DNA from: Candidatus Daviesbacteria bacterium
GTDB taxonomy: Bacteria > Patescibacteriota > Microgenomatia > Daviesbacterales > UBA10151
Direction of reading: 5' to 3'
NCBI GenBank assembly: GCA_028715175.1
Contig: JAQUSJ010000001.1
Span: forward strand, 340,550 to 404,549
Length of the DNA stretch: 64,000 nucleotides
Position numbers and translations under genes: made by a program. The number at the start of each line of letters is the position of its first letter. Positions within the stretch are counted from its first letter, which is position 1. Shown here piece after piece: positions 1 to 64,000 of this stretch. The notes beneath the pieces were generated by a model. The model had not been told where the DNA came from and did no database searches. It was given only the letters and a program-made list of their open reading frames with translations.

Positions 1-830
1 TCGCCGGATTGATCATTTCTAATACTTCCTTTGTACTGGCTTTAATATTTCTCTTCGAGCTGATAAAGATTGATTTTTCAAAACAAATAGCATATTTGAC
101 AATTATTTTAATATTGATTTTTCCAACCTCGTTTTATTTTGGTGCAGTTTATAACGAATCGCTATTTTTGCTTTTGTCAGTTCTATCTTTTTATAATGCG
201 AGAAAAGGGAATTGGTTTATTGCAGGAGTGGCAGGTATGGTTTCGTCTGCAACTAGAGTTTTTGGCGTTTTCCTTTTACCGGCACTTTTAATTGAAGCCT
301 GGCAGCAGAAGGTAGATTTTTCCAGAGCTTTTTGGATTTTGTTGATTCCCTTTGGCCTTGGAGCGTATATGTGGTATTTACAAGCCAGCGTTGGAGATCC
401 TATTGCTTTTTACAATTTTCAGACTTTGGTCGGGGAGCAACATCAAAGAGGGATAATTACTTTACCTCAAGTCTATTTTCGTTATCTTAAAATGTTCGTA
501 ACTACAAGTATCCAAAATCCGATATTTCAAACCCTAATATTAGAATTTCTTACGGGGTTGATATTTTTTTTACTTCCTGTCTATGGTTACATAAAAAAGA
601 TTAGACTTTCGTATTTGGTTTACGCGATGTTTGTGTTTTTAACGCCAACTATTCAAGGGAGCTTTTCGTCAATCCCCCGCTATGTAATTATTTTATTTCC
701 TTCATTTCTGGCAGCTGCTATATGGTTTAGTCATTTGCCAAAATTATTTAGGGCAATATTTTTGATTGTTTCTGCCCTCTTGCTTATTGCAGAAACGACA
801 CTTTTTTTAAGGGGATATTGGGTAGCATGA
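1..830 (+). CDS. Polytopic integral membrane protein, GT-C-like (PIG-V/DUF2029 mannosyltransferase-like); 5' partial, no in-frame stop upstream so it likely continues beyond the window start
   Basis: ORF 9..830 is open back to base 1. The protein is very hydrophobic with many predicted TM helices. Call is by weak resemblance only. Confidence 0.4.
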   Translation, partial: AGLIISNTSFVLALIFLFELIKIDFSKQIAYLTIILILIFPTSFYFGAVYNESLFLLLSVLSFYNARKGNWFIAGVAGMVSSATRVFGVFLLPALLIEAWQQKVDFSRAFWILLIPFGLGAYMWYLQASVGDPIAFYNFQTLVGEQHQRGIITLPQVYFRYLKMFVTTSIQNPIFQTLILEFLTGLIFFLLPVYGYIKKIRLSYLVYAMFVFLTPTIQGSFSSIPRYVIILFPSFLAAAIWFSHLPKLFRAIFLIVSALLLIAETTLFLRGYWVA

Positions 831-2092
831 AAAAATATATTAAAGGGATAGTTACACATCCGTTATTTTCTGGAAGCGCCATTATGGTAATCGGTTCAAA
901 TAGCGTTAGTTTTATAAACTACTTATATCATTTGGTAATGGGAAGAATGCTTGGACCTGCAGGATACGGAGAATTGGCATCGCTTATTGCATTAATCGGT
1001 CTTGTGGGTATAATCCCTGGATCGGTGAGCCTTGTAATTGTCAAACAAGTCTCCTCTGCTAGAAGCGATCAGGAGATAAGTAATGTAATAGGATGGCTTA
1101 AGGCAAAGATCTTTTTAGCAGCTGTAATTTTTTCAATTTCTGTTTTGGTAATCTCCCCTTTTATTGCGTCTTTTTTGAATATTCATAAAACTTCTTATTT
1201 AATATTTATTGCAGTATCTTTTTTATTTTCTCTCCAGGCGGGTTTATTCAGAGCAATACTGCAGGGTCTTTTGAAATTTAAAGAGATGATTTTCAGTATG
1301 TTAATTGAAAATAGTGCAAAATTTATTCTAAGTATTTCTCTGGTATATCTGGGATTTCAAGTTAGCGGGGTAATGTTTTCTTTGGTTATATCTGCGATCT
1401 TAGGTTTATATATTACTAATTATTATTTAAGATACCGAACTGTAAATAATACTAAGCCATCATCACATGTTAAATCAATGATGTCATTTTTAATACCTTT
1501 TACTTTACAGTCCGTTGCAATAACTTCCCTTTATTCCTCGGACGTTATTTTAGTAAAACATTTCTTTCCTGCCCACGAGGCAGGTATTTATGCGGCACTG
1601 TCTACATTGGGAAAGATAATTTTTTTTGGTACAGGTCCTATTAACACGGTAATGTTTCCTTTGGTTTCCCAAAGAAAAGCTAAAGGGCAGGATTATAAGA
1701 AAATTTTTAAATATAGTTTTCTCATGACTGCGTTGGGAGCAATTTTCGTCTCGGGATTGTATTGGTTATTCCCAACTTTTGCTATAAATTTGCTTTATGG
1801 CAGCGCGTATCTTGAAGCAAAAAATTTATTAATCTGGTTTGCGGTTTTTATTAGTTTGTTTACCCTGGGATCGCTATTAGTAAGTTATTTATTGTCTTTA
1901 GGAAAAACCAAAGTTGTGGTATTTCCTCTTACAGCAGCCACCCTTCAAATTATTGCAATTATTTTCTTTCATCAAAATTTGCTTACAGTTATATCAATTT
2001 CAATTATTATAACCGCTTTACTACTTGTAGCCTTGCTTATATACTCTATATATGGAAATAAGATTAATTTCAGTAATCGTCCCATGTTATAA
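818..2092 (+). CDS. Wzx-like oligosaccharide flippase (MOP/polysaccharide biosynthesis protein family)
   Basis: 424 aa, about 12 TM helices, N-terminal 'MLGPAGYGELA' motif typical of Wzx/PST-family exporters. Overlaps neighbours in operon fashion. Confidence 0.7.
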   Translation: MGSMKKYIKGIVTHPLFSGSAIMVIGSNSVSFINYLYHLVMGRMLGPAGYGELASLIALIGLVGIIPGSVSLVIVKQVSSARSDQEISNVIGWLKAKIFLAAVIFSISVLVISPFIASFLNIHKTSYLIFIAVSFLFSLQAGLFRAILQGLLKFKEMIFSMLIENSAKFILSISLVYLGFQVSGVMFSLVISAILGLYITNYYLRYRTVNNTKPSSHVKSMMSFLIPFTLQSVAITSLYSSDVILVKHFFPAHEAGIYAALSTLGKIIFFGTGPINTVMFPLVSQRKAKGQDYKKIFKYSFLMTALGAIFVSGLYWLFPTFAINLLYGSAYLEAKNLLIWFAVFISLFTLGSLLVSYLLSLGKTKVVVFPLTAATLQIIAIIFFHQNLLTVISISIIITALLLVALLIYSIYGNKINFSNRPML

Positions 2093-2858
2093 ACAAGAAC
2101 GAACAATTATTGGAAATCTAAAAAGGATTAAAGAGGTTTTAGATAAACTCCGTTATCCTACAGAATTAATTTGTGTGGTAGACGGGAAGATCGATAAAAC
2201 ATTCGAGAAAGCTTCAAAATTTGCCAAGAAATACGAAAACGTTCAAGTGGTCGGATACGAAACGAATCGAGGCAAAGGTTATGCAATCCGTTTTGGAATG
2301 GCTGAAAGCCATGGAGATATCATAGGTTTTATTGATGCGGGTATGGATTTAAATCCAAACGGTTTATCAATGCTTTTAGAGCATTTTGAATGGTATGATG
2401 CTGATATTATTGCAGGTTCTAAAAGGCATCCGGTATCTAAGGTGTGTTATCCTTGGCAAAGAAGAATTCTTTCTATGGGATATCAATTTCTCGTCTGGTT
2501 ATTATTTGGACTCAAAATTAGGGATACACAAGTGGGGATGAAATTTTTCAAAAGAGAAGTGCTGGAAAAAGTACTCCCCAGGCTTTTGGTGAAACGGTTT
2601 GCTTTCGATGTGGAAATGCTGGCAGTTGCCAATGATTTAGGATTTACAAGAATTTTTGAAGCACCTATTGATATCGCATTGCGCTTCGGAGGTACCTCTA
2701 CTCTCACTAGCCAGCAATTTCTAAGGACAGTTTTCGCTATGTTTGTGGATACTCTGGCAGTTTTCTACAGGTTGAAAATATTAAATTACTATTCAGATAA
2801 GAATAAACGAAAATGGAGATTTGATCCGGAATTAAATTTCAGAGTAAATGTTGGATGA
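2052..2858 (+). CDS. Glycosyltransferase family 2 (DPM1/GtrB-like)
   Basis: N-terminal 'ISVIVPCYKQE' GT2 signature, DxD-like 'IDAG' region, hydrophobic C-terminus. Confidence 0.75.
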   Translation: MEIRLISVIVPCYKQERTIIGNLKRIKEVLDKLRYPTELICVVDGKIDKTFEKASKFAKKYENVQVVGYETNRGKGYAIRFGMAESHGDIIGFIDAGMDLNPNGLSMLLEHFEWYDADIIAGSKRHPVSKVCYPWQRRILSMGYQFLVWLLFGLKIRDTQVGMKFFKREVLEKVLPRLLVKRFAFDVEMLAVANDLGFTRIFEAPIDIALRFGGTSTLTSQQFLRTVFAMFVDTLAVFYRLKILNYYSDKNKRKWRFDPELNFRVNVG

Positions 2859-4885
2859 AAATTCTACAGATTGTTATTATAGTTGTTAGTTTTTTTGTAT
2901 GGATATTGCCGAATCATGCTTTAGCTAAAACAGAAACCCTCAATCAATTTGTAAATATAGTTAATCCGGTTCGTATATCTGCATATACTAAGGATCCTAA
3001 AGCGAGTATAGCTTCTCAGTATTTCGAAGTTACAAAAAGAAACCTTCCGGCAACTTGGCTTTTTACTTATGATGCAATACAAAATGATGGAGTTAGGTCT
3101 ATTGCTAATACAATGGATCGAAATCAAGAATTAGGTCTTTTTTTAGAGGTGACACCGCTTTTTGCACGGGATGCGGGTGTAATTTATAATCAAACAGATT
3201 CCTGGCATAGATCAAATTCACTTTTTTTGTCCGGATATACGCAAGATGATAGAGAAAAATTAATTGATCAGGTTTTTAATAAATTTAGAGAAAAATTTGG
3301 CTTTTATCCTGTTTCCGTAGGATCTTGGTGGATTGATAGTTTTTCATTAGAATACATGAAAAATAAGTATGGTGTGATCGCAAATTTGACTTGCGCTGAT
3401 CAATTCGAGACTGATGGGTATCATATTTGGGGGCAGTATTGGAGCACACCTTTTTTCCCAAGTAGATATCATGCCGGCATGCCTGCAAATGATATAAATT
3501 CAAAACTTGATTTGGTGACTATTCAATGGGCAGAGAGAGATCCTTTAAACGGATACGGGAAAGGGCCTGCAAGCCTTTTTAGTACCCAGGATTATTTTGA
3601 TATTGATTACTTTCAAGAACTGGTTCGTTTTTATGCCGAAAAACATAGTAATAGCTTTGGACAAATCACAATTGGCTTGGAAGGAGATTTTACACAAGAG
3701 ACATATGCAGGTACTTTTGCGAGGCAACTTGATTTTGTTTTGGATATGAAAAATAAAGGTCTTGTTGATGTGGTAACGATGAAAGATTTTGCCGGTTGGT
3801 ATAGAAATAGTTTTCCTACAATTTCCCCTTCTCAGATTCTTGAAACAGAAGATTTTTTGGGTAAAAAGATTAAAGCAATTTGGTATCAATCACCTTTTTT
3901 AAGAGCTCATTTGACTTACAATTACGAGACTTATGAAACAAAATTTTTAGATCTTCGATTTTATTTTAATAATTTTGAGGAACCTTATTATGTTTCTCCT
4001 AATCGCGATCTTGATTTATTTATCAATATACCATCAATTATTGATTCAGCCAGTGATGAGAAAGAAGCATGGGTTGTTTTAAAGAAGAAATTGGAGGAAA
4101 TAAATGTTAATGGTAGTGATTTAGTTTTGAAATATCAGGATGGAGCTTTGATCAAATTATCGAAAGATAATTTAACTTTTTCAGGGAAGATAAATCAGAT
4201 ACCAAAGGCTTTAACTCATACACCTGCTGCTAAAATAAATAAGCAAGACAATCTCTTCTTGATATCCCCCGTAAAGAGTTGGATTTTTTCTCAAGACGGA
4301 CTAGTATTTAGAGATTTAACTCCCGAAGCCACAAATTTTCTAAGACAGAAAAGGATTATGGTTGCGGAAGCTATAATCCTACTTATTTTTACAACCGCCC
4401 TATTTTTTATTCTAAAAAGAGATTCGTCTAAGAAGAAACGCCTTTTTTCAGCAATTACAATATCGTCAATAATTTTTGGTATATTTTTTTTGTACAATTC
4501 TAATACCCGAAATTACTTTGTATCTCAATCAGAACTGGATGCGTTAATACGTTTATCATTAATGCCGGATGGTAAAATTGTAGTTTTTGATAGGGTTTGT
4601 TTGCAGTGCTCATTCCACACAAAATACTTACCTGCAGTTTTTTCCAATAAACGTAGTTATGTACCTAATGTATCTAAAAAGAAAGTTGTGTATAATTCTT
4701 CAGTTTTTACCGCTAAAACCAGGGAAGAAGCTAGGAAAGAGTTAGTTAAGCTTGAAGCGAACTATATTTATGCAGTAAGATATGAAGATTATAAGGAGAT
4801 AGTTCCATTTTCGCCGGGAGATCTTAATCTTGAAGAAATTTATTCTAATGCGAATGTAATTATTTGGAGGATAAGGAAAAATTGA
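2855..4885 (+). CDS. Exported protein of unknown function with N-terminal signal peptide and C-terminal TM anchor; possibly a carbohydrate-active (deacetylase/hydrolase-like) ectodomain
   Basis: Signal peptide 'MKILQIVIIVVSFFVWILPNHALA', a long soluble domain, then the TM helix 'IMVAEAIILLIFTTALFFIL'. No confident family match by eye. Confidence 0.5.
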   Translation: MKILQIVIIVVSFFVWILPNHALAKTETLNQFVNIVNPVRISAYTKDPKASIASQYFEVTKRNLPATWLFTYDAIQNDGVRSIANTMDRNQELGLFLEVTPLFARDAGVIYNQTDSWHRSNSLFLSGYTQDDREKLIDQVFNKFREKFGFYPVSVGSWWIDSFSLEYMKNKYGVIANLTCADQFETDGYHIWGQYWSTPFFPSRYHAGMPANDINSKLDLVTIQWAERDPLNGYGKGPASLFSTQDYFDIDYFQELVRFYAEKHSNSFGQITIGLEGDFTQETYAGTFARQLDFVLDMKNKGLVDVVTMKDFAGWYRNSFPTISPSQILETEDFLGKKIKAIWYQSPFLRAHLTYNYETYETKFLDLRFYFNNFEEPYYVSPNRDLDLFINIPSIIDSASDEKEAWVVLKKKLEEINVNGSDLVLKYQDGALIKLSKDNLTFSGKINQIPKALTHTPAAKINKQDNLFLISPVKSWIFSQDGLVFRDLTPEATNFLRQKRIMVAEAIILLIFTTALFFILKRDSSKKKRLFSAITISSIIFGIFFLYNSNTRNYFVSQSELDALIRLSLMPDGKIVVFDRVCLQCSFHTKYLPAVFSNKRSYVPNVSKKKVVYNSSVFTAKTREEARKELVKLEANYIYAVRYEDYKEIVPFSPGDLNLEEIYSNANVIIWRIRKN

Positions 4886-6003
4886 ATATCTTAATTTTAT
4901 CTTGGAGGGGGCCGGGTCATCCGAATGCCGGAGGTGCTGAAATTTCTACTCATGAACACGCTAAAGGATGGGTTAAAGGAGGTCATCAGGTTACTCTTTT
5001 TACATCTTTATATCCTCGAGCAAATAAAGAGGAAATTGTAGACGGCGTGAGGATTGTCAGACGAGGAGGACAAGTTTTAGGCGTTCATTGGGAAGCTTTT
5101 AAATGGTATGTATTTGAAAATCATCAAAAATACGATTTGGTGGTAGATCAATTTCACGGCATCCCGTTTTTTACTCCTTTTTATGTTAAGGTTAGAAAAT
5201 TAGCTTTTATTCATGAAGTAACCAAAGAAGTATGGCGTCTAAATCCTTGGCCATGGCCATTTTGTTTAGGACCAAAGATACTCGGTCCCATTATTGAACC
5301 TCTTATATTTAAGTTATTCTATAGGAATATTCCATTTATGACAGTTTCCGAATCAACGAGAAAAGACCTGATAGAATGGGGAATCCCCAGGCAAAATATA
5401 AACGTAATTCATAATGGCATACAATTTCCAAGAATGGTTTTTCCTAAAAAACAAACAAAAAAAACAATAACGTTTCTGGGAGCTTTGGCAAAAGACAAAG
5501 GGATCGAAGATGCAATCAATATTTTTTCTATACTGCAGAGAAGATACAAGGATAGTCTTCAATACTGGATTATTGGGAAGGCCGACAGTCGATATCAAAA
5601 TTTTTTAAAAAATTTAATAACTAGTTTAGGTCTTACTGATGTTAAGTTTTGGGATTTTGTTTCAGAGAAAAAGAAGTTTGAGTTATTAGCAGGGTCTTAT
5701 ATTTTAATAAATCCCTCAATACGTGAAGGTTGGGGATTGGTGGTTATTGAGGCTGCTAGGGTCGGAACCCCTACAATAGCTTTTGATGTGTCTGGTCTTA
5801 GAGATTCTGTGATAGATAATAAGACGGGTGTTTTAAGTAAAGGTTTGACACAAAAGGATTTAGCTGATCAAGTAATAAATCTATTGGAAAATGAGCAAAA
5901 ATATAATAGAATGAGTCAAGCTGCAATGATATGGAGTAGGAATTTCTCATGGGAGAAAGCTTCAGCAATGAGTTTATGTCTGATTGAAAAAATAGCAGAT
6001 TAA
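4864..6003 (+). CDS. Glycosyltransferase family 4 (GT-B fold)
   Basis: C-terminal 'EGWGLVVIEAARVGTPTIAFDVSGLRDSV' matches the GT4 E-x7-E nucleotide-sugar binding motif. Confidence 0.8.
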   Translation: MEDKEKLNILILSWRGPGHPNAGGAEISTHEHAKGWVKGGHQVTLFTSLYPRANKEEIVDGVRIVRRGGQVLGVHWEAFKWYVFENHQKYDLVVDQFHGIPFFTPFYVKVRKLAFIHEVTKEVWRLNPWPWPFCLGPKILGPIIEPLIFKLFYRNIPFMTVSESTRKDLIEWGIPRQNINVIHNGIQFPRMVFPKKQTKKTITFLGALAKDKGIEDAINIFSILQRRYKDSLQYWIIGKADSRYQNFLKNLITSLGLTDVKFWDFVSEKKKFELLAGSYILINPSIREGWGLVVIEAARVGTPTIAFDVSGLRDSVIDNKTGVLSKGLTQKDLADQVINLLENEQKYNRMSQAAMIWSRNFSWEKASAMSLCLIEKIAD

Positions 6004-6017
6004 CAAGATTTAAGTAT

Positions 6018-7004
6018 ATGATTAAAAAAAAGAAAATAGCGATTACAGGAGCCGGTGGTTTTATTGGACATCATCTGGTTACTTATCTTCGGAAGAAAGG
6101 TTGCTTCGTTCGTGGTATTGATTTAAAACTTCCGGAATATAAAACTTCAGACGCCGATGAATTTTTATTGCTTGATTTAAGAAAGAAAGAAAATGCACTA
6201 GAAGCAACTAAGGGCGTGGATTATGTTTATGCGCTAGCAGCTGATATGGGTGGGATGGGTTATATTTCATCGCATAATGCGTTGATTTTATATAATAATG
6301 CTGCAATTAATTTAAATACCTTAGAATCTGCAAGAATAAATAAGGTAAAAAGACTGTTTTATTCGTCTTCAGCTTGTATTTATCCGGAATATAAACAAAT
6401 AAAAGCAAAGTTAGCTCCGTTGAAAGAGGAAGATGCATATCCCGCCCAACCACAGGATGCATATGGTTGGGAAAAGCTCTTTACAGAACTTATTGCGCGA
6501 TACTATAAAGAAGATTATGGTTTAGAAACCAGGGTAGCAAGGTTTCATAATATTTTTGGTCCGTTTGGCACCTGGGATGGAGGAAGAGAAAAAGCCCCAG
6601 CGGCTATTTGCAGAAAAGTCGCCATAGCCAAATTGACAGGCAAAAATAAAATAGAAATTTGGGGGGACGGGAAACAAACAAGATCATTCTGTTACATTGA
6701 TGATTGTACGAAAGGAATTTATAAATTAATGATGTCTGATTTTTCTGAACCTCTCAATATAGGTCAAGATAGAATGGTAACTATAGATCAGTTGGTTGAC
6801 ATAATCTCTGAAATTGCAGGAGTAAAATTAAAGAAAAATCATATTCTTGGACCTCAAGGTGTCAGAGGAAGGAATTCTGATAATAGTAAATTAAGGAAAA
6901 TTTTAAAATGGGAACCGGAAATCTCACTTGAAAAAGGCCTAGAAAAGACTTATAAATGGATAGAGAGACAAGTAGAAGGAAATTATATTAAGGAAACAAA
7001 ATAA
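6018..7004 (+). CDS. gme: GDP-mannose 3,5-epimerase-like NAD-dependent epimerase (plant GME type; makes GDP-L-galactose/GDP-L-gulose)
   Basis: Rossmann 'ITGAGGFIGHHL'. The blocks 'LAADMGGMGYISSHNALILYNNAAINLNTLESARINKVKRLFYSSSACIYPEYKQ' and 'RFHNIFGPFGTWDGGREKAPAAICRK' closely match blocks I recall from plant GME (ADMGGMGFIQSNHSVIMYNNTMISFNM...RFHNIYGPFGTWKGGREKAPAAFCRK). Confidence 0.75.
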   Translation: MIKKKKIAITGAGGFIGHHLVTYLRKKGCFVRGIDLKLPEYKTSDADEFLLLDLRKKENALEATKGVDYVYALAADMGGMGYISSHNALILYNNAAINLNTLESARINKVKRLFYSSSACIYPEYKQIKAKLAPLKEEDAYPAQPQDAYGWEKLFTELIARYYKEDYGLETRVARFHNIFGPFGTWDGGREKAPAAICRKVAIAKLTGKNKIEIWGDGKQTRSFCYIDDCTKGIYKLMMSDFSEPLNIGQDRMVTIDQLVDIISEIAGVKLKKNHILGPQGVRGRNSDNSKLRKILKWEPEISLEKGLEKTYKWIERQVEGNYIKETK

Positions 7005-7006
7005 CA

Positions 7007-7510
7007 ATGAAATTAGTTGCAGGGTTTTTTACAATATCCCTTTTTGTAATAATATTTTTTTCTACGCCATTTGATTTAATTTATGCTAATGAGGTTGAGC
7101 AGTTGGGTTTACCAGAAACCACCGTTAATCCCGGTTCGTTTTATTACTCTTTCAAAAGATTATTTGAAAAAGGTCAAGAAAAATTACTTTTTTTCCAGCA
7201 ATCCAAAAAAAGTTTTTATGAATCTTTAGTAAAAATGAGACTTTCGGAATTAAATTATGTAATTGACAAAAAAGCTTTATCAGAAGTTCAGCGTAGCAGT
7301 GAAAGATTTGCCTATCAAGCGGGTATTCTGACTGAAGAAGTAATAAAACAAAATCAAATTAACGATAAAGAAAATCTGATTAAAGAATTTGATAGGTACA
7401 ACAAATTCCTGTCTAATTTAAGAGATAAATATCCGGCAAATTCTAGTTTTTGGATGTTAGTTCAGCATGATATTAATACCCTAAATATATCATCTAATCG
7501 TTTGAAATAA
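7007..7510 (+). CDS. Small secreted/membrane-anchored helical protein (DUF5667-like motif 'NPGSFYYSFKRLFE')
   Basis: N-terminal hydrophobic signal/anchor, then a motif that resembles the DUF5667 'LPGSPLYFLKR' signature. Confidence 0.4.
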   Translation: MKLVAGFFTISLFVIIFFSTPFDLIYANEVEQLGLPETTVNPGSFYYSFKRLFEKGQEKLLFFQQSKKSFYESLVKMRLSELNYVIDKKALSEVQRSSERFAYQAGILTEEVIKQNQINDKENLIKEFDRYNKFLSNLRDKYPANSSFWMLVQHDINTLNISSNRLK

Positions 7511-7577
7511 GTTTTAAATTAAACTAGGGTCAAAAAACTATTGCAATAACTATTTTCTCCAGGTAGAATGTTTCGAT

Positions 7578-8846
7578 ATGAGTGTCGGGGCAAGGGAAAG
7601 AGGAACTGTTAAAAGAGAAGTCTTTAGGTTAGAAGTTTGCCGGGCTTGTGGAAGCAATAAATTATTGTTGTTTCTTCAATTGGGGCCTACACCTGCGCCT
7701 AATGGATTCTTGAAAGCGCACCACCGCCATCAGGCAGAAAAGTTTTATCCGCTTGATGTTTGTTTTTGTCAGGATTGTGGATTAGTGCAGCTTGCTCATG
7801 TTGTCTCTCCCCAAATAATGTTTAAAAATTACGTATATATTCCTTCTACATCTGAAACTATGCGTAATCATTTTGCCGGTTTGGCATTAGATGCTATCAA
7901 AAAAACAGCGGCAAAAGAAGACGATTTAGTAATAGATATCGGCAGTAATGACGGTACGCTCTTAAAATCGTTTAAAGCACACAAAATGAAGATATTGGGA
8001 GTTGATCCGGCTGAGAATCTTGTAAAAAAAGCAAACAAAGAAGGGGTGAATACAATGTGCGCTTTATTTACTAATAAGCTGGCAAAAGAAATTAAAAAAA
8101 AGTATGGGAAAGCCAGGATTATTACCGGTACTAATGTTGTTGCACACGTGCATGATCTAAACGATTTCCTGGAAGGTATAAATGCCCTTCTTTCTGATGA
8201 AGGATTATTTATTTGTGAGTTTCCATATTTAATTGGTTTGCTTGAGGGGATTGAGTTCGACACTATTTACCAGGAACATCTTTCTTATTTTTCAATTTCA
8301 CCGTTTAATAGATTATTAAAAAGACATGGGTTAACTTTAATTGATGTCCAAAGGCTTCCGGTTCATGGAGGTTCCGTGAGAGTTTTTGTCAGTAAAAAAT
8401 CCCTACCACAAAGTATGCGCGTAAAGAATTTACTGAAACTTGAGGAAAAAAAGAAAATTTTAAAACAGGAGACATATTTAAAGTTTAGAAAAAAGGTAGA
8501 TAAAGTGAGGCATGAATTAGTCCAATTGCTTTGGACCCTGCGGATAAAGAACAAAAGTATTGTGGGTTACGGTGCATCCGCAAAAGGAAATATAATATTG
8601 AATTATTGTAGAATTGGACCGGAAACATTAGATTATATCGTTGATTCTATATCGTATAAACAAGGTAAATTTACTCCGGGAATGCATATTCCGATTTTTC
8701 CAGAGTCGAAACTTTTAGAAGATCAACCTGATTATACTTTGCTTCTAGCTTGGAATTTTGCTGATGAGATAATAAAAAAGCAATCAGAGTATCGGAAACG
8801 CGGGGGAAAATTTATTCTTGCGTTACCTAAATTGACAATTGTTTAG
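7578..8846 (+). CDS. NDP-hexose C-methyltransferase (TylCIII/NovU-type: zinc-ribbon + class I SAM MTase + C-methyltransferase C-terminal domain)
   Basis: Cys pairs 'CRACGS...CQDCGLVQLAHV' (putative Zn-binding MTase domain), SAM motif 'VIDIGSNDGTLL', and about 420 aa length typical of sugar C3/C5-methyltransferases. Confidence 0.75.
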   Translation: MSVGARERGTVKREVFRLEVCRACGSNKLLLFLQLGPTPAPNGFLKAHHRHQAEKFYPLDVCFCQDCGLVQLAHVVSPQIMFKNYVYIPSTSETMRNHFAGLALDAIKKTAAKEDDLVIDIGSNDGTLLKSFKAHKMKILGVDPAENLVKKANKEGVNTMCALFTNKLAKEIKKKYGKARIITGTNVVAHVHDLNDFLEGINALLSDEGLFICEFPYLIGLLEGIEFDTIYQEHLSYFSISPFNRLLKRHGLTLIDVQRLPVHGGSVRVFVSKKSLPQSMRVKNLLKLEEKKKILKQETYLKFRKKVDKVRHELVQLLWTLRIKNKSIVGYGASAKGNIILNYCRIGPETLDYIVDSISYKQGKFTPGMHIPIFPESKLLEDQPDYTLLLAWNFADEIIKKQSEYRKRGGKFILALPKLTIV

Positions 8847-9726
8847 CGAGGGTCTCGATTGTTTCTTCCCATTTATTGAATTTGAGTTTGAGTATTTTTT
8901 GAGTCTTCTCCACTTTTAATCCTCCGTATTGCGGATATCTAGGTAGATTATTTTTTAGAAATCCTTCTATGCTAGTTTGTTTTACAACCTCCTTTTTACC
9001 TCTCGCTTTCTCTATCAGGAAATTTGCTAATTTAAATGGAGTAAAAATATTAGTACTGGAAATATGGTAAATTCCTGGTAGCCTTTTTGTTAAAAGTATT
9101 TCTAGACAATGTGTGACCTCGTCAATATATGTCAAGGTTAAATATTGATTATTAAACATAGGGTGAATCTTTTCCGTATCGTAAAGATTAAGAATTTTGC
9201 GGATATAATCTAGCTTACCGTCGTATTTAACTCTAACAGGGTTTGCAATTCGCAAAATTGCAGGATTTTTTAAATTGTTTACAATCAGCTTTTCTCCTTC
9301 TTTTTTGGTCCACCCATACCAGGATAATAGATTAAGATTATTCTCGGTAGGATAATTTTCATCATAGGGTCCAGGGTTATCTTTATTTCCAGAAAAAACT
9401 GCATCAGTGGATATATAGATAAAATATGTCTGATCTCCTGCAGCTTTAATTAGATTTGCCGTACCTTCTACATTAACAATCCAACAAAGAGCTTGTTTAT
9501 TATTTCTTTCTTCTTCAGCTCCTGTTACGTCAGTAAATGCTGCAAAATGCATAATAGTATCCGGTTTGTGTAATTTAAAGAAATTTTCTACGGATTTTTT
9601 ATCTGTGATATTTAACTCTTCTACTGAAGGCGTAAGAATAATATCTCCACTTTTTAAACTTGGGTGATAGTTTTCAACAAAATGAGAGCCAACTAAGCCA
9701 TTGCCGCCGGTTATTAGTATTTTCAT
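8827..9726 (-). CDS. NAD(P)-dependent sugar-nucleotide reductase/epimerase (RmlD-like SDR)
   Basis: 'MKILITGGNGLVGSHF' Rossmann motif, 'NVEGTANL', length about 300 aa. Confidence 0.65.
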   Translation of the reverse strand: MKILITGGNGLVGSHFVENYHPSLKSGDIILTPSVEELNITDKKSVENFFKLHKPDTIMHFAAFTDVTGAEEERNNKQALCWIVNVEGTANLIKAAGDQTYFIYISTDAVFSGNKDNPGPYDENYPTENNLNLLSWYGWTKKEGEKLIVNNLKNPAILRIANPVRVKYDGKLDYIRKILNLYDTEKIHPMFNNQYLTLTYIDEVTHCLEILLTKRLPGIYHISSTNIFTPFKLANFLIEKARGKKEVVKQTSIEGFLKNNLPRYPQYGGLKVEKTQKILKLKFNKWEETIETLAKQLSI

Positions 9727-10469
9727 AGTAAATTATGGTTTTTAAAAAGTTTTGTTTTAAATCCTAATTTAGCCAAAATAAATAAGAATAATATTTTAAA
9801 TGTTCCTAAAGAATATTTTATACTATTTTTCAAACTAGCTCCTCTTTTTTTGCCGGTATAGTTTGTTTCTACAGGTACTTGAGTTATTTGAATATTTTCA
9901 TAGATGGCTTGAGCAATAAGTTCAAAGCTAAACAGGTAATCGTTTGAGTTCTCCCAGAAGTTGACTTTACTTAGCATATTCCTAGTGTACACTCTAAAGC
10001 CTTGATGGAAATCATTTAACCTAACTCCAAACACCAAGCTATCAATAGAATTAAGTAGTCTAAGAGGAATTAATTTCCAAATATACATACCATTTTCTAT
10101 CGGTCTTAATAGATTAGTAAAACGGTTGCCCAATACGAATTGGCTTCCTTGTTGAATTTGTTTTAATGCTTCCGGGATAGCCGAGGGATTATATTCTCCG
10201 TCCGGGTGGATGTCTATGATGATATCTGCTCCTTGTTCTAGAGCCAAACTTAAGGCTCTTCTCATATTACCGCCATAGCCCAGATTAACTGGATTTTTAT
10301 AGGATATAATACCTAATTTTTTTGCTAATTCAAAAGTATTATCTTTTGAGGCGTCATCAACTAAAATTATTTCATCAGCTAAATCTTTAGGGAAGTCCTT
10401 GTAAAATTTTTCTAAAGTCTTGCCAGCGTTGTAGGCTATAAATAAAACAATTGTTTTTGGTTTATGCAT
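9723..10469 (-). CDS. Glycosyltransferase family 2 (DPM1/GtrB-like, C-terminal hydrophobic segment)
   Basis: 'IVLFIAYNAGKTL...ILVDDASKDNT' GT2 signature; 'IIDIHPDGE' DxD-like; C-terminal 'KILFLFILAKLGF'. Confidence 0.75.
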   Translation of the reverse strand: MHKPKTIVLFIAYNAGKTLEKFYKDFPKDLADEIILVDDASKDNTFELAKKLGIISYKNPVNLGYGGNMRRALSLALEQGADIIIDIHPDGEYNPSAIPEALKQIQQGSQFVLGNRFTNLLRPIENGMYIWKLIPLRLLNSIDSLVFGVRLNDFHQGFRVYTRNMLSKVNFWENSNDYLFSFELIAQAIYENIQITQVPVETNYTGKKRGASLKNSIKYSLGTFKILFLFILAKLGFKTKLFKNHNLL

Positions 10470-10512
10470 ATTTCCTTTTCAGCTCCTATAAATTATACTA
10501 GTTTTCGACAGT

Positions 10513-12411
10513 ATGAGAAATAACAAATTAATATTTTGGAAAATAACAACCTTTTTTACCAAGAGAAGTTCTCTACAAATTTTTTTAATTCTTTTTCTTT
10601 TTGTATTCCTAATACAGTTCTCCTTGCTTAACATTATTTTAAAAAATGGATTTACTATGGAGGAGTGGTTATTGTTGTTTGATTACAAAACAATTGGACT
10701 AAACGCAAATTTTTTAGACAAATTTTTGAATATTTTTTATATAAAAGGCTTTTATACCACCTATCAAGTTATTTATATAGGTGTACTTGAAAGCTTATTC
10801 AAAGGCAATTATCAAGCCTATCAAATAACTAATATAATCTTTAAAGCACTAGCGACTCTCTCTCTGTATCCGCTTATACTAATAGTATTCAAGAGAAGAC
10901 TGCTGGCTTTTTTAACTACAGTGCTTTACGCAATAAGCTATTCTTCTGCAGGAGCTTTACAGTTTGTAGTCAAGGGCAGTGACTACCTGGCGATATTTTT
11001 TATGAATGTGTGCTTAATAGCATATTATTTATCTTTTAGAAAGAAAATAAAATTTTTATACATAACTGCTATTCTCTTACCTATAACTTTTCTATTTTCG
11101 CCCATTAGAATATATCCATTTTTGTCATTTATTGTTTTAGTTGAAGTTGTGATTTGGGTAAGAATCAGAGGATTATTGGGTTTAGTAACTGCATTATTAA
11201 GGTTAACATTAGTATTTTCTCTTTTTTTAATAATGGTGCTTTTGTTATCTCCAACGACAAGCGGTTACTTAAATGGGCCATTGATCGTATATAGATTTTT
11301 ATCCCATGGTAATTATCAGCTCCTATTGACCCCCTTTGCTGGATTAGGATATACGTTTTTGACAAACGATTATTGGTCATTTATATTTGGGAATGTTACT
11401 TTTGATAGTTTTAGAAATTTTTTATTCTTTTTACTTCATGGACCAATACTTATTTACTCAATTCTGGCAATATTAATGGGGATTTTAATCACTAAAAACC
11501 CTCTTCGTCTAATTTTGGGAATTATATCTGCAAATTTGCTTTTTGAAATAGTCAGCTACTTTCTAATCACCAATATTAGAGGTTCGGTTGGACCTGATGT
11601 AAAGGTTTTTGATCCAATAGGCACTTATCCAATCTTCCTTGGATTCTTCTGCTTATCGATTGCCGTATCAAGTCTAATTTTATGGTTGAGAATTCATAGG
11701 TCAAATATTTTGCTGTTGGTTCTTTTTATCGGCCCAATTTTTTCCAGTGTATTCTTGTGGGGTACGTGGTTTATCATAGGTGATATTTTAAATTTTAAAG
11801 AAGGGATACATTGGTATTTGATAATACCGCCAATAGGCAGCAGTCTATTTTTAGCCGGTTTAATGGTATTGGGATTTGATCGGATAAAGCGGATAGTTAA
11901 TTCTTATTTAAAATATACTTTGATAGGTTTTTTGTTTCTAACGATACTACCTTTATACTTGATTAGTGGTAAGGAGATTAATACAACTTTTACTGCTTTA
12001 CTTAAAACAGGATATAAAGCTTCTGATCAAGAACAAATGAAGAGCAGATTGCTTAGTTATATTAAAGAGCCTCTGGATAAGAATCCTGCACTGTTCTATT
12101 TCGAGAGCGAAGAAAAGATATTTTATCCGGTATATCTGGTTGTAGGGTTCGAACAGACAATGCTTTTTAGGAATTGGGAAGTTGTCAACGGATGCGTAGG
12201 TATTATTTACGATAAGAGTGTTCTTGAAAAGTCAGTAGCAGTAAAGGACGGTATTGAGGGATTTCAGGCAAGTAGTCTGTGTGTATCCGATTATTTCGCC
12301 GTAGAACGCCGGAATGTATTTTTTAGATCTGATAACTTTTATGCATTCAGGTTGAAAGATAAAAATGTAGTAGATATTAAAGAAGAAGTTCTTAAGAATT
12401 TGAATTTTTAA
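10513..12411 (+). CDS. Polytopic membrane protein, putative GT-C-fold glycosyltransferase ('YGDDW'-family paralog with conserved C-terminal 'YAFRLKDKN' motif)
   Basis: 632 aa, more than 10 TM helices. The C-terminal soluble tail shares a motif with 13588, 15336 and 27699. Confidence 0.5.
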   Translation: MRNNKLIFWKITTFFTKRSSLQIFLILFLFVFLIQFSLLNIILKNGFTMEEWLLLFDYKTIGLNANFLDKFLNIFYIKGFYTTYQVIYIGVLESLFKGNYQAYQITNIIFKALATLSLYPLILIVFKRRLLAFLTTVLYAISYSSAGALQFVVKGSDYLAIFFMNVCLIAYYLSFRKKIKFLYITAILLPITFLFSPIRIYPFLSFIVLVEVVIWVRIRGLLGLVTALLRLTLVFSLFLIMVLLLSPTTSGYLNGPLIVYRFLSHGNYQLLLTPFAGLGYTFLTNDYWSFIFGNVTFDSFRNFLFFLLHGPILIYSILAILMGILITKNPLRLILGIISANLLFEIVSYFLITNIRGSVGPDVKVFDPIGTYPIFLGFFCLSIAVSSLILWLRIHRSNILLLVLFIGPIFSSVFLWGTWFIIGDILNFKEGIHWYLIIPPIGSSLFLAGLMVLGFDRIKRIVNSYLKYTLIGFLFLTILPLYLISGKEINTTFTALLKTGYKASDQEQMKSRLLSYIKEPLDKNPALFYFESEEKIFYPVYLVVGFEQTMLFRNWEVVNGCVGIIYDKSVLEKSVAVKDGIEGFQASSLCVSDYFAVERRNVFFRSDNFYAFRLKDKNVVDIKEEVLKNLNF

Positions 12412-12434
12412 GTAAATAACTCTGATGTTAAAAT

Positions 12435-12698
12435 TTGCTTCAAAATGGCAAATTGGAAAAAGACTGTACGGCAACTTTTTATCAAGGAATAGATAAGTTG
12501 AGTAAAATAACCGTCCATGATAACAGAATAAAAGGCTTTGTTTATAGCGGACAATGCAGCCAAGGCGTTAAGGGAGGTGAAAGGGTTTTTTATCCGATTG
12601 ATAACTTTTATCCTTTTAGAATTAAAAATGGAGAAATTATTAATATAAAACAGGAAATTTTGTCCGAACTCACTTTTTTGCTACGGTTAAATAAATAG
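12435..12698 (+). pseudogene. Orphan fragment homologous to the C-terminal tail of the upstream GT-C-like gene (remnant of a deleted or decayed paralog)
   Basis: The 87-aa ORF 'GFVYSGQCSQGVKGGERVFYPIDNFYPFRIKNGEIINIKQEILSELTF' aligns to the upstream gene's end 'GFQASSLCVSDYFAVERRNVFFRSDNFYAFRLKDKNVVDIKEEVLKNLNF'. It has no N-terminal membrane domain. Confidence 0.4.
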
Positions 12699-13551
12699 GT
12701 GATTGTCCGACAATAAAGAAACATATCTCTACGAATGTCGAAATTATAATTAATGGAAATAATAAAATAAGAAAAATCGAATTATTAGAATCTTTAAAAA
12801 AATCAATCGGTCGCGACGGAAATAAATTTAATGTACTTGCTATAAATCCGGTAATTGTATATTCAAATGCTGGAACTCCGGAATGAGATATACTTCTAAA
12901 TTTCGATCTAGTTAAAATCTTTTCTAATCCCTTTGGAGTTAGATGTGATAAATGGCGTGGAGGATCTAAATGATACCAAAAGCGTTTAAAAATATGTGAT
13001 TCTAAGCAGTCAGCTCTCGGATATTCTACGAAAAGATAACCCCCATCATTCAGGATACTAGCTGCTTTTTTTATATATTCATGAGGGGAAACAGTATGTT
13101 CTAAACTTTCCCAAAAAACTACTGCATCAAATTTTATTTTAGGTTTCCAAGTTAAAAAATCTGTTTTTATTACATCCGGGTTTTGAATTTTAGCAGAAGG
13201 GAGATCTAAAGATGTTGCTTCAAAATTTTTGTTTAAAAATTTACTAAAGATGGCTTCCCCAGCTCCTACATCTAAAATCCTTCCTTTTTTCAAAAAATCC
13301 ATGATCCAATATTTTCGTCTAAGTTGAAAAAGGTGGTACATGGTTTTTTTCAAGATTCCGAGAAATCCTTTGGGTATCCAGTAGCTATCATTGTAATATT
13401 GACCAATATTTTTTGGAACAGGATATGTAAATCCATTTAAGCATTTTTTACAAAAGTAAATTTGGAATTCATCGCAATTAAACCTTTGAAAAGTCGGTGA
13501 ACTATTGCAATTAGGGCATTTTATCCGATGCTTGTTGTCTTTAGCTTTCAT
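12670..13551 (-). CDS. Class I SAM-dependent methyltransferase with N-terminal zinc-ribbon
   Basis: 'CPNCNSS...CKKCLNGF' Cys4 ribbon; SAM motif 'ILDVGAGEAIF'. Confidence 0.7.
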   Translation of the reverse strand: MKAKDNKHRIKCPNCNSSPTFQRFNCDEFQIYFCKKCLNGFTYPVPKNIGQYYNDSYWIPKGFLGILKKTMYHLFQLRRKYWIMDFLKKGRILDVGAGEAIFSKFLNKNFEATSLDLPSAKIQNPDVIKTDFLTWKPKIKFDAVVFWESLEHTVSPHEYIKKAASILNDGGYLFVEYPRADCLESHIFKRFWYHLDPPRHLSHLTPKGLEKILTRSKFRSISHSGVPAFEYTITGFIASTLNLFPSRPIDFFKDSNNSIFLILLFPLIIISTFVEICFFIVGQSPIYLTVAKK

Positions 13552-13587
13552 AATAATGGATGGTAGTTTATCATTTATCTAGAAAAA

Positions 13588-15333
13588 TTATCTTTCTTCT
13601 AGTAATTTTTGGCGTGTGATATTGGTAATATTTATCAGATTATCCTTACCCTGAAGACGAAAAGCATAAATATGGTCGATAGGAATAGGTTTTAACGGAT
13701 ATCCGTATGCCTTAAGCGATTGACCGTCTTTAACGGCAGATACTACATCCTTCCAATTATCAGTTGCTCCAGGGAATTTATCGCTTTCTGTCAGGTTATA
13801 TAAAAGAGCTATATGAAAAGGAAATCCAAACATAACCGATTCTCCCAGGATCCTAGCATTAGTTTCGTCTCTTTCGAAAAATAACAGAAACGGTTCTTTT
13901 CCGATATTTGGAATACGGGGAATAGATGACCAGATTTTGTCAACTATTTGCTGACTATGTGAGTTTAATAATTTATCAATAGATGTTCGAGTTGATGTTA
14001 TATGCAGGATTAGAAATAACGATAGTAATAAAGCCAAATAGACTTGATTTTTAAATTTCTTACCTAAGCTTATTATGATTGCCAGTAATATTGAAATACC
14101 TATTGCCGATGTTGTTAGATATCTATGGGTACTATCAATAGGGGAAGCAGGATTCCAAAGCCAAGCCATAAAGAAAGAAAATAAAGTCCATGAAAATGAT
14201 ATAAAAAGTGCAGTAAGTATGTTTTTTTGAGTTTGATACTTGAACATTAATAAAATCCATATAATAATTGCCAATCCTCCTACGATAGACATTAGAATCA
14301 TATTTGAGCTGGAGAAAGTAACAATATTTAACTTCCGGACAACAAAGACACTAAATATCCATATACTTGCAGTTATTAAGCATTTTTTTATATCATCTTT
14401 ATCAAATTTCTCAATATTTGCTTTGAATATAATTAAAAAGATTAAAAATAAAGCAATAGCAGGGAGAGTAACGGAAGATAACATATCGCTTTTTGTATTT
14501 ATTTGAATATTGGGAAAGGCGAAATTAGGGATAAACATTCCACCTATAGTTATTATTGGGTATAGAAGAAAGTCAGAGCGTCCTTCACTTAGCATTTTTT
14601 GGATTGTAGTGATACTTGAATTTAGTCTACTAAACCAATCCCCGCTATTCCCTAATGAATATCCGGAAATACCGATAGTGAGTAGTATAGTGAAAACAAA
14701 TATAACTTTAAGGAAGGAATGTTTTAAGTTATCAAATGTCTTGTTTTTAATTAACCAAAAAGCTTCTAAGGATAAAATAAATAGCGGTGCTCCAATCATT
14801 CGCTGTGATGCAGTGACACACGCAAGGTAAAAAAATATCCCGGAAAATAATAGAGTTCTTATTTTCTTAGTTTCGTGAAAAATTATGTAGAAATATAAAA
14901 AAATATTGAAGAAGGCAATTGTAAGATATGTGGGCATAGTCAGCAACCAGCCTGTGCTATCAAATCCTATTGTTGTAATTGAAAAAAACAACATAGCAAA
15001 AAAGGTAGCCAACTTATTCTTTGTGAGGTAGAAAACAAGCGGATATAGTGAGAAAGCAGCAAATAACCGAAAGATATAAGAGGTGACTTCATAGTAAAAA
15101 GCATTATTGCCAAAAAATTGATGAAGTAAACCCATGATGATATCTTGAGAACCATAAGGAGTGAGATAGTAGCTAAATAAATTCCATCCCTCTTTTGAAG
15201 GAGGATTTACATGTACGACATATCTGAAAATAGCCAACCAATCATCACCATATAAACCAATACCGAAACTTGGGATTAAGATTAAATAACTGATAATCAA
15301 TACTAATAAAAATTGCAGATAAACTAGTTTCAT
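13588..15333 (-). CDS. Polytopic membrane protein, putative GT-C-fold glycosyltransferase ('YGDDW' family)
   Basis: 581 aa, many TM helices, 'LYGDDWLAIF' near the N-terminus, C-terminal 'YAFRLQGKDNLINITNI' shared with its neighbour. Confidence 0.5.
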   Translation of the reverse strand: MKLVYLQFLLVLIISYLILIPSFGIGLYGDDWLAIFRYVVHVNPPSKEGWNLFSYYLTPYGSQDIIMGLLHQFFGNNAFYYEVTSYIFRLFAAFSLYPLVFYLTKNKLATFFAMLFFSITTIGFDSTGWLLTMPTYLTIAFFNIFLYFYIIFHETKKIRTLLFSGIFFYLACVTASQRMIGAPLFILSLEAFWLIKNKTFDNLKHSFLKVIFVFTILLTIGISGYSLGNSGDWFSRLNSSITTIQKMLSEGRSDFLLYPIITIGGMFIPNFAFPNIQINTKSDMLSSVTLPAIALFLIFLIIFKANIEKFDKDDIKKCLITASIWIFSVFVVRKLNIVTFSSSNMILMSIVGGLAIIIWILLMFKYQTQKNILTALFISFSWTLFSFFMAWLWNPASPIDSTHRYLTTSAIGISILLAIIISLGKKFKNQVYLALLLSLFLILHITSTRTSIDKLLNSHSQQIVDKIWSSIPRIPNIGKEPFLLFFERDETNARILGESVMFGFPFHIALLYNLTESDKFPGATDNWKDVVSAVKDGQSLKAYGYPLKPIPIDHIYAFRLQGKDNLINITNITRQKLLEER

Positions 15334-15335
15334 AC

Positions 15336-17144
15336 TTAACGCTGGTTTTGTAAAAATTCCACTAATTTTTTTCTAGCATTATCGGTGATATTTATCAAAT
15401 TATCTTTGCCTTGAAGATGGAAGGCGTAAACGCTTGAAGGTGAGATTGGATTTAAAACACGGCCGCCAAAATGAGGTGCAAATGATTTTCCATCCAAAAC
15501 TGCAGATTCTACATCTTTCCAGACAATCATTGAAACAGGGTTCTTATTCATCTCCGGTATGTTATAAAGTATAGCCATATGAAACGGAAAACCAAAAGTA
15601 ACCGTATCATTTAATATAGATCCATTAGTCTCATCACCTTCAAAATAAAATATTAGTGGTTCCTTATTCTTACCAATTTCTGAAATATAAGGCATTTGGG
15701 ACCAAATTTTGTTACTGGTTTCAGCACTATGATTTTCTAAAAGCCTCTGAAGATGTATACGGGTATTTATTATATGTATTAGTATTAAGAAAAAAAATAA
15801 TGATAATACGATTTTTTGATACTTTTGATTTTTTACCAAAGAAACTAAAGTGGCAAGGAAAAGACTTATGCCTACTGCCGATCCAATTAGATACCGGTGA
15901 TAAGTAACCAAAAGAAAAAATGGGTCCCATAACCATGGTATTAAGAAAGCTACGACAGACCAACATAAAGATGAAAATATTGCCTGGGAGATTAATTGAT
16001 TTCGATAAAATTTATGAAGCAAATATATTCCTAATATTGATATATAACCCCCGATAAGAAGTGAAATTAAGAATTTAGGGCCTGGGAAAGTTGTTTGATT
16101 AGCAAAATAAACTACAGCAGAGATTAAACTCCATAATGCAGTAAAAACTAATGTTGTCCTGGAAGAATAAGTTTTTTTTGGAAATATTGAACGCATAATG
16201 AATAACGATATGATGGTGAATATGCTGTACACGAGCAATATCAAAAAAACTAACTGAGATTTTTTTAACGCTATCGGGAAATTATCTATAGCCGTATCAG
16301 GAATAAACATACTGCCGAATGAAATGACTGGATAAAATAGGAAGTCGAATCTGTAATTTTCTAATTGCTTGATCATCTTTGATAATGAATCTGTTGTTTG
16401 AGTAAGCAAAAAGATATTGGATTGAGGTTTTGCTTCATTTTTTTGTGTTGAGGAAAAAAAAGGATTTCCAGTAACATTAATAAATATTAAAATTAAGAAA
16501 ATAAAAGATAATCGTAAAGATACCTTTTTTAGAATTTTTTTGCTCCAATTTTGGATGATCCAAAAAAATTCAATTAAAAGAATAAATAGTAGAAGTCCAG
16601 TCATTCGAACAGGAACAGTTACAAAAGACAGATAAAAAAATAATCCTGCGTATAACAACTTTTTAACCTCTTTTTCTTCTCGTGATCTCAGGAAGTAATA
16701 TAGAAATAGATTAAAGAATGTTAGACCTATATATGAAGGAATATGAGGAAGATATTCTGTAGTTTCTAATCCAATAGTAGTGATGCAAAAAAACAACATT
16801 GCAAAAAAAGAAGCCAGTTTGCTTTTGGTGAGATAAAAAGTAAGGGGATAAAGCGAAAAAGCGACTATAATTCTTACGATCATTGAAGTCATATAATAAT
16901 AAGAAGCATGATAACCATAAATTGCCCGGAAAAAACCCATTAAAATAGCTTGTGATCCATATCTAGTTAATGCTTCATTTAAAAAATCCCTCATACTTGG
17001 AGTAGATCCTTGGGGAAATAGATAGTTATATATAGAGAATATCATCCAATCGTCGCCGTAAAAAGATAATTTAAGAGTTGGAAAGAATACTACTAGCCCG
17101 ACTAAGAAAATTATCAAGAACATTAACCATAGTTTCATTAGCAT
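15336..17144 (-). CDS. Polytopic membrane protein, putative GT-C-fold glycosyltransferase ('YGDDW' family, tandem paralog of 13588..15333)
   Basis: 602 aa, 'FYGDDWMIFSIY' N-terminal motif, C-terminal 'YAFHLQGKDNLINITDN'. Collinear with the neighbour. Confidence 0.5.
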   Translation of the reverse strand: MLMKLWLMFLIIFLVGLVVFFPTLKLSFYGDDWMIFSIYNYLFPQGSTPSMRDFLNEALTRYGSQAILMGFFRAIYGYHASYYYMTSMIVRIIVAFSLYPLTFYLTKSKLASFFAMLFFCITTIGLETTEYLPHIPSYIGLTFFNLFLYYFLRSREEKEVKKLLYAGLFFYLSFVTVPVRMTGLLLFILLIEFFWIIQNWSKKILKKVSLRLSFIFLILIFINVTGNPFFSSTQKNEAKPQSNIFLLTQTTDSLSKMIKQLENYRFDFLFYPVISFGSMFIPDTAIDNFPIALKKSQLVFLILLVYSIFTIISLFIMRSIFPKKTYSSRTTLVFTALWSLISAVVYFANQTTFPGPKFLISLLIGGYISILGIYLLHKFYRNQLISQAIFSSLCWSVVAFLIPWLWDPFFLLVTYHRYLIGSAVGISLFLATLVSLVKNQKYQKIVLSLFFFLILIHIINTRIHLQRLLENHSAETSNKIWSQMPYISEIGKNKEPLIFYFEGDETNGSILNDTVTFGFPFHMAILYNIPEMNKNPVSMIVWKDVESAVLDGKSFAPHFGGRVLNPISPSSVYAFHLQGKDNLINITDNARKKLVEFLQNQR

Positions 17145-17199
17145 AAAAACTACACTTTTTATAATTCAAAAGCAATATGCGTTATGGTAGTATTTATCT

Positions 17200-18039
17200 T
17201 TGATAATGAATAATAATATGCTTGTTTCAGTAATAATTACTTCAAAAAATGAAGCTGAAGTGATCGACAATTTAATTCAGTCATTGAAGGGACAGACCCA
17301 TAAAGATTTAGAGGTTATCCTGATTGATAATAATTCAAGAGATAATACAGTAAAAATTGTTGAAAAATTAGGAATTAAAATATATAACTATGGACCAGAA
17401 AGAAGCGCACAAAGAAATTTTGGAGCAAAGAAAACTAAAGGAAGATTCCTTTTTTTTCTTGATGCTGATATGAAGCTTTCACCGACTGTAGTAGAAGAGT
17501 GCGTTAAAACGAGCATCTCCGATAAAAAAATAGGCGCTGTATTTGTGCCGGAAAGATCAGTAGCTGCAAATTTCTGGGAAAAAGTAAAAGCATTTGAAAG
17601 ATCTTTTTACAACGAAAAAGGGGATGAAATAACTGATGCTGCGAGGTTTTTTAAAAGAGAAGCGTTTGAAAAAAGTGGAGGTTATGATGAGACTATTACT
17701 GGGCCGGAAGATTGGGAATTAACAGGGAGTATTAAAGCGCTTGGTTATAAAACAGGAAGGATACGATCTGTTATTTATCATTACGAGAGGATCGATTCAC
17801 TTATCAGTTTGGTTAGAAAAAAATTTTATTATGGTCTTCGTTCGCATAGGTATTTATCTAAACAAAATGTTCCGGTTATTAGTCCGAAAACTATTTATTT
17901 CCTAAGACCTGTATTCTATAAACACTTTGATAGAATAATCGCACATCCGATATTGAGTACAGGTATGTTCATTATGTTAACAATGGAACTGTTTGCCGGC
18001 GGATCGGGGTATTTAATCGGAAAGGCGAAACGGCTTTGA
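17200..18039 (+). CDS. Glycosyltransferase family 2
   Basis: 'VSVIITSKNEAEVI...ILIDNNSRDNT', 'LDADM' DxD. Confidence 0.75.
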   Translation: MIMNNNMLVSVIITSKNEAEVIDNLIQSLKGQTHKDLEVILIDNNSRDNTVKIVEKLGIKIYNYGPERSAQRNFGAKKTKGRFLFFLDADMKLSPTVVEECVKTSISDKKIGAVFVPERSVAANFWEKVKAFERSFYNEKGDEITDAARFFKREAFEKSGGYDETITGPEDWELTGSIKALGYKTGRIRSVIYHYERIDSLISLVRKKFYYGLRSHRYLSKQNVPVISPKTIYFLRPVFYKHFDRIIAHPILSTGMFIMLTMELFAGGSGYLIGKAKRL

Positions 18040-19154
18040 AGATATTACAATTAACAGCTCATTTTAAACCTAATATTGGTGGAGTAGAAACCCATCTAAT
18101 AGATTTAGTAAATATCTTAATAAAAAAGAACTGGGAGGTAACAGTTCTTACATATAATCCTTTGACTACCCAAGTGAAATCAAAAGTCTACGAGAAAGAC
18201 CGGTCTTTAACAATAATCAGATTGCCTTGGTTTTCAGGTTTATTTTATAGATTAATTAACTATCCGATATTGGAATTTCTTTATTTACTACCAGGATTAT
18301 TTTTTGCTGCTCCGATCCTTATGGTGATAAACAACACTGATGTAATCCATGCTCATGGTCTTGTAGCCGGATTCGTTGGTGTGTTTTGGGGAAAAATATT
18401 TAGAAAAAAAGTAATTATTTCCACCCATAGTATTTATAGCTTTCCTAAGAGTGGATTATATAGAGAATTTGTTACTTTTCTTTTTAAGAACGCTGATTGT
18501 TGCTTAGGTCTCTCGAAACAATCAGGAAATGAGATTAAATCTTTAGGAATAAATGAAAAACAGGTTAAAGTTTTTACCTATTGGGTTGATTTAGATAAAT
18601 TTAAGAAAATTTTATATGCCAAAAATAAATTGAAATGGAATCAAGATTTTGTTGTCCTATTTGTAGGAAGATTGGTACACGAAAAAGGGTTAGAGGTATT
18701 GCTTGAATCCGTTAAGAGTTGGAATAAAGAGATTAAATTAAAAATAATCGGATCAGGACCTCTTGAGACTAAAGTAAGAAAAGTCGCATCGCAATTATCA
18801 AATATGGATTTTATTGAAGGTATTGATTCAAAGAACCTACCTATATATTATAGCGGGGCTGACTTGTTAATTGTTCCATCTATCTCAGAAGAAGGTTTTG
18901 GAAGAGTTATAATTGAAGCGTTGGCATGTGGTACACCAGTACTTGGAGCAAAAAGAGGAGCTATTCCAGAGGCCTTAGATGAAACAGTTGGTAAGCTTAT
19001 AGATATTAGCCCGGATGATATTAAACAAGCAGTGAACTATTTCTTTAAGTCAAAAGATAAATTAAAAATGCTTGCGAGAAATTGTCGGAATTTTGCAGAA
19101 AGGAGATATTCTGAAAAAAATGCAGAAACAATCATTAAAGCATATAGATCATAA
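18036..19154 (+). CDS. Glycosyltransferase family 4
   Basis: 'EGFGRVIIEALACGTPVLGAKRGAIPE' GT4 C-terminal motif. Confidence 0.8.
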   Translation: MKILQLTAHFKPNIGGVETHLIDLVNILIKKNWEVTVLTYNPLTTQVKSKVYEKDRSLTIIRLPWFSGLFYRLINYPILEFLYLLPGLFFAAPILMVINNTDVIHAHGLVAGFVGVFWGKIFRKKVIISTHSIYSFPKSGLYREFVTFLFKNADCCLGLSKQSGNEIKSLGINEKQVKVFTYWVDLDKFKKILYAKNKLKWNQDFVVLFVGRLVHEKGLEVLLESVKSWNKEIKLKIIGSGPLETKVRKVASQLSNMDFIEGIDSKNLPIYYSGADLLIVPSISEEGFGRVIIEALACGTPVLGAKRGAIPEALDETVGKLIDISPDDIKQAVNYFFKSKDKLKMLARNCRNFAERRYSEKNAETIIKAYRS

Positions 19155-19185
19155 TTTAAATTTTTCTCTGAAAAATGTAGGTGAT

Positions 19186-19965
19186 ATGGCATTAAAGAGA
19201 AGGGCAAAAAAGATAATTGGAGGATTGGAATTAAAAGAAGGCGATAAAGTGCTAGAGGTTGGTTGTGGCAACGGGTACTACCTCAGCTTATTAAACAGGT
19301 TAGGAATTAATTTATCTCTAACAGGAATTGATATTGATGAATTGGCTTTGAAAGATGCAAAGAAATTTATTAATGACAAAAAAGTTAAACTGATAAAGGC
19401 GAGTGCGTCTAAAATTCCATTCCCAAATAATACTTTTGATAAAATTGTGATGAGTGAGGTGATAGAGCATGTTACCGATGATGAAAAAAATGTTTTAAAA
19501 GAAGCCTATCGGGTTTTAAAAAAAGATGGAATTCTTGCTTTGACAACAAATAATATTAATTATCCATTTTTATGGGATCCGGTAAATTGGATATTGCAAC
19601 ATTTTTTTAATACACATTTTAAATCAGGGTTTTGGGCTGGAATTTGGAATCAACATGACAGGCTTTATAAAAAGGAGCGAGTTGAAAAGTTAATGAAGTA
19701 TGCTGGTTTTGAAATTAACCAAAGCGAATCTCTAACATTTTGGTGTTTACCTTTTAATCATTATATTGTGAATTTAATAGCTAAACTTTTTTATTCAAAT
19801 AAATTGCCTAAAAGCATAGCTAAGGGAATGAATAAATTTCAAAATAATAAACAACCCTTTTTAATAAAAGCAACGTTTAGTTTTATCAATTTAATTGATA
19901 TGTTAAATGATGTTATGCCCCAAAAATCCGGGGTATCAATATTCGTCAAAGCCCAGAAAAGATGA
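19186..19965 (+). CDS. Class I SAM-dependent methyltransferase
   Basis: 'VLEVGCGNGYY' motif I. The listed ORF starts at 19072 inside the upstream gene. The ATG at 19186 is preceded by GGTGAT and avoids the overlap, so I prefer it. Confidence 0.65.
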   Translation: MALKRRAKKIIGGLELKEGDKVLEVGCGNGYYLSLLNRLGINLSLTGIDIDELALKDAKKFINDKKVKLIKASASKIPFPNNTFDKIVMSEVIEHVTDDEKNVLKEAYRVLKKDGILALTTNNINYPFLWDPVNWILQHFFNTHFKSGFWAGIWNQHDRLYKKERVEKLMKYAGFEINQSESLTFWCLPFNHYIVNLIAKLFYSNKLPKSIAKGMNKFQNNKQPFLIKATFSFINLIDMLNDVMPQKSGVSIFVKAQKR

Positions 19966-20852
19966 AAAAACCAATTGTTTCAATAATAATTCCAACTTAT
20001 TATGCATCTTTATATATCTTAGAGATTGCGCTAAAAAGCATAGCTAATCAGACGTGCTCGAAGAGTTTTTATGAGGTAATTATAGCTGATAATAATGGAG
20101 GCGAGGCAGTAAAGAGATTAGCAAAAAAATATGGAACACAAGTGATAAAGGTAGAGGGTAAGCCACCTCAAACTTGTAACCAGGTAAATTTAGGGGCAAA
20201 AAATGCTAGAGGTAGTTATATATTTATATTAGATCATGATATTGAGTTGAGCCCTAATCTCATAAAGAATTTTGTGAAATTAAGATCCATTAAAAGTGAT
20301 GTAGATGCTTGGTTTGTTCCATATAAAATTGTAGCCCGGGGGTATTTGTTAAATAGAATCAGAAATTTTGAAGAAAAATTTTATAAGAATTCAGTTGTGG
20401 CTGCAGCGCGAATTATTAAAAAGAATATTTTTTGGCAAACAGAGAAACAGTATGATCCATTACTTAATGCGGGGCCCGGAGATTGGGATTTAACTAATCA
20501 ACTAAGATTAATTGGTGCAAAATTCGATTACATCGGAGATTACGTTTATCATCATGAAGAAAACTTAGATTTTTGGAATTTTATTATAAAAAAAACAATT
20601 TACAGTAGGGGTGGTGAGGTCTATAAAAAAAAATGGAGAGAGAAAAATTTGAAAATCTACAATGATATAGTTAAAAAACAATATAGTCCTTTTTATCGGT
20701 TTTTTTGGATTTTTATTGAGAGAGCGAAATGGCGAAATCTTTTTCCAAAATTACCCCTATATTTTCTTTTTCTTCTCATTAAAATTAGTATGGCAGTTAG
20801 TTATCTATATAAGTTGAAAAGTCCGCGTTGTGAAAGTTCTAGCCATTTTTAA
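19962..20852 (+). CDS. Glycosyltransferase family 2
   Basis: 'VSIIIPTYYASLY...IIADNNGGEA', 'LDHD' DxD-like. Confidence 0.75.
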   Translation: MKKPIVSIIIPTYYASLYILEIALKSIANQTCSKSFYEVIIADNNGGEAVKRLAKKYGTQVIKVEGKPPQTCNQVNLGAKNARGSYIFILDHDIELSPNLIKNFVKLRSIKSDVDAWFVPYKIVARGYLLNRIRNFEEKFYKNSVVAAARIIKKNIFWQTEKQYDPLLNAGPGDWDLTNQLRLIGAKFDYIGDYVYHHEENLDFWNFIIKKTIYSRGGEVYKKKWREKNLKIYNDIVKKQYSPFYRFFWIFIERAKWRNLFPKLPLYFLFLLIKISMAVSYLYKLKSPRCESSSHF

Positions 20853-21609
20853 ACACCCACAATTTTAATCTAGAACAAACTGGACCTAAGTTTAGGGTTT
20901 CTCCTACTTTTGAAGAACTAGCAATTTTATTGAACTTAGAATTCCAGTTGAGTTCTTCCTCAAAATATGGTCGCAGTCCCCGTGTTAGCATAAAATATTC
21001 ACCTAATCCGTCTTCCTCAACAAATATATAACCATTCTTTCTCATAAAATTAATCAAAATTTGATCATTAAAAAATAAGTTGTGCCATTTGACAGGAATA
21101 GATTTTAATCCAAATGCACTCCTTAATTTATTTAATGTTTCTACCCCCTCCAAACTCCCTTCAAGCAAGATTAATTTGCCGCCCTTTTTAAGCATAGATT
21201 TGAAATCTAGTAAAACTTTTTGTTGTAGTTTCCATCCCAACAAATTAATAAGAAATCTTTGTGAAATAATAGCGTCATAATTATTATTTAATGAATATTT
21301 TCCTAAAAAATCAATTTTTCTTAAAGTGACGTTGTTGCATCTGGAGAGCCTACTAGCAGCCTTTTTTAATCTGGTTTCAGAAAAATCAACTGCATGAATT
21401 TTTACTCCAGGGATTTTAGAATATTCTAATGTCCCCTCACCTTCACCGCAGCCTGCGTCTAATATTTTAGATTTTTTTGCAAGCCGCTTTTTTATTAGCT
21501 TTATTTCAAGATTCAGGAGGTATTTATCATACATTGACTCAACGTTATCCTGGTTCCAATATTCCAATACTTCTTGAGAATTGTGAATGGGTTTGACCGT
21601 TATTTTCAT
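20839..21609 (-). CDS. Class I SAM-dependent methyltransferase
   Basis: 'ILDAGCGEGEGT' motif I. Confidence 0.7.
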   Translation of the reverse strand: MKITVKPIHNSQEVLEYWNQDNVESMYDKYLLNLEIKLIKKRLAKKSKILDAGCGEGEGTLEYSKIPGVKIHAVDFSETRLKKAASRLSRCNNVTLRKIDFLGKYSLNNNYDAIISQRFLINLLGWKLQQKVLLDFKSMLKKGGKLILLEGSLEGVETLNKLRSAFGLKSIPVKWHNLFFNDQILINFMRKNGYIFVEEDGLGEYFMLTRGLRPYFEEELNWNSKFNKIASSSKVGETLNLGPVCSRLKLWVFKNG

Positions 21610-21650
21610 ACGCTAATTTATTTATTTGGATTATATCAAATAGGGTCTTC

Positions 21651-21679
21651 TTTACAAAGAGTAAAATAGATAATATGAT
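21651..21679 (+). promoter_or_regulatory. Putative sigma70-like promoter (TTTACA-17-TATGAT) upstream of the aminotransferase gene
   Basis: Hexamers at 21651-56 and 21674-79 in the divergent intergenic region, about 28 nt upstream of the ATG at 21707. Confidence 0.25.
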
Positions 21680-21706
21680 TGTGAAAATTATTATAGAATA
21701 TTAATA

Positions 21707-22801
21707 ATGATTAATGTAACTAAAACAACTCTGCCTCCAATTAATAAATACATCAAATATTTAAAGAAAGTGTGGATGAATAATTGGATAACTAACAAGG
21801 GGGAATTTACTCTTCAGTTAGAAAAGGAATTAAAAAATTATCTTAAAGTAAAAAATTTATCAGTTGTCAGCAATGGGACCATTGCTATGCAACTTGCATT
21901 TAAAGCCTTAAAATTAAAAGGAGAAGTAATCACCACCCCCTTTACTTTTCCGGCAACAACGAATTCTTTAATATGGGAAGGGTTAAAACCGGTTTTTGCC
22001 GATATAGACCCCGAAACTTTTAATATTGACGCTAAAGAAATTGAGAAAAAAATAACTAAAGAAACATCCGCTATTTTAGCCGTGCACGTATTTGGTAATC
22101 CCTGTGATGTTGAGGCAATAGAAAAAATTGCCAAAAAATATAACTTAAAAATTATTTATGACAGCGCTCATGCTTTTGGAATAGAGTATAAAGATAAATC
22201 TGTCCTTTCCTGGGGCGATATAAACACTTTAAGTTTTCATGCAGCTAAAGTTTTTCATACTGCAGAGGGTGGAGCAGTAATAGCCAGGAAAAAGCGCGAC
22301 TACCAAATGCTCGATCTTCTTAAAAATCATGGGATTGAATATTACGATAAAGTAGTTATTGCCGGCATTAATGCTAAAATGAATGAACTGCAGGCAATAA
22401 TGGGACTGTGTGTTTTAGAAGATTTTGAAAAATCAATTATCAAAAGAAAGAAAATTTACCAAAGGTACAAAGAAGCTTTTTTAAAAAATCCCCTAATAAA
22501 AATACAAAAATTACATAATAATTTAACTAAATATACCTATCCTTATTTTCCAGTTTTTTTCCCCGATGAAAAAACAAGAGAACGCATTTTTAAAGTTTTA
22601 TTAAAAAATGGAATCAGGGCCAGAAAATATTTCTATCCTCCCTGTCACGAGTTTCCCTATATAAAATATTCTTCTTCTGATTTGCCTAATGCAACTAAAA
22701 TTTCTCACACAATTCTTTGTTTACCACTTTATGCAACCCTTACTACAAAAGATCATGAAAGAATTATTAACTTAGTTAACAAAGCTTTACTTAGCCTCTA
22801 G
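21707..22801 (+). CDS. DegT/DnrJ/EryC1/StrS-family PLP-dependent sugar aminotransferase
   Basis: 364 aa, 'FHAAKVFHTAEGGAV' (PLP lysine), N-terminal 'GEFTLQLEKELKNYL'. Confidence 0.8.
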   Translation: MINVTKTTLPPINKYIKYLKKVWMNNWITNKGEFTLQLEKELKNYLKVKNLSVVSNGTIAMQLAFKALKLKGEVITTPFTFPATTNSLIWEGLKPVFADIDPETFNIDAKEIEKKITKETSAILAVHVFGNPCDVEAIEKIAKKYNLKIIYDSAHAFGIEYKDKSVLSWGDINTLSFHAAKVFHTAEGGAVIARKKRDYQMLDLLKNHGIEYYDKVVIAGINAKMNELQAIMGLCVLEDFEKSIIKRKKIYQRYKEAFLKNPLIKIQKLHNNLTKYTYPYFPVFFPDEKTRERIFKVLLKNGIRARKYFYPPCHEFPYIKYSSSDLPNATKISHTILCLPLYATLTTKDHERIINLVNKALLSL

Positions 22802-22844
22802 TTATTAATTTTCAATTAAATTGAATAAAAAGCGAGACAATGAA

Positions 22845-22874
22845 TTGACAACTAGGGAGTCATGGTCATATTAT
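22845..22874 (+). promoter_or_regulatory. Putative sigma70-like promoter (TTGACA-18-TATTAT) just upstream of the carbamoyltransferase gene; would give a leaderless or near-leaderless mRNA
   Basis: TTGACA at 22845-50, TATTAT at 22869-74, ATG at 22882. Confidence 0.25.
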
Positions 22875-22881
22875 ACTGGGA

Positions 22882-24585
22882 ATGATTCTAAAGAATTCTT
22901 CTGTAATTGTTTTAGGTATTCATGACGGACACAACAGTGGAGCCGCTTTAATTCGCGACGGAGAAGTGCTTGCGGCAATCAACGAAGAAAGATTTAATAA
23001 TATTAAAAATTATTCAGGAGCTCCGGTTTTAGCCATAAAAAAGGTTTTTGAAATCTCAAAAATTAAGCCCAGTGAAGTTGACTTGATTACCATAGCTAGT
23101 TTTCTACGGCTTGATGATCCGGTGAAAGTAGAAGGCAATAAATTACATCTACTGGCAGAGTATCTTGCACCCTTGATGCATCAAAAATGGTTTATAAAAA
23201 ATAGCATTGCGATATTACATAAATTTAGAAGAATTAGTGAGGTAAAAAAAGTTTTAGATGATTTAGGCATTGGCAACAAGAAAATCAGTTTTATTGAACA
23301 TCATCTGGCTCATGCCGCCTGCGCTTTTTATCAAAGGTCATGGGACGGTAAAACACTGATATTAACTTTGGACGGAATGGGGGATGGTTTGTCTGCCACA
23401 GTTAATATTGGGTCAGGTTTTAATATTAAAAGAATAGCGGAAACTTCCTTTTACGATAGCCTTGGTAACAACTTGTATTCCGAAATTACTGCTTATTTAG
23501 GAATGAAACGGTGGGAACATGAATATAAAATCATGGGACTGGCGCCTTACGGAAAACCGGATAAAGTTCTTGATGTTTTGAGAAAGGGAATACGGATAAA
23601 TCCGCAACAGCCTTTAGAATTTGAGAATATCTCAGGATATTATTTGAAGAAGATGCAAACCTTTTATCAAAAAGCTTTGACCGGATATAGATTTGATAAT
23701 ATTGCAGCTGCTACTCAAAAACTCTTTGAAGATTTAGTGGTGCAGTGGGTCAAAAATGCTATTAAACAGACAAAACTGAATAAAATAGTTTGCGCCGGCG
23801 GTTCTTTTTTAAATGTTAAATTAAATAAATTAATTCGAGAGCTTAACGAAGTTGATGAAGTTTTCTTTTATCCGGCTGCTGAAGATGGTGGTTCTGCAGT
23901 TGGAGCGGCTTTAGAAGGTTACTATAGATTTTGCCAGCAGAATAAAATTTCTGCTAAAAAGATACAGATTTCGGATATATACTATGGACAATCGTTCTCC
24001 GATGAGCAGATTACCGAATTCATCAAATCTAAAAGATTAAAAAATGTTGCCAGGAAAGTTTCGCCAGCTAAAATAGCAAAATTGCTGACTCAAGGAAAAA
24101 TAATCGCCAGATTTTCCGGAAGAGATGAATGGGGACCAAGGGCTTTAGGTAACAGAAGTATTATGGCTGATCCCCGGGATATGCGAGTAATCAGAAAGAT
24201 TAATTTTGCCATCAAACAACGGGATTTTTGGATGCCTTTTGCTCCGGCGGTTTTAGAAGAGGATCAAGGTAGATACTTTAAAAAAAGCAGATTTGCTCCC
24301 TACATGATTGAGGCATTCGATACTACGGATGAAGCTCAAGAAATTATTGCCGGACTTCATCCTTATGATTTAACAGGTCGACCTCAAACAGTCAACAACT
24401 GGAATCCCTGCTGGCAGGCTATTATTAGAGAATTCAAAAAACTTACCAGTGTAGGAGGCATAGTGAATACGTCTTTTAATCTGCATGGTTATCCTTTGGT
24501 AGGTAATCTAGAGCAAGCTTTATGGACATTTAGAAACAGTAGGCTAGACGGTTTGTTATTAGGTGATTGGTTAATTGAAAAATAA
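22882..24585 (+). CDS. NodU/CmcH-family O-carbamoyltransferase
   Basis: 567 aa; 'IEHHLAHAACAFYQ' (HxxH...A carbamoyltransferase N-terminal motif) and a YrdC/Kae1-like fold region. Confidence 0.8.
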   Translation: MILKNSSVIVLGIHDGHNSGAALIRDGEVLAAINEERFNNIKNYSGAPVLAIKKVFEISKIKPSEVDLITIASFLRLDDPVKVEGNKLHLLAEYLAPLMHQKWFIKNSIAILHKFRRISEVKKVLDDLGIGNKKISFIEHHLAHAACAFYQRSWDGKTLILTLDGMGDGLSATVNIGSGFNIKRIAETSFYDSLGNNLYSEITAYLGMKRWEHEYKIMGLAPYGKPDKVLDVLRKGIRINPQQPLEFENISGYYLKKMQTFYQKALTGYRFDNIAAATQKLFEDLVVQWVKNAIKQTKLNKIVCAGGSFLNVKLNKLIRELNEVDEVFFYPAAEDGGSAVGAALEGYYRFCQQNKISAKKIQISDIYYGQSFSDEQITEFIKSKRLKNVARKVSPAKIAKLLTQGKIIARFSGRDEWGPRALGNRSIMADPRDMRVIRKINFAIKQRDFWMPFAPAVLEEDQGRYFKKSRFAPYMIEAFDTTDEAQEIIAGLHPYDLTGRPQTVNNWNPCWQAIIREFKKLTSVGGIVNTSFNLHGYPLVGNLEQALWTFRNSRLDGLLLGDWLIEK

Positions 24586-24598
24586 AGCCTATTAATTT

Positions 24599-25323
24599 AT
24601 GACTCAATATTTAACAAGAATACAAAAAGAAAACCGAAAAAGAATATTGGAGATTAGCTATAAGCATAAACTTTCTCATTTAGGTTCATGCCTTTCGGTT
24701 GTGGATCTAATTGATGCGGTTTATCGAATAAAGAAGACAGAAGAAAAATTTATATTAAGCGCAGGTCATGGAGGCGTTGCTTTGTATACAGTACTGGAAA
24801 AATACAGCAATGTTGATGCGGAAAAACTGTTTAAAAAGCATGGCGTGCATCCCAATAGAGATAAAAGAAATGAAATTCATTGCTCAACCGGTAGTTTAGG
24901 TCATGGTTTACCGAGATAGCTTTGGGTATGGCGCTGGCTGATAGGAATAAAAATGTTTATTGTTTGATATCAGACGGAGAATGTACGGAAGGGTCAGTTT
25001 GGGAATCATTCAGAATTGCTGACGATTTAAAAGTTAATAATTTAAAAATTATTTTAAACGCTAACGGCTGGGGAGCATATAGCAAAATTTCACTTAAGCC
25101 CTTAATAATAAGAATTAAATCATTTGATATGGCTCTTTGCGTTATTGATGGTCACAATATTAGTCAAGTCGTTGATGCCCTTAAGAAAAAAAGACAAGAT
25201 AAACCTTTAGTTATTTTTGCCAAAACTATTGTTGAGCAATTTCCCTTTTTGCAAGGTCAAGATGCTCATTATTATGTAATGAGTGATGAAGATTATTTAG
25301 CAGCAGTAAAGTTATTGAAGTAA
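24599..25323 (+). pseudogene. Transketolase-like TPP-binding N-terminal subunit, interrupted by a frameshift at about 24913-24916 (ORFs 24599..24919 and 24922..25323)
   Basis: 'SHLGSCLSVVDLIDAVY...SAGHGGVALYTVLE...HCSTGSLGHGLPR*' continues in the -1 frame as 'TEIALGMALADR...LISDGECTEGSVWES'. Removing 2 nt (AG) restores 'GHGLPIALGMALA'. Confidence 0.55.
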
Positions 25324-25324
25324 T

Positions 25325-25834
25325 ATGGCTATTCAAAAGAAATTACCATATCCAAGTATGAGAGGATATTTTGCCCATTATCTCTATGAGGAAATGGTAA
25401 AAAATAAAAAGATTTACATTATTACCGGCGATTTAGGATATAAGATGTGGGATCAAATAAAAAAAGATTTTCCGGACAGGTTTATTAATGCGGGAGCTTC
25501 GGAGCAGGCAATGATGGGGATTGCGGTAGGATTGGCGCTGGAAGGTAAAATTCCTTTTGTTTATTCTATACCAACTTTTCTGTTATATCGTGCCTTTGAA
25601 ACTATTAGAAATTATTTAAATATTGAAAAAATACCTGTAAGGTTGGTAGGGTCGGGAAGAGGTAGGGATTATACTCATGACGGAATAACACATTGGCCGG
25701 AAGAAGAAAAAGAAGTTATGGCAATTTTTCAAAACATTAAGTCTATTTGGCCGGAAAATCTAACAGAGATAGCAGTTTTAGTTAAAAAGATGGTAAAAGC
25801 CAATAGACCTTGGTACATTAACTTGAAAAGATAA
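25325..25834 (+). CDS. Transketolase-like pyrimidine-binding (C-terminal subunit) domain protein, short (169 aa; lacks the usual C-terminal domain)
   Basis: 'FINAGASEQAMMGIAVGLALEGKIPFVYSIPTFLLYRAFETIRN' is a Transket_pyr domain. Confidence 0.6.
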   Translation: MAIQKKLPYPSMRGYFAHYLYEEMVKNKKIYIITGDLGYKMWDQIKKDFPDRFINAGASEQAMMGIAVGLALEGKIPFVYSIPTFLLYRAFETIRNYLNIEKIPVRLVGSGRGRDYTHDGITHWPEEEKEVMAIFQNIKSIWPENLTEIAVLVKKMVKANRPWYINLKR

Positions 25835-25840
25835 GATTTA

Positions 25841-26794
25841 TCATTTTTTGTGATTATTTATAATTTCTTGAACTATTGCTTCGGGACGATTTTTAACTTC
25901 TTCAAAGATACGACGGATATATTCTGAAAGTAAGGTTAGAACTACAAGTTGTACGCTGCCAATAAATAAAATTGCTAGGAGTGTAGTAATAAATCCTTTG
26001 GGTGCATCAGGTACAACAAAATACATTGCGAAGTAAAAGAATATACCAAAGAGTGTTATAAAGGTGCTTAGTATAGCTGCGTAAAAAACCCATTCAAGGG
26101 GGGCATAAGAATAAGAAAATACTGCTTTTCTGGCCCACTGTAATCCTTTCCAAAAGCTAGTAGTTGAAACTCCTTCTCCCCAGTACCGCTCTGGTCTTAT
26201 GTATTCAATCCCAATTTGTTTAAATCCCACCCAGGCTCTAAGTCCTCTGATAAATCTGTCCTTTTCCGGGAGTCTGTTTATATGGTCAACAACAACTCTG
26301 TCCATGAGCGAGAAATCTCCTGCATCAAGCGGCACTTTAATATAGCTTAATTTGTTAAAAATAACGTAGAACATATGATAGATGAATTCCCAAATAGGTC
26401 CCATGCTTTGCTCTCGTTTTTTACGGCTACCATAAACTACTTGATATCCCTCCAACCATTTTTTAACAAATTGCTTTATTAGTTCAGGAGGATCTTGTAA
26501 GTCTCCATCCATTAAAACAACGATATCGCCGGTAGACTGTTTCATGCCGGTGGTAAAAGCATTTTGAGCGCCAAAATTTCTCGAATGAAGGATTACTGTT
26601 AAACGTTTATCTTCCTTGGCTAATTTTCTTAAAATTTGTTCCGAATTATCTGGGCTGTCATCATTAACGTAAATAATTTCCCAATTAGGTGTGATTTTTT
26701 TTAAAACTTTAACAGTTCTTCGGTACAACTCTTCAATATTACCTTCGTCGCGAAAAGCAATTGGTACAACAGAGATTTTTTTCCTTGTCAGCAT
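25841..26794 (-). CDS. GT2 polyprenol-phosphate sugar synthase-like glycosyltransferase (GtrB/ArnC/DPM1-like, two C-terminal TM helices)
   Basis: 'ISVVPIAFRDEGNIEEL...YVNDDSPDNS', 'MDGDLQDPPE' DxD, C-terminal TM pair. Confidence 0.75.
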   Translation of the reverse strand: MLTRKKISVVPIAFRDEGNIEELYRRTVKVLKKITPNWEIIYVNDDSPDNSEQILRKLAKEDKRLTVILHSRNFGAQNAFTTGMKQSTGDIVVLMDGDLQDPPELIKQFVKKWLEGYQVVYGSRKKREQSMGPIWEFIYHMFYVIFNKLSYIKVPLDAGDFSLMDRVVVDHINRLPEKDRFIRGLRAWVGFKQIGIEYIRPERYWGEGVSTTSFWKGLQWARKAVFSYSYAPLEWVFYAAILSTFITLFGIFFYFAMYFVVPDAPKGFITTLLAILFIGSVQLVVLTLLSEYIRRIFEEVKNRPEAIVQEIINNHKK

Positions 26795-27615
26795 AGTGGT
26801 TTTTTTAACTTTAGATGGAAAGATTCCATTTGGGATAGTATTTTAAAATAAATGTTAGAAGGTAGCAACTTAATAATTTTAAAAATAAAAAAGATACTTT
26901 TAGGATAAAAAAATTGTGCTTTATTACTTTTGGTTGAATTAATTATACAGTTTACTGCTTGATCTTCCGAAAGAATAAATGGGGCAATTTTCTTAAAAGG
27001 TCCCATCCCGGAGCCAATCGGTCCAAAATAAATAGTTTTAAATATGATGCCTTTGTCTTTATATTTTTGATAAAGACTCTCAAAACCGATAGATAGAGCT
27101 GCTTTGCTAGCAGCATAACCGATTCCCTCTATTCCGCTTCCTTTTAAGGCAGAAAAAGAAGATATTGCGATAAATTGGGTTCCTGGTTTTGCAAATGGAA
27201 TCAAGCTATTAATTCCTCTCATAATTCCTAGAAAATTTACGTCCACCATTTTTTTTAAAGTTTCTATCTCAATGCCATTTTTCAAATCATTTTGAGAAAT
27301 AGCTGCATTAAATATAATAATTTTTGGTATGAAATTTTTTTCTTTAAACTTATTGACAAGAGATTGCCAACAATTCTTTTCTGTCTGATCCATGGGTGTA
27401 TAAATGAAATTTGCGGAATTGTTTAATTCTTCCTTCAATTCTTTTAGTCGCTGTCCTCTTCTTGCTATTCCCCATACAATTTGTTTATCCGAAATGAGTT
27501 TTTTTGTTAAGGCTTTGCCTATTCCTGAAGAAACACCTGTTATTAAATACTTGCTCATGTTATTTTCTATGATTTTCTTTAGTAGAAGATTATTATACTC
27601 TAGATTTGAATTCAT
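26788..27615 (-). CDS. Short-chain dehydrogenase/reductase (SDR)
   Basis: 'YLITGVSSGIGKALTKKL' TGxxxGIG; 'YAASKAAL' YxxxK. Confidence 0.8.
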   Translation of the reverse strand: MNSNLEYNNLLLKKIIENNMSKYLITGVSSGIGKALTKKLISDKQIVWGIARRGQRLKELKEELNNSANFIYTPMDQTEKNCWQSLVNKFKEKNFIPKIIIFNAAISQNDLKNGIEIETLKKMVDVNFLGIMRGINSLIPFAKPGTQFIAISSFSALKGSGIEGIGYAASKAALSIGFESLYQKYKDKGIIFKTIYFGPIGSGMGPFKKIAPFILSEDQAVNCIINSTKSNKAQFFYPKSIFFIFKIIKLLPSNIYFKILSQMESFHLKLKKPLC

Positions 27616-27698
27616 TGAAATAAACTGCCATAATAAAAAATGGTCATAATGGTCATTTTATATAGTTTGTGGTTATGTAAATTTATGGAGAATAAAAG

Positions 27699-29231
27699 AT
27701 GGTAGAAGTACTTAGAAAAAAACAAAAATTAATATTTGTAATTTTTGTTTTCCTAATTTTTATGGTATCCTTTCTTACTTTTTGGAGAGCTTTTGGTTTT
27801 GACTTTTGGGGAGAGGATTGGGAGCAAATATGGTATGCAGTGTTTAGCCCATCACTTATTAATAATCAACAAATTTATCCTCATCCGATTGTGATCTATG
27901 AAGAATTGTTCTTGGCAAAGTTTTTGGGTTTTAATACATTATACTGGCAAACAATAGGATATTTATTAAAAGTTTTGGGTGCATTTGCAGTAAGTTTAAT
28001 GATGCTAGGGATTACAAGATCAAAAAGAGTGGCTATTTTTACGGGATTGATATATGCTTCTTCGGTTGGCGGTTTGGCGTCGGTAACCTGGGTAGCTGCT
28101 CAAGCCTCCGCGTTAGAAATTCCTTTTTTGTGTCTCGGGATATATTTTTGGATTACGAAAAAGAATTATGTACTAGCATTAGCACTGCTAATATTTAGCA
28201 TCTGGGCTGATCCTTCCAGGGGTATTTTTGGATGTCTTATTGTTATTTTATGGGATATCTTGACATATATTCAGAATACAAACAAAGTTATCTCCATTAA
28301 GCCTTGGAAAAGAGTATTAATTTTAATAATAGCAATCTTCTTCATAAAGTCTTTTCTTCTTGGTCAAAGATTTTTTGAGATATTACCCACACTAGATGTA
28401 AATATTAACTACATAGTTAATTATCCTATTGAAGTGTTGACTAATTTCCTTAATACGTTAGGCAATTTACTTGTTGGATGGTTTATCTCAATTCCACAAA
28501 ACGTTTTCGCCGTTTCGATACCAACTTTTATAGGGATAGCGGCGGGTTATCTTTTTTTATTTCAGACGATCTTTTTATTAGTTTATTTTCTAAAAAAGAA
28601 GAATGAATCTTTTAAGATATTATTTATTTTTTCAATATGGATAGTAGTTTTCTTTTTACCAAATTGGCTGTTAGCCGATAATTCGATGATTGGTTCCGAA
28701 AGACGGGTTTTAGGGCAGACACATCGCTATCTTACGCTTTCCGCCGTTGGTTTAGCTTGTTTTCTAGGATATGCGCTGTCAAGAGTAAAACGTAATCATC
28801 TCCAAGGGTTTTTACTATTATTTGTAGTAGGTAGCAATATCGTTATATCTAACCAAATTCTAAAAAAGGAAGCATATTACCGTTCTACGGAGGTGACAAA
28901 ACCTATGTGGGATAAAATCGAAAAAGATGTACCTGTGGGTGAAGAAAATAGTCTTTTCTTTATCCGGGGAGAGGATAAATTTAGAGTAAATGATATTTCT
29001 CAAATTAAAATTCCCTTTGCGATACGAAGAGGAATAATAAGCCGTGATAAGTGGCCCGGTTCTACTTCCGATCCTGGAGTAGTGAAAAGATACATGTGCG
29101 GTAATACTGATGATAGACGAATAGTGCCGCTTTCTCGTCTTCACGTCTGGTATATAAAAGGGAACACATTGGATAATATATCGGAAAAAGTACGAAAAGA
29201 ATTTAGTGAGATGGATTGTAGTTCTCAATAA
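27699..29231 (+). CDS. Polytopic membrane protein, putative GT-C-fold glycosyltransferase ('WGEDW', related to the YGDDW family)
   Basis: 510 aa, many TM helices, N-terminal 'FWGEDWEQIWYAV', C-terminal 'LHVWYIKGNTLDNISEKV' resembling the family's C-terminal motif. Confidence 0.5.
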   Translation: MVEVLRKKQKLIFVIFVFLIFMVSFLTFWRAFGFDFWGEDWEQIWYAVFSPSLINNQQIYPHPIVIYEELFLAKFLGFNTLYWQTIGYLLKVLGAFAVSLMMLGITRSKRVAIFTGLIYASSVGGLASVTWVAAQASALEIPFLCLGIYFWITKKNYVLALALLIFSIWADPSRGIFGCLIVILWDILTYIQNTNKVISIKPWKRVLILIIAIFFIKSFLLGQRFFEILPTLDVNINYIVNYPIEVLTNFLNTLGNLLVGWFISIPQNVFAVSIPTFIGIAAGYLFLFQTIFLLVYFLKKKNESFKILFIFSIWIVVFFLPNWLLADNSMIGSERRVLGQTHRYLTLSAVGLACFLGYALSRVKRNHLQGFLLLFVVGSNIVISNQILKKEAYYRSTEVTKPMWDKIEKDVPVGEENSLFFIRGEDKFRVNDISQIKIPFAIRRGIISRDKWPGSTSDPGVVKRYMCGNTDDRRIVPLSRLHVWYIKGNTLDNISEKVRKEFSEMDCSSQ

Positions 29232-29257
29232 ATTTACATGAGTTTAGTATATCGTTT

Positions 29258-30010
29258 ATGGAAAGATTTAGTTATGAATGGGTTAAATTTAATAAGATAG
29301 TTCCTGATTACGAGATTCAGTTTTTAAAATGGATTCATATATTTAAACCCGAAGATTTCAAAGATAAGAGAATATTAGATGCAGGATGTGGAATGGGCAG
29401 GAATAGTTACTGGCCACTTCTATATGGAGCAAAAGAGGTTGTAGCTTTTGATCATGATCATAATATAGTGAACGTAGCAAGAAAAAATTTGTCAAATTTT
29501 AAAAATGTTAAAATTTATTATCAGTCGATTTATAGAATAATATATAAAGATTATTTTGATATAGCATTTTCGATTGGAGTGATACATCATTTACAATATC
29601 CGCAAAAAGCCATTACCAATTTGATTAATTCTGTAAAAAAGAACGGTACGGTACTTATTTGGGTTTATGATAAAGAGGGGAGTAAACGGATAGTAGAAAT
29701 AGTTAATTTCTTACGGTATTTTACTTCTAGACTACCGCTACAGATTGTAGATGTTTTGTCTTATTTGATTACAGTTTTTTTGTGGGTATATTTAAAGATA
29801 ATAATGCAAACACATCCTTATTTTCAACAAATATCAAATTTTAATTTTTGGCACTTAAGATCAATAGTTTTTGATCAATTAATACCTAAAATTGCAAATT
29901 ATTGGTCTAGGGAAGAAGTACTTGCTTTATTTAAGGATAAAAGATTAAAAAATATTAAAATCTTTAAAGTTAACAATAATTCCTGGACCGTAACTGCACA
30001 AAAAAAGTAA
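29258..30010 (+). CDS. Class I SAM-dependent methyltransferase
   Basis: 'ILDAGCGMGRNS' motif I. Confidence 0.7.
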   Translation: MERFSYEWVKFNKIVPDYEIQFLKWIHIFKPEDFKDKRILDAGCGMGRNSYWPLLYGAKEVVAFDHDHNIVNVARKNLSNFKNVKIYYQSIYRIIYKDYFDIAFSIGVIHHLQYPQKAITNLINSVKKNGTVLIWVYDKEGSKRIVEIVNFLRYFTSRLPLQIVDVLSYLITVFLWVYLKIIMQTHPYFQQISNFNFWHLRSIVFDQLIPKIANYWSREEVLALFKDKRLKNIKIFKVNNNSWTVTAQKK

Positions 30011-30060
30011 ATTTATTTAAAACAGACATTATTACGGATAGTTTAATTTTATTCATTGGA

Positions 30061-31158
30061 TTAATGATTTAAAAGATAATCCACAATTACAGTAGAAGGT
30101 CTTTCGTTTAATTGTATCGGTCTTTTTCTATATTTTTTATAATTCTTAAGAAAATTTTTTATAATATGCTCATTATCTTGGCTTATAATTACATTTTTCC
30201 CTAAGCCTTCTATTCTTTCCGTTCTATTCCTTAAGGCGAGTACCGGCAGCCCCATATAAGAAGCTTCTTCTTGGTTAGTACAGCCATCAGTTGCTATGAA
30301 TTCCGCTTGGCTCATTAATTTCATGAAGTTGGTATAGGGTAGTTTCTCAATTGTGATTAATTTGTCTTGTCTATTTCGCGTGAGATTTTTTGGTAAAAGA
30401 TCCTTGTTGAGGAAGTGGATAGAAAATAAACAATTCAGATCAGCAGGGGCATTATTTAAGATTGTGTTGATAATTTTTCCAGTCCACTCTTTTTGAAAAT
30501 AGAGATGTTCCTGACGGCGGATATACAAAATATAATATTTTTTGTATTTTTGTTTAAAATCTAAATTTTTATTTGTCTTCATTGCCCATGTAAAAGCTTC
30601 TATCAATGTATTTTGTTTAGTATCAATCTTTGTTCCTTTAAAGGTTTTTATATTATTTATTGCCCATTGATTTGGGCAAAAAAGAATATCAGCAAGACGC
30701 ATATTTATTACTCTGCAAATTTCTTCCGGGAAAGGCTCTAAAAAGCTAAAAGAACGTAACCCAGACTCTATATGTGCTAACTTAAAACCATGAAATTTTG
30801 CAATTAAAGATCCTATAGTTGAAGAAACTGTGTCTCCATGCACAATAAAGTATGAGTTATTTTTATTTAAATCTTGAAACTCTTTTTTTAAAGAAATAAT
30901 CCCTTCAAACAGAGATTGAAAAGCCCATATAACAAATGAAAACATTGAAGATTTCCTGGGTTTTTCCTTGAGGGCTATATCTGTTTTTATTAAGCCGATA
31001 TAACCTTTTAAATCATCAAAATTGATAGGATTTTGACCGGAAGTAATGACTTTAAATTTTATTTTTTGTTTTTTAAATTCTTTTATCACAGGGGCAAGTT
31101 TGATAAACTCTGCTGTTGTCCCCATAAAAAAATATACCTTCTTTTCTACTGTGCCCAT
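30061..31158 (-). CDS. UDP-N-acetylglucosamine 2-epimerase-like (WecB/NeuC family)
   Basis: 'FFMGTTAEFIKLAPV', 'HGDTVSSTIG', 'HIESGLRSF', 'DGCTNQEEASYMGLPVLALRNRTER' parallel WecB conserved blocks. Confidence 0.7.
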   Translation of the reverse strand: MGTVEKKVYFFMGTTAEFIKLAPVIKEFKKQKIKFKVITSGQNPINFDDLKGYIGLIKTDIALKEKPRKSSMFSFVIWAFQSLFEGIISLKKEFQDLNKNNSYFIVHGDTVSSTIGSLIAKFHGFKLAHIESGLRSFSFLEPFPEEICRVINMRLADILFCPNQWAINNIKTFKGTKIDTKQNTLIEAFTWAMKTNKNLDFKQKYKKYYILYIRRQEHLYFQKEWTGKIINTILNNAPADLNCLFSIHFLNKDLLPKNLTRNRQDKLITIEKLPYTNFMKLMSQAEFIATDGCTNQEEASYMGLPVLALRNRTERIEGLGKNVIISQDNEHIIKNFLKNYKKYRKRPIQLNERPSTVIVDYLLNH

Positions 31159-31195
31159 TGTTAAGATAGAAGCACTATAATATACTTTTTACGCA

Positions 31196-33901
31196 ATGTC
31201 TATTATCCTAAGATTTAAGTTTCTTCTTCCTTTAATTCTTCTCCCGTTAGTTCTAGTTTTTATTTGGTTCAATAATGGTTTGATTATAGGTAGAGGAGAA
31301 GAAGGGTTGATTTTCTATAATCCTTCTAAAAATTTAGAACTTTCAAAATCAACCTGGGTTGAAATTAATACAGGTATGCCCAATTTATATTGGTTACCGA
31401 GACTACCTGTTTTGTATCTGACATCATTTTTAAATGATAAATTAGGATTGGCTCAATATCTAGTTCAAGCAGGTTTATTTTATTTGCTAATGGTAACTGG
31501 GACTATATCGATGTACTATTTGACACTATCTTTTTTAGAAGCTCACCCTTCAAGGCATTTAATATCTTTTATCTCTGCCCTATTTTATCTAATGAATCCA
31601 TTTTCAATCAGTCAAGTCTGGGGTAGGGGATTATATCCGCAATACTTTTCTTTTGTCTTATTCCCTCTATCTCTATTAATTTTGGTTAAGGCTTTAAAAC
31701 AAAAAAACTATTCTTATTTATTAATATTGATTCTTTCCTCATTAATTTTTTCTTGGTCATTTGGTTTTATCACTTCTTTTACAACTTACTGGTTAATTTT
31801 AGCGGGGTATTTCATTTGGTGGTTAGTAACTAATAAATTAAATAAAAAAGAAATTTTTTCTAGTTTGTCTCTTATGTTATTGTTTTTTTTAGGATGGTTA
31901 TTAGTTAATGCCTGGTGGTTTTTGCCTTTTATTACTGAAGGAAATGAAGTTTTTGCCGAATACTTAAATAATCAGTCAGAAAACTTAGGGACGTTATTAG
32001 GTGTAAGTAGGGCTTTTCCTCCCGATGTAATTATTAGACTCTTGCAGAAGGGATATTTCTTTGATGCTAGCGCATATAGTCAAATTTATTCAACGATTAC
32101 TTTTCAGCTGATTAGTTTTATTCCACCTTTTTTTGTTTTGATTGGTTTGATTAAAACAATTAAAAATAAAAATCCAAACCTTATGAAGTTTAGATTTTTA
32201 GCCGTATTATTAGTGGTGGGACTAGTTGTATCATTAGGTGCTAATCCTCCGTTTGGAAAATTATTCGTTTGGGTTTTTAAAAATTTTATCCCTTTGCAAG
32301 CTTTTAGGAATCCTTTTGAGAAATTTGGTCTTGTTTTTGTTTTAGGTTATTCTCCTTTTTTCGCTTATGGTTTAGTTTATATTTTTGAAAAAATAAAATT
32401 TAAATTTTTAGGATTATTTTTTATAATGTTTTTAATTTGTGGTATTTATGCCTGGCCAATGTGGACCGGACATGTTTTAACAGGAATAGACAAAAAAATA
32501 GGCGTTAATGTCCCGCAGTATTATGAAGATTTAAACGGATGGCTTAAAAATAACGATCCAGAGAATTATCGTTTGTTTACGACACCCATAAGGGGTGGTG
32601 AAGGAGCAACTTTTGGTTGGGACAGTACTACCTATAATGGGGTTGATCCCATGCATTTTATTTTGGATAGAGCTGCTGTTTCTAATGGAGCCCAGATTCC
32701 ATTTTATTACGATTTCGTTCAAGGTATTAGAAAATATATGGAAAGAGAAAACCTTACTCCCGTCCTCTCTCTTTTAAGAGCTAGGTTTTTAATTGATAGG
32801 AAAGATGCGATTCTCGTTACTGATGTAGAGAAAAAACAATATAAATTTTTAACGTCTGGCATATATCTCCCTGTAGGGGGAGAAAGCAATCTTAAAATTA
32901 TCTGCCCAAATATGGCAACAGATTTCAAAGTTAATGGTTTGGCTTGGATAGTTTGTCATATACCGTGGGAAGACAGAGATTTAAATAATATAAAATTTCT
33001 GCATGTAAAGATAAAAACTAATCCCCCAGCAGAGATAATAGTCTCTTTAAGAGATAATAAAGACGTAAGAATCGATTGGAATGGAAGAGTAGATTCAGAT
33101 TATCGGACTGACACCGATGATTGGCAATATATAACTCTTCCTCTGGGTACTCCAACTGAAAACGACAGTCATATGGATTTATCTAAGAGCGCTATACTAG
33201 AAGTATGGGCTTACTCTAAAGATAATTCGGAAAAGTCAGTCGAGCAAATTAATATTTCCGAAATAAAGTTAGATCCAGGGACGGAAACGGGAATAAATGA
33301 ATTTAAGAAAGCTGCAGAATTTGGTAAATTAACAGTTTTTGAACCAATTAATTTTAATCCTCCACCAGAGTTTGGAAATCTAACTTCAGTAAATTTTGTT
33401 AAAAGTTTCCCTCAATTTTTTGAAGAAGCTAATAAAAAAAGAGGTATTCTTGATAAAGAAGGATTTATCTTAATCTCGCAAAATAATCAGAAAAATTTGC
33501 AGGATTTAACGGATGCAGTTTTCGTAGAAGTTACTGATAAGTATAAAATTTCTGGCACCAGATATTGGGTAAAGGTTAATCAGGGTCAGGGTACAGGTTT
33601 GCTAATTTTAAGTAAGACTTTTAATCCGCAATGGAAAATTATAGCTGGTGTAAGCAAAGAAAAGCTTTCAGGTAGTTTTTTTGATGACTTGAATTTACTA
33701 AAAGCAGTTGTTCTGTCTGAAGAGAATCATTTTGTAGTAAACGGTTATGCTAATCTTTGGACTTTTGAAAATGATCAAAATCAATTAGCTATTGTTTTTC
33801 TTCCTCAAGTTTATGCAGACTTGGGATTAAAGATATCTGTAGCTTCTGTAGGCATACTTATATTAATTTGGGGAATATCTTCTATTATTAAAAAGATATA
33901 G
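31196..33901 (+). CDS. Giant polytopic membrane protein, AftD/DUF3367-like GT-C glycosyltransferase candidate with a large extracytoplasmic domain and C-terminal TM anchor
   Basis: 901 aa. The N-terminal 'GRGEEGLIFYNPSKNLELSKSTWVEINTGMP' parallels 'GGGDTGLPTYNPLFTATKIASNIWWDSLAPGIP' of the 45702/49589 proteins and the mycobacterial AftD 'DTKLDLTANPLRF...NLWNSDLPFG' block. Also shares the 'RNPFEKFG' motif and the C-terminal 'ANLW...LPQVYADLG' + TM helix. Confidence 0.5.
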   Translation: MSIILRFKFLLPLILLPLVLVFIWFNNGLIIGRGEEGLIFYNPSKNLELSKSTWVEINTGMPNLYWLPRLPVLYLTSFLNDKLGLAQYLVQAGLFYLLMVTGTISMYYLTLSFLEAHPSRHLISFISALFYLMNPFSISQVWGRGLYPQYFSFVLFPLSLLILVKALKQKNYSYLLILILSSLIFSWSFGFITSFTTYWLILAGYFIWWLVTNKLNKKEIFSSLSLMLLFFLGWLLVNAWWFLPFITEGNEVFAEYLNNQSENLGTLLGVSRAFPPDVIIRLLQKGYFFDASAYSQIYSTITFQLISFIPPFFVLIGLIKTIKNKNPNLMKFRFLAVLLVVGLVVSLGANPPFGKLFVWVFKNFIPLQAFRNPFEKFGLVFVLGYSPFFAYGLVYIFEKIKFKFLGLFFIMFLICGIYAWPMWTGHVLTGIDKKIGVNVPQYYEDLNGWLKNNDPENYRLFTTPIRGGEGATFGWDSTTYNGVDPMHFILDRAAVSNGAQIPFYYDFVQGIRKYMERENLTPVLSLLRARFLIDRKDAILVTDVEKKQYKFLTSGIYLPVGGESNLKIICPNMATDFKVNGLAWIVCHIPWEDRDLNNIKFLHVKIKTNPPAEIIVSLRDNKDVRIDWNGRVDSDYRTDTDDWQYITLPLGTPTENDSHMDLSKSAILEVWAYSKDNSEKSVEQINISEIKLDPGTETGINEFKKAAEFGKLTVFEPINFNPPPEFGNLTSVNFVKSFPQFFEEANKKRGILDKEGFILISQNNQKNLQDLTDAVFVEVTDKYKISGTRYWVKVNQGQGTGLLILSKTFNPQWKIIAGVSKEKLSGSFFDDLNLLKAVVLSEENHFVVNGYANLWTFENDQNQLAIVFLPQVYADLGLKISVASVGILILIWGISSIIKKI

Positions 33902-33938
33902 TTCATTGTATACTACAATCTAATTTAACCAAATTAAA

Positions 33939-36299
33939 ATGGAAGTTTTGATTTACTTAAAAACAATAGGTTTAATTTTAATCCTCTCCATTTGCGGATT
34001 TATAATTGTCAGAAGGATTTGTAATGACGTCCGTATCCAGATATTGCTTCCTACAGCAGTTATAACAGGGATGGCGCTTTATGTTTTTCTCCTGAACCTA
34101 GTAGCCTATATCATTAAAGGACCATCAGGATTTTATGTAGCTTTGGCGTTTGAAATCCTGTTGACGTACTTTTTAAAAGTAAAAATTAAACCTAAAGAAA
34201 TTATTTTTCCCCCAAAAAAAGAAAAAGCAGTTTGGATAATTTCTTTGTTAATCTGGTTCATTTTTTTGTTTCAAATTTGCGCAACTGGAAATGCCTCGAG
34301 TTGGGATTGGCTTTATCACTCAATACTTTCTTCTTTATTTGTCAGAGGTGATTTTCCAATACACACCCCTTTTCAACCTGATCGATTATCATCTTCTCAT
34401 GTTGGAGTACCGGAAATTTTAGGGTCATTAAGATTGTTTACAGGCGGAACTTATACTTTTTTAGGATCAACCATTTCACTAATTACTTTATTTGCAATAT
34501 CACAAATACTTCAGTGGATTCTTAAAATAAAAAACAGTATTTTTAATTTAATACTTCTTATATTTATTCCTCTGACAGCAATTGTGTCTCTGGGTAATTT
34601 TATGATTGTCTGGCCATACCAATTTAGTTTTCCTCAGATTGGCAATGGCATAATTAGTTGGCTTCATAATTTGCCAACTCTTTATAGCACTTACAATTCG
34701 TATGGAGCTCCGGTTTCATTAGATAGTTTAAATCTTTTTCTTCACCGGATGTTTGCGCTGTCAATTTTTTCAGCATTAATACCCCTTGCTTTATTCCCAA
34801 ATAAATTAAAAAGTTTTTTTTCTTCAGCCATAATTTTGATTTTACTTGCAGGATTAGCTCTTTCTGATGAGTCAGTTTTTATCGTGACAACCCCGGTTAT
34901 TATTTTAATATTATTTTTTACCTTGTTTAAAAAAAATATAAAGTTTTGGATTTTATTCTGTATGATTACTCTTGGTATAATCGTATTTCAAGGAGGACTT
35001 GTTAATGAAGTAATTTTCAAATCCAATACAACAATCGCAAAAGTATTGTTATTTCCAGACGATAATAAAGATCCTGCTGCAAGATTTGAAAAATACCGTT
35101 CCTATAGATTGGAAGCGCAATCCAGCAAGATGATTCCTGAAAAGAAAGAGTATAGTCCTTTCAGGTGGTTTCATTTTGGTGCTATATGGCAAGTAAGCGC
35201 TTTATTTATTGCATGTTTCGTATTTACTATAATTTTTAAAAACAAATTAACAGATAAATCGCCTTTGTATTTAACATGGTTGTTTTGTCTCTCGGGACTA
35301 ATTGCACTGGTTGCTTTTCATGGTATCGTACCTGAAGGTTGGACACATATAAACGGTAACCGTTTTCTATCTTTGTCTTATCAATTGTCAGGTATTGGAA
35401 TTATGATTTTTATCATTTTGGGTTGGATAAATCTTAAGGCTACAAATAGTTTTAGCAAATATTATTCTGTTGCCATAAAGATTTTCCTAGCATGGTTTGT
35501 GATAACATCCATTCTTCCAACTTTGGCTATTTTATTTCCAAGACAAAAGCAAAATTGGTTCAAAACAGTGATTGATTCTCCGAAAGCTGAACAGGTATGG
35601 ATAAAAGACAATTTAAAGGTAGATATAAGAATACTTCCTTTCATGGAAAAATTCCCTACCTCGGGATCTGTTCTGGAGGTAATTAATAATGTAGGAATAT
35701 TTACTCCTGTTTGGTACGAAGAGCCTGCAGCACAAGGTTTTGATGTCTCCCCTCCTTATTTAGATCTTTTCTTTACTCAAAATCCGGAAATTTTAAAAAT
35801 CTTAAAAGTAGATTATATTATGACAAATAAATCATATCGATCTATTCTTCCAGCCAAGCGGCTTGCCGATTTGAATAATCTAGAATATTTTAAGACCGTT
35901 TATAGTGACAAAGAAGGAGATGTGATAATTTCAAAAATTTTGCCTGATTATTTACTAAAGGCAGAAAATTATAAAGGCACATTTTACGAATTATCACAAA
36001 TTTTACCTGCAAAAGGCGCTTTTTTTATCGAACAGCCTTCTGGGATTGTAGAAGGAGTTTGGAGAGTAGCTTTTCTAACTTTGCAAATGCATAATTATCA
36101 GATGTATTATAGCTTAAAATTTATTCCTGTTTATAATTTCATTATTAATGTGCACTTGAAATTTAATGGTGAATCAAATAACAGGTATGATTATCTGGTA
36201 TTGGGACCAAAGACAGATCCGCAATCGATAGTAAAAACTCAGACTACATTAGTCTGGTCACAAATAGCAGGATATTTGAATGTATGGAAAGTAAACTAA
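33939..36299 (+). CDS. Large polytopic membrane protein of unknown function (possible GT-C-like)
   Basis: 786 aa, more than 12 predicted TM segments plus a soluble C-terminal domain. Confidence 0.4.
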   Translation: MEVLIYLKTIGLILILSICGFIIVRRICNDVRIQILLPTAVITGMALYVFLLNLVAYIIKGPSGFYVALAFEILLTYFLKVKIKPKEIIFPPKKEKAVWIISLLIWFIFLFQICATGNASSWDWLYHSILSSLFVRGDFPIHTPFQPDRLSSSHVGVPEILGSLRLFTGGTYTFLGSTISLITLFAISQILQWILKIKNSIFNLILLIFIPLTAIVSLGNFMIVWPYQFSFPQIGNGIISWLHNLPTLYSTYNSYGAPVSLDSLNLFLHRMFALSIFSALIPLALFPNKLKSFFSSAIILILLAGLALSDESVFIVTTPVIILILFFTLFKKNIKFWILFCMITLGIIVFQGGLVNEVIFKSNTTIAKVLLFPDDNKDPAARFEKYRSYRLEAQSSKMIPEKKEYSPFRWFHFGAIWQVSALFIACFVFTIIFKNKLTDKSPLYLTWLFCLSGLIALVAFHGIVPEGWTHINGNRFLSLSYQLSGIGIMIFIILGWINLKATNSFSKYYSVAIKIFLAWFVITSILPTLAILFPRQKQNWFKTVIDSPKAEQVWIKDNLKVDIRILPFMEKFPTSGSVLEVINNVGIFTPVWYEEPAAQGFDVSPPYLDLFFTQNPEILKILKVDYIMTNKSYRSILPAKRLADLNNLEYFKTVYSDKEGDVIISKILPDYLLKAENYKGTFYELSQILPAKGAFFIEQPSGIVEGVWRVAFLTLQMHNYQMYYSLKFIPVYNFIINVHLKFNGESNNRYDYLVLGPKTDPQSIVKTQTTLVWSQIAGYLNVWKVN

Positions 36300-36307
36300 A
36301 ATAGAGT

Positions 36308-37267
36308 ATGCCAAAAATATATCTTTCAATTATTGTACCTTTTTATAACGAAGTATCAAATTTGCCAGTACTGAATAAGGAATTATTGAAGGTCGTTGCG
36401 GCTATTAAGAGTAAATGTGAAATTATTTATGTGGATGATGCCTCAACTGATGGTTCTGTATATAGTTTGGTAAAGGATATTAAGAATAATGGAAACAAAA
36501 AAATCGATATTAAGCTTATATCGTTAAGAAAGAACTTTGGGCAAACAGCCGCAATTTCAGCAGGAATTGATTACGCAAATGGGGAAATAGTGGCAATTTT
36601 GGATGCAGACTTGCAAAATGATCCGACAGATCTGATAGTCATGATAGGGAAGCTGGAAATAGGATTTGACGCGGTTGTCGGATGGAGAAGAAATCGTCAA
36701 GATGGAAGCTCGCGAGTTCTTTTATCAAAGGTTGCCAACTGGCTAATCAGAATAATTTTTAAAACTCCTTTTCATGATTTGGGTTGTTCGCTGAAAGTAA
36801 TAAAAAGAAATTTTTTGAAAGATACCAGGTTTTATGGAGAATCGCATCGTTTAATATCTATCCTTTTATTCTGGAAAGGTGCAGCGGTTGAGGAAGTAAT
36901 AGTCAATCATAGGAAAAGACTTACCGGGCAATCAAAATACGGTTATTCACGGATAATAAAACTGATTCTTGATTTAGTTACATCCAAATTTTTAAGTGCT
37001 TATGGTACAAAACCAGCTTATGTTTTCGGTACATTTGGGATACTTAGTATTTTTGTAAGTATTCCCTTAATGGGGATGGTTTTGTATGATAAGTTTTACC
37101 ATGGTGTTTATGTACACAAAAATCCTCTATTTTTGATAGCCAGCTTTTTGATTTTACTGGGAATTCAGTTTTTGCTAATGGGTCTTCTGGCGGAGCTTAT
37201 TGTCAGGACTTATTTTGAAACCCAAAAGAAAACAACATATGAAATTAAAAATACAAAGGTTTACTAA
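36308..37267 (+). CDS. GT2 polyprenol-phosphate sugar synthase-like glycosyltransferase (GtrB/DPM1-like with C-terminal TM helices)
   Basis: 'LSIIVPFYNEVSNLP...YVDDASTDGS', 'LDADLQNDP', C-terminal TM pair. Confidence 0.75.
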   Translation: MPKIYLSIIVPFYNEVSNLPVLNKELLKVVAAIKSKCEIIYVDDASTDGSVYSLVKDIKNNGNKKIDIKLISLRKNFGQTAAISAGIDYANGEIVAILDADLQNDPTDLIVMIGKLEIGFDAVVGWRRNRQDGSSRVLLSKVANWLIRIIFKTPFHDLGCSLKVIKRNFLKDTRFYGESHRLISILLFWKGAAVEEVIVNHRKRLTGQSKYGYSRIIKLILDLVTSKFLSAYGTKPAYVFGTFGILSIFVSIPLMGMVLYDKFYHGVYVHKNPLFLIASFLILLGIQFLLMGLLAELIVRTYFETQKKTTYEIKNTKVY

Positions 37268-39114
37268 TGTGCGGAATTACAGGAATCGTAAGTTTTGATA
37301 AACCAATAGGAAGAAAAAATCTTTCTAAGATGCTCTCTCAAATTAAGTATAGAGGTCCTGATCAAAGAGGGACGTATATTAAGCCACATGTTTCTATGGG
37401 TATCCAAAGACTTAGCATCATTGATGTTATTACCGGTAATCAGCCTATTGAGAATGAGGACGGCAGTATTGCTGTTGTTTTTAATGGTGAAATTTATAAC
37501 TACCGTGAGTTAACTGAGAATTTAATAAAAAAGGGGCACATATTTAAGACTAAATCTGATACTGAGGTTTTGGTTCATTTGTATGAAGTTTACGGTGAAG
37601 ATATGAGTAAATATATAAACGGGATGTTCGCATTTGCCGTTTGGGACAGAAAAAGACAATTAATCTTTATTTCAAGAGATCCAGTGGGTATTAAACCTTT
37701 ATACTATTTTCAGAAGGGTGAGGAGTTAATCTTTGGGTCGGAATTAAAAACAATTTTAACTGATGAAAGCTTAAAAAGAGAGATTAATATTGATGCGCTA
37801 AGGATATATTCTTTATTCGGATATATTTCTTCGAATACTTCTATTTTTAAAAATATACATAAACTTCCTCCAGGAAGTAATTTAATTTTTTCCAAAACCA
37901 GAAAAAAAATTGTTAATTATTATTCTGTAGATTCTAAGAATTTTTCAGATGATCAGAATATAGATAAAATTTTAGAAGAAGCAGTAATATCACAATCTAT
38001 AGCCGATGTCCCTTTGGGGGTGTTATTGAGCGGAGGAATAGATTCCAGTCTAATTAGCTACTACCTTACTCAAAAACTGGGTAAAAGCATAAAAAGTTTT
38101 TCAATAGGCTTTGAGGAGAAAAGTTTTGACGAATCGTCGTATGCAAGAATAGTAGCTAAAATTTTAAAAACTGATCATTATCAAGAAAACTTTAGTTCCA
38201 AGGATGTCTATAGGTTGTTCCCAACAATGATAGAAAAAATGGATGAACCTTTAGCAGATCCCTCTCTTTTTCCTACATTTAAACTTTCTGCTTTGGCAAG
38301 AAAACACGTGAAAGTTGTTTTGAGTGGTGATGGGGGAGATGAACTTTTTGGTGGGTATCCCACATATCAGGGTCACTTGTTAGCTGAAAAATTAAATAAA
38401 TTCTTTCCTAAGTCTTTAGTTGATGCAGGGTTATGGTTAGTTGATCTTTCTGGTTCCTCTTTTGATAATTACCCGTTTGCAGAAACGACGAAAAGATTTT
38501 TAGGGGGTATTAACAAAGAGGGGATGCAAAGACACTTAGAATGGATGTCTCTGTATGGTTTAGAGAATTTATTGAGCAAGGAATTTTCAAGGAGTCAGAT
38601 TTTTAATGACAAATTATTTGAGAATTTCGAAAAGAAAATAGCAAAGATTACTAAAAAAACACCAACAAAATATCAGCTTTTGGATTTTTATACCTATTTA
38701 ACTGATGATCTTTTGGTAAAGATTGATAGGGCGTCTATGTTTAATTCCCTAGAAGTAAGGGTTCCTTTTTTAGATCTTAAAGTTATTCAATATGCGTTTA
38801 ACTTGCAACATAATCATGTTAGTTTATTTGAAACGAAAAGAATTTTAAGAGAGTTACTAAAAAAACATCTTCCTTCATCTATTGTGGATAGGAAGAAGAA
38901 AGGGTTTGGTATACCCCTTTCTAAATGGATTTATGCAGACCTAAAAAATTTAGTAAATGAGCATTTAGAAAATGAAGATTTATATAATTACTTTGATAAA
39001 GACAAGGTAAAAACGTTGCGGGATGATCATATGAAAAAAAGGCGAAATAATTCCAAGGTTTTATGGATGCTTACTATATTCAGCGGGTGGTTGAATAAAT
39101 GGTATGGTAATTAA
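37267..39114 (+). CDS. asnB: Asparagine synthetase B-type glutamine amidotransferase
   Basis: N-terminal 'MCGITGIV' Ntn Cys2; 'SGGIDSS' PP-loop; 615 aa. Confidence 0.85.
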   Translation: MCGITGIVSFDKPIGRKNLSKMLSQIKYRGPDQRGTYIKPHVSMGIQRLSIIDVITGNQPIENEDGSIAVVFNGEIYNYRELTENLIKKGHIFKTKSDTEVLVHLYEVYGEDMSKYINGMFAFAVWDRKRQLIFISRDPVGIKPLYYFQKGEELIFGSELKTILTDESLKREINIDALRIYSLFGYISSNTSIFKNIHKLPPGSNLIFSKTRKKIVNYYSVDSKNFSDDQNIDKILEEAVISQSIADVPLGVLLSGGIDSSLISYYLTQKLGKSIKSFSIGFEEKSFDESSYARIVAKILKTDHYQENFSSKDVYRLFPTMIEKMDEPLADPSLFPTFKLSALARKHVKVVLSGDGGDELFGGYPTYQGHLLAEKLNKFFPKSLVDAGLWLVDLSGSSFDNYPFAETTKRFLGGINKEGMQRHLEWMSLYGLENLLSKEFSRSQIFNDKLFENFEKKIAKITKKTPTKYQLLDFYTYLTDDLLVKIDRASMFNSLEVRVPFLDLKVIQYAFNLQHNHVSLFETKRILRELLKKHLPSSIVDRKKKGFGIPLSKWIYADLKNLVNEHLENEDLYNYFDKDKVKTLRDDHMKKRRNNSKVLWMLTIFSGWLNKWYGN

Positions 39115-40015
39115 GCAACTTTTTAATTCCTTCATCAATTGAGGTGATTGGTCTCCATTTAAGTAATTTTTTAGCTTTGTTGATATCAGCCTTTTTAAAC
39201 TTTTCTTCATACGGTCTAGGAGGAAGGAATTGAACATTACTTTTAAATAATTTTGCCATTTCTCTGATTGACTTTTGTTGTCCTCCGCCTAAATTTAATA
39301 TCTCGAAAGGACGCCTTAGTTTAGTAGTCATACCCAGTATTAATCCTCTTACTACATCAGTTATATAGGTAAAATCGCGGGTTTGGTCTCCTTTTCCGTA
39401 GATTGTTAATGGTTGCTTGTTCTTGATTTGTTCTAACCATTTAGTAAAAACTAATTTATAAGAACCTTTGGAAAACATTCTTGGGCCATAAACATTAAAC
39501 AGTCTAAAAATAATAATTTCTAAATTATAAGTTTGGCTGTAAATTTTGGAGTAATATTCACCCATCAATTTTTGATATGCATAGGGATTTTGGGGATTAG
39601 GTTGTAAAGATTCAAACAACGGTAAGCGTTTTTGGATCCCATAAACTGAGGAAGAGGATATGAAGAAGAATCGTTTAATCTTTAGTTGTCTTGCAAGCTC
39701 TAGAGCAACTATGGTTCCCTCTACGTTTGCCTGATGTGTTCCAATTGGGTCATCGATTGATCTTTCTATCCTTGGAAGAGCAGCTAGATGAAAAATATAA
39801 TCTGTATCCTTTAAAATTTTAGGTATTCTTTTTAGCACTTTTTCTATTGATAAGGATAAATTTAGGATTTTGACTTTTGTTTTACTTTTCTCCAAATTTT
39901 TTATGCTACCAGTGGAAAAATTATCAATAATTATTACATTGTGATTTTGTTTGACTAAGGCATCTACTAAGTGTGATCCAATAAAACCGGCACCTCCGGT
40001 AACTAAAATTTTCAT
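39080..40015 (-). CDS. NAD-dependent nucleotide-sugar epimerase/dehydratase (UDP-glucose 4-epimerase/UDP-glucuronate decarboxylase-like SDR)
   Basis: 'MKILVTGGAGFIGSHLVDAL'; 'YAYQKLMGE' YxxxK. Confidence 0.75.
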   Translation of the reverse strand: MKILVTGGAGFIGSHLVDALVKQNHNVIIIDNFSTGSIKNLEKSKTKVKILNLSLSIEKVLKRIPKILKDTDYIFHLAALPRIERSIDDPIGTHQANVEGTIVALELARQLKIKRFFFISSSSVYGIQKRLPLFESLQPNPQNPYAYQKLMGEYYSKIYSQTYNLEIIIFRLFNVYGPRMFSKGSYKLVFTKWLEQIKNKQPLTIYGKGDQTRDFTYITDVVRGLILGMTTKLRRPFEILNLGGGQQKSIREMAKLFKSNVQFLPPRPYEEKFKKADINKAKKLLKWRPITSIDEGIKKLLNYHTIYSTTR

Positions 40016-40125
40016 GATTTACTTACACTTTAATTAAGCAGTGGAATATTAATAGATTCATATATAAATTACAATTCTCCCCTTAGGTATAAATATTTTG
40101 TGGTAGTTATGTTAATATAATATTT

Positions 40126-40332
40126 ATGAAATTAGTGCTTGTATTAATACTATTTTGGGTTTTAGTTTTTCCAAAGAATGCAAATGCCTATCTTGATCCG
40201 GGGAGTGGTAGCTATATCATTTTTAATGAATACTTTGTGGAACAACTTCCTTTACTTGAAGACATAAGCTATGCGCAAGTAAGGTACCGTACACCTTATA
40301 ATGTTTTTAATGTGACAAATTTAATGAAATGA
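40126..40332 (+). CDS. Small hypothetical secreted peptide (68 aa, signal-peptide-like N-terminus)
   Basis: ORF only, 'MKLVLVLILFWVLVFPKNANA' followed by a mature region of about 47 aa. Sits between convergent genes directly upstream of a strong terminator hairpin. Confidence 0.25.
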   Translation: MKLVLVLILFWVLVFPKNANAYLDPGSGSYIIFNEYFVEQLPLLEDISYAQVRYRTPYNVFNVTNLMK

Positions 40333-40355
40333 TTATTAGTATCTAAAAATAGCTT

Positions 40356-40390
40356 AAGAGAGTATCTTAGTAAGATACTCTCTTCTTTTT
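40356..40390. terminator. Bidirectional rho-independent terminator (14-bp perfect stem AAGAGAGTATCTTA/TAAGATACTCTCTT then T-tract)
   Basis: Perfect inverted repeat at 40356-40369 and 40371-40384, followed by CTTTTT on the + strand and an A/T-rich run on the other side. Lies between the convergent genes 40126..40332(+) and 40409..41086(-). Confidence 0.6.
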
Positions 40391-40408
40391 ATCGGAGAAA
40401 ACAGCTTT

Positions 40409-41086
40409 CTATATATCTTTGTACTTCTGAGCGATAATTGCTTGCCCCATGGGCATGATTTTAAAATAACTTCCATCCCATTTGTATTGTATTAGTTTAA
40501 ATCCATTTTTCTCCAAAATTTTTCTTAAAGTGTTTTTTGTAAAAAATCGGATATGAGGAGTAGTCGGATCGAAATAAGTCTCAAAATAAAGTAGAGATAT
40601 AACGATTCTTTTGAGCAAATTGAAGTCAACAGTTGTTATTCCCAAGAAACCTCCCATTTTTAAAATTCTGTTAAGCTCTTGGAACATTTTTTCCGTATCT
40701 ACGATATGTTCCACAATTTCAAATGCAAAAATTGAATCGAAAGTTTTATCTTTGAAAGGCAGGTTTATAATGGATCCTGTTTTGAACTTTGCTTTGTTTG
40801 ATAATCTATTTTCCTTTGCCCTTTGAATGCATTTTTTTATGGCTGTTTGTGACAAATCTATGCCGTCAACCTGCCGGACATTTGCCATTGTTGCTATATG
40901 AAGCGCAAAATCACCCTGTCCGCATCCCGCGTCAAGAACTCTGCCGTTAATTGCTTTTCCATAAAATTCCACTCTTTTTTTAAGATTTTCCCTCCAATCA
41001 GGCAGCCCATGAAAGATATTTTCTTTTCCCAAATCTTCCTTCCAAAATTTCTCATAATATTCGGCTTCCTGATTTTTTATTTTCAT
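40409..41086 (-). CDS. Class I SAM-dependent methyltransferase
   Basis: 'VLDAGCGQGDFAL' motif I. Confidence 0.7.
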   Translation of the reverse strand: MKIKNQEAEYYEKFWKEDLGKENIFHGLPDWRENLKKRVEFYGKAINGRVLDAGCGQGDFALHIATMANVRQVDGIDLSQTAIKKCIQRAKENRLSNKAKFKTGSIINLPFKDKTFDSIFAFEIVEHIVDTEKMFQELNRILKMGGFLGITTVDFNLLKRIVISLLYFETYFDPTTPHIRFFTKNTLRKILEKNGFKLIQYKWDGSYFKIMPMGQAIIAQKYKDI

Positions 41087-41183
41087 AAGATTATCTTTTT
41101 AAGATTCTTAATTGTTCAGATTTTAGTTGAAGGTTTTATTAGAAGTCAAGTTAGTGTATTATCTTTGTTGAATTTACATAGAT

Positions 41184-42383
41184 ATGGAGAATAAGATATT
41201 CATTTTTGCCTTAGCCGCTCATGGACAAGGTATTTCCGGGGGAGACAGAATTTTTATCGAATTTGCAAGAAGATGGAGTAAAAAAATTCCTATTTCTATT
41301 TTTGTTTGGGAAGAAGGATACCGAATGTGCCAGAGGCAAGATTTAGACGTATCAAGTACCATGTATTATGTATCAAGCATGAATCCTTGGAAGCATCTAG
41401 GGTTTATCATAAATTATTTGGCATGCATAGTTGAAGGCGTAAAGATAGGACTAACTTTAAAAGTAGAGAACTCTAGCAATACAATTGTTTATTCGGCCTC
41501 AGAATTTTGGATGGATTCACTACCGGCTCTTTTTTTGAAACTGCGATGTTCTAAAATAAGATGGGTAGCGGCTTGGTTTCAAACTGCACCAAATCTTTGG
41601 ATGGGTTTTACAGAAGGAAAAAGGGAAGAAAGATACAGGTCAAAAGCTTTAATTTATTTTCTAATTCAGTTTCCAATAAAATTTTTTATTAATAAATTTG
41701 CTGATTTTGTTTTAGTAAATAATGAGGAAGAAAAAAAACAATTCCCGGCTTTTGATAAGAGAGGGAAGGCAATAGTTGTTTTAGGTGCAGTAAATATTAA
41801 AGAAATTGAAAAATGGAGGCTAAAATTTAAGAATTTAACCAAAGTTTACGACGGAGTTTTTCAAGGGAGATTTCATCCTCAAAAAGGAACTTTGGAATTA
41901 ATAGATATCTGGAAGTTGGTTGTAAGTCAAAAGAAAGATGCGAAATTAGTAATGATTGGGGATGGCCCATTGATGAAGAAAGTAAAAATAAAAATTAAAG
42001 ATGAAAAATTGGAAAATAATATTATTTTGACAGGGTATTTGTTTGATGGTGAGGAAAAGTATCGAATTTTTTCTCAAAGCAAGATTGTAGTACACCCTGC
42101 CTTTTATGATTCCGGAGGGATGGCAGCTGCCGAGGCTATGGCTTTTGGATTACCTGCAGTAGGTTTTAACCTAAAATCATTTGAATCGTATTATCCTCAG
42201 GGAATGATTAAGGTACAAATAGGTAATCTTGAAGATTTTGCAAGTAAGATATTAGATTTATTGAACAACGAAGTTAAAAGAAAAAGAGTTGGAAATAATG
42301 CTTTAGATATGATAAATCAAAAATGGTCTTGGGACATGAGAGCCCAAGAGATCCTGGGTAGATTGATGCCTATATGTATATAA
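41184..42383 (+). CDS. Glycosyltransferase family 4
   Basis: 'DSGGMAAAEAMAFGLPAVGFN' GT4 motif. Confidence 0.8.
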   Translation: MENKIFIFALAAHGQGISGGDRIFIEFARRWSKKIPISIFVWEEGYRMCQRQDLDVSSTMYYVSSMNPWKHLGFIINYLACIVEGVKIGLTLKVENSSNTIVYSASEFWMDSLPALFLKLRCSKIRWVAAWFQTAPNLWMGFTEGKREERYRSKALIYFLIQFPIKFFINKFADFVLVNNEEEKKQFPAFDKRGKAIVVLGAVNIKEIEKWRLKFKNLTKVYDGVFQGRFHPQKGTLELIDIWKLVVSQKKDAKLVMIGDGPLMKKVKIKIKDEKLENNIILTGYLFDGEEKYRIFSQSKIVVHPAFYDSGGMAAAEAMAFGLPAVGFNLKSFESYYPQGMIKVQIGNLEDFASKILDLLNNEVKRKRVGNNALDMINQKWSWDMRAQEILGRLMPICI

Positions 42384-42405
42384 TCAAGTTAAAGTAAACA
42401 AAATT

Positions 42406-43998
42406 ATGAAAAAAGATATGGTTGGAGTGTCAGCGGTTATTCCTAGTTTTAACTGTAAAAATAATCTATTTAGATTATTAGATACTTTAAAAAAATCCAG
42501 CTATAAAAATCTGGAAGTAATAGCTGTTGATAATGGTTCCAGAGATAATACTTTATCGGAAGGTATGAAAAAGTATAAATGGGTGAAGTGGGTAGATGCC
42601 GGGGGAAGAAATATCGGTCAGACCGGTTGCTATAACTTAGGAATGGCTTATATTAAAAAGGGGAATCATTTTCTTTATGTAGATTCTGATGTAACCGTGG
42701 AAAAAGAAATGGTTCAAAACTTAGTCACAAAGCTGAACTCTGATTTGAAAATCGGAATTGTCACACCAATGATTCTTTACCTTTCTGATAAGAATTGGGT
42801 TAATCAAGCAGGCGCTTATGTTGATCTTACTACCGGTAAAGTTACAGTAGGCTGGGGATCCAAGAAAAATTTCTTAGAGCCGAAAGAGGTTCAGAATTCC
42901 GGGACCGTAATGTTGATTAGGAATGAAGTTGTAGAAAAAATCGGCGGTTTTGATAACTGGTTTTTGTGTTATTTTGATCCGGATTATTGTTTAAGGGCAA
43001 AAAAAGTAGGCTATGAAATTTGGTATGAACCTAGCGCAGTCTGTTATCATGATCAATCAAAGAATCCTGCTGTTTGGCGGCCTAGGGTATTAAGCAGGGC
43101 TTATTTATTAGGCAGAAACAGAACGCTTTTCATGAGAAGGCACGGAAAGGTTTTTTCAACGTATGTGCTATTTTTACCATTCCTGTTTGGATATTATTTT
43201 GTTGAAGCTGCCAAATTTGGAATTTTTAATAAATGGTTGGAATTAGTGTTAGGTACATTGGTGGGTTTTGTTTATCCTTTAAAAAAAGGAAATTATATAA
43301 CTTTACCGAAAGGAGAAAATTATCCTTCATTTAGTGTCCCAAAAGAAAATTTATTACAAAAGATAACGGTTAAAACTCCATTTTCTTGGAGTTGGTTATT
43401 ACGTAAATTAATTGGAGATCCAAAGACCGTGTTAGATATTGGTTGCGGGGATGGGGCATTAATGAGAACTCTTTCTAAAGAGAAAAATTGGAAAATAGTT
43501 GGTATAGATATTTTTAAAGATTCAGTTATAAAGGCTAAAACTTTAGGCGTGTATGATTCAATTATACAAGGAGATGTCATTGAAGTTTTAAAAAAAATGA
43601 TAACCCAGAGGAATCGTTTTAATACAGTTTTTTGCTCCCAATTAATTGAACATCTAAGCAAAAAAGAGGGGAATAGACTATTGGATTTAATGGATCAACT
43701 TGCTTTGGAAAGAATAGTTGTAACTACACCCAGAGGTTTTGTGGAACAGCGCGAAGAATTTTTAGGTAATAACCACCATCAGCATCATAAATCCGGATGG
43801 ATGATTGAGGATTTTGTATCCAGAGGATATAAAGTCTATGGTTTGGGTCTTTCAGCGGTTTGGAGATATAGTAAGCTAGGTCTGAGTAAGGCAAGAATAC
43901 CTTTTATCTCGTTAGTATCTTACTTAATGTCGCCATTAGTTTATTTTATCCCAGCATTAGGAGAAGGAATTTTGGCTGTTAAAAAAATAAAAAAATGA
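42406..43998 (+). CDS. Bifunctional GT2 glycosyltransferase (N-terminal) + class I SAM methyltransferase (C-terminal) fusion
   Basis: N-terminus 'VSAVIPSFNCKNNL...VDNGSRDNT' and 'VDSDV' DxD. C-terminus 'VLDIGCGDGALM', about 50% identical to the downstream standalone MTase. Confidence 0.7.
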   Translation: MKKDMVGVSAVIPSFNCKNNLFRLLDTLKKSSYKNLEVIAVDNGSRDNTLSEGMKKYKWVKWVDAGGRNIGQTGCYNLGMAYIKKGNHFLYVDSDVTVEKEMVQNLVTKLNSDLKIGIVTPMILYLSDKNWVNQAGAYVDLTTGKVTVGWGSKKNFLEPKEVQNSGTVMLIRNEVVEKIGGFDNWFLCYFDPDYCLRAKKVGYEIWYEPSAVCYHDQSKNPAVWRPRVLSRAYLLGRNRTLFMRRHGKVFSTYVLFLPFLFGYYFVEAAKFGIFNKWLELVLGTLVGFVYPLKKGNYITLPKGENYPSFSVPKENLLQKITVKTPFSWSWLLRKLIGDPKTVLDIGCGDGALMRTLSKEKNWKIVGIDIFKDSVIKAKTLGVYDSIIQGDVIEVLKKMITQRNRFNTVFCSQLIEHLSKKEGNRLLDLMDQLALERIVVTTPRGFVEQREEFLGNNHHQHHKSGWMIEDFVSRGYKVYGLGLSAVWRYSKLGLSKARIPFISLVSYLMSPLVYFIPALGEGILAVKKIKK

Positions 43999-44657
43999 AG
44001 ATAATTGATATTTTAAAACTTAACCTACCCTTTTCTTATATGGGTGTTTTAAGGAATTCTATTGGAAATCCAAAAACAGTATTAGATCTCGGTTGTGGAG
44101 AGGGGACATTAATGCAGTTTGTTTCCGATGGAAAAAACTGGCAGATTACAGGTATCGAGATATATAAAAAAGCCATTGATGTTGCCCGTAAACGCAATGC
44201 TTATTATAAATTAATACAAGGTGACTTATTAAAGACAATCAAAAATAATCTTAAGTCTAAATATGACGTTGTATTTTTTTCCCAAGTAATTGAACATGTG
44301 ACAAGGAGCCAAGGAGAAAAAATATTAGATGAAATTGAAAAATTGGCAAAAAAAAGAATTATTGTAGGAACTCCGAGAGGATTCATGGAGCAGCCTCATG
44401 AATTTTTAGATGGTAATCCTCATCAGGTGCATAAATCTGGTTGGAGCATTGAGGATTTTACTTCAAGAGGATATGAAGTTTATGGAATAGGATTTTGGCC
44501 AATTTGGTCTCATCATGGTTTAGGAAGAAATGCCAGTTTTTTTACAATGATTCTATCAAATGTAATTTCCTATCTAATGTCGCCAATTGTATATTTTTTC
44601 CCGGTTCTCGGGGCAGGTATCATAGCAATAAAAAATAAAGAGAAAAAAAATGACTAA
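43995..44657 (+). CDS. Class I SAM-dependent methyltransferase (paralog of the C-terminal domain of 42406..43998; hydrophobic C-terminal tail)
   Basis: 'VLDLGCGEGTLM'. 'HQVHKSGWSIEDFTSRGYEVYGIG' and the tail 'YLMSPIVYFFPVLGAGIIAIK' mirror the upstream fusion protein. Confidence 0.7.
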   Translation: MKIIDILKLNLPFSYMGVLRNSIGNPKTVLDLGCGEGTLMQFVSDGKNWQITGIEIYKKAIDVARKRNAYYKLIQGDLLKTIKNNLKSKYDVVFFSQVIEHVTRSQGEKILDEIEKLAKKRIIVGTPRGFMEQPHEFLDGNPHQVHKSGWSIEDFTSRGYEVYGIGFWPIWSHHGLGRNASFFTMILSNVISYLMSPIVYFFPVLGAGIIAIKNKEKKND

Positions 44658-45708
44658 AAAATCAGCCAACCCCCCCCTCGTATCTGTAGTCATAGCAAAC
44701 TATAATGGTGAAGCCTATTTGGATACTTGTTTAACATCAGTCTTGAATTCTTACGATTCCTTTTCAGAAATATTAATAATTGACGATGGATCAACGGATA
44801 GAAGTATAGAAATCATTCAAGATTTTAAAAAAAAAGATGATCGCATTTTTTTATTAAAGAATGAAAAAAATATGGGAGCAGCAGCCAGTAGAAATAATGC
44901 CTTGGATAAAGTTAGAGGGGATATTATAGTTTTTCTTGATAATGATACAGAGATTAAAAAAGATTCTATAATGCAGCTTATAAAACCTTTAATAGAGGAT
45001 GAAACAGTTGGTGCAGCACAAGCATTATTGATAGATTTTGAAAATAGAAAGCTAGTCCAGATGGCCGGCGGCCACTTAATTCCTCAAGCAATTTGGTTGA
45101 TGGGTTTTTATGAAAAACAAGAATACAAGAAAGTAAAACACAGAGTACGTCTTACCAATATTATTGCAATTTCTGCAGCACTGGCAGTAAAAAAAGAAGT
45201 TATTGACAAGATCGGATATTTTGATAGCAAGGAGGCGGTTTATACTGAAGATTTAGATTTTTGTTGGAGAATTTGGATTGCAGGATATCGGATAGTTCTT
45301 GCACATAAATCTATAATTTATCATTACACTAAATCGATTACCAAAAGAGCTAATATGGGGGCAAATAAATTTAATATTTATTTTCAACTTGCTAAGAATT
45401 CATTTAGATCAATTATTAAAAACTACGAATTTATCAATACTGTTAGATTTTTACCGACTAGTCTTTTTGTAAATTTAGCGCGAGCAGTTTTAGTTCTTTT
45501 AAGGAGAGGTGATTTATCTGCTTTATCTGCTACCATTTACAGCATCTGGTGGAATTGTAAGAATCTGCCTGATACATTGCATAATCGTACAGAAATTCAG
45601 AGAACCAGAAAGTTTAGTGATAAGAAAATTTTAAATGAGGTTTTTGTTAATGGTAGTTTATTGGATATATACGATAGGAATTACAAGAGTTCAAAACTAC
45701 TATGGTAA
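44650..45708 (+). CDS. Glycosyltransferase family 2
   Basis: 'VSVVIANYNGEAYL...IIDDGSTDRS', 'LDNDT'. Confidence 0.75.
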   Translation: MTKKSANPPLVSVVIANYNGEAYLDTCLTSVLNSYDSFSEILIIDDGSTDRSIEIIQDFKKKDDRIFLLKNEKNMGAAASRNNALDKVRGDIIVFLDNDTEIKKDSIMQLIKPLIEDETVGAAQALLIDFENRKLVQMAGGHLIPQAIWLMGFYEKQEYKKVKHRVRLTNIIAISAALAVKKEVIDKIGYFDSKEAVYTEDLDFCWRIWIAGYRIVLAHKSIIYHYTKSITKRANMGANKFNIYFQLAKNSFRSIIKNYEFINTVRFLPTSLFVNLARAVLVLLRRGDLSALSATIYSIWWNCKNLPDTLHNRTEIQRTRKFSDKKILNEVFVNGSLLDIYDRNYKSSKLLW

Positions 45709-48700
45709 AAAAATTAGATAAATTCCCCATACTTTTTTTCCTGTTTCTTTCCGGAATATTAATATTTTGTTGGTTTAGGTTTGGACTGATGTATGGTGGG
45801 GGAGACACCGGTTTACCTACATACAATCCTCTTTTTACAGCCACCAAGATTGCCAGTAATATCTGGTGGGACTCGTTGGCTCCGGGCATTCCGGTGGCTC
45901 AGGGATTAACCTCGGTTCCGATGCTTTTTCTCTTATCTATCCCCCAGGTATTGGGAGCAAGTCCTGTTGTTATCCAGGCATTGCTGTTTTTTGTGCTTCT
46001 TTTTTTGATGGGTTATGGTATGCACCTTCTGGCTTTGAGTATTTTTGGGAAGCCTAATTATCTTTTAGCTATTTCAGCTGGAGTGTTCTATTTATTTAAT
46101 CCTTATATGATGATTCAGATTTGGCACCGTTTTATTCACAATTCTATGTTTTTTGTGGCTTTTTTGCCTTTTTTGATAATGACTTGGCTATGGTGGATTA
46201 GAAAACGTAGTCCTGTATGTCTATTATTATTCCTTCTGGTGAATTTTTTAGCTGTTTATGTATATGGAACGATTGCCTTTATAGTTCCTGTTTGGACACT
46301 GCTTTTTTTCTTAACTTTACTGGAAGGAGTGGTGCCCTGGAAAGGAAGGAAGAATGCCTTAAGGTTGCTTCTGGCTTTTTTAATTGGTTGTTTTTTTTGG
46401 CTGTTAACCAATAGTTGGTGGCTTATACCTACTTTTAGTGTAAGCCCAGCTCTATTTGCTTCAGTGCATACTACAGATGGCAGTTTAAATACTTTAATGT
46501 CGCTAAGTAATTCATCCATATTGCCTTACACCCTAAGACTTGTTAATCCTTTTTATCTTTACTGGCTTGCTGATTGGGGGAGCATCTATCAAAATCCAAT
46601 TTTCCTGATCATATCTTGGTTGTTTGTACCGGTAGTATTTATTGGTTTTATCAGGGGTTTAAAACAGACACAATATGTGGTATGGAGTCTGCTTCTCTTG
46701 GTAGTAATTTATCTTTCCAAAGGAGCAGCTCCGCCCTTTAATTTTCCCTACATATGGGGATTCTCCCATTTTTTCCCCTTAGGAGTTATCAGGAATCCTT
46801 TTGAAAAGCTGGGAATTATACTACCTCTTGTTTATGCAATTTTATTCTCCGTAGGGTTGCAATATTTGCTTATCACTTCAATCAAATTTATTGGTAAATC
46901 CAAAACCTATTTCCTTTTGATAATTTTTATTTGCCTCCATATGGCTTTTTTCTGGCCTATGTTTGCAGGGAAGTTATTTGGTACTATGGAGAAACAGAAT
47001 TTTGTGGAAGTCCCCCCAAGTTATACGGAAGCCAATAATTGGATTAAACAGGACCTTTCAGGTACAGCGGAAGGTAGAATTTTACATTTACCACTCCCTA
47101 GGTCAGAAAGCGTTACTTACAACTGGGGGTATGGCTACAACGGAGTAGAACCATCTGCCGCTATATTTACCGCACTGCCTTCCATAGCCAGGGGACTGGA
47201 TATTCCCGGGGTCAATGATGCTCTATCAGGACTTTCCCTTATATTTCATAAACCATATGCTGAAAATAATCAGTTTGTTATTTTAAAGATGCTGCAGGAT
47301 TTTAATGTTAAATACATTATTTTACATAAGGATATCCGGTGGTTAGGAGGAGAGCTCTATAATCCTCTGGAAACTGAAACAGTTCTTGATAACTTAGACT
47401 TCCTGGATCGGGAAACAACCTTTGGAGACCTGACCATCTACAAACTAAAGGATTCCTATTTTAGCCCAAAGATAAAATTAATAAATAATATCCAATATTA
47501 TATCTCACCGGAAAACAACACTTATTGGCCTTTGTGGTTGTCCTCTGATAATGTTGAGCTGCTATCTTCCTTAAAGACTGATACAAAAAATCTACTTATT
47601 AAATATGGAACGGAGATGATAGTATCTCCGGAAATTGTTTTTAAATATATACCTCAAGAAGTAATTAGAGAAAAATTATTAGTAGAAATGCCAGTTGTTA
47701 GAATTTTACCTGATTCTCCACTTTATCCATCTGTAAGATTAAAAGAAAATCTTCAATATTCTAGCTTACCGGCAGTTGAGAAATTTTCTTTTAAGGTAAC
47801 CTTAGCTGGTAAGAGATTAATTGAATGTTATCTTCTTAAAGAAAAAGGATCAGCTAAATCGATCATACCGCAACTTAGGGAATATCAACAAATGTTGCCA
47901 GAAATTAAGGAAGGAGTAGAGCTGAGAGTAAGTGGAAAGGAAGGTGTAAAAGAGATTTCCATTAATTTTATTTTAGCCCGTCATCTGGCTACCCTCAAAC
48001 TTATTGGGGAGAAAACTAATAATCAAGAAAAAATAGTCGCTGAAGAAGTTTTTAATAAATTAATTAATTTCCTTAAGGATACTAATGTTGTTCCGAATTC
48101 TTCTATAATAGAAGGAGAGAATTTACCTAATGTTGATCGCTTAATATCAAAATTCAATCTTCCATTTTCGGGTAAATATGAATTATTGCAAGCTCATCAG
48201 CAAATTAAGAATATTTATCCAAACAAGCTAGATACAAATAGGTTTCAGATAAATAACGAATTAAAGAAGTCCACAGGATCGCTTAAGGGTGATTTTATAT
48301 CCTATGGATTATTTGATTTGCCCGAAGGGTTTAATGAGATAAGTTTTAACTCTATTCCTTCAATCAATTTAGCTAAAATTACAGACAGTTTCACAAAAGG
48401 GAATGTGAAAAAAGCCAACGATGAGATTGAACTTAACTCAGGCTTGCATGACTCAAGTTATATAGATATAAATGTAGATCCCGTTTATGGAGGAAATTGG
48501 TATCGACTAACTTTTGACTCTTGGATTAAATTAGGTAATAGATTTAGAATTCAAATTCTTCAGGATATAGATCCTTATAATCCTATAAATCCAACAGAGA
48601 AATTGCCTCTTTACGATAGTGATTTTTCTAAAGATCCTTATATCAACCATTGGGTGAGTCAAACGTATAATTTTCATATTAGTCCTACAACTACAAAAGT

Positions 48701-49235
48701 TATTATACGCTTAGAGGTTGAACCTTGGGATGGCTGTACAGTTACTCAAAGTTCCAAGAAGTTATGTATGAATAAAGATTTTAGTTATCAATTTGAACGA
48801 TTAAGTCAAGTGACGTTAAGAAATATAAGAGTAGTTACATTTTTAACTAATCCGCTATTTTTACAATCAAAATTATCAGAACCAATTAATACATTTGCGG
48901 GAGAAATTAACTTTATTCAAAAAAATATTGTTTCTTATTCAGGAAAAGTAAGAATAAGCAAGTCCACATGGATGTTATTTAAGGAATCATTTGACCCCGG
49001 TTGGGAATTGTCGCTTATAAGAAATAAAGAGATTTACAAACCTAGCCAACATTTGATTGCTAATTTATTTGCTAATGTATGGCTTATTGAGCAACCGGGC
49101 GATTATGATTTTGTTTTAAAATATAGTCCTCAAAAGTTTATTAAAGTAGGTATGGTATTTGCTGGTTTAGGATTGGTTATAGTTTTAATATTTGTAGTGG
49201 GATATAATTTTCGAAGACTAATTTTCAAGAAATGA
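45702..49235 (+). CDS. Giant AftD/DUF3367-like GT-C membrane glycosyltransferase candidate (1177 aa), copy A of a duplicated pair
   Basis: N-terminal polytopic domain with 'GGGDTGLPTYNPLF...NIWWDSLAPGIP' and 'IRNPFEKLG' motifs, large C-terminal ectodomain, terminal TM helix. The first ~530 codons are nucleotide-identical to 49589..52615. Confidence 0.55.
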   Translation: MVKKLDKFPILFFLFLSGILIFCWFRFGLMYGGGDTGLPTYNPLFTATKIASNIWWDSLAPGIPVAQGLTSVPMLFLLSIPQVLGASPVVIQALLFFVLLFLMGYGMHLLALSIFGKPNYLLAISAGVFYLFNPYMMIQIWHRFIHNSMFFVAFLPFLIMTWLWWIRKRSPVCLLLFLLVNFLAVYVYGTIAFIVPVWTLLFFLTLLEGVVPWKGRKNALRLLLAFLIGCFFWLLTNSWWLIPTFSVSPALFASVHTTDGSLNTLMSLSNSSILPYTLRLVNPFYLYWLADWGSIYQNPIFLIISWLFVPVVFIGFIRGLKQTQYVVWSLLLLVVIYLSKGAAPPFNFPYIWGFSHFFPLGVIRNPFEKLGIILPLVYAILFSVGLQYLLITSIKFIGKSKTYFLLIIFICLHMAFFWPMFAGKLFGTMEKQNFVEVPPSYTEANNWIKQDLSGTAEGRILHLPLPRSESVTYNWGYGYNGVEPSAAIFTALPSIARGLDIPGVNDALSGLSLIFHKPYAENNQFVILKMLQDFNVKYIILHKDIRWLGGELYNPLETETVLDNLDFLDRETTFGDLTIYKLKDSYFSPKIKLINNIQYYISPENNTYWPLWLSSDNVELLSSLKTDTKNLLIKYGTEMIVSPEIVFKYIPQEVIREKLLVEMPVVRILPDSPLYPSVRLKENLQYSSLPAVEKFSFKVTLAGKRLIECYLLKEKGSAKSIIPQLREYQQMLPEIKEGVELRVSGKEGVKEISINFILARHLATLKLIGEKTNNQEKIVAEEVFNKLINFLKDTNVVPNSSIIEGENLPNVDRLISKFNLPFSGKYELLQAHQQIKNIYPNKLDTNRFQINNELKKSTGSLKGDFISYGLFDLPEGFNEISFNSIPSINLAKITDSFTKGNVKKANDEIELNSGLHDSSYIDINVDPVYGGNWYRLTFDSWIKLGNRFRIQILQDIDPYNPINPTEKLPLYDSDFSKDPYINHWVSQTYNFHISPTTTKVIIRLEVEPWDGCTVTQSSKKLCMNKDFSYQFERLSQVTLRNIRVVTFLTNPLFLQSKLSEPINTFAGEINFIQKNIVSYSGKVRISKSTWMLFKESFDPGWELSLIRNKEIYKPSQHLIANLFANVWLIEQPGDYDFVLKYSPQKFIKVGMVFAGLGLVIVLIFVVGYNFRRLIFKK
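45755..47335. repeat. Direct repeat copy 1 (1581 bp, apparently 100% identical to 49639..51219; offset 3884 bp)
   Basis: Side-by-side comparison of several sequence stretches (e.g. 45781-45900 vs 49665-49784; 47101-47160 vs 50985-51044). The internal shadow ORFs in the six-frame track are also identical. Identity breaks at 47336 (CCGGTGG vs TGATTGG). Confidence 0.85.
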
Positions 49236-49576
49236 GAAGTCGTATCTATTCAATATTAAAGTCAGTTCTTTTTTTTACTATCTCCTTTGTTGTATTTTAT
49301 ATTCTTGAATATGGATTTACTTTTAATCTGTGGGATAAGTTATTAAGTCCTTTTTTACTTTCAGGGCTTATGATAGTAATGTTTTTAAAACCTAGCACTA
49401 AGCGGTGTATGCTAGTTTTGGTTGGTGTTTGTTTCGTAATAATGATTTTGGCATACTTTTTTAATTTTCTAGATTTTTCTAATAGGCTTAGCAGTTTCGG
49501 ATTTAGTCTGTTGATAGTGACAATTTTTTTGTATCTTCCCCAAATTATCAAAGAAGGTTATATCAAAAAATTCTAA
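49232..49576 (+). CDS. Small 4-TM membrane protein (114 aa), possibly a GtrA-like flippase accessory
   Basis: Hydrophobicity pattern only. Sits between the duplicated giant genes with an ATGA start overlap. Confidence 0.4.
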   Translation: MRSRIYSILKSVLFFTISFVVFYILEYGFTFNLWDKLLSPFLLSGLMIVMFLKPSTKRCMLVLVGVCFVIMILAYFFNFLDFSNRLSSFGFSLLIVTIFLYLPQIIKEGYIKKF

Positions 49577-49588
49577 CTGATATTGAGA

Positions 49589-52500
49589 ATGAAGAAATCA
49601 ATTATTATCCCTCTGTTGTTCTTCCTGTTTTTGAGTGCAATATTAATATTTTGTTGGTTTAGGTTTGGACTGATGTATGGTGGGGGAGACACCGGTTTAC
49701 CTACATACAATCCTCTTTTTACAGCCACCAAGATTGCCAGTAATATCTGGTGGGACTCGTTGGCTCCGGGCATTCCGGTGGCTCAGGGATTAACCTCGGT
49801 TCCGATGCTTTTTCTCTTATCTATCCCCCAGGTATTGGGAGCAAGTCCTGTTGTTATCCAGGCATTGCTGTTTTTTGTGCTTCTTTTTTTGATGGGTTAT
49901 GGTATGCACCTTCTGGCTTTGAGTATTTTTGGGAAGCCTAATTATCTTTTAGCTATTTCAGCTGGAGTGTTCTATTTATTTAATCCTTATATGATGATTC
50001 AGATTTGGCACCGTTTTATTCACAATTCTATGTTTTTTGTGGCTTTTTTGCCTTTTTTGATAATGACTTGGCTATGGTGGATTAGAAAACGTAGTCCTGT
50101 ATGTCTATTATTATTCCTTCTGGTGAATTTTTTAGCTGTTTATGTATATGGAACGATTGCCTTTATAGTTCCTGTTTGGACACTGCTTTTTTTCTTAACT
50201 TTACTGGAAGGAGTGGTGCCCTGGAAAGGAAGGAAGAATGCCTTAAGGTTGCTTCTGGCTTTTTTAATTGGTTGTTTTTTTTGGCTGTTAACCAATAGTT
50301 GGTGGCTTATACCTACTTTTAGTGTAAGCCCAGCTCTATTTGCTTCAGTGCATACTACAGATGGCAGTTTAAATACTTTAATGTCGCTAAGTAATTCATC
50401 CATATTGCCTTACACCCTAAGACTTGTTAATCCTTTTTATCTTTACTGGCTTGCTGATTGGGGGAGCATCTATCAAAATCCAATTTTCCTGATCATATCT
50501 TGGTTGTTTGTACCGGTAGTATTTATTGGTTTTATCAGGGGTTTAAAACAGACACAATATGTGGTATGGAGTCTGCTTCTCTTGGTAGTAATTTATCTTT
50601 CCAAAGGAGCAGCTCCGCCCTTTAATTTTCCCTACATATGGGGATTCTCCCATTTTTTCCCCTTAGGAGTTATCAGGAATCCTTTTGAAAAGCTGGGAAT
50701 TATACTACCTCTTGTTTATGCAATTTTATTCTCCGTAGGGTTGCAATATTTGCTTATCACTTCAATCAAATTTATTGGTAAATCCAAAACCTATTTCCTT
50801 TTGATAATTTTTATTTGCCTCCATATGGCTTTTTTCTGGCCTATGTTTGCAGGGAAGTTATTTGGTACTATGGAGAAACAGAATTTTGTGGAAGTCCCCC
50901 CAAGTTATACGGAAGCCAATAATTGGATTAAACAGGACCTTTCAGGTACAGCGGAAGGTAGAATTTTACATTTACCACTCCCTAGGTCAGAAAGCGTTAC
51001 TTACAACTGGGGGTATGGCTACAACGGAGTAGAACCATCTGCCGCTATATTTACCGCACTGCCTTCCATAGCCAGGGGACTGGATATTCCCGGGGTCAAT
51101 GATGCTCTATCAGGACTTTCCCTTATATTTCATAAACCATATGCTGAAAATAATCAGTTTGTTATTTTAAAGATGCTGCAGGATTTTAATGTTAAATACA
51201 TTATTTTACATAAGGATATTGATTGGAAGAAAATGGTACTGGAGGATCCTGAGCAGGAACAAATGATTTTAGATGCTCTTTCTTATCTGGAGAAAAAAAG
51301 CATGTATGATAATTTGATTATTTATGAAGTTGTACCCGAACATTTCCAATCTAAAATTATTATTTCCGGTAATTTTGAATTAGCTTCATTAAATTCAAAT
51401 AGCACTATTTTTTGGCCCTGGATAATAGCAGATGTAAATAAAGATATGGTTACTGCTATAGATCAAAAGTCACAAACTCAGATTTTAGATAAAACCAAAG
51501 GTAAGATAATCTTTCCTACCCAAAGCTCTTTTTTCCGTCAAGAAAATCCTTTTTCAGGCATTAAGCATGTTACTCGATTTAATATCCCTGCCTCCGGTAC
51601 ATACGAGCTGGTATTAACCAATGCCTCAACCGGTGGTGCTTATCTAAATGGGTTTAATAAATTAGACGTGTTAATTGATGAGATGCAGAATTCTTTAACA
51701 GGGATTATTAAAGGTCAGTTGGTTTCATTTGGCAGCCTTAATCTTAATGCAGGTAACCATGAAATTATTTTTCTACCTCTGGAATCAATTAACTTATTCC
51801 CAAGTTTTAATTTAGTTCAAGCATCTGAAAATGTTAAATTATTAGATAATTCGACAATTCAGATTAGCGCTTCAGCAAAAAGTCTGCAATTTATCGCCGG
51901 GGAGCTTTTAAAAGTATACGGCGGGGATGCCTATAACATAAGTTTTGAATATAGATTCGCAGGGGAAAAGGGATTTTATCTTTTAATGGTACAGGATACT
52001 GACTTGGATAAAATGAATCCTGCGATTGCGGAATTGAATAAGCTCGAATCGGATAAATGGCAGCAATATAATAATATTTTCAACCCTCTTAGACTAAATA
52101 CTCAAAAATCAGCATTGGAGCTTGCCTTTAATCCGGAAACAAGCCAGCTTTTGGATACCCAGTCGACTTTGCAGATACGCAATATAAAAGTAGAGAGGCT
52201 ATTTAATAATCTGATTTTCCTAAGACAGGAAAGCACAGAGCAAAATAAAATTCTTAGTGGATTTTTGGATAATTATAAAAGAATAGATGTCGGACTTTAT
52301 GAGGGGAAATTAAAGGTAACTAAGCCGGTTTTGCTTATTTTTAAAGAAACATATCACCCGGGATGGAAACTTGAATTATCGGAAAATATCTCTCAGGGAA
52401 AGAAATTTAGAGTCGAAAACCATTATTTGGGAAACTTATATGCGAATGCCTGGTATATAGATAAATCCGGAGATTACAATTTTAAAATTATTTTTGAGCC

Positions 52501-52615
52501 TCAAAGTTATGTTAACTTAGGAATATTTACTGCAATATCTTCTTTGGTTGGAATAATTTTGTTAGAAGTTTATAACCACTTTGCCAAAACCCGTTCTCTT
52601 AGGGAGGGGATGTAG
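49589..52615 (+). CDS. Giant AftD/DUF3367-like GT-C membrane glycosyltransferase candidate (about 1008 aa), copy B of the duplicated pair
   Basis: Identical N-terminal domain to copy A through 'ILHKDI'. After that the ectodomain is only distantly similar, e.g. 'YNPLETETVLDNLDFLDRETTFGDLTIYKL' vs 'EDPEQEQMILDALSYLEKKSMYDNLIIYEV'. The C-terminal '...GDYNFKIIFEPQSYVNLG' + TM helix motif is conserved. I prefer the ATG at 49589; a TTG at 49583 is also in frame. Confidence 0.55.
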   Translation: MKKSIIIPLLFFLFLSAILIFCWFRFGLMYGGGDTGLPTYNPLFTATKIASNIWWDSLAPGIPVAQGLTSVPMLFLLSIPQVLGASPVVIQALLFFVLLFLMGYGMHLLALSIFGKPNYLLAISAGVFYLFNPYMMIQIWHRFIHNSMFFVAFLPFLIMTWLWWIRKRSPVCLLLFLLVNFLAVYVYGTIAFIVPVWTLLFFLTLLEGVVPWKGRKNALRLLLAFLIGCFFWLLTNSWWLIPTFSVSPALFASVHTTDGSLNTLMSLSNSSILPYTLRLVNPFYLYWLADWGSIYQNPIFLIISWLFVPVVFIGFIRGLKQTQYVVWSLLLLVVIYLSKGAAPPFNFPYIWGFSHFFPLGVIRNPFEKLGIILPLVYAILFSVGLQYLLITSIKFIGKSKTYFLLIIFICLHMAFFWPMFAGKLFGTMEKQNFVEVPPSYTEANNWIKQDLSGTAEGRILHLPLPRSESVTYNWGYGYNGVEPSAAIFTALPSIARGLDIPGVNDALSGLSLIFHKPYAENNQFVILKMLQDFNVKYIILHKDIDWKKMVLEDPEQEQMILDALSYLEKKSMYDNLIIYEVVPEHFQSKIIISGNFELASLNSNSTIFWPWIIADVNKDMVTAIDQKSQTQILDKTKGKIIFPTQSSFFRQENPFSGIKHVTRFNIPASGTYELVLTNASTGGAYLNGFNKLDVLIDEMQNSLTGIIKGQLVSFGSLNLNAGNHEIIFLPLESINLFPSFNLVQASENVKLLDNSTIQISASAKSLQFIAGELLKVYGGDAYNISFEYRFAGEKGFYLLMVQDTDLDKMNPAIAELNKLESDKWQQYNNIFNPLRLNTQKSALELAFNPETSQLLDTQSTLQIRNIKVERLFNNLIFLRQESTEQNKILSGFLDNYKRIDVGLYEGKLKVTKPVLLIFKETYHPGWKLELSENISQGKKFRVENHYLGNLYANAWYIDKSGDYNFKIIFEPQSYVNLGIFTAISSLVGIILLEVYNHFAKTRSLREGM
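49639..51219. repeat. Direct repeat copy 2 (1581 bp, identical to 45755..47335)
   Basis: See copy 1. Confidence 0.85.
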
Positions 52616-52689
52616 ACGAAGACAGGTTACCATTTGTGTTAAGGTGATGTGAAAAACCGCTTTTTGCTATACTTAATATAGCTGTAGTT

Positions 52690-54333
52690 ATGAAATCCTT
52701 CCGGTTATTTGTTATTTATCCTTGGCTTTTCCCCGCGATCATATTTACCATCCTCGTTCTTCTGGGTGCCAACATGCATCCACTGTGGGGTGATGAGGCA
52801 GAAACAGCACTTTTTGGAAGAAACGTCTTGAAATACGCTCTCCCAAAAGGATGGGATGGAGTGAATATCATGGGAATTTATGATGCAGTGGTTTTGGATA
52901 AGGATTTGATAAATCATACCTCTCCTTGGGTACAATATTACCTGGTAGCTATCTCTTTTAAGCTTTTTGGTGAATCTTCTTTTGCTGCCCGTTTACCCTT
53001 TATCATTTTGTCTATTCTATCCATTCCTTTAATGTATATTCTAAGTTTTAAACTTACTCAAAATAAGTTTATCTCATTTCTTACAGTTTTAATCCTATCA
53101 ATATCCGTACCCTTTATCCTTTTTGCATATCAGGCCAGGTATTATTCTGTTAGCTCTTTTGCAAGTATATTACTTGTTTTAGCTACACTGCATATTTTAG
53201 AGAAAAAGCTTTGGCCAAAGTTACTTTTTGTATTTGCTTCGGTTTTGTTTTTCTATGGAAATTATGTTTCTTTTCTGGCTTTTTATATATCACTATTTTT
53301 GAGCTTTTCCATTAATCTCTTGGTAAAAAAAGAATTCTTCATAAGAATTAAAAGATTCACTTTGCTTTTTTCAGGATTGAGTATCATCATAGCGGTTCTG
53401 ACAGCGCCCTGGTTTTTTATCCTTAAACCACTTGATTCCAGAGGTGAAATTATATTTCCTTCTTTTTTTAAGGCGGTAGTTAATCTTTTCTCTTTAGGGT
53501 TTTCTATGTATAACAACAATAATACTTTACCGTTAGGTTTTGCGATTTTTGTGGTGGCTTTCTTGATAGTCAAGATCTATAAGAAAAAACCTGATCCTGC
53601 TTTAACTTTTGTAGCACTTCTTTCGTTTTTCTTCCTTTTGACCATGGTTGTTTTTTCAACGATGGCCGTAGCGGACGCAAGGTTTATAGATAATCGTTAT
53701 ACAACTCCCGTATTTTATTTTATGTTTATTCTTTCAGCGTATATTATAAATGTCTTCTGGCAATGGAAAAAAATAATAGGGCTTTTGGTGCTCATTTTAT
53801 ATGCCGCTACTAATTTCTTTACTTTTCAACCTTTGAGGAGTTTCCCGCAGGAGTACTTACATGAACTAATTTATTCTTATCTTACCCCTGATAAAGTAGT
53901 GGCAGATTATTTAAAAAAGTATGCCAAAGATGGAGATACCGCCTTTGTCAATTTAGATCGCGATCATGAACCACTAATTTTTCACCTAAAAGATAAAATT
54001 CGCTTTGTTAACAGAGTAACTCCTACCAATCAGCGGATCTTCCCCGAAAATCTCAATATCATTCCCGAATATATTTACTCTTATCTTGATGAACCCGATT
54101 GGGTTATTTTATATAGCAAGAGGGGAAATGATAGAAGTTTTTTAACCTTTGGTTACAGGGGAGTTTTTCCCTTGGGACTTGCGCAAACTGTTGATTTAAA
54201 AAATCACTACGAAGAAATAGTACTGCCAGTATATTTTTCAGATTTATCACGGCCTGAGATAGACCTTCGGTCTTTTTCAGAAATAAAACCAGAGTATAAT
54301 GATCAAGTATTTATATATAAAAAAAGATCGTAA
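52690..54333 (+). CDS. ArnT/PMT-like GT-C glycosyltransferase (GT39/GT83-type, lipid-linked-sugar dependent)
   Basis: 547 aa polytopic protein. The first extracytoplasmic loop has 'WGDEAETALFGRNVLKY', matching the DE(A) catalytic motif of ArnT/PMT_2 families. Confidence 0.65.
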   Translation: MKSFRLFVIYPWLFPAIIFTILVLLGANMHPLWGDEAETALFGRNVLKYALPKGWDGVNIMGIYDAVVLDKDLINHTSPWVQYYLVAISFKLFGESSFAARLPFIILSILSIPLMYILSFKLTQNKFISFLTVLILSISVPFILFAYQARYYSVSSFASILLVLATLHILEKKLWPKLLFVFASVLFFYGNYVSFLAFYISLFLSFSINLLVKKEFFIRIKRFTLLFSGLSIIIAVLTAPWFFILKPLDSRGEIIFPSFFKAVVNLFSLGFSMYNNNNTLPLGFAIFVVAFLIVKIYKKKPDPALTFVALLSFFFLLTMVVFSTMAVADARFIDNRYTTPVFYFMFILSAYIINVFWQWKKIIGLLVLILYAATNFFTFQPLRSFPQEYLHELIYSYLTPDKVVADYLKKYAKDGDTAFVNLDRDHEPLIFHLKDKIRFVNRVTPTNQRIFPENLNIIPEYIYSYLDEPDWVILYSKRGNDRSFLTFGYRGVFPLGLAQTVDLKNHYEEIVLPVYFSDLSRPEIDLRSFSEIKPEYNDQVFIYKKRS

Positions 54334-54476
54334 TTTTAAGCTTGGAATTGACCCTTGTGTGTAATAATTAGTACACTGAAGCTATAAATATTATCAAAAG
54401 TTATAAGTTATTAATAATAGTCCTATTTGTTGCTGCTATATTACGACTTTGGAATTTAGGAGGTATACCTCCCCAT

Positions 54477-55955
54477 TTGAGAAACGATGAAGCATCTTTT
54501 GGATATGATGCATATTCAATCTTAAGTACCGGAAGAGATCAACACGGTGAATTTTTACCAATTCTTTTTAAATCATTCGGTGACTTCAAACCTGGTTTTT
54601 ATATTTATTTGACAGTACCTTTTGTAGCTATGCTGGGATTGAATGAATGGGCAATCAGGTTGCCTGCTGCAATATCAGGAATACTAGGTGTTTATCTCTT
54701 GTATCTAGTAGTGTGGAATTTATTCAAAAATCAGAAAATTGCTTTAGCCTCTGCTTTTTCCTTATCAATCTCTCCTTGGCATATAGCTTTTTCCAGAGGT
54801 GCCTGGGAAGCTCAAGTGACTGTAACCTTAGTTTTAGCCGGGCTATTATTTTTTATAAAAGCTTTAAATCAAAATAACAAGTATCTAGTATTCTCAACTG
54901 GATTTTTTGGGGTAAGTCTTCTAATGTCTCACGGAGCAAAACCAGCAATTCCACTTTTACTGTTGTCATTTCTACCGGTTTACTGGAAAAAGATTATAAA
55001 AATCCCCTTTAGAATAGTATTACTTAGTAGTTTTTTGTTCATTATGTTGTCTTTACCCATTATTTTTTCCTTTTTTAATGGTAAAAGCACTCGTGTGGCT
55101 TTCTTATTGTTTACGAATAAATATCAAAATGCAAAGGTTGAAACGATAGCTCGTGATTTTTTAAATAATTGGTCTAATCACTATAGTTTGCCAATTTTAT
55201 TTATTAAAGGAGATGGTAATCCTCAACATTCTGCTGCCGACTTTGGTGCGTTTATTACTTTAGATATTGTATTTCTATTTTTAGGTTTAAAAACTCTTGT
55301 CAATTTTAAAGATGTAAAAGGAGAAGCTAAAGTTTTCATACTTATCCTGTTGATTTTAGCTCCCTTATCATCAACACTTACTTCAGAAGGCGTTAATTTT
55401 GAGCGTTACTTAATGTTTTTCATACTCATAAATATTATCCTTGGTCTAGGAATAAGCAATTTTAAAAGGAATCTGTTTTGGGGAATATTTTTGTTACTTT
55501 ACCTTTTCTCTTTTTTACTTTTTCTTGATGCTTACTTTATTCATACTTCTGCAAAAAACGGCGCTTGGCAAACTGGTTATAAAGAGATTGTTCAATTCAT
55601 CACACCAATACAAGAAAATTTTCAAAAAATATATATACCTCAAGGAGGTGACCAGCCTTATATTTTTTTCCTGTTGTATCAAAGGTATTCTCCTGAAAAG
55701 TTTCAAGCTTTTTCAGCTTCTGTGAATATTCCCAATGGTTCAGGTACAGGGATGGATTATATTTCTAAATTAGATAATATTGAATTTGTCGACCTTAATA
55801 AGTTCAATCCACCCTTAAATCAATCGTTTCTTATCGTATTGCCTGTAAATAATACTTACAAATTTGAAGGTTTTCTAAAATCTATACATGGAGTCAAAGA
55901 CCCGATTGGATTTCCAATATATAAGATTGATGAGTATGTTCCTAAAAGACTATGA
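54477..55955 (+). CDS. ArnT/PMT-like GT-C glycosyltransferase; N-terminus probably longer than annotated (non-canonical or eroded start)
   Basis: 'LRNDEASFGYDAYSIL' DEA motif. The in-frame upstream sequence encodes the expected first TM helix + 'LRLWNLGGIPP' but has no ATG/GTG/TTG before the stop at 54369-71. Confidence 0.6.
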   Translation: MRNDEASFGYDAYSILSTGRDQHGEFLPILFKSFGDFKPGFYIYLTVPFVAMLGLNEWAIRLPAAISGILGVYLLYLVVWNLFKNQKIALASAFSLSISPWHIAFSRGAWEAQVTVTLVLAGLLFFIKALNQNNKYLVFSTGFFGVSLLMSHGAKPAIPLLLLSFLPVYWKKIIKIPFRIVLLSSFLFIMLSLPIIFSFFNGKSTRVAFLLFTNKYQNAKVETIARDFLNNWSNHYSLPILFIKGDGNPQHSAADFGAFITLDIVFLFLGLKTLVNFKDVKGEAKVFILILLILAPLSSTLTSEGVNFERYLMFFILINIILGLGISNFKRNLFWGIFLLLYLFSFLLFLDAYFIHTSAKNGAWQTGYKEIVQFITPIQENFQKIYIPQGGDQPYIFFLLYQRYSPEKFQAFSASVNIPNGSGTGMDYISKLDNIEFVDLNKFNPPLNQSFLIVLPVNNTYKFEGFLKSIHGVKDPIGFPIYKIDEYVPKRL

Positions 55956-56446
55956 AAAAAGTTTTCATCTATATCATTTTAATTTTTACCATTTTATGGC
56001 TGATTCTATTTTTATTTGCTTATAAGCGAAGCTTGAACGAAAACTATCAATTTAGTGCCGATACTATATGGAAGATAGAACAACAAAGAAGAGAGCACAC
56101 CTACCTATTCCCATTTGTTGCAAAATTTATTCATAATAAAGGCTTCTATTTTAGTTATACGGTTTTTGAAAACTATTTATCTTATTATTCTCCATCAATC
56201 TTTTTCTGCTGCAATCAACCTCTAGTGCTAGAGTTAGTAATTTTACTAATGTTCTATGGGGGAGCTTTTATACTTCTGCGGGAAGTTTCAAAACTAGTCA
56301 AGGCAATTCTATTTTGGATTTTAGCGTATCCTATTTTTCTTTCTTTGATGTTATGGCCACCGTCGCTTGTGTTAGCGCTTCCGATTATTATTCCTGCATC
56401 AGGAATTTTGGTATACAGCCTGTATAAAGAAATAAAGTTCAAATAA
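55952..56446 (+). CDS. Small polytopic membrane protein (164 aa) of unknown function
   Basis: Hydrophobic ORF coupled (ATGA) to the upstream ArnT-like gene. Confidence 0.4.
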   Translation: MKKVFIYIILIFTILWLILFLFAYKRSLNENYQFSADTIWKIEQQRREHTYLFPFVAKFIHNKGFYFSYTVFENYLSYYSPSIFFCCNQPLVLELVILLMFYGGAFILLREVSKLVKAILFWILAYPIFLSLMLWPPSLVLALPIIIPASGILVYSLYKEIKFK

Positions 56447-56497
56447 ACCCTACAACATATACTAAACTGTATATCAAAATGTAATATAATCTCTTAG

Positions 56498-56671
56498 ATG
56501 AAACTTTTAAGCAAGCACATTTTTTTAATAGGATTATTTTTTGTTTTATTAAGCGGTCTATTCATTCTTTTAAATCACTCGGGATTTGCATTAAGATTTT
56601 TAGGTTTTTCATTTTGGATTATGGCAGGAGGGACGTTACTCTATATACTAGAGTTAAAAAATGAAAGGTAA
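56498..56671 (+). CDS. Unlisted small ORF (57 aa, 2 predicted TM helices)
   Basis: Reads ATG at 56498 ... TAA at 56669-71 and overlaps the start of the next gene by 11 nt. TATAAT-like box at 56485-90. Below the ORF-track length cutoff. Confidence 0.25.
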   Translation: MKLLSKHIFLIGLFFVLLSGLFILLNHSGFALRFLGFSFWIMAGGTLLYILELKNER

Positions 56672-59360
56672 ATTTGTAGTAATAGTTTTATTACTTCTAT
56701 TATTTGTGGTTTACTGGCAATGGTTTTTACCGGGGTTAAAAGTTGCAAATGATTTTCCAATAGTTTCCGAATCTTTACTTAAATCTTCTATAAATTTTCC
56801 TTATGCCTGGTCAGAAAATGGTGCCGAAGGGTTAGGGGAGTATTCAACATTTTTTCTTTGGTCCTGGCCACTGTCATTTTTATGGGGTATTCTCGCAAAT
56901 ACTGGTTTAAGTTTCATAATCCTGGAAAGAGTTCTTTTTTTAATGCCATTTTTGCTTATAGGGTGTGTTGGAATTTGGAAATTTTGCGGAAGTATTAAAT
57001 TAACTAATGCTGCTAAATTTATTTCATCCTTTTTTTATTTAACAACTACTTATATTCTCTTAGTTATTGATGGCGGACAATTATCCATAGCGCTTGCTTA
57101 TGCCTGGTTTCCTGTAGCCTTCTTAGCAGTGGAAAAATCTATTAAGGGGGGGTTTAATAAGAAAGTTCTGGCGGGTTTGGCAATCTCAATTTTAGGATTT
57201 TTGGATTTTAGATTTATTTACGTTTTATTTTTACTAAGTTCAGCACTATTTTTTTATCAATTATTTTTAGATTTTAAAAAAAAATACTCATGGTATTTAG
57301 ATTGGATAAGTAGCGGAGTAATTATTGCCATAATAATAACGGGATTGAATATTTATTGGTTATTGCCTTTATTTAAAGCTCCAATCTCCTCCAATACTTA
57401 TGCTTTTTTTACTCAAACTTCTTTCTTAAGCTTTATAAATTTAGGTCATAGCATATTACTTCTTGCGCCTCACTGGTTTAAAAATATTTTTGGAAATATC
57501 ACAACTTTACGTCCTGAATTTATCTTTATCCCGATACTGGTATTCCTAGCACCCATTCTGCGACCTAAAAATCCGGTTGTTGGATTCTGGTTATTAATTG
57601 CTGTGTTTTCCATCTTTTTAACTAAAGGCGCTGAAGGTCCTCTACCAGGAATCTACCCTTGGCTTTTTTCACATATACCAGGTTTTTCATTATTCCGCGA
57701 TTCAACAAAGTTTTTCTTTTTAGGAGCGCTTTCGTATAGTATCTTACTAGGAATAACTACAGATGAGATTCTTAAAAAGACAATTAAATTCCCAAAATTT
57801 AAAATATTTTTTTTAATATTACTATCTAGCTATCTTATATTTCTGATAAGGCCGATTTGGCTTGGACAAACGACCGGTACATTTTCTCATCCTCTATTTC
57901 AACAGGAGTTTACAGGACTTAGTCGATTTATAGAAAGCGATAAAAGTTTCAGTCGGGTATTTTGGATTCCGTTTTTCCCCTCTTTAGGTTATTCAAGTCA
58001 AACTCATCCTAGGGTAGAAGCTGCCCGTTTGGTTCAGAAGAGATCTTTTGCTATTGGTACAAGCGGTACTTATGAAACATTTAATTTTTTAAGGGAAGCA
58101 CCATACATGGGAGAGATTTTTGATGTTGCAGGAATAGGCTATGTTTCTTATCCTTATCTTGATCCGAGGAGAGATAATGTGTACCCGGATAATATAAAAT
58201 ATTACTATACTTTTCTAGACCAGCTTTTAAAAAAATCATGGTTTTCAAAGGTTGAAAATTCAAAAGTTCCACTTCTTAAGACAAAAGAGCACCAGGATAG
58301 ATTTTTTGTTACATCAAACATCTGGTGGGTGATAGGGTCTGATAATCTCTACAACGAATCAACAAAAAGTGCCAAATTAAAACTTTCTAATAATGCTTTA
58401 ATCTTTGCTGAAGAATATCCCGGAATGGGTATAAAGCTTAACGATTTTCCTGAAGCTAAAATTGTACTAAATAGCAAGACAGATTTAGATTTAGCGGCGA
58501 GCTTCATAAAGCCTCTAAATTATATTTTTCCTGCTAAGAATTTAGATTTTGCTCCCAATAAATCCGGTTGGTGGAAAAGGGAGACAGTAGATTTAATTTC
58601 GTGGAGAAGTTTTTTGCAGGAGGAATATGGAATTGATAATCAGGATTTTGATTTAGGAGGCGGATGGGCGATAGGAGAGGGAGACAGGCAATTGACAATT
58701 GACAATTTACAATTTAAAAAAGAAAAAATACTTTTAGCTAGAGTGATGGAAAGCGCAAGAAGCGGAAAGTTGAGTTTTTATCAAAGAAATCAAAAGGTAG
58801 GAGAAGTTTCAACAAAGATTAATGGAGATGCTAATGTCAGATGGTTTGAGGTAGGTCAGTTGATACAAGATGGGGGAGAACTAGGAATAACTTCTTCTGG
58901 AGATATTAATGTAGTTAATGCATTAGCGGTTTTGGACAAAGCTGAATGGGTAAGCTATCAGGATAAAGCTGAAAAGTTGCAGGAGAGGATAGTAAATTTT
59001 GATGAAAAGAATGCGGAAGGTAATAGCGATCCCACTATTGCCTACCAGAAAATAAACCCCACAAAATACAAAGTTATTGTAAGCCATTTAACCAAGCCGT
59101 CACTGATGATATTTTCCCAAAATTATGACGGACTTTGGAAAATTAACGGAAGTCAGACTCCCCTGCCGGTGTATAGTTTGTTGAATGGATTTAGGATAGA
59201 AGGGGATGGAGAGTATATTGTGGAATTTGAAGTACAGAAATATGTTTATTTGGGCTTAATTATCACTGGAGTCACGTTAACGATCTTACTTATATTTTTG
59301 TTAAGATTGCCACGCCGTTTGCAGACTGAAGATCCTGTAAGGGCTCGTTCCTCGCAATGA
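56661..59360 (+). CDS. Giant polytopic membrane protein with large ectodomain and C-terminal TM anchor, distant member of the AftD-like family
   Basis: 899 aa. N-terminal 'FPYAWSENGAEGLGE' loop, 'FRDSTKFF' (cf. RNPFEKLG), C-terminal 'GDGEYIVEFEVQKYVYLGLIITGVTL' matching the family C-terminal motif. Confidence 0.45.
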   Translation: MKGKFVVIVLLLLLFVVYWQWFLPGLKVANDFPIVSESLLKSSINFPYAWSENGAEGLGEYSTFFLWSWPLSFLWGILANTGLSFIILERVLFLMPFLLIGCVGIWKFCGSIKLTNAAKFISSFFYLTTTYILLVIDGGQLSIALAYAWFPVAFLAVEKSIKGGFNKKVLAGLAISILGFLDFRFIYVLFLLSSALFFYQLFLDFKKKYSWYLDWISSGVIIAIIITGLNIYWLLPLFKAPISSNTYAFFTQTSFLSFINLGHSILLLAPHWFKNIFGNITTLRPEFIFIPILVFLAPILRPKNPVVGFWLLIAVFSIFLTKGAEGPLPGIYPWLFSHIPGFSLFRDSTKFFFLGALSYSILLGITTDEILKKTIKFPKFKIFFLILLSSYLIFLIRPIWLGQTTGTFSHPLFQQEFTGLSRFIESDKSFSRVFWIPFFPSLGYSSQTHPRVEAARLVQKRSFAIGTSGTYETFNFLREAPYMGEIFDVAGIGYVSYPYLDPRRDNVYPDNIKYYYTFLDQLLKKSWFSKVENSKVPLLKTKEHQDRFFVTSNIWWVIGSDNLYNESTKSAKLKLSNNALIFAEEYPGMGIKLNDFPEAKIVLNSKTDLDLAASFIKPLNYIFPAKNLDFAPNKSGWWKRETVDLISWRSFLQEEYGIDNQDFDLGGGWAIGEGDRQLTIDNLQFKKEKILLARVMESARSGKLSFYQRNQKVGEVSTKINGDANVRWFEVGQLIQDGGELGITSSGDINVVNALAVLDKAEWVSYQDKAEKLQERIVNFDEKNAEGNSDPTIAYQKINPTKYKVIVSHLTKPSLMIFSQNYDGLWKINGSQTPLPVYSLLNGFRIEGDGEYIVEFEVQKYVYLGLIITGVTLTILLIFLLRLPRRLQTEDPVRARSSQ

Positions 59361-59391
59361 CAGGTGGAATTTGGATATAATGATATGATAT

Positions 59392-60651
59392 ATGCTTAAG
59401 GTTATCCTTTCAACTGCGACGTTTAAACAATCACAAATTACGGTTATCGGCACTATTATTAACGGATGCTTAGGCGCCTTGTTTTATATAGTGCTGGCAA
59501 GGTTTTTGGGCCCTTATAGTTTTGGATTACTAACTGTTTCGGTTGCTAGCTTGACATTAATAGCCGACATCGTTGATTTTGGGACAAATACGGGTATAGT
59601 CCGGTTTGTATCATCCAGTTTAGCTTCCAACCGGGACGCAGCATTGAAATTTCTCAAGTTAAGCCTGGAAATAAAGATTGTAGTCTGGATATTGGTACTT
59701 GCCGGCGGGATCATACTTGCTCCTTTTATTGCAGATAAAATTTTTAATAAGACAGAACTTGTTATGCCGCTTAGGCTGGTTATGGTTGGGGTAGGAGGAG
59801 CCCTTCTTTTTTCCTTTGCCACCTCTTCTTTGCAAGCGTTCCAAAAATATTTAACCTGGAGTTTTGTGAATATATTTACAAATTTTCTAAGATTATTATT
59901 CATTTTATTACTAATTTTTTATCAACAACTGAATTTAACCTCAGGGCTTCTTGTTTACTTGTTATTGCCCTTTTTCGGATTTTCCTTAACGCTGTTTTTT
60001 ATTCCTGCCCGAAAAATTTTTCAAGTCAGAGGTGAGTTTGGCGTAGCTAAACAATTTTTCAAGTTTAATTTTTGGGTTGCCGCCTTTACTTTGGTTGCTG
60101 CTATCTCGTCCCGTCTGGATACTTTTCTAATTGCCCGTCTGCTTTCTCCAAAAGAACTGGGTATTTATGGCGCCGCAAACCAGCTGGTTCAAGTGGTTCC
60201 GCAAATAGTTAGTGCCTTAGGAATTGTAGCAGCCCCGAAATTTGCAAGTTTTGTTAGTATTGCACAAATGATTCAATTTTTTAAAAAGTTTCAATTGTTG
60301 GTTTTGGGGTTAGCAGTTTTGGGAAGTTTAGTAATTCTAATTTCCTACCTAATTATTCCGTTTATTTATGGAGGACAATACAAAGAGGCAGTGCTGCCCT
60401 TTATAATTCTTTTTTTAGCCATGCTGGTATTTCTAATTTCAGTGCCGGTGCACAACAGTATAATTTATTATTTTGGCAAGCCTCAGGTTTTTGTCTGGGT
60501 CAGCATTGGCCATCTGTTGATAATTGGCTTTTTAGGCTATTTGCTTGTTTCAAATTATGGTGTGGTTGGAGCTGCAGTTTCCGTGCTGGCAGGTATGATA
60601 TTTAATTTTCTGATTCCGCTCGGATGGTTCCTGATGAAAGTACGAAGATGA
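59392..60651 (+). CDS. Wzx-like flippase / polysaccharide biosynthesis protein (MOP superfamily), second copy in the window
   Basis: 419 aa, about 12 TM helices, 'LARFLGPYSFGLLTV' motif. Confidence 0.65.
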   Translation: MLKVILSTATFKQSQITVIGTIINGCLGALFYIVLARFLGPYSFGLLTVSVASLTLIADIVDFGTNTGIVRFVSSSLASNRDAALKFLKLSLEIKIVVWILVLAGGIILAPFIADKIFNKTELVMPLRLVMVGVGGALLFSFATSSLQAFQKYLTWSFVNIFTNFLRLLFILLLIFYQQLNLTSGLLVYLLLPFFGFSLTLFFIPARKIFQVRGEFGVAKQFFKFNFWVAAFTLVAAISSRLDTFLIARLLSPKELGIYGAANQLVQVVPQIVSALGIVAAPKFASFVSIAQMIQFFKKFQLLVLGLAVLGSLVILISYLIIPFIYGGQYKEAVLPFIILFLAMLVFLISVPVHNSIIYYFGKPQVFVWVSIGHLLIIGFLGYLLVSNYGVVGAAVSVLAGMIFNFLIPLGWFLMKVRR

Positions 60652-61442
60652 AAATTTATGCAAACACAATCGTTCATAACGAAGAAAATTTTATCTGGTT
60701 TGCTTTGATGAGCGTAGTAGACTATGTGGATAAAATTTTGGTTTGGGATACGGGGTCAACAGATAAAACAGTTGAAATAATTAAAGAAATTATAAAGATA
60801 AAAGGAGATAAAATTGAATTTAAGGAAGTGGGAATAGTTGATAAATATGGAATGACAAAAATGCGCCAGGCACAGCTTACGCAGTCCAATTGCGACTTCC
60901 TTTTAATTTTAGACGGGGATGAGATTTGGTGGGAAGATTCTATAAAACAAGTAATCAGAGAAATTAATACAAGAGGTGCAAAGATTGAGGGAATTGTTGT
61001 GCCGATGGTTGTACCGGTCGGCGATATTTATCATTTACAAGACGAAAAGGCAGGCCAATATAACCTTTTAGGACGTAAAGGGCATTATAATTTGAGGGTA
61101 ATAAATAGAAAAATTTCAGGATTGCATGTAGAAAAAGCTTATCCTTTAGAAGGATATTTTGATGACAATAACAAGCTGCTTCAAGAAAGGGATGAGGTAA
61201 TCTTTTTAGATGTGCCTTATCTGCATGTTACTCATCTACCAAGATCTACAAAAGTGAGAAACTATAACAAATTTAAACTAGAGATGGGTAAACTTCCCTC
61301 CAAAGATTTTAAATATCCGGAAATTTTATACGATTCATATCCGGATATTGTTTCTAATCCGTGGAAAAAATTGTCCGGGATAGAATTTGTTTTAGCTAAA
61401 GCAATAACTCCGTTAAAGAAGATTAAAAGAACTCTTATATGA
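60624..61442 (+). CDS. GT2-like glycosyltransferase (soluble)
   Basis: 'KIYANTIVHNEENFIWFAL...VWDTGSTDKT', 'LILDGDE' DxD. Confidence 0.55.
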   Translation: MVPDESTKMKIYANTIVHNEENFIWFALMSVVDYVDKILVWDTGSTDKTVEIIKEIIKIKGDKIEFKEVGIVDKYGMTKMRQAQLTQSNCDFLLILDGDEIWWEDSIKQVIREINTRGAKIEGIVVPMVVPVGDIYHLQDEKAGQYNLLGRKGHYNLRVINRKISGLHVEKAYPLEGYFDDNNKLLQERDEVIFLDVPYLHVTHLPRSTKVRNYNKFKLEMGKLPSKDFKYPEILYDSYPDIVSNPWKKLSGIEFVLAKAITPLKKIKRTLI

Positions 61443-62236
61443 ATATTAAAACTAAATTAGAAAATGAAGTTTGGAGATCAGATACATATTTTCTGCTGGC
61501 AAAAAAAGGAAGTATGGATATTAATCATCCAGGCATAAAAATTTTACAGAAATTATCATATAATGCACGGAACATATTGGATTTGGGGTGCGGTGAAGGT
61601 ACGCGATTAAATTTGTTACTGGGAAGAAGAACAAATGGAACAGGAGTGGATATCAGCCCGAAAGCTTTAGAAATGGGTAAAAAAAGCTACCCTAAAATTA
61701 AGTTCATTAAAGCTGATCTTGAAAAAATACCATTGAGAAGTGAAAGTTTTGATTTGGTATATTCAGCTTATGTTTTTGAGCATTTAACAAATCCCGCAAA
61801 AGTTTTAGATGAGGCTATACGTTTAATATCTCCAAAAGGACGTTTAGTTTTACTTTCTCCTAATTATGGAGCACCTAATCGGGCATCACCTCCCTTTAAA
61901 GGGTCAAGAATTAAGAAGTTGATTGAAGGTATATTTAATGATTTTTGGAATTTGTTTGCAGTCGGAAATTTGGTGTGGAGAAGGGTAGAGCCCATTGTAA
62001 ATAAGGATAGATATGAAATGGATTGGGATACGACAGTAGAACCATATCTAGGTAGCTTCTTGAGTTACATCAAGTCACTAAACTTAAAGATAGAACAATA
62101 TAGTTCATGCTGGTCAGAAGAATTACCTGACGCCAGGATTTACCAGAAACTTTTTAGAATATTAGGCGAGTCAGGAATTTACCCGTTTAATTTATGGGGA
62201 CCGCATTTAGTTGTAGTAGCAAAGAAGATTCTATGA
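61439..62236 (+). CDS. Class I SAM-dependent methyltransferase
   Basis: 'ILDLGCGEGTRL' motif I. Confidence 0.7.
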   Translation: MNIKTKLENEVWRSDTYFLLAKKGSMDINHPGIKILQKLSYNARNILDLGCGEGTRLNLLLGRRTNGTGVDISPKALEMGKKSYPKIKFIKADLEKIPLRSESFDLVYSAYVFEHLTNPAKVLDEAIRLISPKGRLVLLSPNYGAPNRASPPFKGSRIKKLIEGIFNDFWNLFAVGNLVWRRVEPIVNKDRYEMDWDTTVEPYLGSFLSYIKSLNLKIEQYSSCWSEELPDARIYQKLFRILGESGIYPFNLWGPHLVVVAKKIL

Positions 62237-62934
62237 AAAATTCGATAACTTATGCCGGTACAAAAACTTTGGAAACAATGAATCAGGCAAAGTTTTATAA
62301 TAAGTGGACTTTTTCTAAATTTGATAAATACCTTAAAGGGGATATTTTAGAAGTTGGCTGTGGTACCGGGAATTTTAGTTCCACTTTATCTAAATACGGA
62401 GAAGTTACCGCTATTGATATCGATCAAAGCTTGATACAAAGAGTAGGGGAAGATAAGAGCTTAAAAGTAGCTACCGGATATGGAGATATAGAAAAAGGTA
62501 ATTATTTTTTTCCAGAAAAATCTTTCGATACAGTCGTTTGTATTAATGTTTTAGAACACATTAAAGATGATGAAAGAGCCTTACAAAATATGTGCCGTCT
62601 TTTAAAAAAAGGCGGGAAATTAATTCTTTTAGTACCCATATATAATTTTTTATACGGAGAAATAGATAGAGCCATTAATCATTTCCGAAGGTATAATCCC
62701 GAGCAATTAAAAGTAAAGCTTGAGCAAATTGGATTTACTATTGAAGAAAGCAGAAAATTAAATTTTCTGGGAGCGCTTGGTTGGTTTATTGCCGGAAGAA
62801 TCTTTAAAAATAAACAGGTAGAAGATAGCAAGATTCAATTGTTTAACACCATCGCTCCTTTTTATCTTTTTATAGAGGATTTTATTGAACCTGTGATTGG
62901 AACTTCTGTTTTAATAATTGCACAAAAGCCATGA
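62233..62934 (+). CDS. Class I SAM-dependent methyltransferase
   Basis: 'ILEVGCGTGNFS'. I chose the start at ATG 62233 (ATGA overlap with the upstream stop) rather than the listed 62194. Confidence 0.7.
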   Translation: MKNSITYAGTKTLETMNQAKFYNKWTFSKFDKYLKGDILEVGCGTGNFSSTLSKYGEVTAIDIDQSLIQRVGEDKSLKVATGYGDIEKGNYFFPEKSFDTVVCINVLEHIKDDERALQNMCRLLKKGGKLILLVPIYNFLYGEIDRAINHFRRYNPEQLKVKLEQIGFTIEESRKLNFLGALGWFIAGRIFKNKQVEDSKIQLFNTIAPFYLFIEDFIEPVIGTSVLIIAQKP

Positions 62935-63635
62935 AACTTTCCATCATAGTCCCTATATATAATGAAGAAAAGACAATCCAGGAAGTTTTGCAGAGAATTG
63001 CTAATATCGATCTGGCTACCATAAAGAAAGAAATTATCATAGTAGATGATGGGTCGACGGATAGTTCGAAGTTTAAAGTGCAAAGTTCAAAATTATTTAA
63101 AAAAATAAAATTTATAGCCCATCAAAAAAATTTAGGCAAGGGTGCAGCGATCAGAACCGGAATAGCGCATTCGACCGGTGATCTGGTAATTATTCAGGAT
63201 GCTGATTTAGAGTATGATCCGAGTTACTATATGCCACTTTTACGACCGATTATGCAAAATAAAGCCAGTGTGGTGTATGGGACACGACTACTTACTTATC
63301 CCCTGAGACTTTGGGGTAAAAATAAAACGGTTTTGCCCGTACACTTAATTGCAAATAAATTTTTGACATTATTAACTAATATTCTTTATCGGAGTAGACT
63401 GACTGATATGGAAACAGGCTATAAGGTGTTTAAGAGCGAAGTACTAAAAAGCATAAATATAGATTCTAATAGATTTGATTTTGAAGCAGAAATAACTGTG
63501 AAACTGCTAAAAAAGAAAGTTCCTATTACAGAGGTACCAATATCTGTTAAACCAAGAACATACAAGGAAGGTAAAAAAATCGGTTTAATTGATGGCTTTA
63601 TTGCCATATGGACATTAATAAAATATAGATTTTAA
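62931..63635 (+). CDS. Glycosyltransferase family 2
   Basis: 'LSIIVPIYNEEKTIQEVL...IVDDGSTDSS', 'QDADLEYDP'. Confidence 0.75.
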   Translation: MKLSIIVPIYNEEKTIQEVLQRIANIDLATIKKEIIIVDDGSTDSSKFKVQSSKLFKKIKFIAHQKNLGKGAAIRTGIAHSTGDLVIIQDADLEYDPSYYMPLLRPIMQNKASVVYGTRLLTYPLRLWGKNKTVLPVHLIANKFLTLLTNILYRSRLTDMETGYKVFKSEVLKSINIDSNRFDFEAEITVKLLKKKVPITEVPISVKPRTYKEGKKIGLIDGFIAIWTLIKYRF

Positions 63636-63636
63636 A

Positions 63637-64000
63637 ATGAAAATTGTATTTTTAAGTAGGTTACAAAATAAAGTCAGTCGGGGTGCAGAGAATTTTGTAT
63701 TGGAATTGTCGAAAAGACTTTCTAAAAACTATCAGGTGGACATATTGTCCGGTAATGATGCGGATAATATATTGAAAGTTATAAAAGGGGGTTATGATAT
63801 TGCGATTCCTATTAACGGTAGATTACAAAGTTTAAAGACTTCTCTAGGTAGAATAACAGGTAAATACAAACTATTGATTACCGGGCATAGCGGTATTGGC
63901 AGGGATGATATCTGGAATATCGCAGTTGCCAGACCTGATGTATTTGTGGCGCTAACTGATTTTATGGCCAAATGGGCCAAGCAATGGGCCTGGGCAAGTA
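63637..64000 (+). CDS. GT4-type glycosyltransferase, N-terminal part (3' partial, runs off window end)
   Basis: Open frame from ATG 63637 to the window end: 'MKIVFLSRLQNKVSRGAENFVLELSKRL...', which is typical of a Glyco_trans_4 N-terminal domain. Confidence 0.55.
   Translation, partial: MKIVFLSRLQNKVSRGAENFVLELSKRLSKNYQVDILSGNDADNILKVIKGGYDIAIPINGRLQSLKTSLGRITGKYKLLITGHSGIGRDDIWNIAVARPDVFVALTDFMAKWAKQWAWAS

Follow-up and report, generated by a model that had tools for sequence, protein, structure and literature searches.

One question raised by this locus is whether its many membrane proteins, sugar-modifying enzymes and exporters belong to a surface-glycan assembly system, and whether its large polytopic proteins are glycosyltransferases of the GT-C type or transporters. 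The analysed stretch of 64 kb (the window) comes from a MAG of Candidatus Daviesbacteria (Microgenomates, CPR), an uncultivated lineage with a small genome, as the initial annotation had supposed from a low GC content and weak Shine-Dalgarno signals. Both were confirmed: GC is ~33% overall and 0.30-0.37 along the window, and Shine-Dalgarno cores precede 6 of 48 genes and are not enriched over the background of 15%. The window holds 51 complete ORFs and two cut genes and is ~95% coding; its genes occupy both strands and form several transcription units (Table 1; genes are named by their first coordinate). The description of the locus as an "island" of foreign DNA was not upheld, as GC does not shift, no tRNA or integrase was found within the 64 kb, and the cluster continues past both ends. 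The window lies wholly within a conserved sugar-assembly cluster, a feature of the lineage and not an unusual island; the type of machinery is known and this version of it is unstudied.

Table 1. Genes of the window with their assigned products
Position	Strand	Product	Evidence or remark
3..830	+	cut polytopic protein, C-terminal 275 aa; possible 12th GT-C	frame open to 3; six TM
818..2092	+	Wzx-type (MOP) flippase 1	Polysacc_synt 76.6 bits, above cutoff
2052..2858	+	GT2 without TM anchor	weak PpgS/Dol-P-hexose-transferase-like similarity
2855..4885	+	signal anchor, ~470-aa extracytoplasmic domain, 2 TM, C-terminal domain	
4864..6003	+	GT4	Glycos_transf_1 116 bits
6018..7004	+	NAD-dependent sugar epimerase/reductase	GDP-fucose-synthase-like, below cutoff
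7007..7510	+	small DUF5667 protein, membrane-anchored or secreted	
7578..8846	+	NDP-sugar C-methyltransferase (Methyltransf_13/14)	197.5 bits
8827..9726	-	RmlD-like 4-ketoreductase	
9723..10469	-	GT2 without TM anchor, AglJ/PpgS/Dol-P-hexose-transferase-like	divergent partner of famA 10513
10513..12411	+	GT-C famA, 12 TM	famA HMM
12670..13551	-	SAM methyltransferase	
13588..15333	-	GT-C famA, YGDDW motif	family HMM, motif
15336..17144	-	GT-C famA, modelled	AlphaFold, Foldseek, conserved GDD
17200..18039	+	GT2	
18036..19154	+	GT4	
19072..19965	+	SAM methyltransferase	
19962..20852	+	GT2	
20839..21609	-	SAM methyltransferase	
21707..22801	+	DegT/DesI-like sugar aminotransferase	
22882..24585	+	NodU/CmcH-type carbamoyltransferase	
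24599..25323	+	transketolase N-terminal subunit	frameshift near 24913-24922
25325..25834	+	transketolase pyrimidine-binding subunit	
25841..26794	-	GtrB/PgfS-type polyprenyl-phosphate glycosyltransferase	GT2 + 2 C-terminal TM
26788..27615	-	SDR oxidoreductase	overlaps 25841
27699..29231	+	GT-C famA, WGEDW motif	family HMM, motif
29258..30010	+	SAM methyltransferase	
30061..31158	-	WecB-like UDP-GlcNAc 2-epimerase	
31196..33901	+	GT-C famB (AftD/YfhO-like)	large C-terminal outside domain + terminal TM
33939..36299	+	GT-C fold protein, small DUF2298-related family	modelled
36308..37267	+	ArnC/GtrB-type polyprenyl-phosphate glycosyltransferase	GT2 + 2 C-terminal TM
37267..39114	+	AsnB-family glutamine amidotransferase, EPS-associated type	
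39080..40015	-	NAD-dependent sugar epimerase/4,6-dehydratase	
40409..41086	-	SAM methyltransferase	
41184..42383	+	GT4	first gene of conserved right-hand module
42406..43998	+	GT2-methyltransferase fusion	
43995..44657	+	SAM methyltransferase	47% identity to C-terminal half of 42406
44650..45708	+	GT2, 352 aa	
45702..49235	+	GT-C famB, tandem pair first	DUF5667 in outside domain
49232..49576	+	114-aa 4-TM protein	conserved partner of famB pair, no GtrA homology
49583..52615	+	GT-C famB, tandem pair second	
52690..54333	+	GT39/PMT_2-like GT-C, 11 TM, WGDE motif	PMT_2 below cutoff; NCBI name
54417..55955	+	GT39/PMT_2 GT-C	PMT_2 above cutoff
55952..56446	+	164-aa membrane protein	
56661..59360	+	GT-C famB, divergent	family HMM
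59392..60651	+	Wzx-type flippase 2	Polysacc_synt 83 bits
60624..61442	+	GT2	
61439..62236	+	SAM methyltransferase	
62194..62934	+	SAM methyltransferase	
62931..63635	+	GT2 without TM anchor, AglJ/PpgS/DPM1-like	
63637..64000	+	ORF start, putative GT4, leaves window end	N-terminal sequence, by eye

The GT-C-type membrane proteins

Eleven large polytopic proteins with 7-13 predicted TM helices each form four groups: famA (10513, 13588, 15336 and 27699), the AftD/YfhO-like famB (31196, 45702, 49583 and 56661), a GT39/PMT_2 pair (52690 and 54477) and the DUF2298-related singleton 33939. The initial annotation had counted about 12 GT-C genes among 53; eleven stand, and a twelfth polytopic ORF (3-830) is cut by the window start. 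Its full-length relatives (L075/L076) have 387 aa and at least 7 TM, and its product gave no Pfam or PDB match. Gene 2855 (676 aa, "hypothetical" at NCBI) is not polytopic and was rejected as a GT-C candidate, since it has only a signal anchor and two TM helices. Most of the 11 proteins carry the label "hypothetical" as well. Within Microgenomates, a ~23 kb locus normally holds several GT-C paralogs.

The HMM search of the membrane proteins supported the GT-C assignment in part: 54477 passes the PMT_2 cutoff (44.2 bits against 26.1) and relatives of famB match GT-C_AftD, whereas most of the 11 have no direct Pfam or NCBIfam match. 52690 stays under the same cutoff with 22.1 bits; both proteins are named GT39 by NCBI. 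The name 54477 refers to the first canonical start; TM1 lies upstream of it, and the NCBI start is an ATA at 54417. It was found that 24 of 39 aligned famB sequences match PF11847 GT-C_AftD (best E 3e-17), the window's four copies not being among them and reaching no Pfam GT-C model. The famB column D36 is acidic in 100% of sequences, 56661 joins the family at E 1.2e-30, the N-terminal ~640 aa of 49583 are 89% identical to 45702, and the product of 31196 is 100% identical to NCBI PHE48_02020. From its sequence, famB is probably a GT-C family. A famA HMM that excluded the sequences of the window recovers 10513 (E 2.6e-46) and 27699 (E 1.6e-30); the acidic pair after TM1 is G30 D31 D32, and of 44 sequences at least 90% keep GDD at 30-32. 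The two families align in hhalign with 81% probability, GDD against GEEG.

AlphaFold models were made for 15336 (pLDDT 91) and 33939 and compared with the PDB by Foldseek. The top matches of both are solely GT-C enzymes, headed by oligosaccharyltransferases; for 15336, ranks 1-24 are STT3, PglB, AglB, DPY19, ArnT and Pmt4, with probabilities of 0.98-1.0. The TM-scores of these matches are modest (0.26-0.47 for the two models). Transporter structures rank below all GT-C matches in both (probability at most 0.51, mostly at most 0.35, TM about 0.1), and the assignment of the polytopic proteins as GT-C-type and not transporters stands the tests available.

Synthases, flippases and tailoring enzymes

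Four GT2 enzymes had been credited with C-terminal TM anchors. Such anchors are present in 25841 and 36308 (two TM each) and missing from 2052 and 9723. Judged by end-to-end alignment with GtrB (5EKP) and ArnC, 25841 and 36308 are real lipid-linked sugar synthases: 25841 aligns with 5EKP over residues 7-311 (E 3.9e-65) and has PgfS as its nearest match (227 bits, under the cutoff), and 36308 aligns with ArnC over its full length (E 4.4e-40). 9723, 62931 and 2052 cover nearly the whole PpgS/AglJ/Dol-P-hexose transferase models with scores below the cutoffs.

Two Wzx exporters, 818 and 59392, are present as annotated. The small 4-TM proteins had been suggested as flippases, but 49232 and 55952 match neither GtrA nor any other flippase, and no polyprenyl-P-sugar flippase is recognisable in the window (GtrA, SMR and MATE families are absent). 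Pfam and NCBIfam found no priming phosphoglycosyltransferase, Wzy, Wzz/chain-length regulator or LCP-type ligase in the window. Without them, the window does not show a complete multi-step assembly line of the type first proposed, nor a complete Wzx/Wzy pathway.

Exactly ten SAM-methyltransferase domains were counted, the number first reported (7578, 12670, 19072, 20839, 29258, 40409, the C-terminal half of 42406, 43995, 61439 and 62194), and the AsnB, carbamoylation and C-branching genes are also there (37267, 22882, 7578 and the transketolase subunits 24599-25834). All sugar-tailoring enzymes fall under NCBIfam equivalog cutoffs except AsnB, which reaches the cutoff of a generic model only. 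The transketolase N-terminal subunit is a single intact 235-aa ORF in the relative L003.

Gene order in relatives

Two NCBI MAGs encode these proteins under consecutive accession numbers, and Logan contigs have the genes in the same order. Gene order also recurs in independent MAGs across Microgenomates, and therefore the locus is not chimeric. The module GT2 - famB - 4TM - famB - famB - Wzx - DPM1-like GT2 is shared by MAGs of Daviesbacteria, Woesebacteria and other Microgenomates; in L006, L007 and L039, all of them annotated relatives, a GT2 of the 44650 type directly precedes the famB tandem pair, and the position of 56661 upstream of Wzx is conserved, the two adjoining in most annotated loci. 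L003 and L070 share block 30061-40015, block 41184-63635 is conserved on its own in other genomes, and the left part varies between relatives. The GT39 pair is an insertion in this lineage only and is missing from the closest syntenic loci. Elsewhere modules adjoin on shared contigs (L013 with L070 on MFDM01000023, L049 with L006 on CAYQAW010000004). Four GT2 genes neighbour a GT-C gene in the window (9723|10513, 25841|27699, 33939|36308 and 44650|45702), and the 9723|10513-type adjacency is also found in L013 and L021.

A proposed assembly route and its alternatives

The explanation that we favour, with a probability of about 0.6, is that the window is an internal part of a lineage-conserved supercluster for cell-envelope glycoconjugate biosynthesis, which combines Wzx-dependent assembly with several extracytoplasmic glycosylation modules of synthase and GT-C. 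Nucleotide sugars would be tailored in the cytoplasm by the 4,6-dehydratase/epimerase/reductase SDRs, the DesI-like aminotransferase, the C-methyltransferase, the split transketolase, the WecB-like 2-epimerase, the carbamoyltransferase and the AsnB amidotransferase. Soluble GT2 and GT4 enzymes would then make lipid-linked oligosaccharides at the inner membrane face, to be decorated by the many SAM methyltransferases and exported by the two Wzx flippases. In parallel, the anchored GtrB/ArnC-type enzymes 25841 and 36308 would load single sugars on polyprenyl phosphate, as the three anchor-less DPM1/PpgS-like GT2s probably do too. The flipped lipid-linked donors may be used outside the membrane by the eleven GT-C-fold transferases of the four families, extending or decorating the glycan or glycosylating proteins. 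The gene content, the GT-C fold or family assignments, the GtrB/ArnC homology and the conserved gene order are shown by the data, whereas we infer the donors and acceptors, the sequence of steps and the coupling between each GT2 and the GT-C beside it. More than one product is suggested by the presence of two Wzx genes and by modules that are conserved independently.

Another option is that several independent glycan pathways are kept together in a small genome, with at least the variable left part (1-30 kb), the 30-40 kb module and the 41-64 kb module as separate units. The distance of about 58 kb between the two Wzx genes, the separate conservation of the two blocks, the lineage-restricted GT39 insertion and the several transcription units on both strands would fit this option, but the modules remain neighbours on the shared contigs and none in the window has a priming enzyme of its own; we consider it rather improbable. 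Far less credible is an artefact: the assembly would be chimeric, the locus would be a genomic island of foreign origin, or the polytopic proteins taken for GT-C enzymes would be transporters or Wzy-like polymerases. The recurrence of proteins and gene order in independent MAGs and on Logan contigs, the flat GC without tRNA and the low rank of transporter structures all argue against it, even if the lack of direct matches for most of the polytopic proteins and the modest TM-scores speak for it.

A different hypothesis, unlikely in our view though ahead of these two, is that protein glycosylation is the main role of the locus. The GT39/PMT_2 pair, together with the STT3/AglB-like famA and 33939, would then act on S-layer, pilin or other surface proteins, with lipid-linked mono- or oligosaccharides as donors. 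This hypothesis gains from the oligosaccharyltransferases at the top of both Foldseek lists, from the ArnC/AglJ-like synthase that comes after 33939, from the similarity of 25841 to PgfS and from the presence of GT39 genes. Yet a WWDYG-type motif was found in the C-terminal domain of none of the 11 GT-C-type proteins, no sequence-level link from them to any OST was found, and the GT39 pair is inserted where the closest syntenic loci have none. A polymer or complex oligosaccharide fits the presence of two Wzx and 13 cytoplasmic GTs and the heavy tailoring of sugars, and famB resembles the AftD/YfhO group, whose members act on glycopolymers. Such protein glycosylation would be comparable to the actinobacterial Ppm1/Pmt, the S. 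mutans Pgf and the archaeal AglJ/AglB systems. The cell-envelope glycoconjugate supercluster that we favour takes as its framework the three-component type of extracytoplasmic glycosylation, in which a GT-C enzyme acts together with a synthase and a flippase (PMC11127046).

Gene content and membrane glycosyltransferases

The window is about 95% coding and holds 51 complete genes, together with two incomplete ORFs, one open toward the window start and one running off its end (families assigned by Pfam and NCBIfam scans are given in the table). The initial annotation had described a low GC content and weak Shine-Dalgarno signals, and both were found: GC is 0.30–0.37 across the window and Shine-Dalgarno cores precede 6 of 48 genes, which is no enrichment over the background of 15%. 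Its ten methyltransferases, its AsnB and carbamoylation genes and its two Wzx exporters were likewise recovered, the latter with 76.6 bits (818) and 83.1 bits (59392) to Polysacc_synt against a cutoff of 28.2 and with about 12 TM helices. tRNA and Rfam scans of the 64-kb window gave no match.

Features of the window, with genes named by their start coordinates
Feature	Genes or positions	Assigned by
Wzx-type flippases	818, 59392	Pfam/NCBIfam
GT2 enzymes (n = 10)	2052, 9723, 17200, 19962, 25841, 36308, 42406, 44650, 60624, 62931	Pfam/NCBIfam
GT4 enzymes (n = 3)	4864, 18036, 41184	Pfam/NCBIfam
SAM-methyltransferase domains (exactly 10)		Pfam/NCBIfam
Sugar C-methyltransferase, Methyltransf_13/14 (one of the ten)	7578	Pfam/NCBIfam
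DesI/DegT-like aminotransferase	21707	Pfam/NCBIfam
NodU-type carbamoyltransferase	22882	Pfam/NCBIfam
Transketolase subunits	24599–25834	Pfam/NCBIfam
WecB-like 2-epimerase	30061	Pfam/NCBIfam
AsnB amidotransferase	37267	Pfam/NCBIfam
SDR-type sugar epimerases/reductases (n = 4)		Pfam/NCBIfam
Polytopic group famA	10513, 13588, 15336, 27699	BLAST and HMMs
Polytopic group famB	31196, 45702, 49583, 56661	BLAST and HMMs
PMT_2 pair	52690, 54477	BLAST and HMMs
Polytopic singleton	33939	BLAST and HMMs
4-TM protein	49232–49576	

A local duplication of the methyltransferase module is suggested at 42406–44657, where 43995 shares 47% identity with the methyltransferase half of the preceding GT2-methyltransferase fusion, 42406. 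A frameshift near 24913–24922, inside the motif GSLGHGLP/IA and apparently due to a 2-nt insertion, breaks the N-terminal transketolase subunit (24599–25323) into two ORFs; in the related locus L003 the subunit is a single intact ORF of 235 aa. The break means either a pseudogene or an error in the assembly. DUF5667 is found in a stand-alone small anchored protein (7007–7510), within the outside domain of the famB protein 45702–49235 (residues 668–767) and in several sequences of the famB alignment.

Eleven large proteins have 7–13 TM helices each by hydropathy, the number that characterizes the N-terminal module of the GT-C fold (PMC11127046), and BLAST with HMMs made without the window's own sequences divides them into four groups. 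About 12 GT-C proteins had been proposed; these eleven carry GT-C-type evidence. The protein 2855 is not polytopic. It has a signal anchor, an outside domain of ~470 aa and two TM helices, and its three hydrophobic segments rule it out as a GT-C enzyme or a Wzy. Direct Pfam and NCBIfam scans gave no match for nine of the eleven, most even at E up to 10. The current annotation is poor: NCBI names a function only for the two GT39 genes of the PMT_2 pair, and the other nine are labelled ‘hypothetical’ or ‘DUF5667’. The checks suggested for the GT-C assignment, topology with family HMMs and structure comparison, came out in its favor for the TM counts of all eleven, for the PMT_2 score of 54477 and for the models of 15336 and 33939.

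The AlphaFold model of the famA protein 15336 (pLDDT 91) and the model of 33939 (pLDDT 76) are helical bundles, and the top Foldseek matches of both are GT-C enzymes only. For 15336, ranks 1–24 against the PDB are all GT-C with a probability of 0.98–1.0, among them STT3, PglB, AglB, DPY19, ArnT and Pmt4, and transporters are found below all of these with a TM score of about 0.1. The famA alignment contains 44 homologs, all from CPR and several of them named Daviesbacteria, with a nearly invariant G-D-D right after TM1 in which D31 and D32 are acidic in 93–95% of sequences. The famA profile had no GT-C match among PDB sequences, and hhalign of famA against 54477 was not significant.

The singleton 33939 matches AftA, AftB and AftD by fold. 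An exhaustive profile search among 1.84 billion proteins found 257 representatives of its family at E up to 0.001, and 5 of 54 distant relatives match DUF2298, which we take to belong to the Pfam GT-C clan. Its invariant D123 and D138 share one loop that, going by the positive-inside rule alone, may lie outside the membrane. Single-sequence PDB searches gave no match for the 33939 C-terminal domain, for 2855, or for the first ORF of the window and its full-length relative; the sequence motifs of the first ORF give only an impression of likeness to PIG-V.

Both members of the PMT_2 pair are named ‘glycosyltransferase family 39 protein’ at NCBI, and the pair has WGDE and RNDEAS motifs directly after TM1. 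The only polytopic protein that passes a Pfam threshold directly is 54477 (PMT_2 44.2 bits, gathering threshold 26.1), whereas 52690 falls under it with 22.1 bits and had no match in a single-sequence PDB search. A non-canonical start codon is likely for 54477, because the first ATG/GTG/TTG comes only after TM1 and an LRLWNLG motif (window 54384–54477). The NCBI protein begins with an ATA codon at 54417 (512 aa vs. 492 aa); TM1 would be complete with an ATT or ATC start near 54390. Compared with L006, L007 and L013, which are collinear apart from this, the pair and the 164-aa membrane protein 55952 (together 52690–56446) are inserted; relatives instead have 2–4 tandem GT39 genes ahead of the first gene of the window.

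The link between famB and the Pfam family GT-C_AftD (PF11847) is transitive, because relatives match this model and the window copies do not. It was found that 24 of the 39 aligned sequences match GT-C_AftD (best E 3e-17) and two match PTPS_related, with no match to either among the four window copies; in direct searches for PF11847, no match appeared for 31196 and 56661 up to E = 10 or for 45702 and 49583 up to E = 0.01. In 100% of famB sequences the residue at position 36, following TM1, is acidic, and in hhalign (81% probability) this motif falls on the famA GDD. In its layout famB is YfhO-like, with an outside domain followed by a terminal TM helix, and one 72%-identical relative is called ‘YfhO family protein’ at NCBI; the YfhO Pfam model matched none of the window proteins or the aligned famB sequences. 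The famB profile had no GT-C match among PDB sequences, and hhalign of the 33939 family against famB was not significant.

Another option is that some of the eleven are oligosaccharyltransferases (OSTs), as the fold matches to STT3, PglB and AglB could suggest. This likeness exists at the fold level only: there is no sequence match to any of these enzymes, and OST membership was rejected since the WWDYG-type motif is absent from the C-terminal domains of all eleven proteins.

Sugar-lipid synthases and the 4-TM partner of famB

Synthases of the GtrB type with C-terminal TM anchors had been proposed for four GT2 enzymes. The assignment stands for 25841 and 36308, which align end to end with GtrB structure 5EKP (E 3.9e-65, residues 7–311) and with ArnC (E 4.4e-40, residues 5–313), and each has two C-terminal TM helices; the anchors of 2052 and 9723 are not there, as neither has a TM helix. 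These two and 62931, also without a TM helix, align along almost the full length of the PpgS, AglJ and Dol-P-hexose-transferase models with scores far under the cutoffs. Judging from the neighboring GtrB/ArnC-type synthases, the donors of the window GT-C enzymes may be polyprenyl-(di)phosphate-linked sugars.

Priming phosphoglycosyltransferase, Wzy, Wzz and LCP ligase were not found in the window by Pfam/NCBIfam, nor was any match to Bac_transf, MraY/WecA, Wzy_C or LytR_cpsA_psr, and the sole trace of such genes is an 18.8-bit TIGR04370 match on 2855. The missing priming, polymerase and ligase genes may lie outside the window. No recognizable lipid-monosaccharide flippase was found in the window either. 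The small 4-TM proteins put forward for this role gained no support: 49232 and its 14 orthologs match no GtrA at E up to 1, no flippase family and no known family, a GtrA-type flippase was rejected on this basis, and the small membrane protein 55952 has no GtrA match.

The 49232 protein (114 aa, 4 TM) is kept beside the famB tandem pair 45702/49583 in at least 14 other loci, always directly 3' of a large famB gene, as orthologs of ~115 aa (such as L006:11101-11442, L007:10113-10472 and 12 more). Its C-terminal motif is Y-x-P-x-L-I-K-K-G-Y-I-E-K-F. The tandem pair is 89% identical in the N-terminal TM module (45702–47620 vs. 49583–51510, ~640 codons) and just ~32% identical in the outside domains. 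Identity within this pair is 93% and 74% in L006 and L007, the closest relatives, and 31–46% in ten other genomes; famB orthologs are only ~69% identical from one genome to another. This pattern of paralog versus ortholog identity indicates repeated gene conversion, which would be confined to the catalytic membrane module of famB.

Integrity, conservation and extent of the locus

One possible option is that the window is a chimeric assembly of unrelated contigs. This was rejected, based on the same proteins and gene order in a second MAG, in Logan contigs and in syntenic relatives. The 31196 and 33939 proteins are 100% identical to those of the adjacent genes PHE48_02020 and PHE48_02025 of a Candidatus Daviesbacteria MAG (contig of 743,708 bp), the second NCBI MAG carries the same proteins under consecutive accession numbers, and the Logan contigs keep the order. 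Comparison of genomic context, suggested together with the initial annotation, agrees: block 30061–40015 is syntenic in L003 and L070 and block 41184–63635 in L006, L007 and L013 (GT4, GT2-MT, MT, GT2, famB, 4TM, famB, famB, Wzx, GT2, MT, DPM1-like GT2), and in other MAGs both blocks share one contig.

The locus had also been called an island, and in the sense of foreign DNA this had to be given up: GC is flat, there is no tRNA and the modules are conserved across Microgenomates. A scan of one genome per species found famB in 68 loci; almost all of these carry Microgenomates titles or share synteny with Microgenomates (Daviesbacteria, Woesebacteria, Amesbacteria), and a typical locus of ~23 kb has 2–4 famB genes and famA. 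Within Microgenomates the GT-C-rich arrangement is the norm and not an oddity. The cluster also probably exceeds the window, running past both of its ends, because relatives carry more glycan genes upstream of the first gene (2–4 tandem GT39-like genes and a DPM1-like GT2 in close relatives); the flanks are judged from the relatives' loci. Many GTDB records among loci L006–L073 carry the title ‘uncultured Gammaproteobacteria bacterium isolate binchicken_...’, which looks like a deposit-wide mislabel, since in gene content and synteny these records agree with Daviesbacteria.

Proposed glycan assembly and comparison with known systems

Based on family knowledge and gene adjacency, nucleotide sugars would be tailored in the cytoplasm, where GT2 and GT4 enzymes would build lipid-linked oligosaccharides; after methylation, carbamoylation or amidation these would be flipped by the two Wzx proteins. 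GtrB/ArnC-type and DPM1/PpgS-like GT2 enzymes would load polyprenyl-P-monosaccharides, and outside the membrane the neighboring GT-C enzymes would transfer these sugars. Such GT2/GT-C neighbors are 9723/10513, 25841/27699, 33939/36308 and 44650/45702. We infer that the window repeats the three-component logic of extracytoplasmic glycosylation (PMC11127046) many times, as in mycobacterial arabinogalactan (AG)/LAM synthesis.

A tentative reading, to which we give a probability of roughly 0.3, is that Microgenomates/Daviesbacteria make a major, lineage-defining envelope glycopolymer mostly outside the membrane, using a mycobacterium-like GT-C battery from families absent from Pfam/CAZy (famA, 33939/DUF2298-related and the famB tandem pair with its 4-TM partner). 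The 4-TM partner would be a new type of lipid-sugar flippase or a GT-C subunit, and the product could mediate host attachment of these ultrasmall episymbionts. A large part of bacterial diversity belongs to the CPR/Patescibacteria, whose lifestyle is one of attachment to other cells and whose genomes are very small; to our knowledge their surface chemistry is essentially unknown. The literature searched on CPR, Patescibacteria or Daviesbacteria glycosyltransferases gave no description of such a cluster, and the words glycan, polysaccharide, teichoic and S-layer are absent from a 2024 overview of Patescibacteria biology. At least 64 kb for glycan assembly is a large investment in a MAG whose largest contig is 744 kb. 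The locus provides conserved modules for heterologous expression (a GtrB-like synthase with its neighboring GT-C, and famB-4TM-famB), candidate new GT-C families for CAZy and a target list for work on CPR host attachment and phage receptors.

The components are of known kinds; the novelty lies in the scale, in the unmodelled GT-C families and in the lineage. The three-component systems GtrA/GtrB/GtrX of Shigella/Salmonella and CsbB/GtcA/YfhO of Bacillus/Listeria (PMC11127046) are resembled in the adjacency of 25841 and 36308 to GT-C-fold transferases, in the YfhO/AftD-like build of famB (N-terminal TM module, large outside domain, terminal TM helix) and in the Wzx-dependent glycan genes alongside. 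Where those systems are a single trio, the window has eleven GT-C genes that fall into four families, with up to five candidate synthases and without a GtrA, SMR or MATE flippase homolog; famA, famB and 33939 themselves match no curated Pfam model, and the host is a CPR bacterium without a characterized envelope polymer.

With the mycobacterial AG/LAM set (Ppm1/PpgS with Emb, AftA-D, Mpt, PimE and Rv3779) the window shares many GT-C paralogs with presumed polyprenyl-P-sugar donors, famB relatives that match the AftD N-terminal Pfam domain, the Aft-like fold of 33939 and anchor-less PpgS-like GT2 candidates. In sequence, identity with the mycobacterial enzymes does not rise above noise, and DPPR synthase and DprE1 were not found in the window, whose genes are clustered over at least 64 kb rather than dispersed and include heavy methylation and carbamoylation genes. 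Protein O-mannosylation (Ppm1-Pmt), Pgf (PgfS-PgfM1-PgfE-PgfM2) and archaeal Agl (AglJ-AglB) have counterparts in the GT39/PMT_2 genes, in 25841/26788/27699 (PgfS-like synthase, adjacent SDR and GT-C) and in the STT3/AglB-like folds of famA and 33939, yet the window lacks the WWDYG motif and all scores are under the equivalog cutoffs. Wzx/Wzy O-antigen and capsule loci likewise have Wzx (two here), GT2 and GT4 enzymes and nucleotide-sugar tailoring genes. Unlike in those loci, GT-C genes make up a far larger share, the window gave no PGT, Wzy, Wzz or ligase and, where O-antigen and capsule loci are hypervariable, this cluster is kept across a superphylum.

Follow-up and report, generated by a model that had tools for sequence, protein, structure and literature searches.

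GDP-D-mannose 3,5-epimerases (GMEs) have been described in both plants and bacteria. The first bacterial GME to be characterized, in 2019, was MfGM35E of Methylacidiphilum fumariolicum (UniProt I0K0X9), which is 50.5% identical to the Arabidopsis enzyme (AtGME) and is an active GM35E that performs the full reaction (PMC6678494). Bacterial enzymes of the GME family also act on GDP-mannose in two other settings, namely BlmG, for the L-gulose of bleomycin, and the A201A pathway, for L-galactose (PMC6678494). GMEs have been distinguished from GMER and GalE by specific residues, which in AtGME numbering are the S143/Y174/K178 triad, the C145/K217 acid-base pair, R306, R243 and N203 (PMC8787198). 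In GMER, a His serves as the base, and the catalytic Cys is tuned by a Lys, not an Arg (PMC8787198). When we searched the literature, no paper specifically on GME in CPR, Patescibacteria or Acidobacteria came up.

Here, we analyze a GME homolog encoded in a 64,000-nucleotide stretch of DNA with a GC content of ~33%, which we call the window. The gene (MDD5415739.1) and a neighboring GT4 glycosyltransferase gene (MDD5415738.1) share a contig of 743,708 bp, which belongs to a MAG of Candidatus Daviesbacteria (CPR). Daviesbacteria are ultra-small CPR bacteria, whose cell surfaces are almost unknown.

Identification of the GME gene

The gene occupies positions 6018-7004 of the forward strand as an ATG-to-TAA open reading frame and encodes a 328-aa extended-SDR protein; the reverse strand opposite it is full of stops. 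NCBI names the product only as an 'NAD-dependent epimerase/dehydratase family protein', and our Pfam search likewise matched only generic extended-SDR families, PF01370 (E 1e-43) and PF16363. The first-pass annotation of this DNA had proposed that an ORF here resembles plant GME and had quoted two peptide blocks in support. The ORF is real, and both blocks, ADMGGMGYISSHNALILYNNAAINLNTLESARINKVKRLFYSSSACIYPE and RFHNIFGPFGTWDGGREKAPAAICRK, are present in its translation.

It had also been claimed that this likeness goes beyond generic SDR similarity, and a phmmer search of PDB sequences agrees. The top five entries are all GMEs, four from Arabidopsis (2c59, 2c54, 2c5a, 2c5e) and one from Myrciaria dubia (8sg0), and they match residues 5-322 of the window protein with E-values of 4e-115 to 7e-114 and scores of 384-388 bits. 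The best of these is Arabidopsis 2c59 (E 4e-115, 388 bits), whereas the next family, GDP-L-fucose synthase, reaches 98 bits, and all non-GME entries score at most 98. In addition, the Fcl and GalE models of NCBIfam score far below their cut-offs (see below). The outcome that had been named in advance as speaking against the proposal, namely best matches to generic GalE or GDP-fucose synthase proteins, thus did not occur.

Active site and predicted structure

An alignment of the window protein with AtGME has identical residues at 170 of 314 aligned positions (54%). In this alignment, Ser143, Tyr174 and Lys178 of the AtGME catalytic triad correspond to S118, Y149 and K153, and the acid/base pair Cys145 and Lys217 corresponds to C120 and K192, the latter being a Lys and not the His of GMER. 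The Arg that tunes the catalytic Cys (Arg306) is R285, and the diphosphate-binding residues Arg243 and Asn203 are R222 and N178. The glycine-rich NAD+ motif GxxGxxG/A is also present, as G11-A-G-G14-F-I-G17. The residues therefore differ from those of GMER, which has a His base and a Lys in place of the Arg, where this protein has Lys192 and Arg285. They also differ from those of GalE, which has no extra acid/base pair, in that the Cys/Lys pair is present.

Both C120 and K192 are invariant among the 26 close homologs that we aligned and are kept in most of 149 cluster representatives; the full eight-residue signature, SCYKNKRR, is found in 106 of these 149. The other extended SDR of the window (39080-40015) does not have the Cys.

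An AlphaFold2 model of the window protein has a pLDDT of 80 and a pTM of 0.82, and is weak at residues 75-83 and 120-144, the latter segment adjoining the catalytic Cys. When this model was searched with Foldseek, the best matches were the GME crystal structures 8sg0 and 2c59 (TM 0.90, E ~1e-40), followed by GalE-type epimerases (E ~1e-26).

On all features that can be tested from its sequence, the window protein belongs to the GME family. It is an ordinary member of a known family, so that the gain is a better annotation, from generic to specific for MDD5415739.1, and not a surprise; the current view of the GME family is unchanged by this gene.

Genomic context

The GME gene lies in a run of closely packed forward-strand genes at positions 9-7510. 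The first gene (9-830) is cut by the window edge and encodes the C-terminal 273 of ~387 aa of a PIG-V-like polytopic mannosyltransferase (PF04188, Mannosyl_trans2). This product has ~6 TM-like segments and is 73% identical to residues 115-387 of the product of a gene in a related locus (L084:3689-4852), which carries PF04188. Next are a Wzx-type polysaccharide flippase of the Polysacc_synt type (818-2092; PF01943, PF13440), a GT2 glycosyltransferase (2052-2858; PF00535), and a 676-aa protein (2855-4885) that has no Pfam or NCBIfam match and for which we estimate an N-terminal signal-like segment and ~2 internal TM segments. The gene immediately upstream of GME is the GT4 gene (4864-6003; Glycos_transf_1, Glyco_transf_4), whose product is 100% identical to MDD5415738.1. 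Downstream of GME is a gene for a protein with a DUF5667 domain (PF18915) and one N-terminal TM segment (7007-7510); DUF5667 proteins are typical of CPR genomes.

Within this run, adjacent genes overlap by 13, 41, 4 and 22 nt, and are then separated by gaps of 14 nt (GT4 end to GME start) and 2 nt (GME stop to DUF5667 start). Based on this packing, GME is probably cotranscribed with the genes for the PIG-V-like mannosyltransferase, Wzx, GT2, the 676-aa protein and GT4. Promoter and terminator scans of positions 1-13000 gave counts no higher than in shuffled sequences, and the transcription unit is not defined by them. A tRNA scan found none, and hence gives no hint of an integration site.

The first-pass annotation's placement of the gene in a glycan locus adjoining GT4 and GT2 genes is borne out both by the Pfam assignments above and by related loci. 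A GT4 homolog is directly upstream of GME in seven Daviesbacteria-like loci (L081, L001, L002, L003, L082, L083 and L084), and, among the matches listed, 14 contigs of the same size occur in both the GME and the GT4 match lists. In one strain (L081), GME is 95% identical and the gene order is the same over 10.4 kb, with 83% DNA identity. The GT2 at 2052-2858 is 74-82% conserved in L081, L001, L002 and L003. The 676-aa protein is present in part of the related loci: its homologs are 84% identical in L081 and 56% identical in L001, and L082 has a 680-aa gene in the corresponding position. The position of Wzx is kept in all Daviesbacteria-like loci, with an identity of just 48-55%. We observed that the Wzx at 818-2092 is 55% identical to its counterpart at L081:709-1959, while flanking genes are 78-95% identical (95% for both GME and the C-methyltransferase described below). 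This divergence between the window and the L081 strain is a local hot-spot, typical of surface-glycan loci.

Two of the seven loci, L001 (CAYQAW010000003.1) and L002 (CAZFYQ010000002.1), are labelled 'uncultured Gammaproteobacteria'. They have a GC content of 34%, the Daviesbacteria order of PIG-V-like, Wzx, GT2, GT4 and GME, and 54-79% protein identity to the window. The Gammaproteobacteria label is probably wrong.

Beyond the DUF5667 gene are a sugar C-methyltransferase gene (7578-8846; Methyltransf_13/14) and, convergent with it on the reverse strand, a gene for an RmlD-like NDP-4-keto-sugar reductase (8827-9726; PF04321), which scores 139 bits with TIGR01214, for which the cut-off is 224. 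In L081, L083 and L084, the DUF5667 gene is also present, but there it adjoins the C-methyltransferase gene and not GME. In L083 and L084, GME is followed by an extra block (L083:8978-14911, L084:8978-14922), made up of an unknown gene and genes for a reverse-strand GT2, a UDPG/GDP-Man dehydrogenase and an SDR epimerase, before the DUF5667 and C-methyltransferase genes are reached. This block is absent from L081 and from the window (7004-7578), so that insertions or deletions distinguish the glycan loci of these relatives. Since the block separates GME from these downstream genes, they probably form, together with the RmlD-like reductase gene, a neighboring branch of the locus, separate from the GME step. 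We considered a functional link between GME and the pair of C-methyltransferase and RmlD-like reductase, and rejected it given the ~6 kb of other genes that lie between them and GME in L083 and L084.

The whole window (1-64000) is one island for glycan synthesis and modification, with at least 13 GT2 or GT4 genes, at least 10 SAM methyltransferase genes and two Wzx flippases (818-2092 and 59392-60651). It also encodes a DegT-type aminotransferase (21707-22801), a carbamoyltransferase (22882-24585), a WecB-like 2-epimerase (30061-31158, reverse strand) and an AsnB-like amidotransferase (37267-39114). We recognized no gene for a priming transferase (Bac_transf/WecA), a Wzy or a nucleotidyltransferase in the window. 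The transketolase-like genes at 24599-25834 have their N-terminal (TPP-binding) part split into 24599-24919 and 24922-25323, followed by an intact Transket_pyr gene (25325-25834). The split reading frames indicate a frameshift, which might reflect a pseudogene, an assembly error or a programmed event.

Eleven large polytopic membrane proteins, each with 7-13 TM-like segments, are encoded at 10513-12411, 13588-15333 (reverse strand), 15336-17144 (reverse strand), 27699-29231, 31196-33901, 33939-36299, 45702-49235, 49583-52615, 52690-54333, 54477-55955 and 56661-59360. Almost none of them has a Pfam match, the exception being the protein at 54477-55955, which matches PMT_2. They probably represent undescribed families of GT-C-type glycosyltransferases or polymerases. 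Those at 13588-15333 and 15336-17144 are paralogs (41% identical). The products of the adjacent genes 45702-49235 (1177 aa) and 49583-52615 (1010 aa) both have ~12 TM segments and share 87% identity across 643 aa, which looks like a recent tandem duplication; the first of the pair carries DUF5667, and 31196-33901 encodes a third paralog (29% identical). Three GT2 proteins (9723-10469 on the reverse strand, 62931-63635 and 2052-2858) resemble polyprenyl-phosphate sugar synthases, namely AglJ, PpgS and dolichyl-phosphate hexose transferase, with scores below NCBIfam cut-offs. Together with the GT-C-like proteins, these GT2s suggest extracytoplasmic glycosylation from lipid-phosphate-sugar donors.

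Distribution and context in other bacteria

According to the first-pass annotation, GME homologs are rare in bacteria. This turned out to be wrong. In a scan that used one genome per prokaryotic species, we confirmed relatives in at least 550 species-representative genomes. These belong to many phyla, including Acidobacteriota, Chloroflexota, Verrucomicrobiota, delta-proteobacteria, NC10, Gemmatimonadota and CPR. A word-indexed protein search found at least 8000 proteins at E<=1e-30, and at the same threshold 1149 clusters were matched when 50%-identity representatives were searched exhaustively. The best 120 of the at least 8000 proteins are all at least 70% identical to the window protein, and several of them, including 70%-identical proteins, carry the JGI name 'GDP-D-mannose 3',5'-epimerase'. 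Among the at least 550 relatives of the genome scan, the best 80, which come from these same groups (with Pyrinomonadaceae, Bryobacteraceae and Terriglobia for the Acidobacteriota, and Daviesbacteria for CPR) and from Binatota, have 66-78% identity to the window protein, as against 54% for plant GME. Thus, the term 'plant-type', which had been applied to this gene, holds as a statement of family and not otherwise.

In other phyla, the GME homolog typically follows genes for Wza (Poly_export) and Wzc (Wzz plus kinase). A Wzc-type gene is upstream of the GME homolog in 32 loci, directly so in 24, and a Wza-type gene in 27. Other neighbors are GT2, GT4, priming transferases and methyltransferases. 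The association of GME homologs with polysaccharide assembly is therefore general. GME homologs thus occur widely in polysaccharide loci of bacteria from many phyla, and since NCBIfam has no GME model, these enzymes are systematically under-annotated.

A further observation concerns carbamoyltransferases. In neighbor clustering, a NodU/CmcH-type carbamoyltransferase gene was directly upstream of the GME homolog in six loci. Loci with a carbamoyltransferase upstream of the GME homolog are L007, L010, L037, L038, L060, L062 and L071, of delta-proteobacterial, Binatota, Chloroflexota and Verrucomicrobiota origin, and the enzymes are 29-33% identical to that encoded at 22882-24585 of the window. 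This adjacency may hint at carbamoylated L-sugars.

Predicted reaction and role

We consider it likely that the gene encodes a genuine NAD+-dependent GDP-D-mannose 3,5-epimerase, and that L-galactose or L-gulose enters a cell-surface glycan by way of a glycosyltransferase. The predicted activity on GDP-mannose follows from the homology to AtGME and from the activity of MfGM35E, which is at a comparable distance. By homology, Tyr149, Lys153 and Ser118 would oxidize C4 of GDP-mannose using a tightly bound NAD+. In the resulting 4-keto intermediate, C5 and subsequently C3 would be inverted by the acid/base pair of Cys120, tuned by Arg285, and Lys192. Re-reduction would free GDP-L-galactose, along with some GDP-L-gulose as a side product, as a mixture at equilibrium. 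This equilibrium is unfavourable and would be drawn forward by a glycosyltransferase using up the L-sugar nucleotide, which would thereby place L-galactose or L-gulose in the glycan. Given the membership in the GME clade, the active-site residues and the glycan-locus context, it is reasonable to infer that GDP-L-galactose or GDP-L-gulose is a glycan precursor in this organism.

An alternative is that this is an enzyme of the GME clade with a shifted reaction. It might invert C5 only and yield essentially GDP-L-gulose, as proposed for BlmG, or its substrate might be a GDP-hexose carrying a modification, for example GDP-mannuronate or a mannose that is methylated or in the 6-deoxy form. GM35Es naturally free GDP-L-gulose as a side product, and homologs of the BlmG type are thought to supply L-gulose. 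Moreover, of the 72 loci with callable neighbors, 20 have a UDPG/GDP-mannose dehydrogenase gene within three genes of the GME homolog, and L082-L084 have one 1-4 kb downstream of GME; with such neighbors, some parts of the clade might use altered substrates. The richness of the locus in methyl-, carbamoyl- and aminotransferases also fits modified sugars. However, the window has no UDPG/GDP-Man dehydrogenase, and lacks between GME and DUF5667 the block that contains one in relatives. The active-site set of AtGME is complete, with the acid and base for C3 and C5 unchanged, and the protein is at least as close to AtGME (54%) as is MfGM35E (50.5%), which performs the full reaction. We therefore regard a shifted reaction as rather improbable for this gene.

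A second alternative is that the protein is a generic extended-SDR epimerase or reductase, i.e., GalE or GMER/Fcl, that merely resembles GME. The generic public annotation, the restriction of Pfam matches to PF01370 and PF16363, and the rank of Fcl as the top NCBIfam match might seem to point this way. However, the best NCBIfam matches, which are Fcl and GalE, miss their cut-offs by a wide margin: the Fcl model (NF047922) scores 130 bits with a cut-off of 500, and the GalE model (TIGR01179) scores 75.8 bits with a cut-off of 262.3. Because NCBIfam has no GME model, the top rank of Fcl at a score far below its cut-off is due to a gap in that library and does not speak for Fcl. The gap of 290 bits among the PDB matches favours GME, Lys192 and Arg285 are as in GME, and GalE lacks the Cys/Lys pair. 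Regarding Fcl in particular, no GDP-mannose 4,6-dehydratase is found in the window, where the only other candidate scores 70 bits with the gmd model, as compared to 415. This alternative is effectively refuted.

Least probable of all is a role in an ascorbate-type L-galactose pathway like the Smirnoff-Wheeler pathway of plants, in which GME acts as the committed epimerase: the Pfam matches of the 51 window ORFs are just to glycosyltransferases, methyltransferases, sugar-nucleotide-modifying enzymes, flippases and membrane proteins, with none of the GDP-L-galactose phosphorylase, L-galactose-1-phosphate phosphatase or L-galactose dehydrogenase kind within the 64 kb, and the neighbors in 80 other bacterial loci are genes for polysaccharide export and assembly.

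Returning to a GDP-mannose 3,5-epimerase that serves a surface glycan, the source of the substrate is a weak point of the model. The CPR lineage has a reduced metabolism, and Pfam and a motif scan found no manA, manB, manC, PMI or any nucleotidyltransferase in the 64-kb window. In the window plus 84 loci, the ManC-like nucleotidyltransferase motif had two matches only, both in non-CPR loci. The PIG-V-like mannosyltransferase in the predicted operon hints at mannose metabolism.

The conserved upstream GT4 is the best candidate for a user of the GME product. To our knowledge, no bacterial L-galactosyl- or L-gulosyl-transferase family has been defined, and for this reason the prediction draws on the adjacency of the two genes. 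The product might instead be consumed by a GT2, or might pass via polyprenyl-phosphate to GT-C enzymes. A more specific hypothesis, which we put forward only tentatively, is that Daviesbacteria have a surface glycan or glycoprotein with L-galactose or L-gulose, attached either by the upstream GT4 or, from a polyprenyl-phosphate carrier, by one of the many GT-C-like proteins of the island on the outside of the membrane. If the former is true, this GT4 (MDD5415738.1, with its orthologs) would be the first bacterial L-galactosyl- or L-gulosyl-transferase to be defined by sequence. In any case, the model predicts that a CPR bacterium places an L-hexose, L-galactose or L-gulose, in its envelope glycan, and the GT4-GME pair is a concrete candidate for such a transferase, with possible use in glycoengineering.

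Comparison with characterized enzymes

The plant enzymes AtGME (2C59/2C54/2C5A/2C5E) and Myrciaria dubia GME (8SG0) share the extended-SDR fold with the model of the window protein (TM 0.90). The 54% identity to AtGME extends across the catalytic core, in which the Ser/Tyr/Lys triad, the Cys/Lys pair and the equivalents of Arg306, Arg243 and Asn203 are identical. However, the window protein lacks the N-terminal extension (~27 aa) and the C-terminal tail (~30 aa) of plant GME, has a 4-residue insertion at 202-205, and has GxxGxxG where AtGME has GxxGxxA. The contexts also differ, since the gene of the window is part of a glycan locus, while plant GME belongs to ascorbate metabolism.

GMER/Fcl/WcaG enzymes are similar in being extended SDRs that act on a GDP-hexose and perform 3,5-epimerization via a 4-keto intermediate with a catalytic Cys. 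They differ in their His base, in having Lys for Arg, in their 6-deoxy-4-keto substrate, which is supplied by Gmd, and in a final reduction by NADPH. The window protein has the residues of GME, and scores 98-130 bits against GMER.

BlmG and the GME of the A201A pathway belong to secondary-metabolite clusters of Actinobacteria, whereas the context of the window gene is that of a surface glycan, without NRPS, PKS or nucleoside genes. BlmG is also just 42% identical to AtGME, as compared to 54% for the window protein.

MfGM35E differs in coming from a thermophile of the Verrucomicrobiota. Like the window protein, it is a GME homolog from a bacterium and self-sufficient, and the two have their conserved residues in common. 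Its gene is also flanked by those for a glycosyltransferase and a methyltransferase, and it has been proposed to function in envelope glycan synthesis (PMC6678494).

Follow-up and report, generated by a model that had tools for sequence, protein, structure and literature searches.

What do four large, unannotated membrane proteins do in a locus devoted to glycans? The window, the 64 kb stretch analysed here of DNA from an uncultured Daviesbacteria bacterium of the candidate phyla radiation (CPR), carries genes for four such proteins (paralogs A, B, C and D; Table 1). Its identifiable genes are almost all concerned with glycan synthesis and include many GT2 and GT4 enzymes; the paralogs sit within a 64-kb glycan locus.

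Table 1. Paralogs, protein features and neighbouring genes of the window
Feature	Position (nt)	Strand	Remarks
Wzx-like (Polysacc_synt) flippase candidate	818..2092	+	
GT2	9723..10469	-	248 aa; divergent from A; candidate donor-making enzyme
Paralog A	10513..12411	+	632 aa; A-type subfamily; two Cys in C-terminal domain
A, acidic pair E50-E51-W52 (M49-W52)	10657-10668	+	
Relic ORF	12435..12698	+	87 codons; C-terminal half of soluble domain only; NCBI hypothetical protein PHE48_01925
SAM methyltransferase	12670..13551	-	293 aa; C-terminal TM segment; downstream of B
Paralog B	13588..15333	-	581 aa; protein modelled; 13 TM helices
B, C-terminal extracytoplasmic alpha/beta domain	13591..13971	-	residues 455-581
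B, G29-D30-D31-W32	15238-15249	-	
Paralog C	15336..17144	-	602 aa; tandem with B
C, G30-D31-D32-W33	17046-17057	-	
GT2	17200..18039	+	279 aa; divergent from C
GT2	25841..26794	-	317 aa; two C-terminal TM helices; about 0.9 kb from D
Paralog D	27699..29231	+	510 aa; short subfamily
D, G38-E39-D40-W41	27810-27821	+	
Second Wzx-like protein	59392-60651		

The four paralogs and their family

All four open reading frames reported in an earlier, sequence-only reading of this DNA are present and encode polytopic proteins. In pairwise comparisons with composition-based statistics, B and C align over 600 columns with 41% identity (E 2e-137), within the 40–50% that had been estimated by eye for this tandem pair, in which the stop codon of C ends 2 bases before the start codon of B on the same strand. 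B and A share 25% identity over 514 columns (E 5e-14). B and D align in two segments (24–26% identity, E 3e-12 each), one spanning the N-terminal part and the other the C-terminal part, tail included; relative to the family profile, D lacks about 55 positions that represent two TM helices. All four paralogs are unannotated, polytopic and homologous to one another.

A compositional origin of the likeness between the four ORFs, or of their C-terminal motif, would have hydrophobic, AT-rich low-complexity sequence take the place of homology, as might be suspected in a genome of 32% G+C with proteins rich in I, L, F and K. This explanation is already refuted: the E values of 2e-137 to 3e-12 were reached with composition-based statistics, the profile matches hundreds of representatives at stringent thresholds while passing over every other polytopic protein of the window, and the tails of A and D outscore all shuffled sequences on a profile made without them (see below).

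An exhaustive search recovered 2643 representatives (50% identity) at E<=1e-3 and 392 at E<=1e-30. The family is a sequence orphan restricted to Microgenomates. Members named in their source are all called 'hypothetical protein', and no listed member bears a functional name. Within the window, the family profile gave no matches to other proteins, and the other polytopic ones were ruled out as family members on this basis.

Fold and membrane topology

GT-C enzymes are lipid-sugar-dependent glycosyltransferases, and the GT-C_A class takes in ArnT, PMT, PglB/STT3 and DPY19. The AlphaFold2 model of B (pLDDT 90.9, pTM 0.90) shows 13 TM helices, the first of which is followed by a loop with two short helices, and then a C-terminal soluble domain. 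When the model was compared with the PDB by Foldseek, the best 18 matches were all GT-C_A proteins (STT3, AglB, DPY19, ArnT, PglB; probability 0.96–1.00), with E values of 5e-5 for STT3, 5e-5 to 5e-4 over the STT3/AglB range and 3e-3 for ArnT. GT-C enzymes accounted for 20 of the best 21 matches, the exception being PIG-U of GPI transamidase (7w72_U; rank 19, probability 0.87), while MFS and other unrelated helical transporters appeared from about rank 21 down with probabilities below 0.3. The B model thus has the three-dimensional similarity to solved GT-C structures that is expected of a GT-C_A protein. The short loops of B assigned to the inside contain 7 K/R in 21 residues and those assigned to the outside 2 in 43, and by the positive-inside rule the DD motif, R178, the H-R-Y motif and the C-terminal domain are placed outside. 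Model and charge count agree with the 8–13 TM helices and cytoplasmic N-terminus of the GT-C_A class.

No characterised GT-C could be tied to the family by sequence methods. Pfam and NCBIfam yielded nothing above threshold for A, B, C or D; PMT_2 (PF13231) and PMT (PF02366) were absent from all four even at E<=1, and YfhO, GtrII/DUF2142, PTPS_related, Emb/Aft and the other HMMs of the Pfam GT-C clan were unmatched. A profile–profile comparison with GT-C families, suggested earlier as a check, was equally negative: PDB profile searches with family alignments of 4, 31 and 127 sequences gave no hits above threshold, and hhalign of the family profile against the window's own PMT_2 proteins gave weak matches in TM2–TM5 only (probability 1% and 10%). 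Pairing GT-C with Patescibacteria or CPR in literature searches brought up nothing. The proposal that these proteins are GT-C-like is therefore borne out by the fold, without support from sequence.

The predicted structure matches the GT-C class, and the likeliest role of the paralogs is therefore to add sugars to the cell surface. The probability that all four are glycosyltransferases embedded in the membrane, with a GT-C fold of the GT-C_A class, is put at roughly 0.7. The family adds a new branch to an established enzyme class and does not amount to a system of a new kind.

When 75 relatives were searched against Pfam (E<=1), sub-threshold matches to PTPS_related were seen in two (E 0.005) and to PMT_2 in one (E 0.003). 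These sporadic matches fall on families of the GT-C clan.

The first-loop acidic motif and other conserved residues

A catalytic Asp directly after TM1 is the hallmark of GT-C enzymes (PMC11127046; PMC8035078), and a DxD motif or a modified form of it in the first extracytoplasmic loop is a criterion for the fold (PMC8035078, PMC11127046). The acidic aromatic motif that had been ascribed to this loop in all four paralogs is present as described in B (LYGDDW), C (FYGDDW) and D (FWGEDW), but the corresponding sequence of A, FTMEEW, is acidic without being identical. In B, the [DE][DE][WY] motif occupies residues 30–32, six residues past TM1, and the family has the acidic residue of the first extracytoplasmic loop that marks GT-C_A proteins. 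Among 370 members, the majority residue at each motif position reaches 83–89%, with conservative substitutes in most of the others, and A types keep D or E at the acidic pair. Conservation in the same set (B numbering) is 100% for R178, 99% for Y405 and 95% for W391; H403-R404-Y405 forms a conserved motif in B.

These residues bear on whether the proteins are enzymes at all. They could have kept a GT-C-like fold and act as scaffolds or lipid-carrier-binding subunits, as PIG-U does in GPI transamidase, and both the presence of PIG-U among the Foldseek matches and the EE of A in place of DD would suit such a role. It is nevertheless quite improbable, since retention of the acidic pair, R178 and Y405 in nearly all of the 370 members, A types included, fits an active site, and the fusions to GT2 catalytic domains and the glycan-locus context (see below) point to enzymes.

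The C-terminal domain

In the model of B, the C-terminal region is more than a tail: about 120 residues fold into an alpha/beta domain, of which the YAFRLQGKDNLINIT motif forms the last beta-hairpin. The aligned tails are IYAFRLQGKDNLINIT in B, VYAFHLQGKDNLINIT in C, FYAFRLKDKNVVDIK in A and LHVWYIKGNTLDNIS in D. On a C-terminal profile built from B/C-type sequences only, the tail of A scored 16.0 bits and that of D 11.3 bits, against 6.0 bits for the best of 200 shuffles; the domain is therefore homologous across the subfamilies. The tail that the four proteins had been said to share thus stands as domain homology in a proper alignment, but the literal GKDNLINIT is a signature of the B/C subfamily. 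An N-I-T/S sequon is conserved in the domain of B, C and D types.

The tail had not been recognised as a named domain, and database comparisons agreed. Pfam gave no match at E<=10, a PDB search with a C-terminal-only profile returned noise only, and Foldseek with the isolated domain model reached a best E of 0.5, to aminoacyl-tRNA synthetase anticodon-binding-like alpha/beta folds, also noise. The LCP enzyme TagU (6uf6) surfaced as a candidate homologue in a single weak match (E 0.058) of the 127-sequence profile, and was rejected as chance because the C-terminal-only profile, Pfam and Foldseek did not reproduce it.

Gene neighbourhood and GT2 partners

The GT2 at 25841 gave full-length matches to PgfS (2e-67) and ArnC (2e-38) that lie below the NCBIfam equivalog cut-offs, and from its sequence it is a putative GtrB/ArnC-type polyprenyl-phosphate glycosyltransferase. 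The three best NCBIfam matches of the GT2 at 9723 (AglJ, PpgS and Dol-P hexose transferase, all sub-threshold) are polyprenyl/dolichyl-phosphate monosaccharide synthases; a PpgS/AglJ-like GT2 of this kind adjoins A and likewise A-type genes in three loci (L001, L008, L010). By these sub-cut-off matches, both genes represent the nearby polyprenyl-phosphate sugar synthase expected of a GT-C system. The GT2 at 17200 is the best-conserved neighbouring GT2, being kept beside family members in Daviesbacteria and Woesebacteria loci, and shares 39% identity with the GT2 domain of the P0193 fusion. Its matches to generic GT2 families are better than those to polyprenyl-phosphate sugar synthases, which counts against the GT-C explanation.

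N-terminal GT2 fusions to family members were found by Pfam in P0193, P0225 and P0229, and further ones in P0234 and P0237 by BLAST likeness of their N-termini to window GT2 genes. Such fusions are consistent with an N-in topology. The SAM methyltransferase gene is kept beside B-type genes in L001, L002, L003, L006 and L013. No GtrA-type flippase was found within the window, and Pfam gave no match for two small membrane ORFs (49232-49576 and 55952-56446).

Proposed mechanism

A cytoplasmic or membrane-anchored GT2 would load a sugar on polyprenyl phosphate, the candidates being the enzymes at 25841 and 9723 and possibly that at 17200. The lipid-linked sugar would then be flipped to the outer face, for which the window offers two Wzx-like proteins as candidates, and the GT-C protein would move it to an acceptor outside the cell. 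The acidic pair after TM1 (D30/D31 in B) may be the catalytic centre, with the invariant R178 and H-R-Y (403–405) holding the lipid phosphate, and the family-specific 120-residue C-terminal domain, on the outer face, probably aids in selecting the acceptor. The paralogs would differ from one another in the sugar or linkage that they contribute to a surface glycopolymer or glycoprotein made by the locus. A polyprenyl-phosphate-linked sugar is the putative donor, a choice supported in context by the nearby ArnC/PgfS-like and PpgS/AglJ-like GT2 enzymes and by the GT2 fusions.

A different donor would apply if the paralogs resembled oligosaccharyltransferases. STT3, AglB and PglB take an oligosaccharide that is already assembled off its polyprenyl-diphosphate carrier and attach it to proteins, and the paralogs could do the same for surface proteins such as an S-layer protein or pilins. 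STT3 and AglB are the best structural matches, the Wzx-like flippases and many GT2/GT4 enzymes of the window could build a lipid-linked oligosaccharide, and the sequon of the C-terminal domain would suit such a system; still, B contains no WW dipeptide and hence no WWDxG, Pfam STT3 is unmatched, and the C-terminal domain, at about 120 residues, is unlike the periplasmic domain of oligosaccharyltransferases and, used alone, has no match by Foldseek. Tandem paralogs beside small polyprenyl-phosphate-synthase-like GT2 enzymes also fit monosaccharide donors better, making an oligosaccharyltransferase-like function unlikely.

Comparison with known systems

ArnT (GT83) and PMT_2-type bacterial GT-C enzymes resemble the family in several ways. 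Both have some 13 TM helices and an N-terminus on the inner side, an acidic residue (catalytic, putatively so here) that directly follows TM1 in the first outer loop, an extracytoplasmic C-terminal domain of small size, and a gene beside a GT2 making a polyprenyl-phosphate sugar (putative here). The family differs in lacking a significant PMT_2 or PMT sequence match and a nearby GtrA-type flippase, and its C-terminal domain does not match that of ArnT by Foldseek. STT3/AglB/PglB (GT66) share the acidic motif after TM1 and are the best Foldseek matches of the TM core, but the family is without WWDxG and Pfam STT3, and its C-terminal domain is much smaller and unrelated.

A recently founded orphan GT-C family, GT136 (Citrobacter youngae ORF12; PMC11127046), offers a parallel, compared here by description. 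Its GT-C fold was likewise recognised by structure prediction only. The catalytic Asp follows TM1, near residue 31, an R-Y pair (R349/Y350, against R404/Y405 in the family) is proposed to lie at the lipid phosphate and the sugar, and the C-terminus carries an extra extracytoplasmic domain (PMC11127046). By the same descriptive comparison, GT136 has a carbohydrate-binding module, a MATE flippase and a phosphoribosyl-derived donor, whereas the domain of the family is a small alpha/beta one and its genes form tandem arrays in CPR genomes. Mycobacterial Emb/Aft and Shigella/Salmonella Gtr proteins also comprise several paralogous GT-C enzymes, each presumably making a different linkage on one polymer, and vary in copy number between strains as the family does by locus; they are not among the top Foldseek matches, and the family differs from them in its tandem-array organisation and its C-terminal domain.

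Duplication and loss

Local paralog expansion, as read from the tandem pair, proved correct and can be refined. A second genome (L001) has orthologues of both B and C (71% and 63% identity) with their order retained, and the B/C duplication is therefore old and conserved. The window shows loss as well: the ORF at 12435 is 33% identical to the last 82 residues of A (E 4e-11) and is what remains of an A-type paralog that was deleted. In related genomes, copy number ranges from 1 to 6 per locus. A scan of nt 10300-17400 gave 37 promoter-like sites, against 35.9 by chance, and no terminators.

Significance

CPR bacterial genomes are about 0.75 Mb in size. The Daviesbacteria genome gives at least 64 kb to surface-glycan genes, including the four family members and several other large polytopic proteins. 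The GT-C assignment turns a dark-matter gene block into a testable hypothesis on how the surface is built. It reveals no new mechanism, and makes the family a candidate new CAZy family, founded as GT136 was (PMC11127046).

A more far-reaching interpretation, speculative and rather unlikely, is that the family is a CPR-specific glycosyltransferase invention, with the C-terminal domain as a new acceptor-recognition module and with tandem copy gain and loss rapidly varying the surface glycan, thereby changing host attachment or phage sensitivity. If true, the family would become the basis of a new CAZy GT family, and surface variation in Microgenomates could be approached genetically. The range of copy numbers and the fresh relic in the Daviesbacteria genome are cited for this interpretation, in which the hosts of the family are ultrasmall, probably episymbiotic bacteria.

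Homology among the four proteins

The four ORFs A, B, C and D (table below) are genuine, encode polytopic proteins and are mutually homologous, as the sequence-only reading had proposed. The tandem pair B and C, estimated there at about 40-50% identity, was measured at 41% (E 2e-137), while B matches A at 25% (E 5e-14) and D at 24-26% (E 3e-12 for each of the N- and C-terminal parts). The family profile matches none of the other window proteins. An acidic aromatic motif in the first loop had been attributed to all four; it reads GDDW in B and C and GEDW in D, while A has the acidic variant MEEW. About 55 profile positions are missing from D, equivalent to two TM helices, so its topology is kept.

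The host belongs to Candidatus Daviesbacteria (Microgenomates, CPR/Patescibacteria; G+C about 32%), and the NCBI proteins listed in the table, identical to those analysed here, are all encoded on one 743,708-bp contig.

Features of the window discussed in the text
Feature	Position	Strand	NCBI protein	Description
GT2	9723-10469			candidate donor maker
A	10513-12411	+	PHE48_01920	family member
Relic ORF	12435-12698	+	PHE48_01925	87 codons
Methyltransferase	12670-13551	-		adjacent to B
B	13588-15333	-	PHE48_01935	family member, modelled
Sequon region of B	13591-13650	-		residues ~562-581
C	15336-17144	-		family member
GT2	17200-18039	+		start of plus-strand block
Transketolase	24599-25323			N-terminal subunit, split
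GT2	25841-26794			candidate donor maker
D	27699-29231	+	PHE48_02005	family member
Large membrane protein	2855-4885			~3 hydrophobic segments only
Large membrane protein	31196-33901			C-terminal TM anchor
Large membrane protein	33939-36299
GT2	36308-37267			ArnC-like
Large membrane protein	45702-49235			C-terminal TM anchor
Small membrane ORF	49232-49576			114 aa
Large membrane protein	49583-52615			C-terminal TM anchor
Small membrane ORF	55952-56446			164 aa
Large membrane protein	56661-59360			C-terminal TM anchor

Predicted fold and topology

An AlphaFold2 model of B, built on a 31-sequence alignment, reached a pTM of 0.90 and a pLDDT of 90.9, with all segments at 50 or above. TM1 (residues 2-24) is followed by an outer loop containing short helices at 30-42, 52-56 and 61-74 and then by twelve more TM helices; the stretch between about residue 470 and residue 581 forms an alpha/beta domain. 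In a Foldseek search of the PDB, ranks 1-18 were all GT-C_A enzymes (probability 0.96-1.0, E 5e-5 to 2e-2), among them STT3 of human, yeast and dog oligosaccharyltransferase (OST), AglB, DPY19, ArnT and PglB. Rank 19 was PIG-U of the GPI transamidase (0.87), rank 20 PglB again, and MFS and other transporters followed from rank 21 onward (<0.3); the GT-C_B enzyme ALG6 scored 0.60 and WaaL 0.23. The GT-C-like assignment is thus supported by the predicted fold. The main rival reading, OST-like en-bloc transfer, is disfavoured, as the WWDxG motif is missing from B and the C-terminal domain is small and unrelated.

With TM helices taken from the model, the short loops of B assigned to the cytoplasm contain 7 K/R in 21 residues versus 2 in 43 for those assigned outside, which places the DD motif, R178, H403-R404-Y405 and the C-terminal domain all outside. 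Across 370 aligned members of all subfamilies, R178 is invariant and Y405 (99%), G264 (96%) and W391 (95%) are nearly so. Position 30 is D in 84% (chief alternative E), position 31 D in 89%, and position 32 W in 83% (chief alternative Y). Published work gives an acidic residue immediately following TM1 as the hallmark of GT-C catalysis (PMC8035078; PMC11127046). The analogy with ArnT and GT136 suggests that R178 and the HRY motif may bind the lipid phosphate.

The C-terminal domain

Modelled alone, the C-terminal domain of B is a four-stranded alpha/beta structure (pTM 0.80, pLDDT 86), in which the YAFxLQGKDNLINIT motif makes up the final beta-hairpin and caps the terminal helix. The similarity of the tails was recovered by a proper alignment. 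A profile of B/C-type tails only gave 16.0 bits for the A tail and 11.3 bits for the D tail, compared with 6.0 bits for the best of 200 shuffles. No Pfam match was found at E<=10, PDB profile searches returned only noise, and Foldseek gave nothing better than E 0.5, so the claim that the tail is not a named domain stands. A weak match to the LCP enzyme TagU was not reproducible and is put down to chance. A-type tails have two Cys residues in common with the relic ORF, which would fit a position outside the cytoplasm. Judging from its position and from other GT-C enzymes, the domain may serve in acceptor recognition.

The last hairpin carries an N-I-T/S sequence, also in the same region of C and D, that resembles an N-glycosylation sequon and occurs in a protein with oligosaccharyltransferases as best fold matches. 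N568 and T570 are each present in at least 90% of B/C types, D has N-I-S, and A types have no sequon; the sequence probably caps a helix.

Family size and distribution

Exhaustive searching with the profile (representatives at 50% identity) gave 2643 proteins at E<=1e-3, 769 at E<=1e-10 and 392 at E<=1e-30. The family is not represented in Pfam or NCBIfam, and sequence comparison gives it no relative in the PDB. Source-named members are all "hypothetical protein" with no precomputed Pfam domains, and where an organism is named it is a member of Daviesbacteria or Patescibacteria, apart from a single partial protein with the label Actinobacteria. Nineteen family loci were recovered from species-representative genomes, and those with informative organism titles are from Daviesbacteria, Woesebacteria, the Microgenomates group or the Patescibacteria group. 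The "uncultured Gammaproteobacteria" titles of binchicken assemblies are presumably placeholders.

Gene neighbourhood, duplication and loss

C, B and a methyltransferase gene lie in that order on the minus strand, divergent from a block of plus-strand genes (GT2, GT4, methyltransferase, GT2). Locus L001 of another genome retains the order C-B-methyltransferase-A, with orthologues 63%, 71%, 60% and 51% identical, respectively, indicating that the B/C duplication is older than the split of the two genomes. The number of copies differs from genome to genome: six in a row in L002 (three B/C-type, three A-type), one B-type and three A-type in each of L006 and L008, and two B/C-type and three A-type in L010. 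The proposed local paralog expansion is well founded. In L020 the D orthologue lies immediately behind the split transketolase genes, within a comparable cluster for sugar modification.

The relic ORF is most similar to the C-terminal ends of the additional A-type genes in L002 (42-46% identity). One of those genes stands beside a methyltransferase gene, as the ORF does in the window, and the ORF is accordingly what is left of an A-type paralog that was deleted. It is annotated as a protein by NCBI, is the sole member of its cluster, and shares 29 nt with the 3′ end of the convergent methyltransferase gene.

Glycan locus and proposed function

Nearly all identifiable genes across the 64-kb window are for glycan biosynthesis. 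They encode GT2 and GT4 glycosyltransferases, many SAM methyltransferases, sugar epimerases and dehydratases, a DegT aminotransferase, a carbamoyltransferase, a split transketolase, a UDP-GlcNAc 2-epimerase, an asparagine-synthase-like enzyme, two Wzx-like flippases, two PMT_2-type GT-C proteins and several large polytopic proteins without Pfam match. Two GT2 enzymes are candidate donor makers. That at 25841 has full-length matches to PgfS and ArnC, and two C-terminal TM helices; that at 9723 best matches AglJ, PpgS and Dol-P hexose transferase, and its homologues adjoin A-type genes in other loci. Homologues of the GT2 at 17200 adjoin family members in Daviesbacteria, and likewise in the Woesebacteria-like loci L016 and L018 (39-41% identity). 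Six members from other metagenomes (855-899 aa) carry at the N-terminus a fused cytoplasmic enzyme domain, about 300 residues long, which is a GT2 by Pfam in P0193 (39% identical to the 17200 enzyme), P0225 and P0229, a GT2 by BLAST similarity in P0234 and P0237, and an NAD-dependent epimerase/dehydratase in P0261.

In the mechanism we propose, a GT2 would load polyprenyl phosphate with a sugar, the lipid-linked sugar would be flipped, and the GT-C paralogs would hand it to a surface glycopolymer or glycoprotein outside the cell, each forming a different linkage. The analysis establishes fold, topology, conserved motifs and gene context, from which the donor, the acceptor and the parts played by single residues are inferred. 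This is the standard GT-C mechanism, and the family represents a new branch of a known enzyme class, confined to one lineage and equipped with a C-terminal module of its own, rather than a new type of system. Literature searches found nothing on GT-C enzymes in CPR bacteria, and a recent preprint describes glycosylation processes in Saccharibacteria as "unexplored" (PMC11623550).

Another six large membrane proteins match nothing in Pfam or NCBIfam; all except that at 2855 have an N-terminal polytopic block, and those with a C-terminal TM anchor also have a long soluble region. Homologues of the 33939 gene, which precedes an ArnC-like GT2 gene in the window, adjoin B-type genes in L003 and L005-L008. 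Over 1581 bp (45755-47335 and 49639-51219) the 45702 and 49583 genes are 100% identical in nucleotide sequence, and their proteins are 87% identical across the first 643 residues and divergent beyond, reflecting either recent duplication or gene conversion, or else an artefact of assembly. A frameshift near 24913-24916 divides the gene for the transketolase N-terminal subunit into two ORFs (24599-24919 and 24922-25323), marking either a pseudogene or a sequencing error; the L020 orthologue is a single 240-aa gene. The two small membrane ORFs have no Pfam match and about 2-4 hydrophobic segments each, and could be the small flippases that the glycosylation systems otherwise lack.

What the first reader, a model, noticed from the sequence alone, without database searches (positions are those of the whole stretch)
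21707..25834. Sugar-tailoring block: aminotransferase + O-carbamoyltransferase + split transketolase-like TPP enzyme (with the TylCIII-type C-methyltransferase at 7578) suggests an aminated, carbamoylated, C-branched sugar
Two-subunit transketolase-like (or pyruvate-dehydrogenase-E1-like) TPP enzymes inside glycan clusters are known to attach two-carbon branches to keto-sugar nucleotides. They are not part of central metabolism. Here the module sits next to a DegT aminotransferase and a NodU/CmcH carbamoyltransferase, and the locus also has a TylCIII-type C-methyltransferase. Together these predict a highly unusual monosaccharide. The C-subunit (169 aa) has only the pyrimidine-binding domain, and the N-subunit is short, so it is a minimal TPP enzyme rather than a housekeeping transketolase.
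Basis: inference. Interest (0 to 1): 0.6.

Follow-up and report, generated by a model that had tools for sequence, protein, structure and literature searches.

The report
Minimal split transketolase in glycan locus
The four genes are real, but the notable part is a two-piece "mini" transketolase-like enzyme, conserved next to a lipid-carrier glycosyltransferase in many uncultivated ultra-small bacteria and probably adding a two-carbon unit to a cell-surface sugar; in this genome its first gene is broken by a 2-base insertion.

Summary
Window 21707-25834 (Candidatus Daviesbacteria, Patescibacteria) encodes a DegT aminotransferase, a NodU/CmcH-type carbamoyltransferase and a split transketolase-like TPP enzyme. 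The TPP enzyme has a ~240-aa PP subunit and a 169-aa Pyr subunit, and no domain III.

The PP-subunit gene carries a 2-bp insertion at 24914-24915, inside the conserved GSLGxGLPIA cofactor loop. A second assembly (Logan) of run SRR22315506 shows the same insertion. The ortholog in L004 is intact.

The enzyme is not a decayed housekeeping transketolase. About 1,900 protein clusters have this short form. In 84 related genomic loci the pair lies next to:
- a PgfS/ArnC-like polyprenyl-phosphate GT2 (70 loci);
- a dehydratase-type SDR (65 loci) or, alternatively, an adh_short SDR (9 loci);
- a methyltransferase (57 loci).

The aminotransferase (14 loci) and carbamoyltransferase (6 loci) are only occasional neighbours. 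The C-methyltransferase at 7578 is not linked.

Transketolase-type catalytic histidines are invariant, including the His100 equivalent that is Phe in DXS.

Best reading: a TPP-dependent ketol (hydroxyacetyl) transfer onto a keto-sugar that is then loaded on a lipid carrier. This is inferred, not shown. No family member has been characterised. I rate it a new variant of a known kind.

The parts
21707..22801 (+). DegT/DnrJ/EryC1-family PLP sugar aminotransferase (364 aa), first gene of the + strand block
   Evidence: Pfam PF01041, 6.4e-98. The best NCBIfam models are DesI and PseC, both below cut-off. A close ortholog occurs only in L004. DegT homologues are present in 14 of 84 related loci.
22882..24585 (+). 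NodU/CmcH-type carbamoyltransferase (567 aa)
   Evidence: Carbam_trans_N 7e-44 and Carbam_trans_C 4e-53. NodU model 3.5e-32, below cut-off. Homologues occur in 6 of 84 related loci. Close orthologs are in L004, L032 and L034.
24599..25323 (+). Mini-transketolase PP (diphosphate-binding) subunit gene, interrupted: ORFs 24599-24919 and 24922-25323 lie in different frames
   Evidence: The joined 240-aa product hits Transketolase_N and DXP_synthase_N, the NCBIfam transketolase model at 121 bits versus dxs at 46 bits, and 6yak at 1e-22. Homologues are intact at 237-254 aa. An AF2 model of the ortholog has pLDDT 93.3 and best matches 6yak_A with TMq 0.85.
24914..24915 (+). 2-bp insertion (AG; equivalently GA at 24915-24916) that creates the TAG stop at 24917-24919, inside the invariant GSLGxGLPIA loop
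   Evidence: Alignment to the intact ortholog L004:7274-7999. The same sequence is in Logan assembly L010. The motif is invariant in 25 and in 80 homologues. dN/dS is 0.07 and 0.135 for the two halves, so the lesion is recent.
25325..25834 (+). Mini-transketolase Pyr (pyrimidine-binding) subunit, 169 aa, with no domain III
   Evidence: Transket_pyr only. 6yaj at 1e-21, ending at the end of the Pyr domain. AF2 pLDDT 94.8, best Foldseek match 6yaj with TMq 0.85 and TMt 0.48. 1919 homologues of 158-183 aa. E60 and H123 are invariant.
25841..26794 (-). GT2 polyprenyl-phosphate glycosyltransferase (PgfS/ArnC-like, 317 aa), the most conserved partner of the mini-transketolase
   Evidence: Glycos_transf_2 2e-32. 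Full-length matches to the PgfS (2e-67) and ArnC (2e-38) models, both below cut-off. Within 5 kb of the pair in 70 of 84 loci and immediately downstream in 46. A hydrophobic C-terminal third is visible in the translation.
26788..27615 (-). Classical (adh_short) SDR, 275 aa, overlapping the GT2 start by 7 nt
   Evidence: adh_short 1.5e-24. Occurs in 9 of 84 loci. It is almost mutually exclusive with the 317-aa dehydratase-type SDR found in 65 of 84 loci.
27699..29231 (+). 510-aa polytopic membrane protein, probably a GT-C-type transferase that uses the lipid-linked sugar (inferred)
   Evidence: No Pfam hit. Clusters with window paralogues 13588-15333 and 15336-17144. Related loci carry PMT_2 or GT-C_AftD proteins in this neighbourhood.
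7578..8846 (+).
   Evidence: Methyltransf_13 plus Methyltransf_14. It lies 13 kb away. Homologues appear in only 5 of 84 mini-transketolase loci.

Best explanation
The block is a lineage-specific version of a widespread, uncharacterised sugar-tailoring cassette of Patescibacteria and some other uncultivated phyla.

The core of the cassette is a heteromeric 'mini-transketolase': a ~240-aa PP subunit plus a ~167-aa Pyr subunit, with no domain III.

Most likely mechanism (inferred):
1. TPP on the enzyme takes a two-carbon ketol unit (dihydroxyethyl-TPP) from a ketose or hydroxypyruvate donor.
2. It adds that unit to the carbonyl of a keto-sugar made by the partner SDR. The result is a hydroxyacetyl-branched (tertiary alcohol) sugar.
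3. The adjacent PgfS/ArnC-like GT2 loads the modified sugar onto polyprenyl phosphate.
4. GT-C-type membrane enzymes transfer it to an acceptor outside the membrane.

In this window and its close relative L004, the usual dehydratase-type SDR and methyltransferase are replaced. In their place are a co-oriented DegT aminotransferase and a carbamoyltransferase upstream, and an adh_short SDR beside the GT2. These plausibly act on the new branch: amination or reduction of its ketone, and carbamoylation of its CH2OH group. That last step is pure inference.

In the sequenced population the PP-subunit gene carries a 2-bp insertion in the cofactor loop. The enzyme is therefore probably inactive here, recently.

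Shown: gene content, family membership, architecture, conservation, synteny and the frameshift. Inferred: substrates, product and order of steps.
For: Family and fold:
- Pfam, NCBIfam and PDB matches.
- AF2 models with pLDDT 93-95, best matching both chains of the split transketolase 6yak/6yaj.

Transketolase-type active site is invariant:
- PP subunit: H27, H57, H84 (HPxR), GSLGxGLPIA, SDGE..EG, NANG and AHY.
- Pyr subunit: E60, H123 and D119-G120.
- The His100 equivalent (H84) is Phe in DXS and controls the choice between hydroxypyruvate and pyruvate (PMC7661550).

Not housekeeping:
- In 84 loci from GTDB species genomes, the PP gene lies directly upstream of the Pyr gene in 75, with a 4-nt overlap in 52.
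- The GT2 lies within 5 kb in 70, either SDR in 74 and the methyltransferase in 57.
- The order SDR > MT > TK-N > TK-C > GT2 recurs in Microgenomates, Paceibacteria, Omnitrophota, Planctomycetota, Elusimicrobia and archaeal MAGs.

Partner SDR: it keeps GSSSEYG (Glu in 55 of 57) and YxxxK. This is the dehydratase/decarboxylase pattern rather than the GalE pattern. Its best NCBIfam model is dTDP-glucose 4,6-dehydratase at 1.5e-47.

Precedent:
- TPP enzymes branch 4-keto sugar nucleotides, and such branches are further modified by reductases and transaminases (PMC9306805).
- Split transketolases are proposed to transfer hydroxyacetyl in miharamycin and amipurimycin biosynthesis (PMC12247030).

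Operon-like packing in the window: gaps of 80, 13 and 1 nt between the four genes.

Frameshift. dN/dS of about 0.11 matches the neighbours.
Against: - No member of the family has been studied. Every representative checked is metagenomic.
- Even the Streptomyces split transketolases are unproven in vitro (PMC12247030).
- The window has no ortholog of the 317-aa SDR and no recognisable 4,6-dehydratase or nucleotidyltransferase in 64 kb, so the keto-sugar source here is unknown.
- Two equivalents of the transketolase phosphate-binding arginines are kept (R13 and the C-terminal R169). A sugar-phosphate substrate therefore remains possible.
- Pfam scores Transketolase_N and DXP_synthase_N equally, and the Pyr fold matches DXS nearly as well as transketolase.
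- The classical SDR and the extended SDR are alternatives, which fits 'a redox partner' but not specifically a dehydratase.
- The gene is broken in this genome.
Confidence: 0.45

Rival explanations
1. Same role, different donor. The pair acts like DXS, YerE or E1: it decarboxylates pyruvate and adds an acetyl/hydroxyethyl (not hydroxyacetyl) branch to the keto-sugar.
For: DXP_synthase_N scores the same as Transketolase_N in Pfam. The Pyr-subunit model matches DXS structures almost as well as transketolase, with TMq 0.85. All characterised sugar-branching TPP enzymes use 2-keto acids (PMC12247030, PMC9306805).
Against: The His100 equivalent (H84 in HPxR) is invariant, whereas DXS has Phe there; H100F/L mutations shift a transketolase towards pyruvate (PMC7661550). 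The NCBIfam transketolase model scores 121 bits versus 46 for dxs. The PP-subunit model ranks transketolases first, with DXS only from rank 20 at TMq 0.70-0.73.
Confidence: 0.15
2. A true transketolase-type interconversion at the sugar-phosphate level. It would supply an unusual ketose or aldose phosphate precursor for the glycan and form no branch.
For: Equivalents of the phosphate-binding R358 and R520, and of D469 and H473, are kept (R13, R169, D119, H123). Sequence and fold are closest to a biochemically active split transketolase.
Against: The conserved cassette has no kinase, isomerase, mutase or nucleotidyltransferase to use a sugar phosphate. Its fixed partners are an NDP-sugar-type SDR and a polyprenyl-phosphate GT2. 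The H461 equivalent is Gly and S385 is not kept. Scores fall far below the transketolase equivalog cut-offs.
Confidence: 0.15
3. The enzyme and the SDR act after the GT2, on the polyprenyl-phosphate-linked sugar. This would be analogous to DprE1/DprE2 remodelling decaprenyl-phospho-ribose.
For: The GT2 is the tightest partner. In the window the adh_short SDR overlaps the GT2 gene by 7 nt. DprE2 is also a classical SDR (my own knowledge).
Against: In most loci the partner SDR is of the extended, nucleotide-sugar type. The transketolase subunits show no membrane segments in their translations. No transketolase-family enzyme acting on a lipid-linked sugar is known to me.
Confidence: 0.1
4. In this genome the module is simply a dead gene, and the block makes only an aminated and/or carbamoylated sugar.
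For: A 2-bp insertion creates a stop inside the invariant cofactor loop, and a second assembly of the run shows it too. The site has no slippery motif and no relative needs recoding (inspection).
Against: There is no further damage: dN/dS is 0.07-0.135 in both halves, there are no extra stops, and the Pyr subunit is intact. The lesion could still be a minority-allele or consensus artefact of one read set. This rival concerns only this copy, not the family, so it can hold together with the main explanation.
Confidence: 0.6

Closest known systems
Split-gene transketolase of Carboxydothermus hydrogenoformans (ChTK; PDB 6yak/6yaj; PMC7661550)
   Same: Two polypeptides, PP domain on one and Pyr domain on the other. 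It is the best sequence and fold match for both subunits. The TPP/metal motif, the catalytic Glu and the transketolase-type histidines, including His100, are conserved.
   Different: The ChTK beta chain also carries domain III (residues 164-312). The mini family ends at the last Pyr-domain arginine, and no domain III is encoded anywhere in 85 loci. The PP subunit is about 40 residues shorter. The H461 and S385 equivalents are not kept. The genomic context is glycan tailoring, not central metabolism.
Split-gene transketolases proposed for the C-branch of miharamycin and amipurimycin, plus 13 further Streptomyces clusters (PMC12247030, citing Krug et al. 2024)
   Same: A split transketolase placed in a sugar-tailoring cluster after an oxidoreductase that makes the keto group. 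[quoted passage not shown]
   Different: Those enzymes are from Streptomyces secondary metabolism and remain unproven in vitro. Here the setting is a cell-envelope glycan island of Patescibacteria and other uncultivated phyla, coupled to a polyprenyl-phosphate GT2.
YerE (yersiniose A) and E1-like alpha/beta enzymes (alpha-KADH2: avilamycin, aldgamycin and kibdelomycin clusters)
   Same: TPP-dependent addition of a C2 unit to the 4-keto group of a nucleotide sugar. The branch is later reduced or transaminated (PMC12247030, PMC9306805).
   Different: They belong to different TPP superfamily branches. YerE is a single-chain decarboxylase-family enzyme. alpha-KADH2 has E1_dh plus Transket_pyr plus Transketolase_C. 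The window protein hits E1_dh only at 0.005 and gives no TPP_enzyme_N match. Their donor is pyruvate or another 2-keto acid.
Lipid-carrier sugar modification pathways: Arn (ArnA/B/C/T), Pgf (PgfS/E/M1/M2), Gtr
   Same: The logic is shared: an SDR acts on a nucleotide sugar, there is an optional DegT aminotransferase, a GT2 loads the sugar on undecaprenyl phosphate, and a GT-C enzyme uses it outside the membrane. The GT2 aligns end to end with the PgfS and ArnC models.
   Different: None of these systems contains a TPP enzyme. The GT2 and SDR scores are below the equivalog cut-offs. The pathway descriptions come from my own knowledge.

Membership tests
Transketolase-like TPP enzymes (TK/DXS/E1 superfamily) | PP domain with the TPP/metal motif GDG-X(25-30)-N | tested here: met
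   SDGE..EG and NANG are invariant or nearly so in 80 and in 25 homologues. Transketolase_N hit. The ortholog model matches 6yak_A with TMq 0.85.
Transketolase-like TPP enzymes (TK/DXS/E1 superfamily) | Pyr domain with the cofactor-activating glutamate | tested here: met
   E60 is invariant in 37 sequences. Transket_pyr 5e-21. AF2 pLDDT 94.8, matching 6yaj with TMq 0.85.
Transketolase proper (EC 2.2.1.1) | Active-site histidines H26, H66, H100, H261 and H473 (E. coli numbering); H100 separates TK from DXS | tested here: met
   H27, H57, H84, H223/224 (AHY) and H123 of the Pyr subunit are invariant. The role of H100 is taken from PMC7661550. Residue mapping uses the alignments plus motif knowledge.
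Transketolase proper (EC 2.2.1.1) | Third (Transketolase_C) domain | tested here: not met
   The protein ends at the end of the Pyr domain. TMt is 0.48 against 6yaj. A domain III HMM finds nothing credible in 85 loci plus the window.
Transketolase proper (EC 2.2.1.1) | Sugar-phosphate binding set R358, S385, H461, R520 | tested here: inconclusive
   R13 and the C-terminal R169 are kept. The H461 position is Gly and the S385 position is not Ser. A new conserved GSGR..DY motif is present.
Transketolase proper (EC 2.2.1.1) | Score above the curated equivalog cut-off | tested here: not met
   Best transketolase model scores 121 bits (cut-off 488) for the PP subunit and 63 bits for the Pyr subunit.
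Transketolase proper (EC 2.2.1.1) | Intact reading frame in this window | tested here: not met
   2-bp insertion at 24914-24915 with a stop at 24917-24919. The Pyr subunit is intact.
TPP-dependent sugar C-branching enzymes | Encoded beside an enzyme that makes a keto-sugar, within a sugar-tailoring cluster | tested here: met
   For the family: a dehydratase-type SDR lies within 5 kb in 65 of 84 loci, and either SDR in 74 of 84. For the window alone this is weaker: only an adh_short SDR is present and there is no SDR317 ortholog.
TPP-dependent sugar C-branching enzymes | Homology to a characterised branching enzyme (YerE-type decarboxylase family or E1-like alpha/beta) | tested here: not met
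   No TPP_enzyme_N/M architecture. E1_dh is only 0.005 and the PDH E1 models are weak.
TPP-dependent sugar C-branching enzymes | Formation of a C-branched (tertiary alcohol) sugar product | not testable with these tools
   Needs enzymology or glycan structure analysis.
DegT/DnrJ/EryC1 sugar aminotransferases | Full-length match to the family profile | tested here: met
   PF01041 6.4e-98 over residues 15-357. Specific equivalogs (DesI, PseC, ArnB) are all below cut-off, so regiochemistry is unknown.
NodU/CmcH carbamoyltransferases | Both the Kae1-like N-terminal domain and the YrdC-like C-terminal domain | tested here: met
   Carbam_trans_N 7e-44 and Carbam_trans_C 4e-53. The acceptor was not determined.
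Polyprenyl-phosphate glycosyltransferases (PgfS/ArnC/GtrB type GT2) | GT2 catalytic domain followed by C-terminal membrane segments, aligning end to end with the family models | tested here: met
   PgfS model 2e-67 over 6-310 of 308 and ArnC model 2e-38 over 5-315 of 316, both below equivalog cut-offs. A hydrophobic C-terminal region is visible in the translation.

The most novel reading that the evidence does not exclude
A widespread transketolase lineage that has not been described has shed domain III and become a dedicated glycan-tailoring enzyme. Together with a dehydratase-type SDR, a methyltransferase and a polyprenyl-phosphate GT2, it would form a mobile five-gene cassette. That cassette would put a hydroxyacetyl-branched (or two-carbon-extended) sugar on the cell surface of Patescibacteria, Omnitrophota and other uncultivated lineages. 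This would be the first transketolase-type sugar-branching system outside Streptomyces secondary metabolism and the first tied to lipid-carrier glycosylation. The window shows a variant in which the branch is further aminated and carbamoylated.
Probability: 0.35. Interest if true: 0.7.

Novelty: new variant of a known kind. Interest (0 to 1): 0.55.

Why it matters
- It defines a large, conserved enzyme family (about 1,900 clusters at 90% identity). The family has an unusual two-domain transketolase architecture and a fixed genomic partnership that points to new sugar chemistry in the envelopes of ultra-small, uncultivated bacteria. Their surface glycans are essentially unknown.
- It offers experimentally tractable candidates for the still unproven idea that transketolases can use ketones as acceptors. 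That is also of biocatalytic interest (PMC12247030).
- These proteins are labelled K00615/COG3958 'transketolase' in public annotation. They can therefore be miscounted as pentose-phosphate-pathway enzymes in metabolic reconstructions of reduced genomes.
- For this particular genome the practical message is more modest: the gene is frameshifted.

Tried and rejected
- A 37-sequence alignment was too diverse for the search for related loci. A 10-sequence alignment worked.
- Literature searches found nothing relevant on transketolase in O-antigen or polysaccharide clusters, or on Patescibacteria glycosylation. The amipurimycin cluster paper PMC6774755 is not held.
- The promoter/terminator scan gave no signal above shuffles: 25 sites against 24.9 expected.
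- Programmed frameshifting was considered and rejected. Restoring the frame needs a -1 or +2 shift. The site (GGT TTA CCG AGA TAG) is not a slippery heptamer. A slip would alter the invariant GLPIA loop. All relatives are in frame.
- 'Degraded remnant of a housekeeping transketolase' is rejected for the family.
- A separately encoded domain III was searched for and not found.
- Orthologs of the usual SDR317 and MT300 partners elsewhere in the window were searched for and not found. The best hits, 39080-40015 and 40409-41086, score below every true member. 39080-40015 looks like a UDP-GlcA 4-epimerase type instead.
- Cultured or characterised members: none among 80 GTDB loci and 10 distant representatives.
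- PDB search for the adh_short SDR returned only an uncharacterised yeast oxidoreductase.

Full report
**1. What is there**

The window comes from a Candidatus Daviesbacteria (Patescibacteria) contig of 743 kb. The 169-aa product of 25325-25834 is identical to an NCBI protein of that MAG.

Nearly every ORF of 100 aa or more in the 64 kb with a Pfam match hits a glycan-related family (many have none):
- GT2 and GT4 glycosyltransferases;
- many SAM methyltransferases;
- two Wzx-like flippases;
- SDR epimerases and reductases, and a WecB-like epimerase;
- an AsnB-like amidotransferase;
- large membrane proteins without Pfam matches.

Inside this island, the four + strand genes of the finding are packed with gaps of 80, 13 and 1 nt:
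- a DegT aminotransferase (Pfam 6e-98);
- a NodU/CmcH-type carbamoyltransferase (both domains);
- a transketolase-like PP subunit;
- a transketolase-like Pyr subunit.

**2. The frameshift**

The PP-subunit gene is read as two ORFs in different frames, 24599-24919 and 24922-25323. Alignment with the intact 241-aa ortholog of a related metagenomic contig (L004) shows one lesion. It is a 2-bp insertion: ccgAGatagct in the window against ccgatagct in L004.

The insertion sits inside GSLGxGLPIA, one of the most conserved stretches of the family. It creates a TAG stop.

The Logan assembly of run SRR22315506 is identical to the window over 4720 nt and carries the same insertion. The insertion is therefore probably in the reads, not an artefact of one assembler. 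I could not confirm that this run is the MAG's own read set, and it may well be, so this is a second assembly but probably not a second sample.

Apart from this lesion the gene looks healthy. There are no other stops. dN/dS against L004 is 0.07 for the 5' half and 0.135 for the 3' half, within the 0.06-0.25 range of the neighbouring genes. The damage is therefore very recent, or a local polymorphism.

I found no basis for programmed recoding. The site is not slippery, and none of the 120 best homologues needs recoding.

**3. The enzyme is a distinct 'mini' transketolase, not a remnant**

Pyr subunit:
- 1919 homologues at E <= 1e-5; all of the 120 best are 158-183 aa.
- In a library clustered at 50% identity, 27 representatives score below 1e-30 and are almost all 156-173 aa. 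Beyond that the hits merge into ordinary split-transketolase beta chains of about 305 aa.
- In a rough NJ tree, 43 of 52 short sequences form one clade.

PP subunit: the homologues are uniformly 237-254 aa.

Structure models:
- Both subunits model with high confidence (pLDDT 94.8 and 93.3).
- Both best match the two chains of the Carboxydothermus split transketolase.
- The Pyr subunit covers only the first half of that beta chain (TMq 0.85, TMt 0.48).
- An HMM of domain III finds nothing credible in 85 loci or in the whole window.

Catalytic equipment:
- The TPP/metal motif, the activating Glu (E60) and the transketolase-type histidines are invariant.
- This includes the equivalent of E. coli His100. 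According to PMC7661550, that residue is consistently Phe in DXS, and changing it shifts a transketolase towards pyruvate.
- Of the four sugar-phosphate ligands, two arginine equivalents are kept. One of them is the very last residue of the protein. The His461 equivalent is Gly and Ser385 is not kept.

**4. The real functional neighbourhood**

I fetched 80 loci from GTDB species genomes plus 4 metagenomic loci and clustered all their ORFs. Across the 84 loci:

| Neighbour of the Pyr gene | Loci (of 84) |
|---|---|
| PP gene directly upstream | 75 (4-nt overlap in 52) |
| ~313-aa GT2, within 5 kb | 70 (immediately downstream in 46) |
| ~317-aa extended SDR, within 5 kb | 65 |
| adh_short SDR, within 5 kb | 9 |
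| either SDR, within 5 kb | 74 |
| ~300-aa methyltransferase, within 5 kb | 57 |
| DegT homologue | 14 |
| carbamoyltransferase | 6 |
| TylCIII-type C-methyltransferase | 5 |

- The adh_short SDR is almost mutually exclusive with the 317-aa SDR.
- The commonest gene order is SDR > MT > TK-N > TK-C > GT2.
- That order recurs in Microgenomates, Paceibacteria, Omnitrophota, Planctomycetota, Elusimicrobia and some archaeal MAGs. This pattern argues for a functional cassette rather than inherited synteny.
- The GT2 aligns end to end with the PgfS and ArnC models, that is, with polyprenyl-phosphate sugar synthases.
- The 317-aa SDR keeps YxxxK and a GSSSEYG motif with Glu in 55 of 57 sequences. That is the Ser/Thr-x-Glu pattern of 4,6-dehydratases and decarboxylases, not the GalE pattern (my own knowledge of the SDR families). 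Its best curated model is dTDP-glucose 4,6-dehydratase.
- GT-C-type membrane proteins (PMT_2, AftD-like) are regular neighbours.

The window, like L004/L005, is a minority variant:
- It has no ortholog of the 317-aa SDR or of the 300-aa methyltransferase.
- It has the adh_short SDR, overlapping the GT2 gene.
- The aminotransferase and carbamoyltransferase lie directly upstream.

**5. Mechanism**

Shown:
- a TPP enzyme of the transketolase branch with a complete transketolase-type active site;
- a fixed association with a nucleotide-sugar-type SDR and a lipid-carrier GT2.

Inferred:
1. The SDR creates a keto-sugar.
2. The mini-transketolase adds a two-carbon ketol unit to that carbonyl.
3. The GT2 loads the product on polyprenyl phosphate.
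4. GT-C enzymes deliver it outside the membrane.

Precedents:
- YerE and the E1-like enzymes branch 4-keto sugar nucleotides with C2 units. Such branches are then reduced or transaminated (PMC9306805, PMC12247030).
- Split transketolases are proposed, but not demonstrated, to transfer hydroxyacetyl in miharamycin and amipurimycin biosynthesis. The 13 further candidates reported are all from Streptomyces (PMC12247030).

In the window variant, the aminotransferase, the adh_short SDR and the carbamoyltransferase are plausible tailoring enzymes of the new -CO-CH2OH branch. This is speculation.

Rivals:
- a pyruvate donor (DXS-like), disfavoured by the His100 equivalent and by the sequence and fold ranking;
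- an ordinary sugar-phosphate transketolase reaction, disfavoured by the cassette content;
- action on the lipid-linked sugar;
- for this genome only, a dead gene.

**6.

The domain calls, the 'minimal TPP enzyme' reading and the 'not central metabolism' reading are right. Intact orthologs in sugar clusters are abundant.

The proposed unit (aminotransferase plus carbamoyltransferase plus transketolase plus distant C-methyltransferase, together making one exotic sugar) is not what comparative genomics supports. The literature claim is stronger than the evidence for transketolase-type enzymes. The frameshift also makes the prediction doubtful for this organism.

**7. Novelty and score**

I found no description of this family. 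Its members are annotated 'hypothetical protein' or 'transketolase'.

It is best classed as a new variant of a known kind. It is a TPP-dependent, transketolase-superfamily sugar-tailoring enzyme with three new aspects:
- a new architecture (no domain III);
- a new phylogenetic range;
- a new coupling to lipid-carrier glycosylation.

Interest is moderate to fairly high for the family and lower for this broken copy.

Noticed in passing
window 21672-25834 versus 25871-33342 (compared with L004): Nucleotide identity to the syntenic contig L004 is about 75% across the aminotransferase-carbamoyltransferase-transketolase block. It jumps to 85-92% just past the TK-C/GT2 boundary. dS is also much higher in the block (1.1-2.3 against 0.36-0.7). 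The block seems to have a separate history, such as recombination or cassette exchange.
   Followed up: partly
window 6018-7004 (+): Strong homologue of GDP-mannose 3',5'-epimerase (PDB 2c59, E = 4e-115), the enzyme that makes GDP-L-galactose and GDP-L-gulose. It lies next to the C-methyltransferase (7578-8846) and an RmlD-like reductase (8827-9726, - strand).
   Followed up: partly
window 37267-40015: An AsnB-like glutamine amidotransferase (37267-39114) sits beside an SDR (39080-40015, - strand). The SDR's best solved relative is a UDP-glucuronic acid 4-epimerase-type protein (6zl6, 7e-53). This hints at an amidated uronic acid in the glycan.
   Followed up: partly
window 13588-15333 (-), 15336-17144 (-), 27699-29231 (+): Three paralogous polytopic membrane proteins of 510-600 aa with no Pfam match cluster together. 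They are probably GT-C-type transferases. Other large proteins without Pfam matches are at 2855-4885, 10513-12411, 31196-36299 and 49583-54333.
   Followed up: no
whole window 1-64000: Pfam recognises no NDP-hexose 4,6-dehydratase, no sugar nucleotidyltransferase and no initiating phosphoglycosyltransferase among ORFs of 100 aa or more. Yet the DegT, TylCIII-type and RmlD-like enzymes normally need a 4-keto-6-deoxy sugar. Those genes must lie elsewhere or be too divergent to detect.
   Followed up: partly
window 42406-43998 (+): One 530-aa ORF fuses a GT2 domain (residues 9-265) with a SAM methyltransferase domain (residues 332-451).
   Followed up: no
family-wide (P0271, P0124 and others): Public pipelines label the mini-transketolase subunits K00615/COG3958 'transketolase'. 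This could inflate pentose-phosphate-pathway calls in metabolic reconstructions of CPR and other reduced genomes.
   Followed up: no
L079, L080 (Maricaulis sp. MAG), L081 (Thaumarchaeota MAG), L082 (Nanoarchaeota MAG): A different cassette form (GT2b > TK-N > TK-C > SDR > DegT > SDR) appears in bins labelled alphaproteobacterial and archaeal. This means either horizontal spread or mis-binning. Many 'uncultured Gammaproteobacteria' titles among the loci also look like mislabelled Patescibacteria.
   Followed up: no
window 45702-49235 and 7007-7510: DUF5667 domains, typical of Patescibacteria surface proteins, occur in a 1177-aa protein and a 167-aa protein inside the glycan island. These are possible glycosylation targets.
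   Followed up: no
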